The notes under the pieces were generated by a model. The model had not been told where the DNA came from. It ran no database searches and saw only the letters and a program-made list of their open reading frames with translations. From NCBI GenBank assembly GCA_043228905.1, contig JBHGNT010000013.1, positions 14,198,001 to 14,262,000 on the forward strand: a stretch of DNA of 64,000 bases, read 5' to 3'. The stretch is from Azolla caroliniana (taxonomy: Eukaryota; Plantae; Polypodiophyta). The stretch's first letter is position 1, and each line of letters opens with the position of its first letter. The position numbers were made by a program, and so were the translations under genes. Positions 1 to 64,000 of the stretch are shown here, piece after piece.

Positions 1-1
1 C

Positions 2-1762
2 TTTCTTGGAAGTGCATTGGTAGATGCTCTTGCTAAATGTGGTATGCTTGGGAAAGCGCTAGAAGTCTTTGAAAAACTTCCGGTTAGAGATGTGGTCTCA
101 TGGAATTCTCTCATTTCTGGGTATTCCACTCATGGATATGGTGCAAATGCTCTTGATTGCTTTGAACAAATGCAAAGAGAAGGATTCATTCCGACATCTG
201 TCTCTTATGTTTGTGCATTAAATGCTTGTGGTAGTACTGGGGACATGTGTAAAGGAATGAAAGTACATGATGAGATAGCTCAAAAGGGATTGGAAATATG
301 TCCACATATTGGGAGTGCTTTGGTTGATATGTATGCTATGTGTGGATTGTTTGAATCAGCGAAGAAAGTGATTGATAGACTTCAATGCCGGAATATTGTC
401 TCCTGGACTGCTTTGATCAAAGGTTACATTCAACATGCTTATTGTGAAGAAGCACTTGCTTGCTTTGAGAAAATTCAAAGGGAGGGAATAACTCCCGATG
501 CCATTGCTTTTACTTCCAGCTTGAAAGCATGTGCGCACATGGAAGCTCTAGACAAAGGCATGGGAATACATGCAGAGATTTTAAGAAGGGGTTTAGATGA
601 GAACACTCTTATCTCTTGTGCGCTGGTTGACATGTATGCAAAGTGTGGTGCACTTCGAAAAGCACGGGAGGTGTTTGATAAGCTTCTCCTCAGAGATGTA
701 GCCTTGTGGAATGCGTTGATTGCTGGTTATGTGGACCACGAATACGTTGAACAAGGGCTGAGATGTTTTGAGCAAATGCAAGATGAGAACATTCCTCCTG
801 ACGCAGTCACATTTATCGCTATTCTGAAAGCGTGTGCATACATGGCCGATTTAGAACAGGGAGAAAAAATACACCATGAGATCTCTAGAAGAGGGTTGGA
901 TAAAGACATGGTTGTTGGAAGTGCTTTGATTGATATGTATGCGGAATGTGGCTCACTTACTAAAGCAAGGGAGGTATTTGATAGTCTTTCAGCCCATGAT
1001 ATGGTTTCATGGACAGTGTTGATTGCAGGGTATGCCGAACATGGACATGGTGAGGAAGCTCTACAATGCTTTCAAGAGATGAAAGACGAGGGATTCTCAC
1101 CAAGTGTGGTCACAATTGCTTGCACTTTAAAAGCTTGTGCAAGTATTGGATCATTAGACAAAGGTGAAAGGATTCATAATGAGGTTGCCACAAATTTGGA
1201 AAAAGAACACTTGATTAACAATGCATTGATTGATATGTATGCAAAATGTGGGTTATGTGCAAGAGCGGAGGACGTGTTTGACAAACTTGAGATCCGGGAT
1301 GTAGTTTCATGGAACACACTTATGTGTGGATATGCTCAGCTTGGTGATTGTGAAATGGTTTTTCGTATCCTGCATCGCATGCTGGGTGAAGGTAGACGGC
1401 CAAACTCTGTAACGTTATTAACTGTACTGAATGCATGTAGTCATGCGGGGTTGGCAAATGATGGGAAAATATTCTTCGAGCTTCTCAGTAATGATGAGTA
1501 CCCCCCATCACTTGAACACTATACATGTATGCTTGATCTACTTGGGCGTGCTGGACAATTAAAGGATGCGATATATATTGTCAGTAAAATGAGAGTTGAT
1601 CCCGATATTGTAGTCTGGCATACTCTATTTGGTGCTTGTCAAAAATGGGGGAATGTGCATCTTGCCGAAAAAGTGTTCAACCAGGCAGTTCAAGTAAACA
1701 AGATAGATGCTGCAGCCTATGTCAGTCTGGCGAATGTGTATGCTGATGACAATGATCTATGA
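2..1762 (+). CDS. PLS-class pentatricopeptide repeat protein with E domain (5'-truncated by window edge), probable organellar RNA-editing specificity factor
   Basis: Repeated P-L-S triplets (ALVDMYAKCG...RDVVSWN.LI.GY...PDAVTF..ILKAC), then LEHYTCMLDLLGRAG and the E motif VWHTLFGACQKWGN...AAYVSLANVYA, then stop. The frame is open back to base 2 (FLGSALVD), so the true start lies upstream. No DYW domain. Confidence 0.93.
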   Translation, partial: FLGSALVDALAKCGMLGKALEVFEKLPVRDVVSWNSLISGYSTHGYGANALDCFEQMQREGFIPTSVSYVCALNACGSTGDMCKGMKVHDEIAQKGLEICPHIGSALVDMYAMCGLFESAKKVIDRLQCRNIVSWTALIKGYIQHAYCEEALACFEKIQREGITPDAIAFTSSLKACAHMEALDKGMGIHAEILRRGLDENTLISCALVDMYAKCGALRKAREVFDKLLLRDVALWNALIAGYVDHEYVEQGLRCFEQMQDENIPPDAVTFIAILKACAYMADLEQGEKIHHEISRRGLDKDMVVGSALIDMYAECGSLTKAREVFDSLSAHDMVSWTVLIAGYAEHGHGEEALQCFQEMKDEGFSPSVVTIACTLKACASIGSLDKGERIHNEVATNLEKEHLINNALIDMYAKCGLCARAEDVFDKLEIRDVVSWNTLMCGYAQLGDCEMVFRILHRMLGEGRRPNSVTLLTVLNACSHAGLANDGKIFFELLSNDEYPPSLEHYTCMLDLLGRAGQLKDAIYIVSKMRVDPDIVVWHTLFGACQKWGNVHLAEKVFNQAVQVNKIDAAAYVSLANVYADDNDL

Positions 1763-4469
1763 TTATATGTTCTGTAAGAATGAATAGTGACACTAATAGT
1801 GCTAGGGGGGTTTCCTAGTGGTTTGGATCCTGGTTGTAAGTTGGAAGTGCAACTCCTACACCCACTCATGGCTGTTGCAACTGGGATTGATCCTCCATTA
1901 AGAGTAAAACATTCACTGACAAGGTCCATGTTATACAGTATAAATAGAGGAGCAGGATGACAAACTCAGTTGGTTTTTGCCATGAAGGAAAGTAAATCAA
2001 GGGCATGCTGATTTTCCATCCTGAAGGATGGAAAGGAGTTCCTAGTTAATGAAATTAGTGAAGATGATACTCATAATCCGACCTTCCATGAAGCTCTACA
2101 TTGGACGGAGGACACAAATGCTGTCACGACAATGAATGGCACAAAGGGAGGGAAAAAATCAACTAGAAGATCAGTTTATTTGTATAATATCTTGGAAGGA
2201 CCTCTATTTGGTACACCGCATGTTTTAACTTGTGTTGATGTTCAGCTGATATATCTCGCAAGAAATGAAGACGCATCATGTCTATATTTTAGATGTTGTA
2301 ATATTGATCAAAAGCATCCTAGTTTCTTTTGCATGGCTTCAATGAGGGCCATTTTAACAATTAAAGCAAGGAGACTTGGTGATGAGATGCCCTGACATGT
2401 TTCTCTACAGTATAGCATAATTCCCTTTCTTCTGTACAATGGTGAATGTGGAATGTGAACATACAAACAAAATGTATCAGCTTTGCATTCTTGTGATCTA
2501 TTGATTTCTGATCCCTCTTTGATAAATATTTGAAGTAAGAGAGTTGGTCTTATATGCAATATATGCCATGGGTATGTTCAATCTTGCATACGTGAACACA
2601 CTAAGATTAGGATACATTTCAAATATTTAATGTAAATATTGGTATGTGCCACATGTTAAATGGCAAACATACTCTTGTGGTCTAGAATGACCACACATAT
2701 ATCGAAGGAAAGCTGACCATGGATGTTCCAAAGAGGATCACCCTCACTTCACAATAGCTCTACATGAAATGCATGAAAACTTAAGATGTCATATTGTTTC
2801 ACATGAAGTAATGACACTTAAGTCGTCTTTCAGAGAGACATGCCACCTTCATATATGATTATTATGGGGCATTGAGGTTAAAAGCAAATGCATTGTCTCA
2901 CTCGTATGGGGTATCTTTCATGCAGCCCGTACAAAATTGGCCCATTGGGATTTACATTTAAACTTAAATCATTGGAATCTAAAGCAAGTACGTTGGATCC
3001 CTTCTCCTTATGAAAGCTACTTTGAACCTTGGATTCATTCCTTCTTGCAAAGAGAAGTCTTTTATACATATGCCGAATGAGGTTCTATTGATCTTTTTCT
3101 AAGATGGAAAACTCAACTTCCAAGGTTCATTGGTTAGATAGATAGACGCTTTTTAAGTGTCAATAGAGCAGCCAATATTGACCCTTGGGATTTGGTATAC
3201 AAGTTTTATTGATGTGTGTTTCCTTCCTAAAAAGGGATATTCATAGTTTGAAGCACAAAGTCTCTATGCATGAATAAGGCATACACATAAGTGCTCAACC
3301 TTCTAGGTGGTGTCTTAAGCATGACACTCAAGTTATCACACCCTCTTAATGCATCATTGTAACTTTCACGAATTGCACTATATGTTGAGTAGTGAAAACC
3401 AAGTGATATTCATCCTCTACCATGCATTCATCATTCCTTTATTTTTGATGCCATAGTGCAACTTCAATACCTAGCTTGTGTGTTCCAAGTGCGAAGGAAT
3501 GGAGGGCTCTATGAGAGTTAATACTCATGATTGGTAATGAGAAGATTAAATACGATTGTTAAGTATCCAACTCGGCCTTAACCATGTGGCCAAGCCGACC
3601 ACTTTATGTAAATTATCTCAAGTTGATATTGTGGCAACATGGGGCAGGGTGACACTTGCGAAGAGTTGGTCAGTGATATTAACCCCAACAAAAAGAGGGT
3701 CGTAAGCTGCAAGTTTTGAACCCAACTGATTTCAAGTCTTTTGCCTTACCAAGTCGGCCAAGTTGACCGCTTTACGTAATCTCAAGTTGATATTGTGGCA
3801 CATAGGGCAAGGTGGCACTTGCGAAGCGTATGTAAGTGATATTAACCCTAACAAAAGGAAAGTCGTCGGCTACAAGGTTCGAACCTATGCATGCGAACCA
3901 AACAGATTTGAATTTGTCGCCTTAGCCATTCGGCCAATCTAAAGGTTTTTATAATCTTCAGGTTATACATGATCCAGAGTAGAGCGACATTAGTGAACAA
4001 CTGCTCAGTGATATTAACCCTGACAAAGGGTAGTCATCGACTGTAGGGTTCGAACCTACCTGCGCGAGCGAACCCAACAGATTTCAAGTCTGTCGCCTTA
4101 ACCACTCGGCGAAGCCGACCGCTTTTTTCGTGATCTTCTTTTCTGAACTTGGCACAAAGAGCACGGTGGCACTTGCGACAACGTTGTTATTGATAGTAAC
4201 TCTGACAAAAAGGGTTAGTCGTTGGTTGCAAGGTTCGAACCTGCGTGAGCGAACCCAACAAATTTCAAGTCTGTCACCTTAACCACTTGACCAAGCTGAT
4301 CGCGTTTTCATAACTTTCTTTTCTTAGCATGGCACAAATAGCACGAACAACACGAACAACACTTGCGACGACGTTGTTATTGATAGCAACCCCGAAAAAA
4401 GGGGAGTCGTTGGCTGCAAGATTCGAACTTGCGCGGGCGAACCCAATAGATTTAAAGTTTGTCTGTAGG

Positions 4470-5102
4470 CATAGATTGACATATTCGCATTCGTCGGGTT
4501 TCCCATTCGAATGCAAACGAATACGAATACGAATGGGCGGTCAAGTATTCGTTTAACTTTAAAAAAAACAAAAAAAACTTTGTCTTTTTTAATTTTCTAG
4601 GATAAAAAAAAAGGAGCTTAAACAATAAATAGGGATAATAAAAGAGAGACTTGGGGATTTGTCATTATTAAATTTTTATAATAAATGTATAACTTATAAA
4701 TTATAAGTATTTATTTTATTTTTAATAAATAAAATAAAAGCTCATTAATTTCTCACTTTTTATTCCCTCAAAATTTATGGATATTTTTATTTTGACATTA
4801 AAAATAGTACTTCAAACTAATAATATATTCAAAGTTTATACTAATCATATTTGTATAGTAAATATAAAAATATTCGTTTTTTAAAAATTGATTAATTAAA
4901 ATAAGTTTCATAAACTGTCTTGACACTATAATTTATTAATGAATAATTGTTCTTTTTTTGGTAAAATAAATAAATAAATATTTTATATCTATTTTACAAA
5001 ACGAATGGTTTTTTAATATTCTTAGGGCCATTTCATATTCTCGAATATAAAGAATATTGCACATGGAGAATATCACGAATATCACGCATGTGTCAATCTA
5101 TG
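4470..5102. mobile_element. MITE / non-autonomous hAT-like DNA transposon, copy 1
   Basis: 12-bp TIRs CATAGATTGACA...TGTCAATCTATG, perfect 8-bp TSD TCTGTAGG (4462-4469 and 5103-5110), very AT-rich non-coding interior. Confidence 0.88.
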
Positions 5103-5436
5103 TCTGTAGGGTTCGTAATCTTCTTTTCCTAACCTTGCATAGACGGCACGACAGCACCAACGATGACGTGTTATTGATAGTAACCCCGACAAAACGGGAG
5201 TTGTCGGTTGTAGGTTTGAACTTGCGCGAGCTAACCCAACAGGTTTGAAGTCTTTCGCCTTAAACACTTGGCCAAACCGACGTCTTTTCCGCAATCTTAT
5301 TTTCTTAACATGGCACAAAGGGCACGACGGTACCTACGACGACGTGGTTATTGATAGTAACCTAGACAAAAGGGAAGTCATCGACTGCAGGGTTCGAACC
5401 TGCGTGGGCGAACCCAATAGATTTCAAGTATGTCGC

Positions 5437-6095
5437 CATAGATTGACACATGCGTGATATTCGTCATATTCTCTATGCGTGATATTCACAATATTCGAGA
5501 ATACGAAATGGCCCCAAGAATATTATAAAACCATTCATTTTATAAAATAAATATAAAAAACATTAATTAATTCATTTTTTATTTAAATAAATTTAATTCA
5601 CTAAAAAAAGAACAATCATTCATTAATAGATTATAAACATATAATTAGTATTTACTCTCCTTTATAGTGTCAAATAAAAAATGGAGAAGTTTATGAACCT
5701 TTATTTTAATTAATTAATTAAAAAAACAAATATTTGTATAATTATTATAGAAATATGATTAGCATGAAGTCCAATTTTTAATGTCAAAATAAAAATATCC
5801 ATAATTTTTGAAAGAATCAAAAGTGAGGAATTAATGAACCTTTATTTTATTTTATTTATTTATTAAAATTTAAATAAAATGAATACTTTTATATTTATTA
5901 TAAAAATTTATTAATGTCAAGTCCCTCTTTTAGTGTCCCTTTTTAGTGTCAAGTCCTTTTTTTTTTTTCCTAGTAAATAGTTCTTGGACATTTTTGTGTG
6001 TGTGTGGGTAAAACGAATACTTGACCTTGCATTCGTATGCATATTCGTTTGCATTAGAATAGGAAACCCCACGAATGCGAATATGTTAATCTATG
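5437..6095. mobile_element. MITE / non-autonomous hAT-like DNA transposon, copy 2 (opposite orientation to copy 1)
   Basis: TIRs CATAGATTGACA...TGTTAATCTATG. Flanks TATGTCGC / TCTATCGC are a degenerate 8-bp TSD of the tRNA consensus TCTGTCGC. Subterminal sequences are the reverse complement of copy 1. Confidence 0.85.
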
Positions 6096-8656
6096 TCTAT
6101 CGCCTTAACCACTCGGCCAAACCAATTGCTTTTCCATAATCTTATTTTTTTAACCTGGCAGAAAGGGCTTGGCGATACCTATGACGACGTGGTTATTGTA
6201 AGTAACCCTGACAAAAGGGGAGTCATGGTTATTGGTAGTAACCCCGACAAAAGTCAAGGAGTAGTCAGCTACAAGGTTAGAACTTGCGCAGGTGAACCCA
6301 ACAGGTTTCGAGTCTGTCGCCTTAACCACTCGGCCAAGCTGACCACATTTTCATAATCCTCTTTTATTTACCTTCCACAAAGGGCACAACGACACCTATG
6401 ATGATGTGGTTATTGATAGTAACCCCGACAAAATGGGAGTCGTCCATTGTAGGGTTCGAACTTACGTGGGTGAACCCAACAGATTTCAAGTTTGTCACCT
6501 TAACAACTCGGCCAAGCCGATTGCCTTTTCATAATCTTATTTTCTTAACTTGGCACAAAGGCTGTGACAACACCTATGATGACGTGCTTATTGATAGTAA
6601 CCCTAATGAAAAGGGCCTCGTCGATCACAAGTTTCGAACCTGAGCGGGCGGATCCAACATATTTCAAGTGTGTCATCATAACCATTCGGCAAAGCCGACC
6701 GCTTTTTCATATTATTTTCTTAACATGGCACAAAGGGCATGGTAGCACTTACGACGACGTGATTATTTGTAGTAACCGTGACAAAGAGGAGAGTCGTTGG
6801 CTGCAGGGTTCAAACCTGCTCAGGGGAGGCCAACAGACTTCGAGTCTATCGCCTTAACCACTCGTCCAAGCCGATTGTTTTTTCATAATTTTTTTTGTTC
6901 TTCACCGTGCTCCTAGGGCACGATGGCACTTGTGAGGATGTGTTTATTGATAATAACCTCGACAAAAGGGGAGTCGTCGACTGCAGGGTTCGAACCTTCG
7001 CGGGCGAACCCAATTGATTACGAGTTTGTCATCTTAAGCACTTGGCCAAGACGAGCTCTCTTTCATATTCTTTTGTTCTTCACCTGACACAAAGGGCATG
7101 GTGACACTTGCGACAACGTCGGGCGAACACATTAGATTTCATGTCTGTCACCTTAACCACTCGACCAAGCCGACTGCTTTTTCGTATTCATGACAAATGG
7201 AGGGCTCATCGGCTACAGGCTTCGAACCTAAGCAGGTGAACCCAACATATTTCGAGTCTCTCGGCACAACAATACTTTCGACCACATAGGTAATGATAGT
7301 AACCCCCCATCCCCCTCTAGGGTTCGAACTTGCCGGGGGGAACCCAACAGATTTAAAGTTTGTAGCGTTGAATACGCGGCCAAACCGACGACTTTTGCAT
7401 AAAATTAATGAAAGGGCACGTCAACATCTATGACGACGTGGTTATTAATAGTGCCCCTAACAAAATAGTAGTCATCGGTAGTAGTGTTTGATCGTGAGCT
7501 AGCGAACCCAATAGATTCCGAGTCTTCTTCTTAACTAGGCATAGAGGGCATGGTGGCACCTATGATGATGTGGTTATTGGTAGTAACCTGGACCAAAATG
7601 GTTGTCGTCGGATGCAAGGTTCGAACCTACACGGGTGAACCCAACAAATTTCAAGTCTGTCGCCTTAACCACTCAACCAAACTGACTAGTTATTTGCAAT
7701 TTGATTTTCATAACTTTGAACAAAGGGTGTCGCGGCAGCTATGATAACGTGGTTATTGATAGTAACATTGACAAAAGGGGAGACGTTGACTGTAGTGTTA
7801 GATCGTGATCTAGCGAATCCAACTGATTTTGAGTCTTCGTCTTAACCACTCGGCCAAGGCAACCACATGTTCATCTTAAACTTGGCACGGAGGGCATGGC
7901 GACACCTATGATGATGTGGTTCTTGGTAGTAACCCGGACAAAAGGGGAGTCGTAGGCTGTAGGGTTGAACGTGCGTGGGCGAACCCAACAGATTTGGAGT
8001 CTGTCTCCTTAACCACTCGGCCAAGCACACCACATTTTCATAAAATCTAGTTTCGTTTGCCTTGGACAAAGAGCACAATGACATCTACATTGACTTGGTT
8101 GTTGACATAATCTTATCAAAATGGGTTTCATTGGCTGCTAGATTCAAACTTGTGCGGGCAAACACATTAGATTTCATGTTTGTCACCTTAACCACTCGAC
8201 CAAGCCGATTGCTTTTTCGTAATCATGAGAAAAGGAGACTCATCGGCAGCAGGCTTCGAACCTAAGCAAGCGAACCCAACACATTTCGAGTCTCTCGGCA
8301 CAACGATACTTTCGACCACATAGGTAATGATAGTAACCCCCCACCCCCCTCTAGGGTTTGAACTTGCCGGGGGGAACCCAACAAACAGATTTGAAGGTTG
8401 TAGCATTGAATACTCGGCCAAACCGACAACTTTTGCATAATATTAATTTGTTAACCTGGCACAAAGGGCACGTCGACATCTATGACGATGTGGCTATTGA
8501 TAGTAACCCTAACAAAACATGTGTCATCGGTTGTAGTGTTTGATCGTGAGCTAGCGAATCCAATAGATTCCGAGTCTTCTTCTTAACCTGGCATAGAGGG
8601 CATGGTGGCACCTACGATGATGTAGTTATTGGTAGTAACTCGGACAAAAGGGTAGT

Positions 8657-8737
8657 CGTCGGCTGTAGGGTTCGAACCTACGTGGGCGAACCCAACAGAT
8701 TTCAAGTCTGTCGCCTTAACCACTCGGCCAAACCGAC
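8657..8737 (-). tRNA. tRNA-Ser(UGA), structurally intact copy within the array
   Basis: Acceptor stem GTCGGTT/AGCCGAC plus discriminator G; A box TGGCCGAGTGG; anticodon arm ACAGA-CT-TGA-AA-TCTGT; long variable arm TGGGTTCGCCCA; T arm GTAGG-TTCGAAC-CCTAC; downstream TTTT. Confidence 0.85.
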
Positions 8738-10380
8738 TAGTTATTTGCAATATTATTTTCTTAACTTGGAACAAAGGGCGTCACGACAACTATGATAACA
8801 TGGTTATTGATAGTAACATTGACAAAATGGGAGACGTCGGCTGTAGTGTTCGATCGTGGTCTAGAGAATCCAACAGATTTTGAGTCTTAGTCTTAACCAC
8901 TCGGCCAAGGTAACCGCTTGTTCATCTTAAACTTGGCACGGAGGGCATGGCGGCACGTACGACGATGTGGTAATTGGTAGTAACCTGGACAAAAGGGGAG
9001 TCGTAGGCTGTAGGGTTGAACGTACAAGAGCGAACCCAACAGATTTTGAGTTTGTCGCCTTAACCACTTGGCCAAGCCAACTACATTTTCATAAAATCTA
9101 GTTTCGTTTGCCTTTGACAAAGAGCACAACGACATCTACGTTGACGTGGTTATTGATAGTAGCCCTATCAAAATGGGTTTCATTGGTTGCTAGGTTCAAA
9201 CTTGTGCGGGCGAACACATTAGATTTCATGTCTGTCACCTTAACCACTTGACCAAGCCGACTGCTTTTTCGTATTCATGACAAATGGAGGGCTCATCGGC
9301 TGTAGGCTTTGAACCTAAGTAGGCGAATCCAACATATTTCGAGTCTCTCGGCACCATGATACTTTCGACCACATAGGTAATGATAGTACCCCCCCCCCCT
9401 CTAGGGTTCGAACTTGCCCGGGCGAACCCAACATATTTGAAGTTTGTAGTGTTGAATACTCGGCTAAACCGACGACTTTTCCGTAATATTAATTTGTTAA
9501 CCTAGCACGTCGGCACCACTTGATTATTGATACTAACCCCGACAAAAGGGGAGTCGTCGGCTGCTAGGCTCAAACCTGCGCGGGCGAACCCAACATATTT
9601 CTAGTCTAATGCCTTACCCACTCGATCAAACCGACTACTTTTTTGCAATCTTATTTTTTTAACGTGGAACGAAGGACGTGGCGACAGCTATGATAACGTG
9701 GTTATTGATAGTAACACTAACAAAAGGGGAGACGTTGGTTGTAGTGTTCGATCGAGATCTAGCGAATCCAACATATTTCGAGTCTTGGTCTTAACCACTC
9801 AGCCAAGGCAACTGCTTGTGCATCTTAAACCTTTCATAGAGGGCATGGCGGCACCTACGACAATGTGGTTATTGGTAGTGACCCGGACAAAAGGGGAATC
9901 GTAGGCTGCAGGGTTGAACTTGCACGAGCGACCCCAACAGATTTCGAGTCTATTGCCTTAACCACTCGGCCAAGCCAACCACATTTTCATATAATCTAGT
10001 TTCGTTTTCCTTGGACAAAGAACACAACGACATCTACATTGACGTGGCTATTGATAATAACCCTGACAAAATTGGTTTCATCGGCTGTACGGTTTAAACT
10101 TGTGCGGGCGAACCCCTCAGATTTCATGTTTGTCACCTTGACCACTCGGACAAGCTGAATTCTTTTCATAATCCTGAGAAAAGGAGACTTATCGGCTGCA
10201 GGTTTCAAATCTAAGCCAGCGAACCCAACATATTTCAAGTCTCTCGACACAATGATACTTTCGACTACATAGGTAATGATAGTAACCCCCCCCTTCTATG
10301 GTGCGAACTTTCTCGGGCGAACCCAACAGATTTAAAGTTTGTAGCGTTGAATACTCGGCTGAACTGATCACTTTTCCATA

Positions 10381-10442
10381 TGTTGAGGGGCAAGCTCAAC
10401 TATATCCGGATCGGCTGAATAAGCCTGAGCTAGATCGATATC
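10381..10442 (+). mobile_element. 5' fragment of a Copia-like LTR, related to the LTR at 21014
   Basis: TGTTGAGGGGCAAGCTCAACTATATCCGGATCGGCTGAATAAGCCTGAGC matches the start of the 21014 LTR with about 10 mismatches in 62 bp. Confidence 0.65.
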
Positions 10443-11809
10443 AATGCTCAAGGAAGAGGAAAGATCAAGGCCGCAAGCCGACGCTGAGGAGATGGATTTG
10501 CCCCACGAGTTGGAAGAAGATCAATATGACGGTACCACGGGAGAGGATGCGGAACATAATGCCCTCTTGGATTGCGGAGATAGAACGACCGAGGACAAGG
10601 CCGAGATACCGATCGCAGAATCGGAACGTTGGGACCGGCGGTTTCGGGCAGGTTAGCCTGAAACTCCGGACATTGAAAAAACAAGCCCAGGTGGGGCTTT
10701 TGCAATCGGGAAGAAGACGACCATCGACCACGAGGGGCCGGTGGCTACAGACAAGGACGTAAATAGGACGGACAATTCTTTGTGTCTTCCCACACTTGCT
10801 CCCAAGATGATGGCAGTCGGGCCTGAGTGCCCACGTGAGTCCCAAGAGGAGGAAGGCGGTGGCGTGAGACCGAGAATTGCCGACGAGATGATGCGAGGAA
10901 GGAGCAGACAAAAGCCCTCAGAACCGATTCCGGAGAACTCGGCATTCGGGCCTTCATGCCCACGTGAGACCAAGGAGATGGATGACGGTATCGATGAGTC
11001 CTGGCACGATGCCAGCGAAGATGGATGGGAAATGGCCCACGAGAAGGTCGACGAAGGAACCAAGAAACGACCCGACCGGGGACCAAACCGCGCGGCACTC
11101 CGACTCGGGTGGAGCGCGATCCGGTCGTGGATTATTAGACCGGGGCCAGAATCGACATGAAGGTGCCGATACAGAAGAGGGTGCGGAATGAGCCACCCTC
11201 TTTTACATGGGGAGAAAGACCGACCGAGCGAAGGTCGGGAATTGAAAGGAAGGTGATCAAGGGTTCAGAACGAGTCCGACAGGATCAACATCAGAGCCGA
11301 AACTCCTGACATTGGAGAATCAAGCAAACTCCTGACATTGGAGAATCAAGCCCATGCGGGGCTTGGTTGATCACAGAGCGGATGCTATCCACTGACACCA
11401 CTAAAAGGGTCGGTGGCCTGGGACGAGTCGCCAGAAGATGTTACAAAATCGGTTACCCCACATCTTGTCTGGAGACTTCGGAAGTTCGGCCGACGTGGCA
11501 ACGTGAGATCAAAAGAGATGGAAGATGGAGGCGGGAACGCAGCAAGGAGAGCGACGACGAGTCCGGGAGAAGTACAAGGGACGAAGTGGAGAGCGAAGAC
11601 CAGTCCTATGGGTCACCTCACATTGGATCTAGAGACTTCGGCGGTTGGCATTGGATCCGATGTAAGACCAAGATACTGACGGTGGCGGTAGGAGGACGGG
11701 ACCCGGCAATCCAGAGAATGACGAACGGACCCAGACGGGAACCGGGCGGGGCGGACTTCCGGATAACCGACCCGGAAGAGGGGAGAGAGCAGGCCTACGA
11801 AGAGGCCGG
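10443..11809 (+). mobile_element. Degenerate GC-rich internal sequence related to non-autonomous element G (continues at 20000-20255 and 20890-20990)
   Basis: Shares the motifs GGTACCACGGGAGAGG.TGCGGA, GAGCCACCCTC, CTAGAGACT(C/T)CGGC and GTGAGACC with 24900-26900. Contains a 26-bp tandem duplication at about 11300-11351. Confidence 0.6.
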
Positions 11810-12829
11810 TGTCGTGGCGTGGCTTGCCTAGAAGCGTAGCGTTGCGTAGACAAAAGATATTGTGAAAGTGAGGAAGGAATCACTGGGATTATGGACGGAA
11901 GAGACGAAAGAGTAGAGATAGAGTAAATAGAGATCAACAAGATATGATAAGATAGGATATTGAATGATATTTGAAGGAATAAAAGAGATTTATAATTATT
12001 TGATGAAAGAGTTACAAAAGTGGTTGTAAGCGTCGTTGATCCTTCGAACTTGGTCTCACAAGATAATCACTCTTCTCTTTCTTGATAGTAGGCCACAACA
12101 ATCTTCACTTCAATATTTTGATGAAGATAACGCTCGAACCGCCTCCCTCTTGTTGAGAGTTGACCACCACGATCGCCAAGCTAGAGCTCCACCTTTATGT
12201 TGAACTTCTTCCTTTCTTTCTCTATTTTATGGTATCTCTTATGTAATATATATTTGATTGATATCTCATACCTCTCCCCCTTTGATCTTCTCTTTCACCA
12301 TTTAAATAGGTGCCCCCATGCATATGATGCATTGGAGGGTACAAGTCATGCATGTAGTGCATGAAATGCATGTGATGCATGATAGGCATCTCGCTCATTT
12401 GAGCTTTCATGTATGAAAAAATATATGGCATAAGAATAAACATGAAAATATGAGGTTGTGGGTTTGAGTCTCTCAAATATTATTGAATACAACATGTAAC
12501 GTCGTTTTTATATCATGAAGCAAATCCTTTATTTTATATATATTATTAGTATAGAGTAAATGGTAAGATTTGAAAGCCATAGGGTGGGGTTATTGGTTCA
12601 AGTCCTCTCTTGTTCGTGTAATATAATATATTTATCTATATATATATATTATTTTTCTTTACATATATATAATATTATGATATGTGTTGTTAATATTATC
12701 TTTATATATAAAACATTATCAAATGTTATTTTAGTTACGTATTTATCTTATTGTAGACTTTTAATGTGAAGCTTTCATACTTCACGACATCCACCCCCTC
12801 TAGACCTACACATCCTCCGGCATGTGCCA

Positions 12830-14006
12830 CTATCTTTCATCTTCATGTTGATCTATTGGAGGAGGTTCAAGCTCAAACATTTTCTTAAATACTTTTGTCC
12901 TCTTTCCAGCTACCACGTTTAGGATTAGTGTTCCATCCAATTGACTAAGCTTATAAGTAAAGTTATCATATACTTTTCTTACTATATAAGGCCCAAACCA
13001 TCTTTCAGCAAACTTGCGGACGGTGCTATGTTGATTATCTAAACTGCTACCATACATGAGCACCCAATCTCCTTCTTCTATTTTCTTAGGTTGAATTCTA
13101 TGAGTTTTATCAAAACAAATTTTATTCTTCAGTCGAGCCTCCTTCAATCGTTGGGCTGCTATTTCTATATCTTCAGGTCGATGCTCTAATTGTTGAATTC
13201 GCAAAGCAAGTAATTCTTCTATGCTCACCTCTTCTCTCCATGGAATAGATATCCATGACATAATTGATTCATCCATTGGCATGATGGGCTTTTGGCCAAG
13301 TATCAATTTAGCTGGCATGTATCCTGTTACCGAACTATGAGTTGTTCAATCCGCCCATAGTGCATAAGGTAGCATGCGTGGCCAATCTCTTATTTTACCT
13401 TTACAACTTTTCATGATTGCCTTAACTATTGGGCTATGTCCTCTTTCAATCTTTCCATTGGCTTCTGGATTATACGCAGTTGTAAGTGATAATTTGACCC
13501 CTATTCGGCTGAAGAATTCTCAAGCTTCATCAGAGTCAAGTTCTCCTCTATCTGCAATTATTTTACCAACACATCCGTAACGACATATTACATCTTCTAA
13601 CAAAATTTACATACAACTCTAGTTGTTTTTTGTCGTAGTGGTCTTCCTTCTACTTGGTTTGTAAGGTCTTCTCTTGCTAGTACTAAATATCGCATTTGAC
13701 CTTCCCCAGGTGGCATTGTCACTAGATCGACCATGTCAAGAAATACACGCTCCCGATGAACAACGCTCGGCCACAACCGAGCTTAGAATCAAACATAGAA
13801 AACCGGGAATGAATGCACAACACAATGGAGAGAAGAGTACACAGGATGTTTACGTGGAAAACCCAAACACGGGAAAAACCACGGCAGTCTACTGACTGCA
13901 AACTATCACTATATCACAATGATTACAACAGTGAGCTCACGGAGGCAACGACCTCGTGCTCACGATCTTCGCCACAGGCGGTGGTTACAACAGAGGAAAC
14001 AACCTC

Positions 14007-14046
<40 letters not shown>

Positions 14047-17000
14047 CACAGTTACGCGCTCAAATCTTGCGCCAACAAGAATGAAAACCACTATCTAAGT
14101 TTGCCCTAAGTCATATTTATACTAATATGACTTTTCTGCTATTTACAAATATAGCCCCGATGGACTCTCAGAAAGCATATTTACGAATATGTCCCTTCAT
14201 CCGGTGAGCACTTCTCACCGGGCCTTCACCATCCGGCTCTAGCTAGGTACTCCTCATCTGGTTCTCACCGGGTCTTCCGTAGCTGGGTACTCCTCATCCG
14301 GTTTCGGCCTCGGCCGAGTTTCTCATCAGCACTGTTCTTCTCACTTCCCATCCGGAGGAACCTGTTTCCTAACAATTTGACCCCTATTCAGCTGAAGAAT
14401 TCTCTAGCTTCATCATAGTCAAGTTCTCCTCTATCTGCAATTATTTTACCAACACACCCGTAACAACATATTACATCTTCTAACAAAAATTTACATACAA
14501 CTCTCGTTGTTTTTTGTCGTAGTGGTCTTCCTTCTACTTGGTTTGTAAGGTCTTCTCTTGCTAGTACTAAATATCTCATTTGACCTTCCCCAAGTGGCAT
14601 TGTCACTAGATCGACCATCCATTTATAATGCATTGATGATGAATATGTTGGTTTTAGCTCATCTCGATACCGGATAGTTGAATACCTCTGGCATACCTCA
14701 CAGGTTTCCACAAATTTCGTTAAATCTTCATACATATGTGGCCACCAATACTTCTGCTTCGTTAATTCTGGGTTCATGGTTCTAATGTATGCAATCCACC
14801 GAAGCAGTGCAATATCCGGTGTGGTGCAACTTGCTATCATTCCGATGAGTGGCAAACAATTTGTTTCAACCACTACATCTGCTCCGATCAAGTAATCTCT
14901 ATCTCTTTTTAATGCAGTAAGCAAAACCCACAATTCTCGTTTAACTTGTGCATAATTTCTTTGTCTTTCATTTAATATCTTTGCTCCAAATCTGATAGCA
15001 TATCGATGTTGGTCTTCATCTTCTTGGTTGATAACCCAACCGATCCCGATTGGGCTAGTATCAACTGTTACTATAATTGGTCTTTCACCTTTGTAGTTTG
15101 GTTGACGCAGAACTGGTGCTTTCAATAATGCTTCTTTCAGTTGTTGAACAACTTGTGTATGTTCATCAGTCCAAATAAACTTCTTCCCTTTTCTTAAAAG
15201 TTGGTAGAGAGGATCTGAGACATGTGCAAAGTGTGGTAACCAAATATGATAAAACACACATGCACCCAAAAATCTTCTCACCTCTGTTACCGAGTCACAA
15301 ACTTCCTTCATATTTTGTATTGCGTTAATTTTGATCGATGAAGGCTTCCTCCCATACCACCCACACATATGACCAACTATTAGAACTTTGTTTTGCCCAA
15401 AGCTAGATTTTGTTCCTAATAGTGTCAAATGTACCTACTCAAGCTTATTTAAAATGCTTTCACAATCATTAATGTGATTCATCACAAACTTTCTGCAACC
15501 ATTTCCAACCATAGTCTCATCTTTCTCTCTTTCTAAGCATCCCTTAATAGGAATATCATCTAAAAATGGCATAGTTACCTTTGGGATGTATTCATGTAGA
15601 ACTTTGTTCATTGCATTCATCATATGAGCAACTGAATTCGTCGCACCTTGAGGTAGAGTGCACATTCGAACCAACCCAATTGGTGTTTTCATTGTTGTGA
15701 TATTGCGACTATCAATTGCTAGTTGAAATTGGTCGTATCTTGAATATAGGTCTCCCACAGAGTAAATCGCTCTTCCAGCAAACGCTTCCGCAAATTCATC
15801 AATGATTGGTCTGATTCCCACATTTAAGATTGTGACTTTGTTGACTGGTTGTAGATCTTGAATGAATCTTAGAGAACCATCATTCTTTGGAACTGTGAAC
15901 CATCTATTGGAGTATGGTGCATTTGAAGGCTCTAAAATCTTCATCTTGACTTTATCCTTCAACAGCTCCAACAATTGAGGTAATCAAGCTCTCGGTACTG
16001 CAATATGTTTAAAATTCCAAGGAATATGAGGGATAGTAAATATTACCATTGGCGTCACCACCTTTGGATCTACACAACCAATCTCCTTAGCTTTGAATGT
16101 GAACACTATCCCATGCCTAAAGATCATTTCTTTGAAAGTTGCAATCTCTGATTGGAGAAAAAATTCACCCCCTCCGATTCTCAAGTTATTTATTGTCTCC
16201 GAAGTGAAGTGATGTCCGATCTTCTCTATTGGTCGAAGCATAGGCTCGGTTGCTGCTGCCTCCATTTTCTCTTCACTACCAATAGGTAATTGTACTGCAA
16301 ACAGGTTTGACCGTTTTATCTATTGTTTTGTATTTTGTATTACATAAACTTTCTACTTCTTCATATTTACAATTATACCTATCAATCTCATAATACATAT
16401 CAATTGAGTTTACATGTATCTTTCTAACATTCTCATCATCTTCTTTCAAGTACATTTCTAACTCTTCTAAAGTATTTGCAAAAGAAATTTCTTCCATAAC
16501 ACTTTCAATCTTCTCTTCCATTTCAAGTACTCCATTATCCTTCAATGCCTGCTGAAACAGATTAACATTCTTTTTCAAGTTCCTCTTGCATTCATACATC
16601 CTAGTCACACATATAACACCACTTTCAGAAACATGAAATGACTTATTCATATGTTGTAATGCCCTATATGAGGGTCTTTTAATAATGGGACTATTGCAAC
16701 CCTCACTCGCAACAGTCCTAGTCAAAAACCTGATTATCAAAATCATCACAGTCTTTTGGTATTGAATGATCACGAAGCTCTTGCTTGTTCCTCTCATGAT
16801 TTGGGCGAACTGTCATAAATTGTACAGTTCGTCGTCCATCTTGGCTACGGATTTTCGCATAGGTAGAACCATTGTCGAGGACTTTGGTCTCCATCCGTAC
16901 CGCTGTAATGTATGGTTGCCCCAGGATTATTGGATAGGTAGATTCTTCCTGCACAAAGAAATGTTGATCTACCTCTATATCACCAATAATAACCTTTACA

Positions 17001-18889
17001 TTTGGGCATGCACCAAATAAATCTTCCGTGACTGATGTGGCAGCTTTTACTCGCCAACCATGTTGAGTATCAATTGGCCATCTACCTTTCCTGTAAAAAT
17101 CAGCACTCATTATATTTATTTCAGAACCATGATCAATAAGTGCCATCACGGGGTCTGGAACATTTCCAATCTTCACATGATGCTCAATAGTGGCTCTTGC
17201 CCAACATTTGCGAGAGTAATGGCTTCTTACATCTGTTGAATTTATCTTTGAGGTTGATGCATGTTGAGAGTCAACAACGATATTGTTTGACTCGTTGCTC
17301 ACCACTTCATATGCCACCTTCGGATTTGTCTCTTTAACCTACTCATTTACTTGCTTCTTTCTTTGCACAATATCTATTATTTCATCATGAAATTCCTTTT
17401 TTGCAATACCTAGCACTTCTCTTAGTGTAAATTCTACTCGATTGTCTAGTATTCTCGTTTCTAAAACTTTCTTTAAATCTGTATCTTTTTCAATATTAGA
17501 CATTAATTTGAATGAAGGACCAGATTTACCTTTTTCGACCTTTGCGTCCATCTCTTTTCTTTTGCTTTCTCTTGTCTCATGCTTTTTTGTTGAGCCAATC
17601 TCATCATCCGGCCTTTTCCTTTTTTCTTCAACTATCACCTCATGCTCTTGGTGTTCTTCCATCTGAGCATAGACCGTCATAGCATCTACTGGAACATCCC
17701 ATCCAATGTTTTTACTTACAGAATCTCCGGCAACACGAAGGTCTTCCATCTTCATCTTTTGCTTTTGTGCGGTACTTACACCTTCTCCCGGAATGATGAT
17801 CGGGATGGCATGTCATCGAGGCGCATTCCTGCCGTTGCTGAGTAGTACATTGAGGAAGCCTTCTTTGCTTTAGCTTCTTCAAATTTAACCTTAACACCAC
17901 CATCACCAAAGTTCTTTGTACCGACTTCTAGTTTCAGTTAAATAAATGTTACCATTTTTCCAATACACCAAGTCTCGATTTTCCATGTCTTTATATTCCG
18001 CACAATCACGTAATCGATGTTCGAGACTATCACACCACATGCATCGAGGTCAAAATGGTTCCCTTGACCTCGAAGTCTGACCATTCTCAAGCTTTGCCAC
18101 TTTAATTGTTAGATCTTTCATACTTTGAACTAAATCATCAAGCAAAGACTCACTCTTAGTTTCGATCATTTCTTGTGGTTGATGGACCATTTCGTGTGAT
18201 GGTTCTCAACCAAGTCGTTGAACTTCGATGTTTTGCTCAAGCCGATTTGTGATTCCCACATGTGGTATTTGTAGCATTGCACCATTCCTTTGCATTCTTT
18301 TCATAAATTTATTACAAGCATTTGTTATCTCATTCCAATCTGCAGTTATACCATCCTCCGTATTTGGTACTTCAAGCATGAATTCCAATTCTTTTCTATA
18401 TCTCTTGTCAACTGCCTGCAAAAATAAAGCAACCTTTTGCCAAGACAAAGAATTTCTTTCCTCTGGCTTTAAGTGTCCATACAATCTATCAAACTCTTTT
18501 TTCGTGTCAGCCACAGATAATCCTTTATTTTCTTTTAGGACCCATTCATGGAATGAACACATAGTAACGCGAGAGAAATCCTCACGAGCATATTCAGACA
18601 CAAGTGCTTCTTTGAATGCATTCCAATCCAAACCATGCAATATTTGTATTTCACGAATTCTATCTCTTAATTCCATTTCCACTAATTTATAAAAGTTTGC
18701 TATCATATTGACATCATTCACAGCAAACATTTCCATTTCATCATAATATATATTGACATACTTTGAGATATTTGTGCCATCAAACACACCAATTTTCTCT
18801 CGGACTTCTCGTAAGGCATGAAATAATTGATCTTGATTCAATTTTTCAATAAACAACCTTACCGGATCCATTGTACTCGTACTTGTCAT
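12830..18889 (-). pseudogene. gag-PR / RT-RH-INT of element H, fragmented
   Basis: ORF pieces: gag 18206-18889; CCHC knuckle at about 18000-18045; PR ALIDHGSEIN in 16718-17317; RT YSNRWF...MPFLDDIPIKG in 15435-15974; RH/INT 14388-15428; INT C-terminus RWFGPY in 12830-13318. Confidence 0.88.
13734..14374 (-). mobile_element. Copia-like solo LTR inside the integrase of element H
   Basis: TG...CA ends (TGTCAAG...CCTAACA), the motif TTTACGTGGAAAACCC...GGGAAAAACCACGG common in plant Copia LTRs, a (CT)n tract at about 14011-14043, and no internal domain. Confidence 0.65.
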
Positions 18890-20255
18890 GCTGATGTTGA
18901 TCTTTGCTTTAGATGTCTCTTCTACTTCCCCGTTTCACGTCGAGTTCACCAAATTGTGTCGTGGCGTGGCTTGCCTGGAAGCGTAGCGTTGCGTAGACAA
19001 AAGATATCGTGAAAGCGAGGAAGGAATCACTGGGATTATGGACGGAAGAGACGAAAGAGTAGAGATAGAGTAAATAGAGATCAACAAGATATGACAAGAT
19101 AGGATATTGAATGATATTTGAAGGAATAAAAGAGATTTATAATTATTTGATGAAAGAGTTACAAAAGTGGTTGTAAGCGTCGTTGATCCTTCGAACTTGG
19201 TCTCACAAGATAATCACTCTTCTCTTTCTTGATAGTAGGCCACAACAATCTTCACTTCAATATTTTGATGAAGATAAGGCTCAAACCGCCTCCCTCTTGT
19301 TGAGAGTTAACTACCACGATCGCCAAGCTAGAGCTCCACCTTTATGTTGAACTTCTTCCTTTCTTTCTCTATTTTATGGTATCTCTTATGTAATATATAT
19401 TTGATTGATATCTCATACCTCTCCCCCTTTGATATTCTCTTTCACCATTTAAATAGGTGCCCCCATGCATATGATGCATTGGAGGGTACAAGTCATGCAT
19501 GTAGTGCATGAAATGCATGTGATGCATGATAGGCATCTCGCTCATTTGAGCTTTCATGTATGAAAAAATATATGGCATAAGAATAAACATGAAAATAAAG
19601 TTTTAAAAATAAAGGACCTAGCCTAATGGTAGGTGTGTTGACTTTGGTATATGAGGTTGTGGGTTTGAGTCTCTCAAATATTGTTGAATACCACATGTAA
19701 CATCGTTTTTATATCATGAAGCAAATCCTTTATTTTATATATATATTTAGTATAGAGTAAATGGTAAGATTTGAAAAGTCATAGGATGGGGTTATTGGTT
19801 CAAGTCCTCTCTTGTTCGTGTAATATAATATATTTATCTATATATATGTATATATATATATTATTTTTCTTTACATATATATAATATTATGATGTGTTGT
19901 TAATATTATCTTTATATATAAAACATTATCAAATGTTATTTTAGTTACGTATTTATCTTATTTGTGACTTTTAATGTGAAGCTTTCGTACTTCACGACAT
20001 TGGGAGCACGATACGTCAGTACCACGGGAGAGGGTGTGGAGCGAGCCACCCTCTCGACTTGCGGGCAAAGATGACTCGGGATAAGGATCGGAGATACGAC
20101 GAGCCCGAGGAGGATCCTTCACACCAGTTCTAGAGACTCCGGCGGTCGGCCCAAGAGTCGGCGTGAGACCTAGAGTAAGGAACGGTGGCGGCGAGGGGAC
20201 GAAGGCAAAGGGCTACTGAAGGGGCGGTCTACGGAGATCCTCACACCGATCCGGC

Positions 20256-20741
20256 AGTCGTGAAGATTTCCGGCTATAGTGTGAAACCGGGGTGGAATGG
20301 GCAAGTCGGTGGTGTGCAACATGTGCACATTTATTGTAGGAAAACGGTGTATAGAATAAGGGGGAGTATTTATCCCACATTGTAATGTCCCTCCCTCCTT
20401 GGGCTATAAAAGGAAGGGAGGGGTCTCTTGTGAAGGGGTTGCCCATTTTGAGTCGTAAGGGATACCATTTTGTCGAGGGTCATTTTGTTTTCTAGGGTGA
20501 GTAACTTCCTGTTGTTCTTCTCCTCTTGAGAAGTTGGGCGCCGCAGCCATGGTGAGAAAGCTCTATTAGGGTTAACTTCTTCTGAGTGTAGCCTGGCTCG
20601 AAGCCGGGGTTGTATCTTCTCACTTGTAATGTATATACTCATATCTGTTTGTGCATATTGGTGTATTTGGTGGTGTCGGGAGCATAGCCCCTTGTTTCCT
20701 GTGTATAAGAGTCGGTGTCGCGCACATGCTCTCTCTCTCTT

Positions 20742-20773
<32 letters not shown>

Positions 20774-20889
20774 ATGTTCGGTTGCCTCCGGGATGTGTCC
20801 AGAGTTGGTTTTCTCGACATCCCTTCCTCCCTCGTCCGAGACCCCCGTGGTCCCGCCCCTTCTATAGGCATGCACGTAATAACACGACA
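20256..20889 (+). mobile_element. Gypsy solo LTR related to the G family
   Basis: Starts AGTCGTGAAGATTTC (T>A) and ends TAATAACACGACA. Shares CTATAAAAGGA, GGGTTGCC.ATTTTGAGT and AGACCCCCGTGGTCCCGCCC with the G LTRs. No PBS follows; right flank ACGG. Confidence 0.75.
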
Positions 20890-21013
20890 ACGGGACCGGA
20901 CCGGACGAGGAGCGTGAGCGAGGCGGAGTGACTCCAAAACGAGCCAGGTGGTAGGACCGACTGCCATGGAGACTGACACTACGATCCGACTTCAAGTTGA
21001 GATTGAGGGGGAG

Positions 21014-21424
21014 TGTTGAGTGGCAAGCTCAACCGTATCCGGATCAGCTGAATAAGCTTGAGCCGGATCGGCATCCGGAAGGATGAGCCGGATTGGTGAG
21101 CCAGTTAGTTGGATCCAGCAGTAACTGGAAGCCTAGTAGCAGCCTAGATTACTAGGTAGTTAATACCTCGTAGTTAGTGTCAAATGCTCGAGTCAGCATT
21201 GAAGTACATCGTATTTCTGTTAGTCCTCTTAGGACTTGTATAAATAGTGCTATTGAGTACGTTGTATATACAAAGAATTATTATTGTTTTGTATTAGATT
21301 TTCAACGTTATGGTCATTCTCTGTCTCTCCTGCTTACACTCTGTGTTAATTTCTATCTCTCTCTGTGTCTATTGCTATCAGGCTGAGCCAGTTTATCTGA
21401 CGCTTCCGCACCTTCGTTTTTACA
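21014..21424 (+). mobile_element. Copia-like 3' LTR preceded by a polypurine tract
   Basis: PPT GATTGAGGGGGAG at 21001-21013 directly before TGTTGAG. TATAAATA at about 21240, CGCTTCCGC motif near the end, terminates TTTACA. The tRNA array resumes immediately after. Confidence 0.75.
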
Positions 21425-23088
21425 AGGCATGGCAACACCTACGACGATGTGGTTCTTGGTAGTAACCCGGACAAAAGGAGGGTCGTAGGTTGTAGGGTTG
21501 AACGTGCGCGGGCGAACCCAACAGATTTCGAGTCTATCTCCTTAACCACTCGGCAAAGCACACCACATTTTCATCAAATCTAGTTTCGTTTGCCTTGGAC
21601 AAGGAGCCCAACGATATCTACGTTGATGTGGTTATTGATGGTAACCCTCTCAAAATGGGTTTCATTGGCTGCTAGGTTCAAACTTGTGTGGGCAAACACA
21701 TTACCTTTCATGTTAGTCACCTTAACCACTCGACCAAGCCGACTGCTTTTTCATAATCATGACAAAGGGAGACTCATCAGCAGCAGGCTTCGAACCTAAG
21801 CAGGCGAACCCAACATATTTCGAGTCCTTCGGCACAACGATACTTTCAACCACATAGGTAATGATAGTAACCCCCCGCCCCCCTCTAGGGTTTGAACTTG
21901 CCGGGCAATCGTGATCTAGCGAATCCAATAGATTTTGAGTCTTGTCTTAAGCACTCGGCCAAGGCAATCGCATGTTCATCTTAAATTTGGCACAAAGGGC
22001 ATGGCGGCACCTACGACGATGTGGTTATTGGTAGTAACCCGGACAAAAGGGGAGTCGTAGGCTGCAGGGTTGAACGTGCGTGGGTGAACCCAACAGATTT
22101 GGAGTCTGTCGCCTTAACCACTCGGCGAAGGCAACCACATTTTCATAAAATCTAGTTTCGTTTGCGTTGGACAAAGAGCACAACGACATCTACGTTGACG
22201 TGGTTGTTGACATAACCTTATCAAAATGGGTTTCATTGGCTGCTAGGTTCAAACTTGTGCAAGTGAACACATTAGATTTCATGTCTGTCACCTAAACCAC
22301 TTGACCAAGTCGATTGCTTTTTCGTAATCATGACAAAGGGAGACTCATCGGCTGCAGGCTTCGAACCTAAGTAGGCGAACCCAACATATTTTGAGTCTCT
22401 CGGCACAATGATACTTTCCACCACATAGGTAATGATAGTAACCCCCCGCCCCCCTCTAGGGTTCAAACTTGCCGGGGGGGACCCAATAGATTTGAAGGTT
22501 GTAGCGTTGAATACTCGGCCAAACCAATGACTTTTGCATTATATTAATTTCTTAACCTGGTACGAAGGGCATGTCGGCATTTATGACGACGACGTTATTG
22601 ATAGTGACCCTAACAAAACAATAGTCATCGGTAGTAGTGTTTGATCGTTAGGTAGCGAATCCAACAGATTCCAAGTCTTCTTCTTAACCTGGCATAGAGG
22701 GCATGGTGGCACCTACGATGATGTGGTCATTGGTAGTAACCGGGACAAAAGGGTAGTCGTCGGCTGTAGGGTTCGAACCTACGCGGGCGAACCCAACAGA
22801 TTTCAAGTCTGTCGCCTTAACCACTCAGCCAAACCGACTAGTTATTTGCAATCTTATTTTCTTAACTTGGAACAAAGGGGTCGTGGCAGCTATGATAACA
22901 TGGTTATTGATAGTAACACTGACAAAAGGGGAGACTTCGGTTGTAGTGTTCAATCGTGATCTAGCAAATTCTACAGATTTTGAGTCTTTGTCTTAACCAC
23001 TCGGCCAAGGCAACGACATGTTCATCTTAAACTTGGCACGGAGGGCATGGCGGCACCTACGACGATGTGGCTATTGGTAGTAACCTAG
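21425..23088 (-). repeat. Tandem array of tRNA-Ser genes/pseudogenes, segment 2
   Basis: Same unit and same ordered monomer variants as 7200-10380; about 12 units. Ends where the LTR of element A begins. Confidence 0.92.
22758..22838 (-). tRNA. tRNA-Ser(UGA), near-intact copy
   Basis: Same cloverleaf as 8657-8737, with one C>T in the D stem (GGCTGAGTGG) and variable arm GGGTTCGCCCGC. Confidence 0.7.
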
Positions 23089-24650
23089 TGTCGTGGAGAA
23101 AACCGTCCCTAGGAGGAATTAGTGGATAGAGTGCGTGAACCGGCGCTTACACACGAGCACATGTTTTGATATATTTACATACATGGTTAAGTACAGGTCG
23201 ATGATGTTATTATCCTAGGTAGCATGAATTCTTTAGGTAGGGAATTGAAGAGGATCTCTGTCCAAAAGGGCAGAGAATAACAGCGATTTAACAGTCTGTA
23301 AACGACTCTCTCTCTCCTTGTGCTATAAAAGGAGGGGGAAAGAGCTAAGTAGGGATCGCGCGTTTTTGAGAGGACGAAGTGCTATTGGACTGGGTATCGA
23401 GCTCTCTCCTCCACCATCGTTGTTGCAGGGGTTTTGGGTTAGGTTGGCTGCCTCTACTGTGTGAAAGCCCGCGTGTTTCCGGTACAGGCTCCACCACATA
23501 CCAGTGCGTGTGTTCGTCTGTGTTGAGTCTGTCACAGGCTTGCCGGTTGTAACATTGCAAGCTGTAATCTATATTGATTTTGGAATTGATTCTTTCGTGT
23601 CAGTCTCTCTATGTTTCTGCGAGTCTCTCTTCTTCTTCTCTCTCACACTCCTCGGTTCAGGGCCCTCGCGGTGTCGTGAAGATTTTCGTCCACAAGCGGA
23701 AACCCGAGCAACGAGAGCCAAAGAGCGATGTGCAACGTTGCATACGTACATAATGTATTTGTAATAATAATAAAGGTATAAAGGTGATATGGTTGTACGC
23801 ACATCCACTCGAGAGAGAGAGAGAGAGAGGTACTATGCGGTACATAGGTACCTAGTTGTTTGTGAGGAGGTGGGAGTTAAGGGGCCATCAATCTCACCCT
23901 CCCCCAAATCAAGGCAAATATCCCCTTTGAATGAAAGGGGATATTTTAGTCTCACTTTTGTAAGCGGTCTTCCCTCCTTGTGCTATAAAAGGAGAGAGAA
24001 GGCACCATTGTGGGGGTTGCCTATTTTGAGTGTCCGAGGTATACCACATAGGTCGAACGTTAGGGTTCGGTTAGGGTTTTCTTCTTGGGTTTTCCTTTAG
24101 GGTTTTTCATATAGTCGTTTGGTGCGGCCATGGCGGCCACCATTTGTTGTAATCATTCATTTCTTAATAGAACTTCTTGTTGAGTATCTTGATTGCATCT
24201 TCTTCTTCTATCATAATGTCATATATTCGTTCTCTTCTCCTCTTGAGCTATTCTTTCTCCTCCACTCCCTAGTCCAAGACCCCCGTGGTCCCGCCCTTCT
24301 ACACGCACGCGCATAATAATGCGACATCTTTGGTGAACCCGACGTGAAGGGTGGCAAGGGAGCATGGAGATGGAAGAAGACTTCGACTTCGAGGAGATGA
24401 TGGCAAAAATCGTGATGGAAGTCGGACGGAAGATGGCGAAGCGAGATGCGGCTCAATAAGCCGTCGAAAGGGTGGTCGATCGAGTCAGCTGGTTCAATGG
24501 GAATGAGGTCCCAAATTTTTGGGAGCCTACAAGGCCGAGATGGCGAAAGGGGGCGTAGATGAGGCGATGCGGCTAGAGTATTTTCCTCGAGTGGCGGCCG
24601 TATCGGTGCACAAGGAGGTCAAGGAGCTACGAGAAGCTCATTAGTCGTGG

Positions 24651-26261
24651 GTGTCCTTTGAGGGAGCCCTATTGGAGGCGTACGGGTACACGGAACTGGA
24701 AGGAAGAGGTCGACATGAGTTCGATCGGTGGGTGTGCCGGCAACATGATGCGAGGCGGTCAGCCACAACACGGCCCGCGAGTGGCGGAGAAGAGAGATCG
24801 GTGAGTGGGTACGCACTACCGCCGGAAGAGAGCTCAACGCAAAACGGTTCGGAGGAGCTCGACCTAGAAGCGCTAATACGGGAGGCATGCGAGCTTGTGA
24901 AGGGGAAAATCGAAGCCGAAGAAGGACTTATTATGGAGTCGGGCTGGAGGCGATCGGAGGATGAGGAGGCCGAAAGAGAATGGTACATCGGTACCACGGG
25001 AGAGGGTGCGGAGCGAGCCACCCTCTTGACATGCGGAGAAAGATCGACCGAGGACGAGGTCGGGGATGGTGAGGCGGCAATCGCCGATTCGAGCGGACAT
25101 GAGGGAGTTCGGGCACGGAGGCCCGAAACATCGAGCGGGGAGAAGACGGGCGGTGGTGCCGCGACCTTACGCACACCGAGCCTAGAGACTCCGGCAACCG
25201 GCCCGAGAGTCGGTGTGAGACCTAGAGTGACAGGCGGTGGCGGCGACAAGGCGGGCGACCACGACGGCGACGATGTGGGAGAGGGTGCGGAAAGAGCGAC
25301 TCTCTCGTCTTGCGGCGAATGGACGGCCATGGAGGCCGGTAACTACGGATTCGGGACATGGCGGCCCGAAACATCGAGGGAGGAGGAGACAAGCGGCGGT
25401 GCCGCGACCTTACGCACACCGGGCCTAGAGACTCCGGCAACCGGCCCGAGAGCCGGTGTGAGACATAGAGTGATGGACGGTGGCGGCGGCAAGGCGGGCA
25501 ACCGAGACAACGGTAAGGAGACTGTGGAAGAGGAGGCAGCAAGCATAATTAATGCTTGCATATACGGAGGCGGGGTAGCCACCGACGACGATGTCCGAAT
25601 GGAGGTGGCTACAGGCATAGCATCGATGAGCGGCGGCGTTGCTACCTTACACGCACCGGTTCAAGAGACCCCAGCGGACGGCCCGAGTGCCCGCGTGAGA
25701 CCTAGGGTAATGAACGGTGGCAGCGGCAAGGCGGACGACCACGGCGACAATGTGGGAGAGGGTGCGGAGCGAGCGACCCTCTCGACTGGTGGAAAGAGGA
25801 CGGCCATGGAAGAGGTCGATATCTACGGAGCAATGGACGCCACTTCGAGAGTGGGCGAGAGTTTCGGGACGCGGTTGCCCGAAACGTTTTACGAGGATTT
25901 CGCGAGCATACTCAAGGCTTGCGAAATCGAGGAAGAAGAGGAGACGAGCGGCGGTGCCGCGACCTTCCACACACCGGTCCTAGAGACTCCGGCAACCGGC
26001 CTGAGAGCCGGTGTGAGACCTAGAGAGACGGACGGTGGCGGCGGCAAGGTGGGCAACCGAAATGACGAAGAGGAGGTTTGTAGCGGACGGAGGCGAGATC
26101 CCTCGACACCGGGGCCGGAGACTTCGGCGGTTGTGCCCGAGCGCGGACATAAGAACGGGGAGATGGGCGGTGGCCGTGAGGATGAGAGGCCCGGAGTGGG
26201 CATGTGCGAAAGGACCGAAGGAGAGGTCCGGAGCGGCATCGAGGAGCGAGTCAGGAACTGA
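24651..26261 (+). CDS. 536-codon acidic/Gly-rich repetitive ORF in element G (gag remnant fused to internal repeats; expression unknown)
   Basis: N-terminus SFEGALLEAYG...FDRWV resembles family gag (EFEGRLLEKYG...FMEWV). Peptide repeats TSGGAATLRTP.LETPATGPR.GVRPR (4 times) and GEGAERATL (3 times). Confidence 0.35.
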   Translation: MSFEGALLEAYGYTELEGRGRHEFDRWVCRQHDARRSATTRPASGGEERSVSGYALPPEESSTQNGSEELDLEALIREACELVKGKIEAEEGLIMESGWRRSEDEEAEREWYIGTTGEGAERATLLTCGERSTEDEVGDGEAAIADSSGHEGVRARRPETSSGEKTGGGAATLRTPSLETPATGPRVGVRPRVTGGGGDKAGDHDGDDVGEGAERATLSSCGEWTAMEAGNYGFGTWRPETSREEETSGGAATLRTPGLETPATGPRAGVRHRVMDGGGGKAGNRDNGKETVEEEAASIINACIYGGGVATDDDVRMEVATGIASMSGGVATLHAPVQETPADGPSARVRPRVMNGGSGKADDHGDNVGEGAERATLSTGGKRTAMEEVDIYGAMDATSRVGESFGTRLPETFYEDFASILKACEIEEEEETSGGAATFHTPVLETPATGLRAGVRPRETDGGGGKVGNRNDEEEVCSGRRRDPSTPGPETSAVVPERGHKNGEMGGGREDERPGVGMCERTEGEVRSGIEERVRN

Positions 26262-28121
26262 CCCGACTGAAAGATGAGCCGGTCGGTAATCCGACCCGAC
26301 CGGGAAGCAGAGCGGAAGAAGGGTGAAGCGGGGGCCTGTCAACCGGGCACGAACCGAAGGGAGCCGGCAAGACCGGGATTGTTTGATCGATTCGTAGCCG
26401 GCCGGGTACGGTTACGGTGGGAGCCGGTGAGAGCAAGAAGGAGGCCTAGTGGGCACGGTGATCACGGCTTGCTAGAAGACCGAGAGCGAGAGGGACCTTC
26501 CACACCCATTCTAGAGACTTCGGCGGTTGCGGATCAACGTGAGACCGGAGAGACGGCGGGTGGCGGCGAGGAGTCGGAGGCCGAAGCGGACAAAGTTATC
26601 GGAGCGGGTATCCGGTATGAGATGATGGACAAGCGGGTCCAAGATGGCGAGCTCAGGTCAGAACGGGCTATGGAGACAAAGGAAGAAGTGGCCGACGCGG
26701 AGGTCGGGTCTACGACGGATGAAGGGTGTAACACGAAGCATGCACTACGGTCGGTGAAGGGCCCAAGAACGAGCATGCATCCGAGAGAGCATCAACGAGT
26801 GATCGGAAACGGTGGACCGATTGAGCCTTTGAGAGGTGAGGACTCGGTGGTGAACTGAGAGTGGGAGGAACCCTCCACACCTACCCATGAGGCATCGGCG
26901 GTCGCGGATCGAAAGGGGAACGAAGATGCGGTGGGTGGCGGCGAGGAGTTGGAGACTGACGCGGAGGTCGGGCCTACGGCGGAAGCACGACACGAGACGC
27001 ATGCGATACGGCCAGTGGAGGGCCAAGACACAAGCATGCATACGGCGGATGGGCGACAACGATTGACCGACGATGACGGTCGGGTCAAGCCTCCGAGAGG
27101 CAAGCGCGGGACGAAGGACGGCGCGGCGAAACACCAAGATCGACGACATGGGCCGAGCGCGATCGGCATGAGCGGAGAGTCGTATCTAGGAAAACGGAGG
27201 AGATGCGCGGAGAACAACGGGGTACACACCGGGAAGAGAAAGCGCGGCGGCTTCCCGGAGGGCATACAAGGCCAAGCGGGCCAAGAGGGCGCAAGTCGAG
27301 GCGAGGCGATAACGAGAGCCTCGAGGGACACCGACATGGAGGTCGGGATGACGATACGCTCTACTACGAGAGAGCACGGCGAAAGAGGGGAAAGCGAAAA
27401 ACGCGTGATGGGGTCATCGAAGAAGCGAAGCACGAGCACGCTGTCGTGAAGAAAACCGTCCACAAGCGGAATCGGTGTACCGGACCGTAGGAACCGACTC
27501 TTCATGCACGTGCGCCTTATGTTGTACATAGGAGATCCTAGGTAGATTCGGTAGGTAGGAAGTAAAGGGGAAACGGCTCCTTCCTAGCCTATAAAAGGAG
27601 GGAGACGAGGAGGGGCGAGGGATCGCGGAGAGTCGAGGACGAAGTGCTGTCGGTTTGCGTGCGAAGGCTTCTCTCTCTCTCTCTTTCTGGTTGCAAATGC
27701 CATAGCTTCCTTCTGTGCAGGTTTCGGGAGGCCCGCGCTGCTCTGAGCAATGCCCGAGTGCTTCCGGCAGCACCTCCAACCTACTCATTCCCCTCTGTGC
27801 GTTTACGAACAGGTATCGGCATCTGTTCGCCGGCCTGTTCGGTTGTAACCGACTTCGTGTTATGTTGTCTTCGTGTTCTTGTTGTTTGTCTTGTCAATAC
27901 ATACATACTTTCGTGTCTTTCTGTGTCGCTGTCCCACTCGCGTCTTTGCGTCGAAGGGCCGTGTCCCTGTGAATCTACGCTCGCACGTAGTGGGTCTCTC
28001 TCTCTCTCTCTTACTCTTCGGTACAGGACCCCCGAGGTCCCGCCTCACTCCACGCATCCGCGAGGAATACCTCGACATATTTGGTGAACCCGACGTGAAA
28101 GAGGCGGCAGAAGAGCAGAAG

Positions 28122-31100
28122 ATGAGGGGGTCGGATCTTGCAGAGGCCATGGCTTCGGCCGTGGATTGGATATTGAGCACACGCGAGGGCACCGGTGCCC
28201 TCGACAGAGCCATTGAGGGGGTCGTCGGTACGATCGGCCGTTTCAACGGAAAGGATGCTACGAAGTATTTGGCGTCCTACGGGGTGGAAATGCTGATGCG
28301 GGACATTCCGGAAGAGAGGCGTCTTGCCGGGTTCCCTCGAGTGGCGATGCCGAGCATCCATGCGGAGGTGCTCGAGGTACGGGCGGAGAGCCGTACCTGG
28401 GAGGAGTTCGAAGGCCGACTCCTAGAGAAATATGGGCTGGACGACGCGCTCCGGCTTTCGAAACGGGACTTCATGGAATGGGTGGAGTCCCTCGGCAAAG
28501 GAAGAAACGCGTCGGCACTCCTCCGGGAGTTCGAAGAACGCTTTGCGCGCCTTTCGGCGCTTGACCGAACCATTCTGGATACGAGCCGGGTCCTACTGTT
28601 CGTCAAGTCGGTGGACGAGCGGGACCGGGATCAAGTCGGCTCCCTGCTGGAAACTGAAGATGGGCTGGGCTGCGGTTAAGAGAGTCTGTGGCCGTTTCGA
28701 CAAACGGCGAGAATGGGCTGACAACGGGGCGGCCGGTGCGGGCTCTGTTACAGCAAGGAGGCTTGAACCGGCACCGCAAGTGCGAAGGGAAGAAACCCGG
28801 GAATGGCTCGAAACCGGTTCGGCTTCGACCAGCATGGTCAATGGCTCATCCGGAGGAGCAGCGCTAGAGGAGTTGACGCGGGCGATAAAGGATCTCCAGA
28901 TCGCCCAGACTCGAAGGGAAGGCGGCGAACCGGCTCGTGACCGACAGCCGGCAGCGGGGAACAAGTGCATGTGGTGCAACGAGGTCGGCCACATTCGGAA
29001 GGACTGTGGCGATTTCGCAGAGGCGTTGAGAAACCGGGTGGTATACCTGTGGGAAGGCCGGGTGCACGCTGGCGACACCAGGAGGGCCCTGAGCCGAAAC
29101 GACGGGCGAGGAGGTATGAAGAGACTGATGGAAGAGGCAGCGGCCTGACACGTGGAGGCCATCCACTACTCAGCGTCAGCTGGTATTCGGGTCGGGGGCA
29201 GCGAGGCCCGAAAGGAGAGTAAAGACGGTTTCTGGTCGGCAATGCTGGAAGGCCTCGCCGGCGCGCGATTGAGGAAAGATGAAACGGACCGCGCTGAGAG
29301 ACGGGTCCGGGAAATAACCGGGTGGAGCGATCCGGTCGAGGAGAAGATGGGCTTCGTAGAAGCCGCTTGCCGGAACTACGAGGCTCTGGTAGAAGAAAAA
29401 CGAGTGGGGAAAGCCGGAGCGGCCAGGCCCTCACAACGGTACGAGACCCGATTCGGGCAACGACGGAACGATTCCGGTGGGCCCGGCCCGCAAGATAACC
29501 CCAGGAAGGGCGGGTACCGACTGGGGACAGAAATAGAAAGGACTACGGACCTACGAAAGGTCCTAGAAGAACGGATCCTCGACAGCAAAGTGGAGCTGTC
29601 ATTACGGGAGGTGCTAGGGATCGCCAAGAAGGAGTTCCACGACTCCATTGTAGACATGGTGAAACGGAAGAGACTGTCGACGGAGACGGAACCGGAAAGA
29701 CTGGTGGAGGTGCGGACGACGCACATCGACGACTCGGCGCTGGAAGATGAGTGGGCGGAGAGCCACTATTCGAGGCCGCACTGGGCCCGAGCGACCACGG
29801 AGACCCGGGTAAAAATCGGAGGTGTTCAGGAACCGGTGGTGGCGTTGGTGGACCACGGTTCGGAAATAAACCTAATGTCCATGGACTTCTATAAGAAGGG
29901 AAAGTGGCCGATCAACACCAGGCACGGGTGGAAGATACGGGCGGCGACGCGCCCCACCGAGGAACTGCACGGGGCCTGCCCGAATGTGCGAGTAAAGATC
30001 GACGACGTCGAGATTGACCAGCACTTCTTTGTACAGTAGACGTCCTCGCATCCGGTCATATTAGGGGAACCATACATCACGGCGGCGAGAATGGAGACCA
30101 AGGTGCTGGACAACGGTTCGGCCTACACGAGGGTCAAAAGCCAGGACGGGCGCCATTCGGTGCAATTTTTGACGGTGCGGCCGAACCACGAGAGAAACCG
30201 CGAATCCCTCGGTGGCGAGAGCCGGGAGGATTTTTAGAGAGGGCTGCCAAGGCGTGGGGCCGAGACAGCCCGGACACTCGGAAACGACCCCACGACTATA
30301 CGATAGGTAGGGGATTTTGCTGTATGATAGTCGGCACCGTCGGCCGAGAAAAGACAAGGGCGGAAGTGCGACTTCGAGCGTGCGGAGTTCTCGGCCCGGA
30401 CGAGGAAATCAGCGGAGCCGTGGAGGCGGTCTCCTTCGATGACACCTTGGGAATGCTGAGGAAGGTAGCCGGAGAAGACCTTAACGAAGACCGGACGATA
30501 CTGGTATGTTCCGAAGAGATGTACGAAGTCATCGCGAACTTCAGTCGGGGGCTCGGGTCGGATCGGACGGCCCGAGTTAGCACAAAGTACAAGGCTGTGG
30601 ACCGGAAGGTAAGGCCAGTCGCGGCACCCTTACCGGAGGGCAGCGAGTCCCGGATCAGAGGGGTTGCGTCGGACCCCAGTTTACGAGATCCGGCCTGCAT
30701 AGGACACACCTTCACCGACGGAACACTCCGGGAGCTCAAAATCGGTGGGGGCGGGTTCCTACTGCCGGCGGAGGAAGACCGGTTTCGGAGAATGCTCGGA
30801 AGGCACGGGAAAGCCTTTGCATTCTCACCGGAAGAGATCGGGTGCGTAGACCCGACGATCGTGGAGCCGATGGTGATATTCACGGTACCGCATGTACCGT
30901 GGAATCTCAAGCCGATTCCAGTACCGAGAGCTCACATCCCGAAGTTGATGGAGCTATTGAGGCAGAAAGTCGATATGGGTATTCTCAAACCGTCGAGCGC
31001 GCCATACTCGAACCGATGGTTTACCGTACCAAAGAAAAACGGAACATTGCGCTTCATTTAGGACCTGCAGCCGGTCAACAGAGTGACCATCTGGAACGCA

Positions 31101-33683
31101 GGAATCAGACCGACCATAGACGAGTTCGCGGAGGCCTTCGCCGGAAGGTCGATTTACTCGGTCGGTGATCTGTACTTGGGGTATGACCAGTTCCAGCTAG
31201 CCGTGGAGAGCAGAGACATTACGACGATGCGAACTCCCCTCGGCCTAGTGCGAATGTGTACCCTGCCACAAGGAGGGACCAACTCGGTGGCCCACATGGT
31301 GAATGCAATGAACAAAGTACTGAGGGATTGCATCCCAGACATCACCATGCCGTTTTTGGACGACATCCCCATAAAGGGGTGCCCGGTGGAAGAGAAGGAC
31401 GAGACACTCGGGCCGGACGGATGCCGGCGATTCGTAGCAACACACATCGACGACTGTGAGAAGGTGCTACAAAGGCTAGAGGATGCGAGGCACACCTTCT
31501 CCGGGGAGAAATCGGCCTTCGGGCAATCAGAAATCCTGGTGGTCGGGCATCTATGTGGACCATATGGCCGGAAGCCGTCTCCGGCAAAGGTAGAAGCCAT
31601 CTCCTCGATGAAGACCGACTGTAGCTCGGTTACAGAAGTTCGGAGGTTCCTGGGGGCATGCGCGTTCTACCACATATGGATCCCGCATTACGCCCACGTT
31701 GCGGAGCCACTATACGGGTTGCTGAAGAAGGGGCAAAGATTCGAGTGGCGAGACGAGCACACGGGGTCGGTCTGGAAGCTGAAGGAAGCTCTTACGGCAG
31801 CACCGGCGCTCCGGAAGGCTGTCTACGAGAAGGGTACCCCGGTATACATAACGGTGGATACGAGCCCGACCGGGATCGGATGGGTCGTCAACCAAGAAGA
31901 CGAGAACGGCACCCGGTTCCCGATCCGATTCGGCGCTAAGGTCCTCAGTGAGCGACAGCGAGGGTACGCCCAGGTTAAACGCGAACTCTGGGGTATCGTT
32001 TCGGCGGTAAAGGCGGACAAAGACTACCTGATCGGGACAGAAGTGATTATCGAGACGGATTGCCTGCCGATTCTCGGCATGGTTTCCGGATGTGTGACAC
32101 CGGACCTGGCGATGCTCAGGTGGATAGCGTACATCAAGTCCCTGGACCCGGAGATACGACACATTTCCGGAAAGGACAACGCCATGGCCGACATGCTTTT
32201 GAGGGCGAGGTTTGATGACGAGGGCGGCATGGTTTCGGAGGACGAAGAAGTCGGCGTGGACTTCTTCGAGGCGGCGTACGTGATGACCGATGGGACGAGC
32301 ACTCCGACACTTAACGACTTCGACGAGAGCAAGTACGACGGCGAGTGGCTCCAGATCGGTGGATTCTTGAGGACAATGACGCCGGATGCGTCATGGACGA
32401 AGGACGAGGCCAACCGGATCCGGAAGAAAGCTTACCGATTCTTTCTCCGGGACGGATACTTATGGAAGCACCCGAAGAAGAGGGACGGCGCTCCGCTCCG
32501 GGTGGTGGCGATGAAGGAAGAACAAGAGGAACTGCTGACGGCCTACCACGACAGCCCTTGGGCCGGACACCGTGGAACCTGGGCCACGTTCGAGAAGATA
32601 AAGGGGGAGTACTGGTGGCCGGGACTGTACCGGGACGTGCATCGATTCGTGAAAACTTGCGAGAGCTGTCAGATGCACTCCATAGTCCGACACCGGGACG
32701 AACTTCACCCTACGTACCCTCCGACCATCCACTTCAAATGGATGGTAGACCTGGTAACGATGCCGATAGGAGTAGGACAGATGCGGTATCTGGTCCTGGC
32801 TCGGGAAGATCTAATGAACCAGGTGGAAGGCCGGGCCCTTCAGAACAAAACGACTGCGGCCGTATGTCGGTTCCTGCTCGAGGACGTAATATGCCGGTAC
32901 AGGTGCGTCGGGAAGATCGTGGCCGATCGCGGGGAGTTGGATGCCGAAGAGGCCGAGGAGCTGTTCGACCGGTTAGGGGTCAAGCTCTCGCTTACCACTG
33001 CGTACAATCCAGAGGCAAATGGGAAGGTGGAGCGCGGACACGGACCGATCGTCAAGGCGTTAGTTCGGGCATGCGGAGGTCAAGTCGGGAACTGGCCGCG
33101 GCTACTGCCTTACGCGTTGTGGGCTGACCGGACTACGCACAGTTCGGTAACCGGATTCATGCCGGCAGAGCTCATGTTTGGGCAGAAGCCGATCATGCCG
33201 ATCGAACGTACGGTCTCCTCATGGGCAACCGTGGACTGGAGAGACGAGATGAGCCGGGAGGAACTGTTGACGGCGCGCATACGACAACTCGAGCGGAGAC
33301 CGGAGGACGTGGAGCAGGCTGCGGAAAAGCTTCGGGTGGCCAGGACGAGGAACAAAGCCCGGTTCGACCGGACGCACCGGCTCCGACCGAAGAAGATCGA
33401 GGAAGGCGACTAGGTGCTAGTCTACGACAGCAGCCTCGACAACCAGCACCGAGCGACACGGAAGTTCGCAAGAAGGTGGTTCGGGCCTTACATGGTACAA
33501 AGCGCCAACGACAACGGGACGTACCATCTGGCGGAACTCGACGGTACGAGAATGGCGATACCGGTAGCTGGGAAGCGGATCAAGACGTTCAAGAAGCGTC
33601 ACGACGACGAGCCGGATCCGGTTGACTTGGACCGCGACGACGAGCGATCCGAAACCGAGGAAGAACCGACGGGCGGAGGATGA
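28122..33683 (+). pseudogene. gag-PR / RT-RH-INT of element F with several nonsense and frameshift lesions
   Basis: CCHC CMWCNEVGHIRKDC; PR ALVDHGSEIN; RT MPFLDDIPIKG; RH TVDTSPTGIG; INT HRGT...CESCQ, WMVDL, ADRGE, GKVE, RWFGPY. Stops at about 29146, 30037, 31059 and 33411. Confidence 0.9.
30228..30294 (+). promoter_or_regulatory. Putative -1 programmed ribosomal frameshift signal (slippery G GAT TTT plus pseudoknot) of element F
   Basis: GGATTTT immediately followed by the ORF1 stop TAG; stem1 GGGCTG/CAGCCC; loop CGTGGGG complementary to downstream CCCCACG. Equivalent signals occur in H, A, B, C, D and E. Confidence 0.72.
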
Positions 33684-34448
33684 AGGCTGGACCGGTTTTC
33701 TCCGTCCCAACACAATTTGGCGCATGCCGGTGGATGCGCGGTTAGGTGGGGGCGGATGTCGTGAAGAAAACCGTCCACAAGCGGAATCGGTGTACCAGAG
33801 CGTAGGAACTGACTCTTCATGCACGTGCGCCTTATGTTGTACATAGGAGATCCTAGGTAGATTCGGTAGGTAGGAAGTAAAGGGGAAACGATTCCTTCCT
33901 AGCCTATAAAAGGAGGGAGACGAGGAGGGGCGAGGGATCGCGGAGAGTCGAGGACGAAGTGCTGTCGGTTTGCGTGCGAAGGCTTCTCTCTCTCTCTCTT
34001 TCTGGTTGCAAACGCCATAGCTTCCTTCTGTGCAGGTTTCGGGAGGCCCGCGCTGCTATGAGGAATGCCCGAGTGCTTCCGGCAACACCTCCAACCTACT
34101 CATTCCCCTCTGTGCGTTTACGAACAGGTATCGGCATCTGTTCGCCGGCCTGTTCGGTTGTAACCGACTTCGTGTTATGTTGTCTTCGTGTTCTTGTTGT
34201 TTGTCTTGTCAATACATACATACTTTCGTGTCTTTCTGTGTCGCTGTCCCACTCGCGTCTTTGCGTCGAAGGGCCGTGTCCCTGTGAATCTACGCTCGCA
34301 CGTAGTGGGTCTCTCTCTCTCTCTCTTACTCTTCGGTACAGGACCCCCGAGGTCCCGCCTCACTCCACGCATCCGCGAGGAATACCTCGACAGCGCATTC
34401 GGAGGGCAACGTTGACATACGGGGAAAGCCTACGGAAGGCAAGCGTGG

Positions 34449-37400
34449 TGTTGGAGACAAAGTCGTCAGTGCGGAAGATCAAGGAGCATTCGAGTGCTGC
34501 TGAATACCTGCGTATGACTGTTTCTATGTCGTTGCACAGAGAGAGAGTGAGAGAGAGAGAGAGGGACACAAAAGAGTTTCTTATTCCACAAAGTAATAAT
34601 ACAACATCCAACCTTACAAAAAGGTTACAAGGTCACTATATATAGTGACCGACTTAGGGAAACTACCCTTTATGCTAATTACATAAATGGCCAAAACGGG
34701 ATAGTGTGAATACGTCCATTATACACATGTATTCGACACTCCCCCGTAATGGGCGTATACATGGGTTATCTAAGATTACAGGTATAGACTTAGGTTCTCG
34801 GACATATCAGCTTTGTTCGAGTCGGCAGGGTCCGAAGGCAGAAGACCGAACTGGTCGGGTCGGAACAGTTGAAGCCGATCATTAAGGAACTGATGTCGGT
34901 TGTCGGAAACCGTCCTGCGCTGTGTCCGGCTCTAACCGGACTGGTTTGTCGTTACGCCCATCTGATGCCGAAGAGACCGAAAGTGGTCTGCCGAGAGACA
35001 CTTGGTCATTCCATCTGCGACATTGTCGGTTGTGGATATTTTCTCTAGACCGATTTTCCCTGAGATGACGCAGTCCCGAACGAAGTGATATCGAACGTCG
35101 ATATGTTTGGAGGCGTTGTGGTGAACCGGATTTTTTGACCAGGCAACAGCACCTTGACTGTCGCTGTAGACAACTGGGGCCGAGTCATGGTCGACTTGTC
35201 GAAACGTGTGCGCCAGCCGACCGAGCCACAAAGCTTCTTTTGCTGCGTCGGACGCAGCTATATATTCTGCTTCGGTCGTTGAGGTCGCTGTGCACTCCTG
35301 AAGTTTCGACTTCCACGAGATTGCTCCATTGCCGAATTTGAAGCAGTATCCGGTTGTTGATTTCCGACTGTCTATACAGCCGGCGAAGTCCGAGTCGGTG
35401 TAACCGACTACGCCTGAGGTTCGGTTCGGACCGAAAAGAATGCCGTGGTCTTTTGTGCCAGCCAGATATCTGAACACATGCTTGACTGCGTTCCAATGCG
35501 ATCGGCCAGGATTGTGCATAAATCTGCTAACGACTCCTACGGCGTGAGAAATATCAGGCCGTGTCGCGACCATCAGGTACATAAGGGAGCCGACTGCCGG
35601 TGCATACGGTACCGACTTCATATCTTCCCCGTCCGGACCGGATGTCGGGCAGTCTCGCTGAGAGAGCCGAAGATTCATAGGGAGCGGGGTTGAAGCAGAT
35701 TTGGCTGATTGCATGTTGAAGCGTTCTAAGACACGTCCGATATAGTCGGTCTGAGACAAAAAAAGATGTCGTTTATCGCGATGCCGACTAATTTTCATGC
35801 CAAGGATGTGTCGTGCCGGACCGAGGTCCTTCATGGCAAACTTCAACCGCAGTTGCCGAATGAGATCGGCAAGTTCGCCCACGTGGCGTCCAGAAATTAG
35901 CATGTCGTCCACGTAAATGATGAGGAAGATGGGTGATCCATCTTGAGCTGTGTTGGTAAAGAGACAATGGTCCTCATCGCTTTTTGAGAAGCCGATCGAT
36001 TGGATGAAGTCGTCGAACTTCTTGTACCATTGTCGTGGTGCCTGTTTGAGGCCGTATAGACTCTTCCTGAGTCGGCAGACTAGATGTTCTTGGCCGGTTG
36101 CCACGAAGCCTTTTGGCTGCTCCATATAAATTTCCTCGTCAAGATCACCATGGAGGAATGCTGTTTTGACATCTAGCTGAATCAGCTCCAAGTTGTCGGC
36201 TGCCACTACGCCGAGTAGAAAACGAAGGGTTGTCATTTTCACCACTGGTGAAAAAATCTCGTCGAAGTCGACGCCATATTCTTGTCGGAAGCCCTTCGCA
36301 ACTAATCTGGCCTTGTACTTTGGGGTGGTCGAATCAGACGTCTCTTTTAGTCGATAAACCCACTTGCAAGGAAGAGCACGTCGGTTCCTAGGTAATTCGA
36401 CCAGATCCCAAGTCTTGTTTGCCCGAATGGAGTGCATTTCCGACTCCATCGCCAGATGCCAGGTGGCGGAATCGACAGATGTCGATGCTTCTTCGTAAGA
36501 CGTCGGTTCGCCGACGTCGGTGAAGAAAATTCCAGGAGAATACCTCTCCGGAGGTTGCGACAGTCTCTCGGATCGGCGAGGTAAGATTGGACTGGTCGCA
36601 TCGGGTATCAAGGCCGGATGGTCCGAAAGCGGATTGTTCTGCTGTGCCGAGTCGGGGTTGTCCGAGTCGGTAGTGTAAGGTTCAGCTACCCGTGAAGCTG
36701 ACCGTGTGTTGAGAGCAGGGCCTTCTTGAAGGGTCGGCACATCGGAAAATGTTACCCTTCGGACTTCGATCGGTTTTTCGACTGATGGATTCATAGCCGA
36801 CTCGTTGAACACAACGTCCGAACTTCGAACGATTTGTCTGCGTTCGGGGTCCCAGAGTCAGTATCCCATTTCGCCGTCGGATCCATATCCGAGGAAAATG
36901 CATTTCCTGGACCGAGGTGCAAGTTTTCGGCGATCATCTTTCGGAATGAGGGCGTACGCCTCGCATCCGAAGATCCTCAGCTTGTCGTAATTCGGCTTAC
37001 TGCCGATCCATAGTTCCTGAGGAATTTGAAGTCCTAGAGGTCTACTTGGCGACATATTGATTATGTGTACTGCCGTGAGTAGAGCCTCTGCCCAGAAGCC
37101 ATCCGACAGTCCGGAGTGTTGGAGCATGGAAACTGTCCGTTCTTGGATTGTCCGATTCATTCGTTCTGCAATCCCGTTTTGCTCCGGACTGTGTGGTGCC
37201 GTAAGTTCACGTCGGATGCCGCGTTGTCGGCAGAATTTGACGAATTCTTCGGATTTAAACTCTCCCCCGTTGTCGGTTCGAAAGCATTTCAGCTTTCGGT
37301 CGGTTTGATTTTCCACCATAGCGAGCCAATCGGTGATGATCGAGAAGACACGATCTTTGGTGCGAATTGGATAAGCCCACACCTTTCGAGTCGAATCGTC

Positions 37401-39835
37401 AATAAAACTGACGAAGTAAGAGGCACCGCCAAGAGACTGATGCGGCATTGGGCCACAGACGTCCGAGTGGACCAAATCGAGAGGTCTCGTTTCTCTTGGT
37501 GCTGATGTCGGGTGTGATGCGGCTGCTTGTTTGCCATACTGGCAATGCTCGCAGAATTGATGGTCGGAGAAGGAGAGTTTAGGGATGTATCCGGCTCTAG
37601 ATAGGTGCGTGATGCCGGCCTTGCTGAGGTGTCCTAATCTTCTGTGCCATAGTGATGACACAGGAATATCCACCAAAAACAGGTTACCCTCTCTGAGCGT
37701 AACATGTAACGGATACAGTGAGTGTATCTTGGGTCCTCTAGCAAGCAGGAGGTTCCCCCTGTGGAGTGTCCACCCTCCCGAAGAAAAACCGGCACGAATG
37801 CCGTCTTCATCTAGTTGTCCGACTGAGATCAATGGCCTTGAGAGCTCGGGTACATGTCGGACATTGTGGAGTACAAGTGTAGAGCCACCTGCAAGGTTGA
37901 GCTCTACTGTGCCGATTCCAATGATGTCACAGTGTTACGAGTTGCCTACCCGAACTGAGTCGGAGTGACGGATCGTATATTGCCGAAATTGGGATCGATG
38001 AGGAGTCACGTGAAATGACGCGCCCGAATCTAAGAGCCATGTGCTCGATTCTTCAGTCGTGAGTAGAACTTCTGATCCGACTGGATTTTCGATTGATAGT
38101 ATATTCGGGTCGTCCGGTAGTACATCAGTTGAGAAGCTGACGTAATTGATCTCCTCATGCCGGCCACTCTTCTTGTCTGATTTCTGAGACTTGTCGTTCT
38201 TGTTCTTGAGTGCGCGGCAGTCGGCTTTGATGTGTCCGGGTTTCTTGCAATAGTTGCAGATTCGTTTATCCCGTGACTGGCTCCGTCTTCGCTGATTGTT
38301 CGGCGGCCGTGAGGAATCTCTTCCTCGTATGTTCGATCGGTTTGTCGAACCTTGTACTACGTAAGCGTCGTCTGTTGAGTCTTTGGCGAAAGACTTTCTC
38401 CGAGCTGCTTCGGTCAGGATTGCGCTCGTGACTTCGGAGTATTTAACAGCCGTGGTTGACGCGTTGCACACGGTTGTGACGAAAGTTTCCCATGATGAGG
38501 GAAGGCTGCTCATGAGTATCATTGCTCTGAGTTCATCCTCGATTGCCGTCCCCTGTGACGAGATTTGGGAGCTTATGCTTTCGTACTCATTGAGGTGTGC
38601 TTGAACCGAATCAGATTCTTTCATCCGCAAGTTGTAGAGGCGCCGGATCAGAAACATCTTCGTTGCGGCGACCTTCTTTTCGTAAGTGTCCGACAGTGTT
38701 TTCCACAGTTCGAATGCTGTCGTACACGATTGCACCGTAAAGTATACCGATTCCGATAGGTGCATCCGAATCGTGGCGCGGACAATTCTGTCCAGCTTCT
38801 GCCACTCAATTGGTTTGTATCCTTCTGGAGGTTCTTCATTTTCGATGGGATCGATTTGCCCCTTGACTATGAGATAGTCCTGCATTTGCTCCTTCCAGAA
38901 GTTGAAGTTCGATCCATCGAACTTTCGTAGACTCATTTCTGACGAGCCGGATGTTGATGCCATCAAATTTGGTTTCGGTTGACGAAGCTCGGTTCGGAGT
39001 TGACTACGAGCCTTGTTGGAGTGCAGCCGGTTGGCTCACCCGATATTGCTCTAGTCGGATTTGAACCCGAGTCGGTTCGGCTTCGGAACTTGCTCGAATT
39101 GACTCCGGTAGCTTGAGGGGCAGAACCGACTGGTCTTCCCGAATGTTGCCGAGTCGGAGTGAGCCCGGTTCGCTTCGGATATATATGCCGAATACCAATT
39201 ATTGAAACCGATTATCTGGACCGATTCTGCTTCGGTTGACTGCAGCAACGAGAGAGACGGATCCAACTGATCCTCCCGAATGTCGATCAGCCAGATGAAG
39301 CACGAATTTGGGTTGTTGTCAATGTTGCACAAGGGGATTTCACCTCGAGCGGTTACGATCACAAGGAACAGAGTACAACCTGCTGGCTTACTCCAAGCGA
39401 AGATGATCTAACGCGATGAGATGCAAACCTCGTTTTTCTTCTTCTTCTCTCTTCGAATGACGCAGGAAACCGAATACTGTGCAGGCTGAGACGACGGCCG
39501 ACAGCGGATTGAAGGACCGACTACTGTGCAGGCTCTGATACCAGATGTTGGAGACAAAGTCGTCAGTGCGGAAGATCAAGGAGCATTCGAGTGCTGCTGA
39601 ATACCTGCGTATGACTGTTTCTATGTCGTTGCACAGAGAGAGAGTGAGAGAGAGAGAGAGGGACACAAAAGAGTTTCTTATTCCACAAAGTAATAATACA
39701 ACATCCAACCTTACAAAAAGGTTACAAGGTCACTATATATAGTGACCGACTTAGGGCAACTACCCTTTATGCTAATTACATAAAAAGCCAAAACGGGATA
39801 GTGTGAATACGTCCATTATACACATGTATTCGACA
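34449..39835 (-). mobile_element. Ty1/Copia LTR retrotransposon, full-length and young, nested in G
   Basis: 290-bp LTRs at 34449-34738 and 39546-39835 (about 3 differences); 5-bp TSD CGTGG; tRNA-iMet PBS TGGTATCAGAGC at 39532-39543; PPT GGGGGAG next to 34739. Confidence 0.95.
34932..38966 (-). pseudogene. Copia gag-PR-INT-RT-RH polyprotein, one reading frame broken by two in-frame stops
   Basis: CNYCKKPGHIKADC, WLLDSGAS, LVHSDVCGP, RTDNGGEF, LDVKTAFLHG, YVDD, YTDSD, KHIDVRYHF. The three ORFs share a frame; stops at 37935 (TAA) and 36858 (TGA in GY*LWD) look like C>T changes. Confidence 0.92.
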
Positions 39836-41024
39836 CGTGGGGCGGAGAGAGTCGGCACGCCGAGGTGTGCGGCACACAAAGGGCGAAATCCGGCATTCGA
39901 CCGGGAGCGCATCCGGAGGATATACGAGGCGGACAAAGGAAGAGCAACCGGGTCGGCGACGACGTTCGGGAGGACTGAACGGGGAGGAAAGCACGGGCAT
40001 CGGATACGGAGGGTCGGATGTAGTCGGTGGTTCAAGGACCCACGGTGGACGTGGCGGATCGGATGGCGTCGACGGTTCGAGACCATTCGGCGAGGATGGT
40101 GGGCCGGAAGACGGCGGTGGTTCGTGTGGATGGGTTGGTCTTGCTCGAAGTGGAAGACAAAGCCGGGCGGGCCCACGAGGACGCTAAGGACTCGGTCGAT
40201 CGTCGTGGCCGAAAATCTCGTGTTCTCTCCCCTATGTTTTGGCACATACCGGAGGATGTGCGGTTAGGTGGGGGCGGATGTCGTGAAGATTTTCGTCCAC
40301 AAGCGGAAACCCGAGCAACGAGAGCCAAAGAGCGATGTGCAACGTTGCATACGTACATAATGTATTTGTAATAATAATAAAGGTATAAAGGTGATATGGT
40401 TGTACGCACATCCACGCGAGAGAGAGAGAGAGAGAGGTACTATGCGGTACATGGGTACCTAGTTGTTTGTGAGGAGGTGGGAGTTAAGGGGCCATCAATC
40501 TCACCCTCCCCCAAATCAAGGCAAATATCCCCTTTGAATGAAAGGGGATATTTTAGTCTCACTTTTGTAAGCGGTCTTCCCTCCTTGTGCTATAAAAGGA
40601 GAGAGAAGGCACCATTGTGGGGGTTGCCTATTTTGAGTGTGCGAGGTATACCACATAGGTCGAACGTTAGGGTTCGGTTAGGGTTTTCTTCTTGGGTTTT
40701 CCTTTAGGGTTTTTCATATAGTCGTTTGGTGCGGCCATGGCGGCCACCATTTGCTGTAATCATTCATTTCTTAATAGAACTTCTTGTTGAGTATCTTGAT
40801 TGCATCTTCTTCTTCTATCATAATGTCATATATTCGTTCTCTTCTCCTCTTGAGCTATTCTTTCTCCTCCACTCCCTAGTCCAAGACCCCCATGGTCCCG
40901 CCCTTCTACACGCACGTGCGTAATAACGCGATAGCGGTCCCGCCTTATTTCATACGTGTGAGCGTAACAACACGACATTAATTTGGTGAACCCGACGTGA
41001 ATTAAGGTTGCAGAGGAATAAAAA

Positions 41025-43136
41025 ATGAGGGGATCGGAGCTCGCCGAAGCCATGGTGGCAACAGTTGATCGGATAGTAAGTGCTTGCGAGGGCACGAGCG
41101 CCCTCGACAAGGCCATCGAAGCAATTGTCGGCACAATAGGCCGGTTCGATGGGAAGGACGCCACGAGTTATTTGGTGGCCTATCGGGCCGAAATTGTGAT
41201 GAGGGGTATCCCGGAGGATAGGCGGCTAGCTGGGTTCCCTCGGGTAGTGACACCGGGCATCCACGTAGAGGTGCTCGAGGTGCAGGCTAGATGCCAGACC
41301 TCGGGGGAATTCGAAGCGCGGCTCCTCGAACGGTACAGGCTTGATGACACTCTTCGGTTGTTGAAGCGGGACTTTATGGATTGGGTGGGGACCCCAAGAA
41401 AGGGGAGGAATGCGTCGACGCTCCTCCGGGAGTTTGAGGAACGCTTCGCATGCCTCTCAGCACTGGACAAGACCGTATTGGACACGAGCCGTGTCCTTTT
41501 ATTCGTCAAAGCTGTGGACGTGCGAGATCGGGAGCAAGTGGGTCTCCTGCTGGAGACGGACGATGGGCTGACGACCGACTGGGCCGTGGTAAAAGTGGTC
41601 TGCGGCCGTTTTGACAAATGGTGTGAGTGGGTCGACAAGGGCTCGTCGGTGGCATGAGCGGTTGCGGCAAGAAACCTCGAGGGACCCCCGCTGGCACGCA
41701 AGGAGGAAACCCGGGATTGCCTTGAGATAGGCACGTCCAGCGTGGTCAAGGGCCCGTCTGGCGGAGCGGCTTTGGAAGAACTGACGCAGATGGTACGAGA
41801 CCTTTAGATTGCACAAGCGAGGAGGGACGGTGGCGTGCAGCCTCGCGATCGAAGGCCTCCGGGTGGGCATCGGTGCTTGTGGTGTGACGCGGTCGATCAC
41901 ATCCGGAAGGACTGCGTGGACTTCGCAGAAGAAATAAGGGCTAATGTGGTATACCTATGGAACAGGAGGGTGCACGCTAGTGACACCCGGAGAGCCCTGG
42001 AGCTGAATATCGGACGGGGAGGGATGAAGAGGTTGATGGAAGAAGCGGCGGCGCGCCACACGGAGACCATCCACTACTCGGCGTCGGCAGGAATCCCGGT
42101 CGGAAGTGACCAAGGCCGAGAGACGAAAGACTCCAGGTTTTGGCCGGTGGTGCTAGAAGGCCTCGCGGGCGTGCGGTTGAAAAGGGAGGAAGCGGACCGT
42201 GCAGAAAGACGGGTCCAGGAGGTCACCGGGTGGAGCGATCTGGTCAAAGAAAAGACCGGCTTTGTGGAAGCGGCATGCCAGAACTACGAAGTTCTAGTAG
42301 AAGACAATTGTGCGGGAAAAGCCAGAGGGGGTGGACCCTCGCATTGGTACGAGACCCGATCTGGGCCGAAGCAGAATGATGCCGGTGCTGCCGACACACC
42401 GGATAAAGCAAAGAAAGCCGGTTATTGATTGAGCACGGAGATAGAAAGAACGACGGACTTGCGGAAGGTCCTTGAGGAACGAATCCTCGACAGCAAGGTG
42501 GAGTTGTCGCTGAGGGAAGTGCTTGGGAAAGAATTCCATGACTCCATCGTGGACTTGGTGAAGCGAAAAAAGCTTTCGACGGAGCTGGAGTGGGAGAAGC
42601 CGGTGGAGGTGCGAACAACGCACCTAGAAGACATGGCCCTAGAAGACGAGTTGGCGGAAAGTCACTATTCAAAGCTGGAGTGGGCAAGAGCCACTACGGA
42701 GACCTCGGTTAGGATCGAGGACGTCCAGGAACCGGTGGTGGCATTGGTGGACCACAGTTCGGAAATCGACCTGATGTCTATGGACTTCTACAAGAAGGGC
42801 AAGTGGCCGATCAACACCAAGCATGGGTGGAAAATACGAGCGGCGACGCGCGCCATGGAGGAGCTACATGGGGCCTGCCTGAATGTACGGGTAAACATCG
42901 GTGATGTCGAGATTGACCAGCATTTCTTCGTGCAGGAGACATTGTCACATCCAGTGATACTCGGAGAACCGTACATTACGGTAGCACCCATGGAGACGAA
43001 AGTGCTAGATAACGGTTCGGCGTACGCGCACGTGAAGAGCCAAGACGGGGGACACTCCGTCCAGTTTCTGACGGTGCGACCGAACCATGAGCGCAACTGC
43101 AAGACCCTTGGCGGCGAAAGCTGAGGGAATTTTTAG
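41025..43136 (+). pseudogene. gag-PR of element A, degenerate
   Basis: MRGSELAEAM..., CLWCDAVDHIRKDC, ALVDHSSEID, QFLTVRPNHERN; several stops. Confidence 0.85.
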
Positions 43137-45773
43137 AGAGGGCTATCAAGGCGTGGGGTCACTATCGTGGAGAAAACCGTCCCTAGGAGAAATCGATGGA
43201 TGATATGCGTGAACCGGCCATGACACACGGGCACATGTTTTGATAGATTTATATACATAGTTAAGTACAGGCCGGAGATGTAACTATCATAGGTAGCACT
43301 AGTTCATTAAGTAGGGAATCAAGGAGAATAACAGGAATTTAACGGTCTGTACATTACTCTCTCCTTGTGCTATAAAGGGAGAGGAAAGGGGCTTGAGTAG
43401 GGATCGCGTGTTGAGTGGACGAAGTGCTGTCGGACTGGGAACCGAGCTCTCTCCTCCACCATCGCTGTCGCTTCTATAGGGATTTGGGTTAGGTTGGCTG
43501 CCTCTACTGCGTGAAAGCCCGCATGCTTCCGATAGAGGCTCCACCACGTATTTCAGGGCGTGCGTTCGTCTGTGTCTCGTTTATCATCGGCTTGCCGGTT
43601 GTAACATTGCAAGCTGTAACCTATATTGTTATTGGATTAGATTCTTTCATTTTTTTGTCTCTCTGTGTTTCTGCGAGTCTCTCTCTTTCTCTCTTTCTCG
43701 CTCAAATTCCTCGGTTTAGGGCCCCCGCGGTCCCGCCTTATTTCCTACGCGTGAGTGTAACAACACGACATAAATTTGGTGAACTCGACGTGAATTAAGG
43801 CGGCAGAGGAATAAAAATGAGGGGATCAGAGCTCGCCGAAGCCATGGCGGCAGTAGTGGATCGAATAGTAAGTGCTCGTGAGGGCACGAGCACCCTCGAT
43901 AGGGCCATCGAAGCAATTGTCGGCACAATAGGCCGGTTCGATGGGAAGGCCGCCACAAGTTATTTGGTGGCCTACCGGGCCGAGATGGTGATGTGGGACA
44001 TCCCGGAGGAAAGGTGTCTGGCTGGTTTCCCTCGGGTAGCAACACCAGGCATCCACGTAGAGGTGCTTGAGGTGCAGGCTGGATGCTGGACCTGGGGAGA
44101 ATTGGAAGCGCAGCTCCTCGAGCGGTACGGGTTTGATGACACGCTTCGGTTATCGAAGCAGGATTTTATGGATTGGGTAGAGACACCAAGAAAGGGGAAG
44201 AATGCGTCGGTGTTGCTCCGGGAGTTCGAGGAACGCTTCGCACGACTTTTGGCGCTGGACAGGACCGTACTGGACACGAGTCGTGTCCTTTTATTCGTCA
44301 AAGTTGTGGACGTGAGGGATCGGGAGCAAGTGGGTCTCCTACTAGAGACAGACGATGGGCTGACGATCATCTGGGCCGTGGTAAAGGGGGTCTGCGGCCG
44401 TTTCGACAAACAACGTGAGTGTGTCGACAAGGGCTCGTCGGGGGCAGGAGGGGTTTCGGCGAGGGAACCTGGGGTTGGCTTGAGACAGGCTCGTCCGGCG
44501 TGGTCAATGGGCCGTCCGACAGAGCGGCTTCGGAGGAGCTGACGAAGATGGTACGAGACCTCCAGATTGCAGAAGTGAGGAGGGACGGCGGCGAGCAGTC
44601 TCGTGACCGAAGGCCTCGAGGCGGGCATCGGTGCTTGTGGTGCGACGCGGTCGGTCATGTCCGGAAGGACTACGTGGACTTCGCGGAAGCAATAATGGCT
44701 AATGTGGTATACCTATGGAACGGAAGGGTGCACGCTAGCGAAACCCGGAGAGTCCTGGAGCTGAATATTGGACGGGGAGGGATGAAGAGATTGATGGAAG
44801 AAGCGGCGGCGTGCCATGCGGAGACCATCCACTACTCTGCGTCGGCAGGAATCCGGGTCGGTAGTGACGAAGGACGAAAGATGAAAGACTCCGGGTTCTG
44901 GCTGGTGGTACTAGAAGGCCTCGCTGACGTTGTCGTGATATTAAGCAAGTGCGTGTGGAATCGAGGCGGGACCGCGGGGGTCTCGAACCAAAGAGCAAGC
45001 GAGGGAGGAGAAAGAGAGAGAACCGGCTACGCAGGACCGGGGATACACAGGGACACGGCCCTTCAGCACGGAGAACGCGGACAGAGACCGACACAGACAG
45101 ATGTGAATGACTTAATATGTATATTAAGAAAATGGCTAATCACGACTACAACCCTCGACGGGGCACAGGTTGGTTACAACCGAACAGGCCGGCGAACAGA
45201 TGCCGATGCCTGTTCACTTCGACGCACAAAGGGGCTGCCGGAAGCACTCGGGCGTTCCTCGAAACAGCGCGAGCCTCCTCGGAACCCTGCACAGAAAGCT
45301 ATGGAGCTCCAGAAGGAAGGAAACAGAGAGAGAGAAGCGTCCAGAAACGGTCCGACAGCACTTCGTCCTCTCCGTCCCCGATCCCCCTGCAACAGCTCTT
45401 TCCCGCTCCTTATATAGGCCGACGAGCAGGCCGTCCTGTCAGCTTTATTCCCTGTCCCTTTTGGACAGGGATCCGCTCCGTTTTCCACGCATCCGCGTAG
45501 TTACGCCGCCGACTCGTACAGTTCGCGCGCGCGACCGAAAAGACTGTTCGCGCGGTCTTTGTCTCCACTTGAGTTAGGGCCCGTTCCTGCCGATTATCCT
45601 CCCGATTCGCTTCTATGTACAACTTGGAGCGTGCGTGCGTGAAGAACCGGTTCCCACGCCTTGGTGCGCCGATTCCGCCTATGGACGGTTTTCTTCACGA
45701 CATCCGCCCCCACCTAACCGCGCATCCTCCGGTATGCGCCAAGAGAGTTGGGACGGAGAAAACCGGCCCGTCT

Positions 45774-48700
45774 TCATTCCTCGCCCGTCGGTTCTTCCTC
45801 GTTTTCGGATCGTTCGTCACTGCCGACCAGGAGAGCCGGGTCTGGCTCGTCGTCGTGTCGCTTCTTGAACGCTTTGATCCGCTTCCCTGCAATCGGTATC
45901 GCCACTCTCGTGCCGTCGAGTTCCGCCAGGTGATATGTCCCGTTGTCATTGGCGCTCCGTACCACGTAGGGCCCGAACCACCTTCGTGCGAACTTCCGTG
46001 TAGCTCGGTGCTGGTTGTCGAGGCTGCTGTCGTAGACGAGCACCCAGTCACCTTCTTCGATTTTCTTCGGTCGGAGCCGGTGCGTTCGGTCGAACCTGGC
46101 TTTGTTCTTTTTCCTCGCCACCCGGAGCTTCTCCGTAGCCAGTTCCACGTCCTCCGGTCTCCGCTCGAGCTGTCGTATGCGCGCGGCCAACAACTCCTCC
46201 CGGCTCATCTCGTCCCTCCAGTCGACCGTCGCCCACGAGGAGATCGTCCGTTCCATCGGCATGATCGGCTTCTGGCCGAACATGAGCTCCGTCGGCATGT
46301 ACCCGGTTACCGAACTGTGCGTGGTCCGGTCCGCCCACAAGGCATAAGGTAGCAGCCACGGCCAGTTACCGATTCGGCCTCTGCATGCCCGAACCAACGC
46401 CTTGACGATCGGTCCGTGTCCGCGCTCCACCTTTCCATTCGCCTCCGGATTGTACGCAGTGGTGAGCGCGAGCTTGACTCCCAGCCGGTCGAACAGCTCC
46501 GTGGCTTCTTCGGCGTCCAACTCCCCTCGGTCAGCCACGATCTTCCCGACGCACCCGTACCGGCATATCACGTCCTCGATTAGGAACCGGCATACGGCCG
46601 CGGTCGTTTTGTTCGGAAGGGCCCGGCCTTCCACCTGGTTCGTCAGATCCTCCCGCGCTAGGACCAGGTACCGCATCTGTCCTACACCCATTGGCATCGT
46701 TACCAGATCTACCATCCATTTGAAATGGATGGCCGGAGGGTACGTAGGGTGAAGCTCGTCTCGATGTCGGACTAAGGAGTGCATCTGGCAGCTCTCGCAA
46801 GTTGTCAGGAACCGATGCACGTCCTGGTACTGCCCCGGCCACCAATACTTCCCCTTCAGTTTCTCAAACGTAGCCCATGTTCCACGGTGTCCAGCCCAAG
46901 GGCTGTCGTGGTAGGCCGTCAGCAGCTCCTCCCGTTCTTCCTTCATCGCCACCACCCGGAGCGGAACGCCGTTCTTCTTCTTCGGGTGCTTCCATAGACA
47001 GCCATCCCGGAGAAAGAACCGGTACGCTCTCTTCCGGATCCGGTCGGCCTCGTCCTTCGTCCATGACGCATCGGGCGTCATTGTCTTCAGAAACCCACCG
47101 ATCTGCAACCACTCCCCGTCGTACTTGCTCGCGTCGAAGTCGTTAAGCGCCGGAGTGCTTGTTCCGTCTGTTGTTACATACGCAGTCTCGAAGAAGTCCA
47201 CGCCGACGTCTTCGTCCTCCGAAACCATGCCGCCCTCGTCATCGAATCTTGCCCTTGAAAGCATGTCGGCCATGGCGTTGTCTTTCCCGGAAATGTGTCG
47301 TATTTCCGGGTCCAGGGACTTGATGTACGCTATCCACCTGAGCATTGCCAGGTCCGGCGTCGCGCATCCGGAAATCATGCCGAGAATCGGCATGCAATCC
47401 GTCTCTATAATTACCTCTGTCCCGATCAGATAGTCCTTGTCGGCCTTCACCGCCGAAACGATACCCCAGAGCTCGCGTTTAACCTGGGCGTATCCTCGCT
47501 GCCGTTCGCTGAGGACCTTCGCACCGAATCGGACCGGAAACCGATTGCCGTCCTCATCTTCTTGGTTGACGACCCACCCGATTCCGGTCGGACGCGTGTC
47601 AACCGTTATGTACACTGGGGTGCCCTTCCTGTAGACGGCCTTTCGGAGCGCCGGTGCTGCCGAAAGAGCCTCCTTCAGCTTCCGGACCGACTCTGTGTGC
47701 TTGTCTAGCCATTCGAATCTTCGCCCTTTCTTCAATAACCCGTACAGCGGCTCCGCGACGTGCGCGTAATGCGGGATCCATATGTGGTAGAATGCGCATG
47801 CCCCCAGGAATCTTCGTACTTCCGTGACCGAGCTGCAGTCGGGCTTCATCGCGGAGATGGCTTCTACCTTTGCCGGAGACGGTTTCCGGCCATACGACCC
47901 ACATAAGTGTCCGACCACCATGATTTCCGACTGGCCGAAGGCTGATTTCTCCCCCGAGAAGGTTAGCCTCGCATCCTCTAGCCTTTGCAGCACCTTCTCG
48001 CAGTCGTCGATGTGCGTTACCACGAATCGCCGGCATCCGTCCGGCCCGATCGTCTCGTCCTTCTCTTCTACCGGGCATCCCTTGATCGGGATGTCGTCTA
48101 GAAACGGCATGGTGATGTCCGGGATGCAGTCCCTCAGCACCTTGTTCATTGCATTCACCATGTGGGCCACCGAGTTGGTCCCTCCTTGCGGCAGCGTACA
48201 CATCCGCACTAGGCCGAGGGGAGTTCGCATCGTCGTAATGTCCCTGCTCTCCACGGCTAGCTGGAACTGGTCGTACCCTGAATATAGATCACCGACCGAG
48301 TAAATCGACCTTCCGGCGAAGGCCTCCGCGAACTCGTCTATGGTCGGTCCGATCCCCGCGTTCCGAATGGTCACTCTATTGACCGGCTGCAGGTCCTGAA
48401 TGAAGCGCAATGATCCGTTTTTCTTTGGTACGGTAAACCAGCGGTTCGAATACGGGGCGCTCGACGGCTCGAGAATGCCCATATCAACTTTCTGCTTCAA
48501 CAGCTCCATCAACTTCGGGATGTGAGCTCTTGGAACCGAAATTGGCTTGAGATTCCACGGTACATGAGGTACCGTGAATATCACCATCGGCTCTACGATC
48601 GTCGGGTCCACGCACCCGATCTCCTCCGGCGAGAATGCGAAGGCTTTCCCGTGCCTTCCGAGCATTCTCCGGAACCGGTCTTCCTCCGCCGGCAGTAGGA

Positions 48701-49262
48701 ACCCGCCCCCACCGATCTTCAGCTCGCGGAGCGTCTCGTTGGTGAAGGTGTGTCCTATGCAGGCCCGATCTCGTAAGCTGGGGTCCGATGCAACCCCTTT
48801 AATCCGGGATTCACTGTCCTCCGGTAAGGGCGCCGCAACTGGCCTCACCTTCCGGTCCACCGTCTTGTACTTGGTGCTCACTCGGGCCGTCCGTTCCGAC
48901 TCGAGCCCTCGACCGAAGTTCGCGATGACTTCGTACATTTCTTCGGAACATACCGGTATCGTCCGGTCTTCGTTAAGGTCTTCTTCGACTACCTTCCCCA
49001 GCATTCCCAAGGTGTCGTCGAAGGAGACCGCCTCCACGGCTCCGTTGATTCCTTCGTCAGGGCCGAGAACTCCGCACGCCCGAAGTCTCCCCTCCGTCTT
49101 TGTTTTCTCTCGGCCGGTGATGCCGACCATCGTACATGCTCCGCTGTCGGAGAAGCAAATTTTCCTACCTATTGTACACGGTTTTATCGTACAGATGTGG
49201 GGTTTTTCCGGAGCATCCGGACTGTCGCGGCCCCACGCCTTGGCAGTCCTCTCTAAAAATCC
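45774..49262 (-). CDS. pol (RT-RNase H-integrase) of element C, intact; open from the slippery site
   Basis: The 1118-aa ORF 45774-49130 extends upstream without a stop to GGA TTT TTA GAG at 49262 (GFLERTAKAWGRDSP...). Motifs FLDD, RH, HHCC, DDE and GPY; no chromodomain. Confidence 0.9.
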   Translation of the reverse strand, partial: GFLERTAKAWGRDSPDAPEKPHICTIKPCTIGRKICFSDSGACTMVGITGREKTKTEGRLRACGVLGPDEGINGAVEAVSFDDTLGMLGKVVEEDLNEDRTIPVCSEEMYEVIANFGRGLESERTARVSTKYKTVDRKVRPVAAPLPEDSESRIKGVASDPSLRDRACIGHTFTNETLRELKIGGGGFLLPAEEDRFRRMLGRHGKAFAFSPEEIGCVDPTIVEPMVIFTVPHVPWNLKPISVPRAHIPKLMELLKQKVDMGILEPSSAPYSNRWFTVPKKNGSLRFIQDLQPVNRVTIRNAGIGPTIDEFAEAFAGRSIYSVGDLYSGYDQFQLAVESRDITTMRTPLGLVRMCTLPQGGTNSVAHMVNAMNKVLRDCIPDITMPFLDDIPIKGCPVEEKDETIGPDGCRRFVVTHIDDCEKVLQRLEDARLTFSGEKSAFGQSEIMVVGHLCGSYGRKPSPAKVEAISAMKPDCSSVTEVRRFLGACAFYHIWIPHYAHVAEPLYGLLKKGRRFEWLDKHTESVRKLKEALSAAPALRKAVYRKGTPVYITVDTRPTGIGWVVNQEDEDGNRFPVRFGAKVLSERQRGYAQVKRELWGIVSAVKADKDYLIGTEVIIETDCMPILGMISGCATPDLAMLRWIAYIKSLDPEIRHISGKDNAMADMLSRARFDDEGGMVSEDEDVGVDFFETAYVTTDGTSTPALNDFDASKYDGEWLQIGGFLKTMTPDASWTKDEADRIRKRAYRFFLRDGCLWKHPKKKNGVPLRVVAMKEEREELLTAYHDSPWAGHRGTWATFEKLKGKYWWPGQYQDVHRFLTTCESCQMHSLVRHRDELHPTYPPAIHFKWMVDLVTMPMGVGQMRYLVLAREDLTNQVEGRALPNKTTAAVCRFLIEDVICRYGCVGKIVADRGELDAEEATELFDRLGVKLALTTAYNPEANGKVERGHGPIVKALVRACRGRIGNWPWLLPYALWADRTTHSSVTGYMPTELMFGQKPIMPMERTISSWATVDWRDEMSREELLAARIRQLERRPEDVELATEKLRVARKKNKARFDRTHRLRPKKIEEGDWVLVYDSSLDNQHRATRKFARRWFGPYVVRSANDNGTYHLAELDGTRVAIPIAGKRIKAFKKRHDDEPDPALLVGSDERSENEEEPTGEE

Positions 49263-51344
49263 TCTCGGGTTTCGGAACCGAGGGAATCGCGGTTACGTTC
49301 GTGGTTCAGCCGTACCGTCAGAAACTGGACCGAGTGGCGCCCGTCTTGGCTTTTGACCCTCGCGTAGGCCGAACCATTGTCCAGCACTTTGGTCTCCATT
49401 CGCGCCGCCGTGATGTACGGCTCTCCCAGAATGACCAGATGCGAAGACGTCTCCTGCACGAAGAAGTGCTGGTCAATCTCGACGTCGCCGATCTTGACTC
49501 GCACATTCGGACAGGCCCCGTGCAGTTCCTCGGTGGCGCGCGTTGCTGCCCTTATTTTCCACCCGTGCTTGGTGTTGATCGGCCATTTGCCCTTCTTATA
49601 GAAGTCCATGGACATCAAATTGATCTCCGATCCGTGGTCCACCAAAGCTATCACCGGTTCCCGGACATCGCCGATCTTCACCGGGGTCTCCGTGGTCGCT
49701 CGGGCCCAGTGTGGTCTCGAATAGTGGCTTTCCGCCCACTCGTCTCCCAGCGCCATGTCGTCTAGGTGCGTCGTCCGCACTTCCACCGGTCTTTCCGGTT
49801 CTGTCTCCGTCGACAGCCTCTTCCGTTGCACCAAGTCCCAGCACCTCTCGTAACGACAGCTCCACCTTGCTGTCGAGGATCCGTTCCTCCAGGACCTTCC
49901 GTAAGTCCGTGGTCCTTTCTATCTCCGTCCCCAGACGGTACCCGCCCTTCTGGGGTTTATCTTGCGTGCCGGCCCCGCCGGCTTCGTCCCGTCGTGGCCC
50001 GGACCGGGTCTCGTATCGTTGTGAGGGCCCGGTCGTCCCGGGTTTCCCCACCCGCTTCTCTTCTACCAGAGCCTCGTAGTTCTGGCAAGCGGCTTCCACG
50101 AAGCCCGTCCGTTCCTCGACCGGGTCGCTCCACCCGGTCATCTCCCGTACCCGTTTCTCCGCACTGTCCGATTCCTCCCCTCTAAGCCTTGCACCGGCAA
50201 GGCCTTCCAGCATCGTCGGCCAGAATCCGGCTTTGCTTTCCCTTCGGGCCTCGCCGCCCCCAACTCGAATGCCGGCCGACGCCGAGTAGTGGACGGTTTC
50301 CGCGTGTCGGGCCGCCGCCTCTTCCATCAACCTTTTCATACCACCTTTTCCGTCGTTTCGGCTCAGGGCCCTTCGGGTGTCGCTGACATGCACCCGTCCT
50401 TCCCACAGGTACACCACCCTGTCCCTCAGCGCCTCCGCGAAGTCGCCGCAGTCCTTCCGAATGTGGCCGACTTCATCGCACCACATGCACCTGTTTCCTG
50501 CCGCCGGCCGTCGGTCACGAGCCGGTTCGCCTCCTTCCCTTCGGGCCTGCGCGATTTGGAGGTCCTTTATCGCCTTCGTCAATTCCTCCAGCGCCGCTCC
50601 TCCGGTTGAGCCTCTGACTACGCCGGTCGAAGCCGAACCAGTTTCCAACCACTCCCGGGTCTCTTCCTTGCGCACCTGTGGCGCTGGTTCGAGCTTCCTT
50701 GCTGCGACCGAGCCCGACCCGGTCGCCCCGTTATCCGCCCATTCTCGCCGTTTGTCGAAACGGCCACAGACCTTCCTGACAGCCGCCCAGTCGGTAGTGA
50801 GCCCGTCTTCGGTTTCCAGCAAGAGTCCCACTTGCTCCCGATCCCGCTCGTCGACCGACTTGACAAACAGCAAGACCCGGCTCGTGTCCAGGATGGTTCG
50901 GTCGAGCGCCGAAAGGCGCGCAAAGTTTTCCTCGAACTCCCGGAGGAGCGCCGCCGCGTTTCTTCCCTTCCCCGGGGACTCCACCCATTCCATGAACCTT
51001 CGCTTCGAAAGCCGGAGCGCGTCGTCCAGCCCGTATTTCTCTAGGAGCCGACCTTCGAACTCCTCCCAGGTACGGCTCTCCGTCCGCACCTCGAGCACCT
51101 CCGCATGGATGCTCGGCATCGCCACTCGGGGAAATCCGGCAAGATGCCTTTCCTCCGGAATGTCCCGCATCAGCATCTCTGCACCGTAGGACGCCAAATA
51201 CTTCGTGGCATCCTTCCCATCGAACCGGCCGATCGTGCCGACGACCGCCTCAATAGCTCTGTCGAGGGCACCGGTGCTCTCGCGCGCGTTTACAATCCGA
51301 TCCACGGCCGAAGCCATGGCCTCTGCGAGATCCGACCCCCTCAT
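49253..51344 (-). pseudogene. gag-PR of element C with a frameshifting deletion of about 34 bp
   Basis: The segment encoding IAKKEFHDSIVD (present in F, E and B) is missing at about 49835, splitting ORFs 49596-51371 and 49253-49834. Confidence 0.85.
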
Positions 51345-52990
51345 CTTCTGCTCTTCTGCCGCCTCCTTCACGTCGGGTTCACCAAAGATGTCGTGATATT
51401 AAGCAAGTGCGTGTGGAATCGAGGCGGGACCGCGGGGGTCTCGAACCAAAGAGCAAGCGAGGGAGGAGAAAGAGAGAGAACCGGCTACGCAGGACCGGGG
51501 ATACACAGGGACACGGCCCTTCAGCACGGAGAACGCGGACAGAGACCGACACAGACAGATGTGAATGACTTAATATGTATATTAAGAAAATGGCTAATCA
51601 CGACTACAACCCTCGACGGGGCACAGGTTGGTTACAACCGAACAGGCCGGCGAACAGATGCCGATGCCTGTTCACTTCGACGCACAAAGGGGCTGCCGGA
51701 AGCACTCGGGCGTTCCTCGAAACAGCGCGAGCCTCCTCGGAACCCTGCACAGAAAGCTATGGAGCTCCAGAAGGAAGGAAACAGAGAGAGAGAAGCGTCC
51801 AGAAACGGTCCGACAGCACTTCGTCCTCTCCGTCCCCGATCCCCCTGCAACAGCTCTTTCCCGCTCCTTATATAGGCCGACGAGCAGGCCGTCCTGTCAG
51901 CTTTATTCCCTGTCCCTTTTGGACAGGGATCCGCTCCGTTTTCCACGCATCCGCGTAGTTACGCCGCCGACTCGTACAGTTCGCGCGCGCGACCGAAGAG
52001 ACTGTTCGCGCGGTCTTTGTCTCCACTTGAGTTAGGGCCCGTTCCTGCCGATTATCCTCCCGATTCGCTTCTATGTACAACTTGGAGTGTGCGCGCGTGA
52101 AGAACCGGTTCCCACGCCTTGGTGCGCCGATTCCGCCTATGGACGGTTTTCTTCACGACAACGTACAGTTGAGAAGGGAGGAACCGGACCGTGCCAAAAG
52201 ACGGGTCCAGGAGGTCACCGGGTGGAGCGATCCGGTCGAAGAAAAGACCGGCTTTGTGGAAGCCGCATGCCAGAACTACAAGGTTCTGGTAGAAGACAAG
52301 TGTGCGGGAAAGGCCAGAGGGGTCGGATCTTCGCAACGGTACGAGACCCGATTCGGGCTGAAGTTGAATGATGCCGGTGCTGCCGGTACACCGGATAAAG
52401 CAAAGAAAGCCGTCTACCGATTGAGCACGGAGATAGAAAGAACGACGGACCTACGGAAGGTCCTTGAGGAACGAATCCTCGACAGCAAGGTAGAGCTGTC
52501 GCTGAGGGAAGTACTCGGGATCGCCAAGAAAGAATTCCATGACTCTATCGTGGACTTGGTGAAGCGGAAAAGACTTTCGACAGAGTCGGAGCCGGAGAGG
52601 CCGGTGGAGGTGCAAACGACGCACCTAGAAGACATGGCCCTGGAAGATGAGTTGGCGGAAAGCCACTATTCAAAGCTGCACTGGGCAAGAGCCACTACGG
52701 AGACCCCGGTTAGGATCGGGGATGTCCAAGAGCCGGTGGTAGCACTAGTAGACCACAGCTTGGAAATCAACCTGATGTCTATGGACTTCTACAAGAAAGG
52801 CCAAGGGACGATCAACACCAAGCACGAGTGGAAAATACGAGCGGTGACGCGCGCCACAGAGGAGCTACATGGGGCTTGCCCGAATGTGCGTGTGAAAATC
52901 GGTGATGTCGAGATTGACCAGCACTTCTTCGTGGAGGAGACATCCTCGCATTTGGTGATACTCGGAGAATCGTACATTACAGAAGCACGT

Positions 52991-53666
52991 TGTCGTGAAG
53001 ATTTTCGTCCATAGGCGGAAAACCGAGCGAAGTAAGCAAACCCGCGATGTGCAACGTTGCACATCAAGATGTTGTATTTCTATTTGTCGATAGTGATAAG
53101 TGTGGTGCTAGAAATGCACCTTAGGATTTGTAAAGTGTAAAGGTGATGTGCTTTTTCGCGCACATCCACGTGAGAGAGAGAGATAGGTACATAGTAGTTC
53201 GTGTAGAGGTGGGAGTTAAGACCCATCCTTCCCTCCTCCCCTAAAATCAAGGGAAATATCCCCATTGATTGAAAGGGGATATTTTGTAGCACCCTTTTTG
53301 AAAACGGTCTTCTCTCCTTGTGCTATAAAAGGAGAGGAAGAGCACCATTGTGGGGGTTGCCTATTTTGAGTGCGAAAGGTATACCACATAGGACGAGCGT
53401 TAGGTTTAGGGTTTCTTTTCTTCTTCGTCGGATTAGGGTTTCGGGTTTATCATAGTCGTTTGGTGCGGCCTACGCGGCCGCCATTTTGTAATCGGTTTTC
53501 GGTTCTAATATATCTTGTTGAGCATTTGGCCTCCATCTTCCTCTTGTTCATTCTTTCTCTTCTTGTGCTAAGCTCCATTCCGAAGTCCTATTCCTTCTCC
53601 CCTTCTCCTTAGTCCAAGACCCCCGTGGTTCCGCCCTTCTCCACGCACGCGCGTAACAACGCGACA
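52991..53666 (+). mobile_element. Gypsy solo LTR (G-related) in the protease region of B
   Basis: TGTCGTGAAGATTTTCGTCC...AACGCGACA with perfect 4-bp TSD ACGT (52987-52990 / 53667-53670). Removing it restores ITEAR-METKVL. Confidence 0.92.
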
Positions 53667-54308
53667 ACGTATGGAGACGAAAGTGCTGGATAACGGTTCG
53701 GCATACGCACGCGTGAAGAGCCAAGATGGATGACACTCGGTCCAATTCTTGACCGTGCGACCGAACCATGAGCGCAATTGCGAGACCCTCGACGGCGAAA
53801 GCAGAGGGGATTTTTAGAGAGGGCTATCAAGGCGTGGGGCCGCGATAGTCTGGACACCTTGGAGGATACCCAAACATGTACAATAGGTCGGAAGTTTTGG
53901 TTCTCCGATACCGGAGGTTGTACGATAGTCGACATCATTGGCCAGGAGAAGAAGCGGGCAGAGGAACGACTCAGGATACGTGGAGTCCTCACCCCCGATG
54001 AGGAAATTAGCGGCGCCGTGGAGGCGGTCTCTTTCGACGACGCCCTTGGGAAAATTGGGAAGGTGATCGATGAAGGCCTGAGTGAAGACCAGATGATTCC
54101 GGTTAACTCGGTGGGAATGTATGAAGTCATTTCCGACTTCGGGGAAAGGGTCAGGTCAGATCGGACGGCCTGCGTGGATACAAGGCACAAGGATGTGGAT
54201 CGGAAGGTGAGGCTAGTTGCGACACCCTTGTTGGAGGGCAGCGAGGAACGAATAAAAGGGGTCGTGTGGGACCCAAGTTTGCGGAATCCGGCCGGCATAG
54301 GACATTGG

Positions 54309-57300
54309 TGTCGCGTTATTATGCGCGTTGTCAGGAAGATCCGTCACTACGCGCAGATCGTGAGGCGGAACCGCCGGGGTTCTGGACCAGAAGGATTTAG
54401 AGTCGATACAAGCTTTGGCGAGAAAGTACTTAAGATAGATTGGGAAAGAGAGAAGTTGAGATTACACGATTGATTTGATAACGAATTTGTTCCTCTTAAT
54501 TTTCATAAAAAAAACCGTGTTTTTTCTCCTCCCCCTTCCCTCTTTTATAGATGCTCTCATGCATATGATGCATGTGAGGGTACAAGACATGCATAAATTG
54601 CATGTTTGCCATTTGGCGCTTATGTATTACATGTGGTGCATGATAACCATGTCACTTATTTTAGTTCTCATGTATGAGAATTTACATGTAAAAGTACAAT
54701 GATAGAAATATAATTTTCACTAAATAGCATGGCTTAATGGTAAGCCAATTGACTCCTCACTTGGAGGTGCAAGGTTCGAATCCTTACTTGCCCTCCTTGT
54801 ATATGTAAATATGTATATATATATATATATTTATCTAGTCGCCGGATGTCGTCGGTTACCGGTGCCGCCGGATCACCGGCTCCATCGCCGGTCCGGTTTT
54901 GGTTGGCCAAAACCCTTTACGAGTAGCTAGCCCACCTCCACTCTTAGTTCAAGTTACCTTGAACTCTCTATGCTCCACACATAGACACAAAGATAATATC
55001 TTTTGCTCCACCTTATATATGATGAGAGCTGTATTTGTCGTGCCTATGTGGGATATCTCACAATTTTCTCCTTTCCTTTTACAAACTTTATACCCTCATA
55101 TCTTGACATTTAGTTGTCCGTTTCTCGTGTAATAAAGTGCATTCGAAACCTCCATCATTTTGTACTTAGATATTAAATCTATTTAAAATGTTATCTTCAC
55201 AATTATTGTACTACGTGATTCATACTCGATTTCGTACGTTTTATAGGATTTTCACACTATTGCCGAAAATCTTCACGACATCCACCCCCACCAAACCGCA
55301 CGTCCTCCGGTACGTGCCAAGAAGAGAAGAAGTGAGATTTCGGCTACGATGATCAATTAGATTCCTCCATGTCTTCATTTTCATCCGGCCTATTATGTTC
55401 ATCGTCGAGGTAATCGAGGTCAGGATCCTTGTCTTGTCTTTTCTTGAAAATCTTTACTCTTTTTCCCGCAATGGGTACGGCCAACCTTGATCCGTCTAGT
55501 TCCGCAAGTTGGTATGTGGCATTATCGTTGGCACTTGTCACCACATACGGCCCAAACCATCTTCTTGCGAACTTCCTTGTTGTACTGTGTTGATTGTCAA
55601 GGGTGCTGTCGTAAACCAAAACCCAATCCCCTTCTTCAATCTTCTTGGGATGAAGTCGATGCGTGTTGTCGAACCGAACTTTGTTCTTTACTCGGGCTGC
55701 CTTCATCATCTTTCGCGCTTTTTCTAAATCTTCAGGTCTTCTTTCAAGTTGCCTTATCCGCGCCGCTAATAACTCTTCTCGGCTCATCTCGTTCTCCCAC
55801 GGTATCGCTACCCATGAGGCGATCGTCCTTTCGATGGGCATAATCGGCTTTTGTCCATACATAAGCTCCGTCGGCATATACCCTGTCACCGAGCTATGTG
55901 TCGTTCTATCGGCCCACAAGGCATAGGGTAATAGTCGTGGCCAATTCCCGACTCAACCGTTGCATGCCCGTACGATGGCTTTAACGATAGGTCCATGCCC
56001 TCGCTCGATCTTCCCATTTGCTTCCGGATTGTAGGCAGTCGTGAGGGAGAGCTTCACGCCTAGTCTTTCGAAGAGCTCCGTCGCTTCGTGCGCATCCAAC
56101 TCCCCTCGGTCGGCCACTATCTTCCCTACACATCCATATCGGCAAACAACATCTTCAAGTAAAAATTTACAAACGGCTGAAGTCGTCTTATTTGTCAAGG
56201 CTCGTCCTTCCACTTGATTTGTCAAGTCTTCCCTTGCCAGCGCTAAGTACTTCATTTGTCCCACTCCCATTGGCATCGAGACCAGATCCACCATCCATTT
56301 GAAGTGAATGGTGAGTGGGTATGTCGGCTTTAACTCATCACGATGATGTATATTTGAATATATTTGGCAAGTTTCACATGTGGACACGAAATGGAGTACA
56401 TCTTTGTACATGCTTGGCCACCAGTACTTCTCCTTCAATTTTTCGAACGTCGCCCATGTTCCTCTATGACCTGCCCTAGCACTCTCGTGGAATTCGGTCA
56501 TCAGCGTCTCTTGCTCTTCTTTCTTTACCACCACTCGACGTGGTATTCCTGTCCTTCTTTTTGGATGTCGCCAAAGGAATCCTCCCTTCAAGAAGTATCG
56601 GTAAGCTTTCTTTCGGATTCGTAGGGCCTCCTCCTTTGTCAACGAAGCATCTGTAGTCAATGTTCTTAGGAATCTACCGATGAGTAACCATTCTCCTTTG
56701 TACTCGTTCTCGTTGAAGGCGTGGAGGGTTTGCGTGTCCTGGTCTTCCGCCGACAATCGAGCCATCTTGAAGAAGTTGAGGGCGACATCTTCATCTTCCG
56801 AAACCATGTTACTTCCATTTGAAAATCTTGCCCTCGACAGCATGTCAGCCATGGCGTTCTTCTTCCCTGCGATGTGACGGATCTCTGGGTTTAAAGACTT
56901 GATGTAGGCGATCCACCTTAGCATAGCAAGATCTGGGGTCGCACATCCCGAGACCATTCCGAGAATTGGGAGACAATCTGTCTCTATTATCACTTTTGAC
57001 CCGATCAGGTAATCTTTGTCCGTCTTCACTGCCGACACAATACCCCAAAGTTCCTGCTTGACTTGGGCATATCTTTGTTGCCGTTCGCTGAGAACCTTTG
57101 CTCCGAACTGGACGACATATCGCGCATTATCTTCACCTTCTTGATTGATGACCCACCTGATTCCGGTTGGGCTCGTATCTACGGTCACGTAAATTGGTTT
57201 CCCTTCGGCATAGTCGGCCTTCCTTAGTGCCGGAGCTTCAAGAAGCAGTTTCTTTAATCTTCGCATCACCTCTGTGTGCTCGTCTCGCCATTCAAACTTT

Positions 57301-60210
57301 ATTCTTTTCTTTAGTAGTCCATATAACGGTTCGGCGACATGAGCGTAGTGAGGAATCCATATATGATAAAACGCGCACGCTCCAAGGAACCTTCGAACCT
57401 CTGTTTGGTTTTCGCATTCTTCTTTCATGTCTTGGATTGCGTTCACTTTGGATGGCGAGGGCTTCCGGCCGTATGCTCCACACAAGTGACCTACCACCAA
57501 GATCTCCGGTTGCCCGAATGCGGATTTTTCTCCCGAAAATGTCAAATTCGCATCTTCGAGCCTTTGAAGCACCTTCTCGCAATCTTTCATATGATCTGCA
57601 ACGAACTTTCTACAACCTTCCTTATCTTTCGATTCATCTTTCTCCTCATCCGAACATCCTTTTATCGGAATATCATCCAAGAATGGCATCGTGATGTCCG
57701 GAATGCAATCCTTCAAGACTTTATTCATGGCATTCACCATATGAGCCACCGAGTTCGTTGCGCCTTGGGGTAAGGTACACATCCGCACAAGCCGGATCGG
57801 AGTCCTCATGGTTGTAATGTCCTGACTGTCGATCGCCAATTGGAATTGGTCATATCCGGAGTAGAGATCGCCAATGGAGTAGATGGACCGGCCCGCAAAC
57901 GCTTCGGCAAATTCGTCCACGCTCGGACCGATTCCGGCATTTCGAATTGTCACCTTGTTGACGGGTTGAAGATCTTGGATGAATCGCAATGATCCATTCT
58001 TCTTCGGCACCGTGAACCACCTATTGGAATAAGGAGCATTTGACGGTTCTAGAATTCCCATACTCACCTTCTCCTTTAAGAGCTCGATCAGCTTCGGAAG
58101 GTGTGCTCTCGGAACCGGTATCGGTTTCAAATTCCAAGGCACATGAGGCACCGTGAAGATCACCATTGGCTCTATAACTTTTGGGTCGGCGCATCCGATT
58201 TCTCGTGGGAAGAATGCGAAAGCCTTCCCATGTCTCTCAAGCATATCGCGAAACATTCGCTCCTCTTCAGGGAGAAGGAAATCCTCCTTTCCAACTCGTA
58301 GCTTCCCCTTTGTCTCTTTGGTGAAGTCATGACCTATCTTCTTCGGATCTCTTAAGCTTGGATTGTTAGCGACTTCCTTCATCTTTTGCCAGCTATCTTC
58401 CGGTAGCGGAACCGCAACTGGCTTGATCTTCTTATCCACCGTTTTATATTTCGTGTTGATGTCAGCTTCCTTCATCGAGATGCCACGACGGTATTCATCG
58501 ATGATAGCGTACATGTTGACGGAGTTAACCGAAATCACGCATTGGTTGTGAAGATAGCTCAAGTCCACGACGTCCTCGATTTCGCCGATGGTGTCGTTAA
58601 ATGAGGCTTCTTCCATAATATGAGTCACGAACTCCCCTTCTTCTATTATGTTCTCTTCTTTCAGCATCTTCTCGAATTCTTGTATCCGGTGCTTGTGCTT
58701 CTTGTCGGGTAGTACTAGTTTACATGCACCACTAGGTGTGACACATGTTGCTTCTCCTTGCAATCCACGCACTCTTCTTTCTTGTGGGGTCTTGTGATTG
58801 CTCGGACTATTTGTGCCCCATGCTTCAATAGTCCGCTCTAAAAATCCGAGGATTCGCCTCCGAGACTATCTCGATTCCTTTCATGATTGGCTCGCACTGT
58901 TAGGAATTGGACCGATCTTTGGTTGTCAAGACTCTTTATTCGTGCGAAGGCTGCTCCATTATCGAACACTTTGGTCTCCATCCGAGATGATGTGATATAA
59001 GGTTGCCCTAGGATGACAGGATGCGACGCTGATTCTTGTACGAAGAAGTGTTGATCCATCTCCACATCCCCGATCGTGACTTTGACATTGGGACAAGCTC
59101 CGTACAAGTCCTCCGTAGACTTTGTTGCCGCGCGGATCTTCCATCCGTGGTTTGTATTGATTGGCCATCTTCCCTTTTTGTAGACGTCGGTTGACATGAG
59201 GTTGATCTCCGAGTTGTGGTCGATCAAGGCTACGACGGTCTCTTTCTTCTCCCCGATCTTCACCGGCGTCTCCGTTGTCGCTCGTGCCCAATGAGGTCGA
59301 GTGTAGTGGCTGTCCACCATATCTTCATCGATTTCGTCTCTTGCCATCGTTATGGCATTCGTTTTTGCTTTCTGCAGCTTCTCTTCTTCCTCGTCCGATT
59401 GTTGTCTCTTTCTCTTTACAAGGTCCACGATCGTGTCATGGAACTCCTTCTTCGTAATGCCAAGCAATTCCCTCAAGGACAAAGTTACGTGGCTATCAAG
59501 AACTCGTTCTTCGAGAATCTTCTTTAGGTCCGTCGTCTGCTCTATGTCCGACCTTAGCTTATAGGTAGGTATCGTCCTTGTCCTCCGAGCGGGGTCTTCG
59601 ACACCAACCTTCACGGGCCGAACTGTTTCTTCAACTCGTATGCTCGGCTCTCCTTTTCGGCTCGATTCTCGTTCCACCATTTGTAAAGGTCGACTCGTCT
59701 CCGCATCGTCCTTCTTTTTCGCGTTCCTTGTTTCATGTCTTTTTGATGGCCCTTGCTCTTCTATTCTCTTTCTCTTTTCTTCAACGAACACCTCGTGGTT
59801 GTCACACATCACCTCTGCGAGTATGGTGTTGTCGTCCATCGGATCCGACCACCCTGTTATGCTTTGCACGTTTCGGTCCGCAAGCTCTACCTCGTTCGAT
59901 GTGACTTTTCCCTTCTTCTCATATTCGAGAACGGAAGTTCAAAACTTTGCTCCCGCTCTAGTAGCTTCAGTCTTGTCTTTCCCGACTCTTATTCCGGCCG
60001 ACGCAGCATAGTGCATCGCATCCACATGAGTCGCATCGACATCCTCCAAAGATTTCTTCATTCCTCCTCTTCCGAAATTCACCCGTAGGGGTCTTCTAGT
60101 CTCGCTTGAGCAGATCATGTTGTCCTCTATGTATACGATATTTTGTCGAATCGCCTCTCGAAGGCTCGCACAATCCCTTCTCATGTGGTCCATGCTATCG
60201 CACCACACGC
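54309..60210 (-). mobile_element. Ty3/Gypsy-type element D (3' LTR to mid-gag; interrupted by E, 5' end not in window)
   Basis: 3' LTR 54309-55280; PPT next to 55281; INT C-terminus 55353-55919; pol 55953-58847; gag-PR 58838-60210. Confidence 0.9.
55353..58847 (-). pseudogene. pol of element D (939-aa ORF plus INT C-terminus separated by a lesion near 55950)
   Basis: YSNRWFTVPKKNG, MPFLDDIPIKG, TVDTSPTG, HRGT...CETCQ, ADRGE, RRWFGPY. Confidence 0.88.
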
Positions 60211-63200
60211 TGTCGAGGTATTCCTCGCGGAGGTGTGGAATGAGCGGGACCTCGGGGGTCCTGTACCGAAGAGTAAGAGAGAAAGAGAAGAGACCCACTA
60301 CGTGCGAGCGTAGATTCACAGGGACACGACCCTTCGACGCAAAGACGCGAATGGGACAACGACACAGAAAGACACGAAAGTATGTATGTATTGACAAGAC
60401 AAACAACCAGAACACGAAGACAACAAACACGAAGTCGGTTACAACCGAACAGGCCGGCGAACAGGTGCCGATACCTGCTCGTAAACGCACAGAGGGGAAA
60501 GAGTAGGTTGGAGGTGCTGCCGGAAGCACTCGGGCATTCCTCAGAGTAGCGCGAGCCTCCCGAAACCTGCACAGCAGGAAGTTATGGCGTTTGCAACAGG
60601 AAAGAGAGAGAGAGAGAGAAGCCTTCGCACGCAAAAACCGACAGCACTTCGTCATCGACTCTCCGCGATCCCTCTACCCTCCTCGTCCCCCTCCTTTTAT
60701 AGGCAAGGAAGGAGTCATTTCCCCTTTACTCCCTACCTACCGAGTCTACCTAGGATCTCCTATGTACAACTTAAGGCGCACGTGCATGAAGAGTCGGTTT
60801 CTACGCTCCGGTACACCGATTCCGCTTGTGGACGGTTTTCTTCACGACATCCGCCCCCACCTAACCGCGCATCCACCGGCATGCGCCAAATTGTGTTGGG
60901 ACGGAGAAAACCGGTCCAGCCTTCATTCCCCGCCCGTCGGCTCTTCCTCGGTTTCGGATCGTTCGGCGTCCCGGTCCAAGTTAACCGGATCCGGCTCGTC
61001 GTCGTGACGCTTCTTGAACGCTTTGATCCGTTTCCCAGCTACCGGTATCGCCACTCTCGTGCCGTCGAGTTCCGCCAGATGGTACGCCCCGTTGTCGTTG
61101 GCGCTTTGTACCACGTAAGGCCCGAACCACCTCCTTGCGAACTTCCGCGTTGCTCGGTGCTGGTTGTCGAGGCTGCTGTCGTAGACTAGCACCCAGTCGC
61201 CTTCCTCGATCTTCTTCGGTTGGAGCCAGTGCGTCCGGTCGAACCGGGCTTTGTTCCTCGTCCTGGCCACCCGAAGCTTTTCTGCAGCCTGCTCCACGTC
61301 CTCCGGTCTCCGCTCGAGCTGTCGTATGCGCGCCGTCAACAATTCCTCCCGGCTCATCTCGTCTCTCCTGTCCACGGTTGCCCATGAGGAGACCGTACGT
61401 TCGATCGGCATGATCGGCTTCTGCCCAAACATGAGCTTTGCCGGCATGAATCCGGTTACCGAACTGTGCGTAGTCCGGTCAGCCCACAACGCGTAAGGCA
61501 GTAGCTGCGGCCAGTTCCCGACTTGACCTCCGCATGCCCGAACTAACGCCTTGACGATCGGTCCGTGTCCGCGCTCCACCTTCCCATTTGCCTCTGGATT
61601 GTACGCAGTGGTAAGCGAGAGCTTGACCCCTAACCGGTCGAACAACTCCTCGGCCTCCTCGGCGTCCAACTCCCCGCGATCAGCCACGATCTTCCCGACG
61701 CACCCGTACCGGCATATTACGTCCTCGAGCAGGAACCGACATACGGCCGCAGTCGTTTTGTTCTGAAGGGCCCGTCCTTCCACCTGGTTCGTTAGATCTT
61801 CCCGAGCCAGGACCAGATACTGCATCTGTCCTACTCCTATCGGCATCGTTACCAGGTCTACCATCCATTTGAAGTGGATGGTCGGAGGGTACGTAGGGTG
61901 AAGTTCGTCCCGGTGTCGGACTATGGAGTGCATCTGACAGCTCTCGCAAGTTGTCACGAATCGATGCACGTCCCGGTACAGTCCCGGCCACCAGTACTTC
62001 CCCTTTATCTTCTCGAACGTGGCCCAGGTACCACGGTGTCCGGCCCAAGGGCTGTCGTGGTAGGCCGTCAGCAGCTCCTCCTGTTCTTCCTTCATCGCCA
62101 CCACCCGGAGCGGAGCGCCGTCCCTCTTCTTCGGGTGCTTCCATAAGTATCCGTCCTGGAGAAAGAATCGGTAAGCTTTCTTCCGGATCCGGTTGGCCTC
62201 GCCCTTCGTCCATGACGCATCCGGCGTCATTGTCCTCAAGAATCCACCGATCTGGAGCCACTCGCTGTCGTACTTGCTCTCGTCGAAGTCGTTAAGTGCC
62301 GGAGTGCTCGTCCCATCGGTCGTCATGTACGCCGCCTCGAAGAAGTCCACGCCGACTTCTTCGTCCTCCGAAACCATGCCGCCCTCGCCATCAAACCTCG
62401 CCCTCGAAAGCATGTCGCCCATGGCGTTGTCCTTTCCACCATCGGCTCCACGATCGTCGGGTCTACGCACCCGATCTCTTCCGGTGAGAATGCAAAGGCT
62501 TTACCGTGCCTTCCGAGCATTCTCCGAAACCGGTCTTCCTCCGCCGGCAGTAGGAACCAGCCCCCACCGATCTTGAGCTCCCGGAGCGTTCCGTCGGTGA
62601 AGGTGTGTCCTATGCAGGCCGGATCTCGTAAACTGGGGTCCGACGCCACCCCTCTGATTCGGGACTCGCTGCCCTCCGGCAAGGGTGCCGCGACTGGCCT
62701 TACCTTCCGGTCCACAGTCTTGTACCTCGTGCTAACCCTGGCCGTCCGATCCGACCCGAGCCCCCGACTGAAGTTCGCGATGACTTCGTACATCTCTTTG
62801 GAACATACCGGTATCGTCCGGTCTTCGTTAAGGTCTTCTTCGGAACCTTCCTCAGCATCCCTAAGGTGTCGTCGAAGGAGACCGCTTCCACGGCTCCGCT
62901 GATTCCCTCGTCCGGGCCGAGAACTCCGCACGCTCGAAGTCGCTCTTCCGCCCTTGTCTTTTCTCGGCCAACGATGCCGACCATCATACACCCTCCGTTG
63001 TCGGAGAAGCAAAACCTCCTACCTATTGTACAATCGTGGGGTCTTTCCCGAGTGTCCGGACTATCTCGGACCCACGCCTTGGCAGCCCTCTCTAAAAATC
63101 CTCCCGGTTCTCGCCACCGAGGGATTCGCGGTTTCTCTCGTGGTTCGGCCGCACCGTCAGAAACTGAACCGAATGGCGCCCGTCCTGGCTTTTGACCCTC

Positions 63201-64000
63201 GCGTAGGCCGACCCGTTGTCCAGCACCTTGGTCTCCATTCTCGCCGCCGTGATGTATGGTTCCCCTAATATGACCGGATGCGAGGACGTCTCCTGTACGA
63301 AGAAGTGCTGGTCAATCTCGACGTCGCCGATCTTTACTCGCACATTCGGGCAGGCCCCGTGCAGTTCCTCGGTGGCGCGCGTCGCCGCCCGTATCTTCCA
63401 CCCGTGCCTCGTGTTGATCAGCCACTTTCCCTTCTTAAAGAAGTCCATGGACATTAGGTTTATTTCCGAACCGTGGTCCACCAACGCCACCACCGGTTCC
63501 TGAACATCTCCGATCTTTACCGGGGTCTCCGTGGTCGCTAGGGCCCAGTGTGGCCTCGAATAGTGGCTCTCCGCCCACTCATCTTCCAGCGCCGAGTCGT
63601 CGATGTGCGTCGTCCGCACCTCCACCGGTCTTTCCGGTTCCGTCTCCGTTGACAGTCTCTTCCGTTTCACCAAGTCTACAATGGAGTCGTGGAACTCCTT
63701 CTTGGCGATCCCTAGCACCTCCCGTAATGACAACTCCACTTTGCTATTGAGGATTCGTTCTTCTAGGACCTTTCGTAGGTCCGTAGTTCTTTCTATTTCT
63801 GTCCCCAGTCGGTACCCGCCCTTCCTGGGGTTATCTTGCGGGCCGGGCCCACCGGCATCGTTACGTCGTTGCCCGAATCGGGTCTCGTACCGTTGTGAGG
63901 GCCCGGCCGCTCCGGCTTTCCCCACTCGTTTTTCTTCTACCAGAGCCTCGTAGTTCCGGCAAGCGGCTTCTACGAAGCCCGTCTTCTCCTCGACCGGATC
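60211..64000 (-). mobile_element. Ty3/Gypsy-type element E (F family; RT/RNase H deleted; continues past window end)
   Basis: 3' LTR 60211-60849 homologous to the F LTR; INT at 60923-62440; junction at about 62437 joins VEPMV directly to GKDNAM; PR/gag at 63092-64000; left flank ACGC. Confidence 0.9.

What the first reader, a model, noticed from the sequence alone, without database searches (positions are those of the whole stretch)
11806..60210. Gypsy-type lineage integrating at CpG with 4-bp target duplications (NCGN)
Seen: where both ends are visible the duplication is 4 bp, not the 5 bp usual for plant LTR elements, and CG sits at positions 2-3. The cases are ACGT/ACGT (C), ACGT/ACGT (solo LTR 52991), GCGG/GCGG (G), ACGC/GCGC (F) and CCGG/TTGG (H). 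Single visible flanks are ACGC (E) and ACGG (solo 20256). The remaining three flanks, CTAG (A), TCAC (B) and TTGG (D), derive from NCGN by C>T/G>A changes alone; homologous uninterrupted sites read CCGG (A) and CCGC (B). All families end TGTCG...CGACA. The nested Copia has a normal 5-bp TSD, an internal control. Inference: the integrase, which lacks a chromodomain, prefers CpG (possibly methyl-CpG). That would steer insertions into CpG-rich sister elements and tRNA repeats and explain the self-nesting.
Basis: partly seen in the sequence, partly recalled or inferred. Interest (0 to 1): 0.8.

Follow-up and report, generated by a model that had tools for sequence, protein, structure and literature searches.

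The report
Fern retrotransposons that insert at CpG
A stack of nested jumping genes in what is likely a fern genome inserts almost only at four-base sites with CG in the middle, a real habit but one already published for the moss 'Phygy' lineage, to which these elements most likely belong; whether the enzyme senses methylation is untested.

Summary
Three insertions have perfect 4-bp duplications (ACGT, ACGT, GCGG), and 8 of 11 Gypsy junctions have a central CG on a visible flank. In 73 related loci from elsewhere, 20 of 24 LTR flanks are NCGN (background 0.037); in the 21 scored by position, CG never sits at positions 1-2 or 3-4. One correction: element D ends at 54329 with flank ACGC; the TTGG at 54309 belongs to an eleventh insertion. 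It is not new in kind: Neumann et al. 2019 list Phygy with a 4-bp NCGN TSD (100% of 186 elements), tRNA-Trp PBS and no extra domain. These elements fit, though no Phygy reference sequence was available for a tree. The host is probably a fern; named relatives are from liverworts and a fern, so the lineage is not moss-specific. Best mechanism: 4-bp-stagger integrase kinking a central YR step, narrowed to CG by base read-out (inferred). Methyl-CpG sensing has no support; CpG steering explains only part of the nesting. This scan noted NCGN targeting before in a fungal genome (e1-10582392).

The parts
44931..52160 (-). Element C, youngest full-length Gypsy (7,230 bp; LTRs 44931-45702 and 51389-52160), TSD ACGT/ACGT, inserted in B
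   Evidence: LTRs 769/772 identical; RT-RH-INT in one open frame 45774-49292
45777..46970 (-). Integrase of C: H2C2 zinc finger, DDE core (D88, D147, E182 of the 398-aa piece), GPY/F-SH3 C-terminal domain, short acidic tail, no chromodomain
52991..53666 (+). Solo LTR, TSD ACGT/ACGT, inserted in B pol
23672..40933 (+). Element G, non-autonomous (about 4.9 kb without nested inserts), TSD GCGG/GCGG, inserted in the 5' LTR of A
   Evidence: LTRs 646/655 identical; empty site in B's LTR; size
27442..34392 (+). Element F (6,951 bp), flanks ACGC/GCGC, inserted in G
   Evidence: LTRs 627/636 identical
11810..19999 (-). Element H (8,190 bp, AT-rich family), flanks CCGG/TTGG; TSD ambiguous
20256..20889 (+). 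Solo LTR, left end damaged, right flank ACGG
23089..43162 (+). Element A, 5' part; left flank CTAG in a tRNA-derived repeat; interrupted by G and cut by B
43163..54308 (+). Element B, 5' part; left flank TCAC (empty site CCGC); hosts C, solo 52991 and the insertion at 54309
54309..54328 (-).
54329..60210 (-). Element D, 3' LTR 54329-55280 plus pol and part of gag; true flank ACGC
60211..64000 (-). Element E (F family), 3' LTR 60211-60849, flank ACGC on + strand, inserted in D; runs off the window
34449..39835 (-). Ty1/copia element with 5-bp TSD CGTGG/CGTGG (internal control)

Best explanation
These are non-chromovirus Ty3/gypsy retrotransposons, most likely fern members of the Phygy lineage, that leave 4-bp duplications centred on CG, likely because their integrase cuts with a 4-bp stagger and reads the CG pair itself. 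Shown: the 4-bp NCGN sites, the domain order, the lack of a chromodomain. Inferred from retroviral intasomes with a 4-bp stagger: the target is kinked at the central dinucleotide, which favours pyrimidine-purine steps and disfavours T at position 1 and A at position 4. Inferred here: base-specific contacts narrow that to CG, since TG, CA and TA steps are far commoner in the flanks but almost unused. Non-NCGN flanks are mostly later C>T/G>A decay of methylated DNA. Methylation of the target at the time of insertion is not needed for this explanation.
For: Neumann 2019: Phygy is the one plant lineage with an NCGN preference; 4 bp in 100% of 186 elements, tRNA-Trp PBS 81%, no extra domain, no eORF. 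Window: 3 perfect 4-bp TSDs, 8 of 11 junctions CG-centred. External loci: 20 of 24 flanks NCGN against CG frequency 0.037, p = 3e-25; 20 of 22 YR-centred sites are CG although CG is 15% of YR steps, p = 6e-15; CG at positions 2-3 in 17 of 21 and at 1-2 or 3-4 in 0 of 21 from both LTR ends, as a 4-bp symmetric site predicts. Position 1 A12 C6 T2 G1, position 4 T10 C6 G4 A1, as reported for 4-bp-TSD retroviruses. Contigs of run X1 clipped at the LTR start: 16 with majority letters ACGT at low overall agreement 0.43, 4 more reading TC then GG; run X15: 2 with ACGG. Integrase nearest PFV and Ty3 integrases by sequence and fold, no reader domain. Transitions between twin LTRs: 14 of 362 CG sites, 4 of 183 CHG, 10 of 969 CHH.
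Against: No Phygy reference sequence could be obtained, so tree membership is untested; no Physcomitrium-named protein was among the 240 listed hits. C (7,230) and F (6,951) are shorter than the published Phygy range 7,656-9,968. The tRNA-Trp identity of the PBS is recalled, not shown by a tool. H and solo 20256 do not give clean TSDs, and 2 of 24 external flanks (CCTT, TCCA) are not NCGN or its decay. No external locus gave a verified two-ended TSD; L038 and L065 have mismatched ends and may be chimeric contigs. The contact residues are not shown.
Confidence: 0.8

Rival explanations
1. The integrase prefers methylated CpG, which would aim it at silenced repeats without a chromodomain and drive self-nesting.
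For: The elements show CG-biased transitions, so their DNA is likely methylated; 8 of 11 window insertions lie in sister elements; Phygy is reported enriched at predicted centromeres of the liverwort Apopellia and nested into Tcn1 elements in Physcomitrella.
Against: No chromodomain or methyl-reader domain found. Only 6 of 24 external flanks are in sister sequence. ZAM-subgroup errantiviruses target CGCG in Drosophila, where CpG methylation is minimal (recalled), so CG targets need no methylation. Nothing here measures methylation at target sites.
Confidence: 0.12
2. A sister lineage of Phygy (or a fungal Ylt1-like clade shared with plants) that kept or re-evolved the same target rule, not Phygy itself.
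For: Host is probably a fern and named relatives are liverworts and a fern, whereas Phygy was defined from Physcomitrella alone; gag hits DUF4100; sizes of C and F fall below the range; an earlier scan note reports NCGN targeting in a fungal genome (unchecked).
Against: TSD length, NCGN motif, PBS type, lack of extra domains and compact layout all coincide with Phygy; Phygy is already annotated in a liverwort. No named fungal protein was among listed hits.
Confidence: 0.15
3. Central CG only reflects CpG-rich hosts or a generic liking for bendable YR steps.
For: Sister elements have CG frequencies of 0.07-0.12; all 4-bp-TSD retroviruses favour central YR.
Against: p = 3e-15 even at background 0.122; 20 of 22 YR-centred sites are CG and none is TA; 8 CG-centred sites lie in flanks with CG frequency 0.021 or less.
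Confidence: 0.02

Closest known systems
Phygy (non-chromovirus Ty3/gypsy, REXdb; Neumann et al. 2019, PMC6317226)
   Same: 4-bp TSD with NCGN, no chromodomain or aRH, no extra ORF in autonomous copies, compact 7-8 kb build, PBS that I recall as tRNA-Trp
   Different: Host is likely a fern, not Physcomitrella; C and F are 0.4-0.7 kb below the published size range; a non-autonomous derivative (G) is present; tree placement untested
TatI and Selgy (REXdb, same paper)
   Same: 4-bp TSD; TatI also has a tRNA-Trp PBS
   Different: TatI carries an aRH domain (none found here); Selgy has a tRNA-Ala PBS and is about 5 kb; neither is listed with NCGN
Ginger1 DNA transposons (Bao et al. 2010, PMC2836005)
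   Same: Gypsy-like integrase with GPY/F motif; 4-bp TSD CCGG or CCGT/ACGG
   Different: DNA transposons with TIRs, no RT or LTRs; stricter motif
ZAM-subgroup errantiviruses of Drosophila (review PMC5408687)
   Same: Ty3/gypsy integrase with a CG-centred palindromic target (CGCG)
   Different: Insect lineage, many with env; stricter motif
PFV and other 4-bp-TSD retroviral intasomes (Serrao et al. 2015, PMC4422553)
   Same: 4-bp stagger, central YR step, T and A disfavoured at TSD positions 1 and 4; best sequence and fold match of the integrase
   Different: Only a modest YR enrichment (63% over background), not near-exclusive CG

Membership tests
Phygy | Ty3/gypsy domain order RT-RH-INT | tested here: met
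   C: RVT_1 287-461, RT_RNaseH 527-656, Integrase_H2C2 783-837; same order in D and F
Phygy | 4-bp TSD | tested here: met
   3 perfect and 1 near-perfect of 6 two-ended cases; symmetric CG position in 21 external flanks
Phygy | NCGN target motif | tested here: met
   8 of 11 window junctions, 20 of 24 external flanks
Phygy | PBS complementary to tRNA-Trp | tested here: inconclusive
   One conserved PBS in 6 of 6 window 5' LTRs and at 27 junctions in the loci; its match to plant tRNA-Trp is recalled; searches found no tRNA to confirm it
Phygy | No extra domain (chromodomain, aRH) | tested here: met
   No such Pfam hit; model ends in an SH3-like barrel and a low-confidence acidic tail; 2 of 97 homologues have a tail over 110 aa after the GPY/F motif, both low-complexity or read-through in look
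Phygy | Polyprotein spans nearly the whole interior, no eORF | tested here: met
   C: gag frame opens at the PBS, pol stops 71 nt before the 3' LTR; G is a non-autonomous exception
Phygy | Size 7,656-9,968 bp | tested here: inconclusive
   H 8,190 inside; C 7,230 and F 6,951 just below
Phygy | Clusters with REXdb Phygy RT, RH and INT | not testable with these tools
   REXdb FASTA and per-element table too large to read; no Physcomitrium-named protein among listed hits
TatI | aRH domain (100% of members) | tested here: not met
   No second RNase H hit in any pol piece
Selgy | tRNA-Ala PBS, about 5 kb | tested here: not met
   Autonomous copies 6.9-8.2 kb, above the 4.4-6.7 kb range; PBS recalled as Trp
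Chromoviruses (Tcn1 and others) | C-terminal chromodomain, 5-bp TSD | tested here: not met
   TSD 4 bp

The most novel reading that the evidence does not exclude
Phygy is an old lineage spanning mosses, liverworts, ferns and perhaps fungi whose integrase reads methylated CpG directly in its target-capture site, with no reader domain, and so aims itself at silenced repeats; the lineage-wide Glu at the PFV Ala188/HIV Ser119 position (68 of 70 homologues) and the conserved basic strand before GPY/F are candidate determinants.
Probability: 0.12. Interest if true: 0.72.

Novelty: new member of a known kind. Interest (0 to 1): 0.27.

Why it matters
It extends the only sequence-specific plant LTR lineage on record from one moss to (likely) ferns and liverworts, and element C offers an open, recently inserted pol for the first biochemical test of how a Ty3/gypsy integrase picks CpG. 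If methyl-CpG were read, it would be a chromodomain-free route to heterochromatin targeting. As it stands the target rule itself is published.

Tried and rejected
No whole genome was held, so no genome-wide TSD histogram. ESM Atlas gave no answer. Cluster look-up of 10 unnamed homologues gave no organism names; a second protein search with P0032 found no Physcomitrium name; the RT-RH tree (117 sequences, no reference lineages or outgroup) only shows C, D and F among relatives interleaved with Riccia elements and cannot place the lineage. PBS checks led nowhere: paper search with the motif returned unrelated papers; 31 viral loci held no tRNA. No RNA holder was listed; this says nothing on expression. 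The first read-laying run did not list the LTR-end flanks among its shown rows. Dropped before counting: L051:534 (repeat inside the LTR; it read TCGA), L053:2923 and L054:6230 (variant PPT junctions); L055:1533 (CCGA) was seen only by a loose regex in 8 loci and not counted. Ylt1 paper passages gave no target-site data. Literature searches for another report of NCGN in retrotransposons found only Neumann 2019; a search on methylated CpG and insertion preference (listing only) showed no paper on methyl-CpG targeting by an LTR integrase among the 15 listed of 38.
Full report
What was checked. No genome was held, so I mapped the window by self-alignment, read every junction, and looked for empty homologous sites. 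The region is a stack of eleven Gypsy-type insertions and one Copia inside a tRNA-derived repeat array. Order of nesting: A in the repeat; G in A's LTR; F and the Copia in G; B in A; C, a solo LTR and a further element (only 20 bp visible at 54309) in B; D in that element's LTR; E in D; H and a solo LTR in a separate LTR element at 10381-21425.

Observation. Six insertions show both ends. C, solo 52991 and G have perfect 4-bp duplications (ACGT, ACGT, GCGG) that do not extend to five bases, and their empty homologous sites hold the 4-mer once. F matches 3 of 4. H (CCGG/TTGG) does not fit its homologues without a 2-nt indel, and solo 20256 has a damaged left end. The Copia has a 5-bp TSD. With this, 8 of 11 junctions show a central CG (p = 8e-8 at 0.07; 1e-3 at 0.244).

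Independent test. A scan of metagenome contigs with C's pol kept 73 loci at 58-95% identity. I built terminus libraries from PBS and PPT junctions only, so flank letters played no part, and scanned for termini facing other DNA in two ways. The mismatch scan gave 23 hits, 2 dropped as internal, 17 of 21 NCGN, with CG at positions 1-2 or 3-4 in none. The BLAST scan gave 25, 3 dropped, 19 of 22 NCGN. The union is 20 of 24 NCGN, one TG, one CA and two others, against CG frequency 0.037 in 200-nt flanks; CG makes up 15% of YR steps there but 20 of 22 YR-centred sites. All flanks are distinct, but the loci are short-read contigs from what may be few related genomes, and none gave a verified two-ended TSD. 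Contigs of two public runs laid on C's LTR start agree: 16 contigs clip at the terminus with majority letters ACGT and overall agreement 0.43, 4 read TCGG, 2 in the other run ACGG; 22 further rows were not shown.

What the elements are. C has RT-RH-INT in one open frame and LTRs 769/772 identical. Its integrase ends in a GPY/F-SH3 domain and a short acidic tail, with no chromodomain or second RNase H; nearest solved relatives are PFV and Ty3 integrases. All six 5' LTRs carry one PBS, which I recall as matching plant tRNA-Trp; no call confirmed that. The host is probably a fern: most named hits of the PPR gene at 2-1759 are Adiantum or Ceratopteris, best identity 53%, with Ginkgo, Cryptomeria and Diphasiastrum also present, and PPR repeats make this a weak marker. 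Named relatives of pol are from Riccia (up to 64%), and, with relative P0032 as query, also Calypogeia and Adiantum nelumboides.

What is known. Neumann et al. 2019 (PMC6317226; passages and the whole lineage table, supplement file 3, read; per-element table and FASTA too large to see) state that Phygy elements have an insertion preference for NCGN and list 4-bp TSDs in 100% of 186 elements, tRNA-Trp PBS in 81%, size 7,656-9,968, no extra domain. Jedlicka et al. 2019 (PMC6911290, passages) report GC-rich centres in 4-bp TSDs and Phygy nesting in Tcn1. Phygy is annotated in the liverwort Apopellia (PMC12885004, passages). Ginger1 DNA transposons use CCGG or CCGT/ACGG (PMC2836005, passages), and ZAM-subgroup errantiviruses CGCG (PMC5408687, passages). 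PMC7466625, PMC5014426 and PMC2864245 (passages) added nothing on targets. The elements work like Phygy and meet every Phygy feature I could test outright; size and PBS are inconclusive and the tree test could not be run.

Mechanism. For retroviruses with 4-bp TSDs the target is bent at a central YR step, and T and A are disfavoured at the first and last TSD positions (PMC4422553, abstract and section 6). The external flanks show the same edge pattern (A12 C6 T2 G1; T10 C6 G4 A1). The near-exclusive use of CG needs more than flexibility, so base read-out is inferred. One candidate is the residue three after the second catalytic Asp, aligned to PFV Ala188 (numbering offset inferred): Glu in 68 and Asp in 2 of 70 sequences. 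From recall, that residue touches bases outside the central pair, so it is a weak lead. Transitions between twin LTRs are about 3.8 times commoner at CG than at CHH sites (14/362 against 10/969), which fits methylation after insertion and accounts for decayed flanks, but says nothing about the target's state at insertion.

Nesting. 8 of 11 window insertions lie in sisters, but this window is one cluster. Outside it, 6 of 24 flanks match sister sequence although the loci were chosen by pol, and 8 CG-centred insertions lie in DNA with CG frequency 0.021 or less. Sister interiors have 0.07-0.12 and the tRNA repeats 0.044-0.047. CpG density can give a two- to threefold pull, not the whole pattern.

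Earlier scan notes. One note (e1-10582392, unchecked AI note) reports NCGN 4-bp TSDs in a fungal genome and found no retrotransposon precedent; Neumann 2019 is such a precedent. I did not test whether those elements belong to this clade.

Verdict. Real, well supported, and already described in kind. What is added is a likely fern occurrence, a corrected map, outside counts and an open integrase frame for testing. Interest 0.27.

Noticed in passing
window 24327-24350, 28078-28100, 40978-41002, 43771-43795, 51365-51388, 18932-18956: The PBS starts 4-6 nt away from the LTR end in all six window elements and 1-8 nt away in the loci, rather than the 2 nt I recall as usual; the integrase may trim a longer overhang at this end.
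   Followed up: partly
window 54720-54795; similar in L037 near 1965: D's LTR holds a tRNA-like stretch (D-arm and T-arm look-alikes) that ARAGORN did not call; may be a captured tRNA or SINE piece.
   Followed up: no
window 3500-10380 and 21426-23088: Tandem array of degenerate tRNA-Ser-like units on the minus strand: 10 ARAGORN calls and 10 Rfam tRNA matches, with drifting anticodons.
   Followed up: partly
window 23672-40933: G is a non-autonomous element of about 4.9 kb with the lineage's LTRs, PBS and PPT, an interior of tandem repeats and a 538-codon stop-free frame with no Pfam hit; similar interior in L008.
   Followed up: partly
window 10381-21425: Older LTR element starting TGTTG with a GAGGGGGAG purine tract; its interior shares repeats with G's interior; hosts H and solo 20256. 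Right end and TSD not resolved.
   Followed up: partly
window 2-1762: 3' part of a PLS-type PPR gene, best named hits mostly from ferns.
   Followed up: yes
window 17342-17812, 29149-30036, 52031-53011, 58841-59938: The gag end of four elements hits Pfam DUF4100, a family I recall mainly from fungi; a possible link to fungal Gypsy clades.
   Followed up: no

What the first reader, a model, noticed from the sequence alone, without database searches (positions are those of the whole stretch)
30228..30294. Conserved -1 frameshift pseudoknot with compensatory changes across seven divergent elements, placed after the protease
Seen: ORF1 (gag+PR) ends at G GAT TTT TAG in F (30228), B (53808), C (49256-49262 minus), D (58841-58847 minus) and E (63095-63101 minus). 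Variants are G GTT TTT in H (16724-16730 minus) and a mutated G AAT TTT in A. The -1 frame (GFLER..KAWG) runs without a stop into pol in C, D and B. A stem starts 5-6 nt downstream and covaries: GGGCTG/CAGCCC (F), GGACTG/CAGTCC (C), GGACTATT/AATAGTCC (D), GGACTGTTGC/GCAATAGTCC (H). Its loop pairs with a downstream tract that also covaries: CGTGGGG/CCCCACG (F), GTGGGG/CCCCAC (C), TGGGG/CCCCA (D), TGAGGGT/ACCCTCA (H). Established: GGAUUUU is the slippery site of red clover necrotic mosaic virus, and H-type pseudoknots stimulate -1 shifting. A virus-like signal between PR and RT rather than between gag and PR is unusual for plant retrotransposons.
Basis: partly seen in the sequence, partly recalled or inferred. 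Interest (0 to 1): 0.78.

Follow-up and report, generated by a model that had tools for sequence, protein, structure and literature searches.

The report
Moss-type retrotransposon frameshift switches direction
These plant retrotransposons, likely of the moss Phygy lineage, carry a conserved slippery sequence and RNA pseudoknot after their protease gene that likely makes ribosomes slip back one base to reach the reverse transcriptase, and one subfamily has a signal one base shorter with its polymerase gene in the other frame, so it likely slips back two bases instead.

Summary
The signal is real. Gag-protease ends at G GAU UUY in six window copies (one mutated) and in 67 of 80 related loci; RT-RH-INT follows in the -1 frame. 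Stem 1 covaries (91 double changes vs 30 shuffled; 8 of 8 double changes on a tree keep the pair); stem 2 pairs element-specifically (0 of 20,000 swaps). The stop is TAG, TAA, TGA or absent, so TTTTTAG is not a conserved splice acceptor. NCGN target sites, no aRH and no chromodomain point to Phygy, whose ORF layout a 2019 survey lists as not determined. This clade nests among -1 elements. AG GUU UUU is the arterivirus -2 site, and shorter spacers favour -2 in vitro. Best reading: -1 frameshifting across the lineage, switched to pseudoknot-driven -2 in one subfamily. No frameshift was measured; -2 versus +1 is inferred.

The parts
27442..34392 (+). Element F, Phygy-like Ty3/gypsy LTR retrotransposon (LTRs 27442-28077 and 33757-34392, 98.6% alike; flanks ACGC/GCGC); decayed by in-frame stops
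28082..28099 (+). Primer-binding site of F (TGGTGAACCCGACGTGA); its match to tRNA-Trp is recalled, not tested
30228..30234 (+). F slippery heptamer G GAU UUU; ORF1 stop TAG at 30235-30237
30241..30271 (+). F stem 1 (GGGCTG 30241-30246 with CAGCCC 30266-30271), 6 nt after the heptamer
30253..30294 (+). F stem 2 (CGTGGGG 30253-30259 with CCCCACG 30288-30294)
44931..52160 (-). Element C, the most intact window copy: LTRs 99.6% alike, perfect ACGT target duplication, -1 frame open 1162 codons from the site through RT, RH and INT
49196..49262 (-). C heptamer (49256-49262) and pseudoknot
58784..58847 (-). D heptamer (58841-58847) and pseudoknot; -1 frame open 964 codons
63035..63101 (-). E heptamer (63095-63101) and pseudoknot; pol broken downstream
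53808..53875 (+). B heptamer and stem 1; stem 2 degraded; fragmentary element
43127..43157 (+). A: mutated heptamer and 5' arm only, cut by an LTR-like insertion
11810..19999 (-). Element H, decayed member of the -2-frame subfamily (LTRs about 92% alike; flanks CCAA/CCGG)
16724..16731 (-). H shift site AG GUU UUU; ORF1 ends ...QVFD, stop at 16718-16720
16669..16718 (-). H pseudoknot, 5 nt after the heptamer: stem 1 16709-16718 with 16688-16697; stem 2 16699-16705 with 16669-16675
16276..16812 (-). H pol N-terminal frame, in the -2 (= +1) frame relative to ORF1
16721..17200 (-). H ORF1 C-terminal part with the retropepsin protease, upstream of the shift site

Best explanation
These Ty3/gypsy retrotransposons, likely of the Phygy lineage, end their gag-protease frame at a conserved G GAU UUY heptamer followed by a covarying two-stem structure predicted to be an H-type pseudoknot, and likely make RT-RNase H-integrase by -1 ribosomal frameshifting there; in the subfamily of element H the pol frame lies in the -2 (+1) frame and is likely reached by a -2 shift at AG GUU UUU. 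Most ribosomes would stop and give Gag-PR; a minority would stall at the pseudoknot, slip and give Gag-PR-Pol. Shown: heptamer, frames, covariation, purifying selection on both ORFs, nesting of the H clade among -1 elements. Inferred: that ribosomes shift, and the direction. The two site types differ by one base between the P-site codon and stem 1. That one difference gives tRNA-Phe a UUU to re-pair with two bases back (G GAU UUU offers AUU there) and shortens the spacer from 6 to 5 nt, so that after either slip the A-site codon ends 7 nt before the stem and the same residues follow (F-L-x-R-T).
For: Heptamer: 74 of 80 loci scored (60 GGATTTT, 7 GGATTTC, 3 AGATTTT, 2 GGGTTTT, 2 GGTTTTT), 72 of the 74 in the ORF1 frame. 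The frame is open for 300 codons or more in -1 in 44 of 74 and in -2 in 2 of 74, the two GGTTTTT loci. Proteins: of 116 cluster representatives ending within 50 aa of the tail motif, 74 end DF, 23 have DF five residues before the stop, 3 end GF (157 examined), although the tail varies in length and sequence. Stem 1: 91 double-change cells vs 30.1 +/- 5.1 shuffled and 16-31 slid; on a tree from upstream DNA 8 of 8 double-change branches keep the pair, slid controls 0-1, random partners 1 of 5000. Stem 2: own-partner score 15.2 vs 11.6 +/- 0.6 in swaps among 16 distinct loop types, 0 of 20,000. L081, found after the register was fixed, shows both stems in the same register (read by eye). H clade: L001 and L002 have pol open 1154 and 1101 codons in -2 with RT, RH and INT; dN/dS 0.10 at dS 1.03; synonymous divergence falls to 0.11 in stem 1 vs 0.56 overall (13 codons). 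Six of six tail-bearing members listed for the P0020 cluster end QVFD and P0174 (78%) ends QVFY. A contig of depth 36.6 in run X4 spans the site without gaps. Indels between L001 and L002 near the site are 6 and 24 nt. Literature passages: RG GUU UUU is the arterivirus -2 site (PMC11818727, PMC4937337); -2 is optimal at spacers 1-2 nt shorter than -1, also with pseudoknots (PMC3458567).
Against: No frameshift product, ribosome profile or probing data. The -2 frame is the +1 frame, so direction cannot be read from DNA. P-site re-pairing GUU to AGG is poor, and in PMC3458567 changing the first base of U6A abolished -2 in vitro; arterivirus -2 needs a protein complex (PMC4937337). In 19 of 58 rows an extra pair (columns 13/45) could shorten a -1 spacer to 5 nt too, so spacer alone is not the switch. 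The -2 clade rests on two intact pol frames at DNA level plus decayed H; L001 has a stop inside ORF1. Most loci come from one series of related assemblies and are not independent. The stem-2 register was chosen by best pairing. F, C and E alone fold no better than shuffles. dN/dS over the codons before the first shared AUG is 0.68 (34 codons), weak support for coding there. Six of 80 loci had no scorable site (two end too early, four lack it).
Confidence: 0.8

Rival explanations
1. The -1 mechanism holds for most elements, but the H subfamily reaches pol by a +1 shift (at UUU G/U or at the codon before UAG), not -2.
For: The frame is the same as -2. A stop codon lies two codons after the U run. 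P-site re-pairing in a tandem -2 slip is poor. Antizyme cassettes with a pseudoknot give +1 or -2 by host (PMC5009743, passage).
Against: +1 re-pairing is UUU to UUG in L001 and H, and GAC/UAC to ACU before the stop; neither pairs well. The conserved part is AG GUU UUU in H, L001 and L002, the known -2 site. A -2 slip keeps the residue register of the -1 relatives.
Confidence: 0.12
2. Pol is made from a spliced RNA, as in Ogre, with TTTTTAG as acceptor, or in H with CAG|GT as donor.
For: [quoted passage not shown] 27 of 74 loci have TAG right after the U run. No certain RNA run was available.
Against: 47 of 74 loci have TAA, TGA or a sense codon there. L001 and L002 have 9 and 16 frame-restoring GT..AG candidates and share none. 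Contigs of runs X1 and X3 (RNA status only guessed) cross the F and L001 sites without a gap. Splicing would not explain covarying stems.
Confidence: 0.04
3. Pol is made by reinitiation or internal initiation at an AUG after the ORF1 stop; the structure serves that, or genome packaging.
For: A shared AUG lies about 45 codons into the H-type pol. dN/dS before it is 0.68.
Against: The first AUG ranges from codon 4 to 112 across elements. The frame is stop-free from the heptamer in all 25 long pols. The heptamer stays 5-7 nt from the stem even where the stop moves five codons on (L024, L034, L052, L059).
Confidence: 0.03
4. H-type elements are dead or non-autonomous copies that inherited a one-base break.
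For: H is decayed and L001 has a stop in ORF1.
Against: Pol dN/dS 0.10 over dS 1.03 between L001 and L002; five 724-aa ORF1 proteins in the cluster end QVFD; stem 1 is kept with reduced synonymous change.
Confidence: 0.01

Closest known systems
Phygy clade of non-chromovirus Ty3/gypsy (PMC6317226; passages and suppl. file 3 read)
   Same: 4-bp NCGN target sites, 7-8 kb, no aRH or chromodomain, Physcomitrium homologues at 37-65% identity in the aligned part
   Different: That table gives the ORF layout as not determined; here it is GAG-PROT overlapping RT-RH-INT. Homologues also occur in Riccia and Adiantum proteins.
Ogre and Retand (Tat clade)
   Same: Split between PROT and RT
   Different: They use a spacer/intron or a single stop and carry aRH; here frames overlap at a slippery site with a pseudoknot.
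Umbravirus/dianthovirus -1 site G GAU UUU (PMC5009743, passages)
   Same: Same heptamer with a nearby stop
   Different: Their stimulator pairs with an element about 4 kb downstream; here a compact local pseudoknot of about 55 nt.
Arterivirus nsp2TF -2/-1 site RG GUU UUU (PMC4937337, PMC6675879, PMC11818727; passages)
   Same: Same site in the H clade; -1 frame meets a stop at once (L001, H)
   Different: Stimulated by nsp1beta/PCBP on a C-rich motif 10-11 nt downstream with no obvious structure; here a pseudoknot 5 nt downstream and no such motif seen; the product would be the essential polymerase.
Trichomonas vaginalis virus 1 vs 2-4, and phage tail chaperone genes (PMC5009743, PMC3458567; passages)
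   Same: Relatives that reach the same product by -1 in some and -2 in others
   Different: The passages seen name no conserved pseudoknot shared between the -1 and -2 forms; different hosts and sites (CC CUU UUU, GG GGG CGA).
Rous sarcoma virus gag-pol
   Same: -1 shift with a pseudoknot (PMC5009743); protease upstream of the shift (recalled)
   Different: A retrovirus with another heptamer (recalled); no -2 subfamily known to me.

Membership tests
Phygy (REXdb) | 4-bp target duplication of type NCGN | tested here: met
   C has ACGT/ACGT; F ACGC/GCGC; E 3' flank GCGT; H CCAA/CCGG. Only C is perfect.
Phygy (REXdb) | PBS complementary to tRNA-Trp | tested here: inconclusive
   TGGTGAAC[C/T]CGACGTG at 6 places; match to plant tRNA-Trp is recalled; the window's 'Trp' genes do not match; a paper search for the motif found nothing.
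Phygy (REXdb) | Order RT-RH-INT, no aRH, no chromodomain | tested here: met
   5 of 5 full pols show RVT_1, RT_RNaseH, Integrase_H2C2, rve and no chromo or RVT_3 family at E 0.01.
Phygy (REXdb) | Placement in the Phygy clade by RT/RH/INT phylogeny with reference elements | not testable with these tools
   No REXdb references held; Physcomitrium proteins are close homologues.
Phygy (REXdb) | Size 7.7-10 kb | tested here: inconclusive
   F 6951, C 7230, H 8190 bp: two are a little below the range.
TatI / Ogre / Retand | aRH domain | tested here: not met
Canonical -1 PRF signal | X XXY YYZ-type heptamer in the 0 frame with a long -1 ORF | tested here: met
   G_GA is a listed exception for XXX (PMC5009743)
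Canonical -1 PRF signal | 3' structure 5-9 nt downstream | tested here: met
   (covariation; not probed)
Canonical -1 PRF signal | Measured frameshifting | not testable with these tools
   needs reporter or ribosome profiling
Arterivirus-type -2/-1 PRF | RG GUU UUU site with a long -2 ORF | tested here: met
   H, L001, L002
Arterivirus-type -2/-1 PRF | CCCANCUCC motif 10-11 nt downstream and protein transactivator | tested here: not met
   Stem 1 occupies that place; no such motif in the three sequences (by eye). It works like this site but is not a member.

The most novel reading that the evidence does not exclude
The H subfamily is a natural, pseudoknot-driven -2 programmed frameshift that makes an essential polymerase in a eukaryotic retrotransposon, derived from a -1 ancestor by loss of a single base that at once lengthened the re-pairable U run and shortened the spacer: a natural test of the mRNA-tension model of frameshift direction.
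Probability: 0.62. Interest if true: 0.86.

Novelty: new variant of a known kind. Interest (0 to 1): 0.74.

Why it matters
It likely settles how Pol is expressed in a widespread lineage of seed-free plant retrotransposons whose ORF layout was listed as not determined, and adds a virus-like -1 pseudoknot signal to plant LTR elements. The H subfamily matters more: the natural -2 cases named in the reviews read are few (phage Mu, arteriviruses, TVV1), and the arterivirus case needs proteins. A -1 and a -2 signal that share one pseudoknot and differ by one base make the rule for frameshift direction directly testable with natural sequences. In practice, gene models that invent introns across this junction (seen in Physcomitrium, Riccia and Adiantum proteins) are probably wrong there.

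Tried and rejected
No genome is held for the window, so copy numbers and host were not determined. Viral contigs gave no relatives; GTDB genomes gave two loci, probably contaminants (only L081 was read). Rfam found only tRNAs. No RNA holder listed; runs X1 and X3 are RNA by guess only, X7 laid nothing, and the joint table was cut (200 rows hidden), so splicing was not tested on true RNA reads. My first idea that H is a one-off decayed copy was rejected. A second -2 origin in Riccia (ORF1 ends VFxxxLL; separate clade) was considered and set aside: its tail has the register of the -1 elements (DF + 3 residues + LL/PL), so it more likely is G GUU UUY used for -1; no DNA was available. RNAalifold recovers only 6 pairs of stem 1 and cannot model stem 2. 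PDB sequence searches found nothing. The ESM Atlas gave no result. The AU test (p 9e-10) against all -1 loci forming one clade is partly driven by L041 grouping with Riccia rows, so nesting rests mainly on the trees (quick searches, SH-aLRT only). Three look-ups in earlier scan notes returned nothing. Left out of alignment A2: duplicates, L049 (too short), the five loci with no heptamer or no stop, and L050, L063, L064 and window copy A, whose downstream sequence is unrelated or broken.

Full report
Observation. They lie in Ty3/gypsy elements with DUF4100 in ORF1 and RT, RNase H and integrase downstream. The last 160 residues of ORF1 fold as a retropepsin (mean pLDDT 77.8; Ddi1, XMRV and HIV proteases as best matches; Pfam aspartyl-protease families in 10 of 16 aligned members), so the junction is after the protease. 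From the heptamer the -1 frame is open 1162 codons in C, 964 in D, 277 in F, 221 in B and 133 in E. A is cut by an insertion and B has a degraded second stem. The host is unknown; homologues named by their sources are from Physcomitrium, Riccia and Adiantum.

Conservation. Of 157 cluster representatives from two searches, 116 end within 50 residues of the tail motif; 74 end DF, 23 have DF five residues before the stop, 3 end GF, 1 DFx, 2 VFx and 13 otherwise. A wider profile search adds more divergent proteins: of 109 new ones, 28 had a terminal tail and 18 of these had DF, GF or NF at or near the end. One metagenome scan gave the best 80 of 162 loci. A heptamer was scored in 74 (60 GGATTTT, 7 GGATTTC, 3 AGATTTT, 2 GGGTTTT, 2 GGTTTTT). 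The next codon is TAA in 28, TAG in 27, TGA in 10 and sense in 9. The -1 frame is open 300 codons or more in 44, the -2 frame in 2. Most loci come from one series of related assemblies, so these counts are not independent.

Structure. Sixty cassettes (58 distinct) align almost without gaps. Stem 1 pairs columns 14-21 with 37-44 and extends variably inward. It shows 91 double-change cells against 30.1 +/- 5.1 in shuffles and 16-31 in slid controls. On a tree built from upstream DNA, 8 branches change both partners and all 8 keep the pair; slid controls give 0-1 and random partners reach 8 in 1 of 5000. Stem 2 has a linker of variable length, so I scored best helices: mean 15.6 against 10.6 for shuffled and 7.7-8.9 for other windows; among 16 distinct loop types the own partner scores 15.2 against 11.6 +/- 0.6 in swaps (0 of 20,000), though in 10 of the 16 another loop scored higher for that tract. 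Single-sequence folding is unremarkable for F, C and E.

The H subfamily. H reads CAG GTT TTT GAC TAG and its stem starts 5 nt after the heptamer, not 6. Its -1 frame stops at once and pol sequence is in the +1/-2 frame. L001 (95% to H in the protease part) and L002 (82%) have the same site and pseudoknot, with pol open 1154 and 1101 codons in that frame and all domains present; the -1 frame closes at codon 3 and 8. Between them pol dN/dS is 0.10 at dS 1.03 and ORF1 dN/dS 0.08; synonymous change in the 13 stem-1 codons is 0.11 against 0.56. L001 has one stop inside ORF1, but five 724-residue members of its cluster are intact and end QVFD (15 of 35 members listed). A 444-nt contig at depth 36.6 in run X4, probably DNA, crosses the site without gaps and is identical to L001, so it may not be independent of it. 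The two form a clade with 100 support inside -1 elements in pol, RT and protease trees (quick searches).

Mechanism. Inferred: most ribosomes end at Gag-PR; some stall at the pseudoknot and slip. On G GAU UUY a -1 slip re-pairs the A-site on UUU, while -2 would offer AUU. On AG GUU UUU both slips offer UUU, but -1 meets a stop and -2 enters pol. After either slip the A-site codon ends 7 nt before the conserved first pair, and the residues F-L-x-R-T follow in both. RG GUU UUU is the arterivirus -2 site with full A-site and limited P-site re-pairing (PMC11818727, PMC6675879, PMC4937337; passages). In vitro, -2 is optimal at spacers 1-2 nt shorter than -1, also with pseudoknots, but needed the first U of U6A (PMC3458567; passages). 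A +1 slip cannot be excluded from DNA. Splicing is unlikely (47 of 74 loci lack TAG; no shared frame-restoring intron in L001 and L002). Reinitiation is unlikely (first AUG at codon 4 to 112).

Classification. NCGN flanks (perfect ACGT in C), 7-8 kb, no aRH or chromodomain and Physcomitrium homologues fit Phygy; the tRNA-Trp match of the PBS is recalled, and no reference phylogeny could be run. In PMC6317226 (passages; suppl. file 3 read whole) Phygy's layout is ND; Ogre and Retand split after PROT by spacer or stop; Tcn1 and Selgy overlap between GAG and PROT; no row lists an overlap after PROT.

Novelty. Ten paper searches listed no paper that describes this signal; I saw most hits as listings only. 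The 2016 review (PMC5009743; passages from the first 300,000 characters) says a 2003 survey found two plant element types with separate frames, both +1, and names phage Mu, arteriviruses and TVV1 as -2 cases.

Verdict. The -1 signal is a new member of a known kind, about 0.9 likely. The H subfamily is a new variant: that pol sits in the other frame under selection is shown; that the shift is -2 and pseudoknot-driven is about 0.6-0.7 likely. Interest 0.74.

Noticed in passing
window 3575-10380 and 21426-23088, minus strand: A tandem array (units of a few hundred bases) of at least 13 tRNA-like genes. ARAGORN calls Ser(TGA, CGA), Trp(CCA) and Leu(CAA), but the two 'Trp' copies have a long variable arm and look like the Ser copies: anticodon drift in a Ser-type array, or a tRNA-derived repeat. 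Element H sits inside the array.
   Followed up: partly
window 2-1762, plus strand: PPR gene with an E motif, typical of plant organellar RNA-editing factors.
   Followed up: no
window 34449-39836: A Ty1/copia element (minus strand, LTRs 99% alike) nested, with F, inside another Phygy-like element with LTRs at 23672 and 40279.
   Followed up: no
L052:1569 and L059:6483: A subgroup uses the perfect heptamer G GGU UUU with pol in -1 and the ORF1 stop five codons further on, inside stem 1.
   Followed up: partly
proteins P0067, P0083, P0088, P0090, P0097 (Riccia): ORF1 ends VFxxxLL, suggesting G GUU UUY in the -1 geometry in a separate clade; DNA not seen.
   Followed up: partly
pol codons 1-280 in all elements, e.g. 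L001:2835-3670: About 280 residues between the shift site and RT match no Pfam family yet are under purifying selection (dN/dS 0.14 over codons 45-290).
   Followed up: no
ORF1 protease, e.g. window 16721-17200 minus: The catalytic motif reads D-H-G-S instead of D-T/S-G, conserved in most homologues.
   Followed up: no
L081, L082: Plant-type retrotransposon pieces inside bacterial genome assemblies, probably contamination.
   Followed up: no
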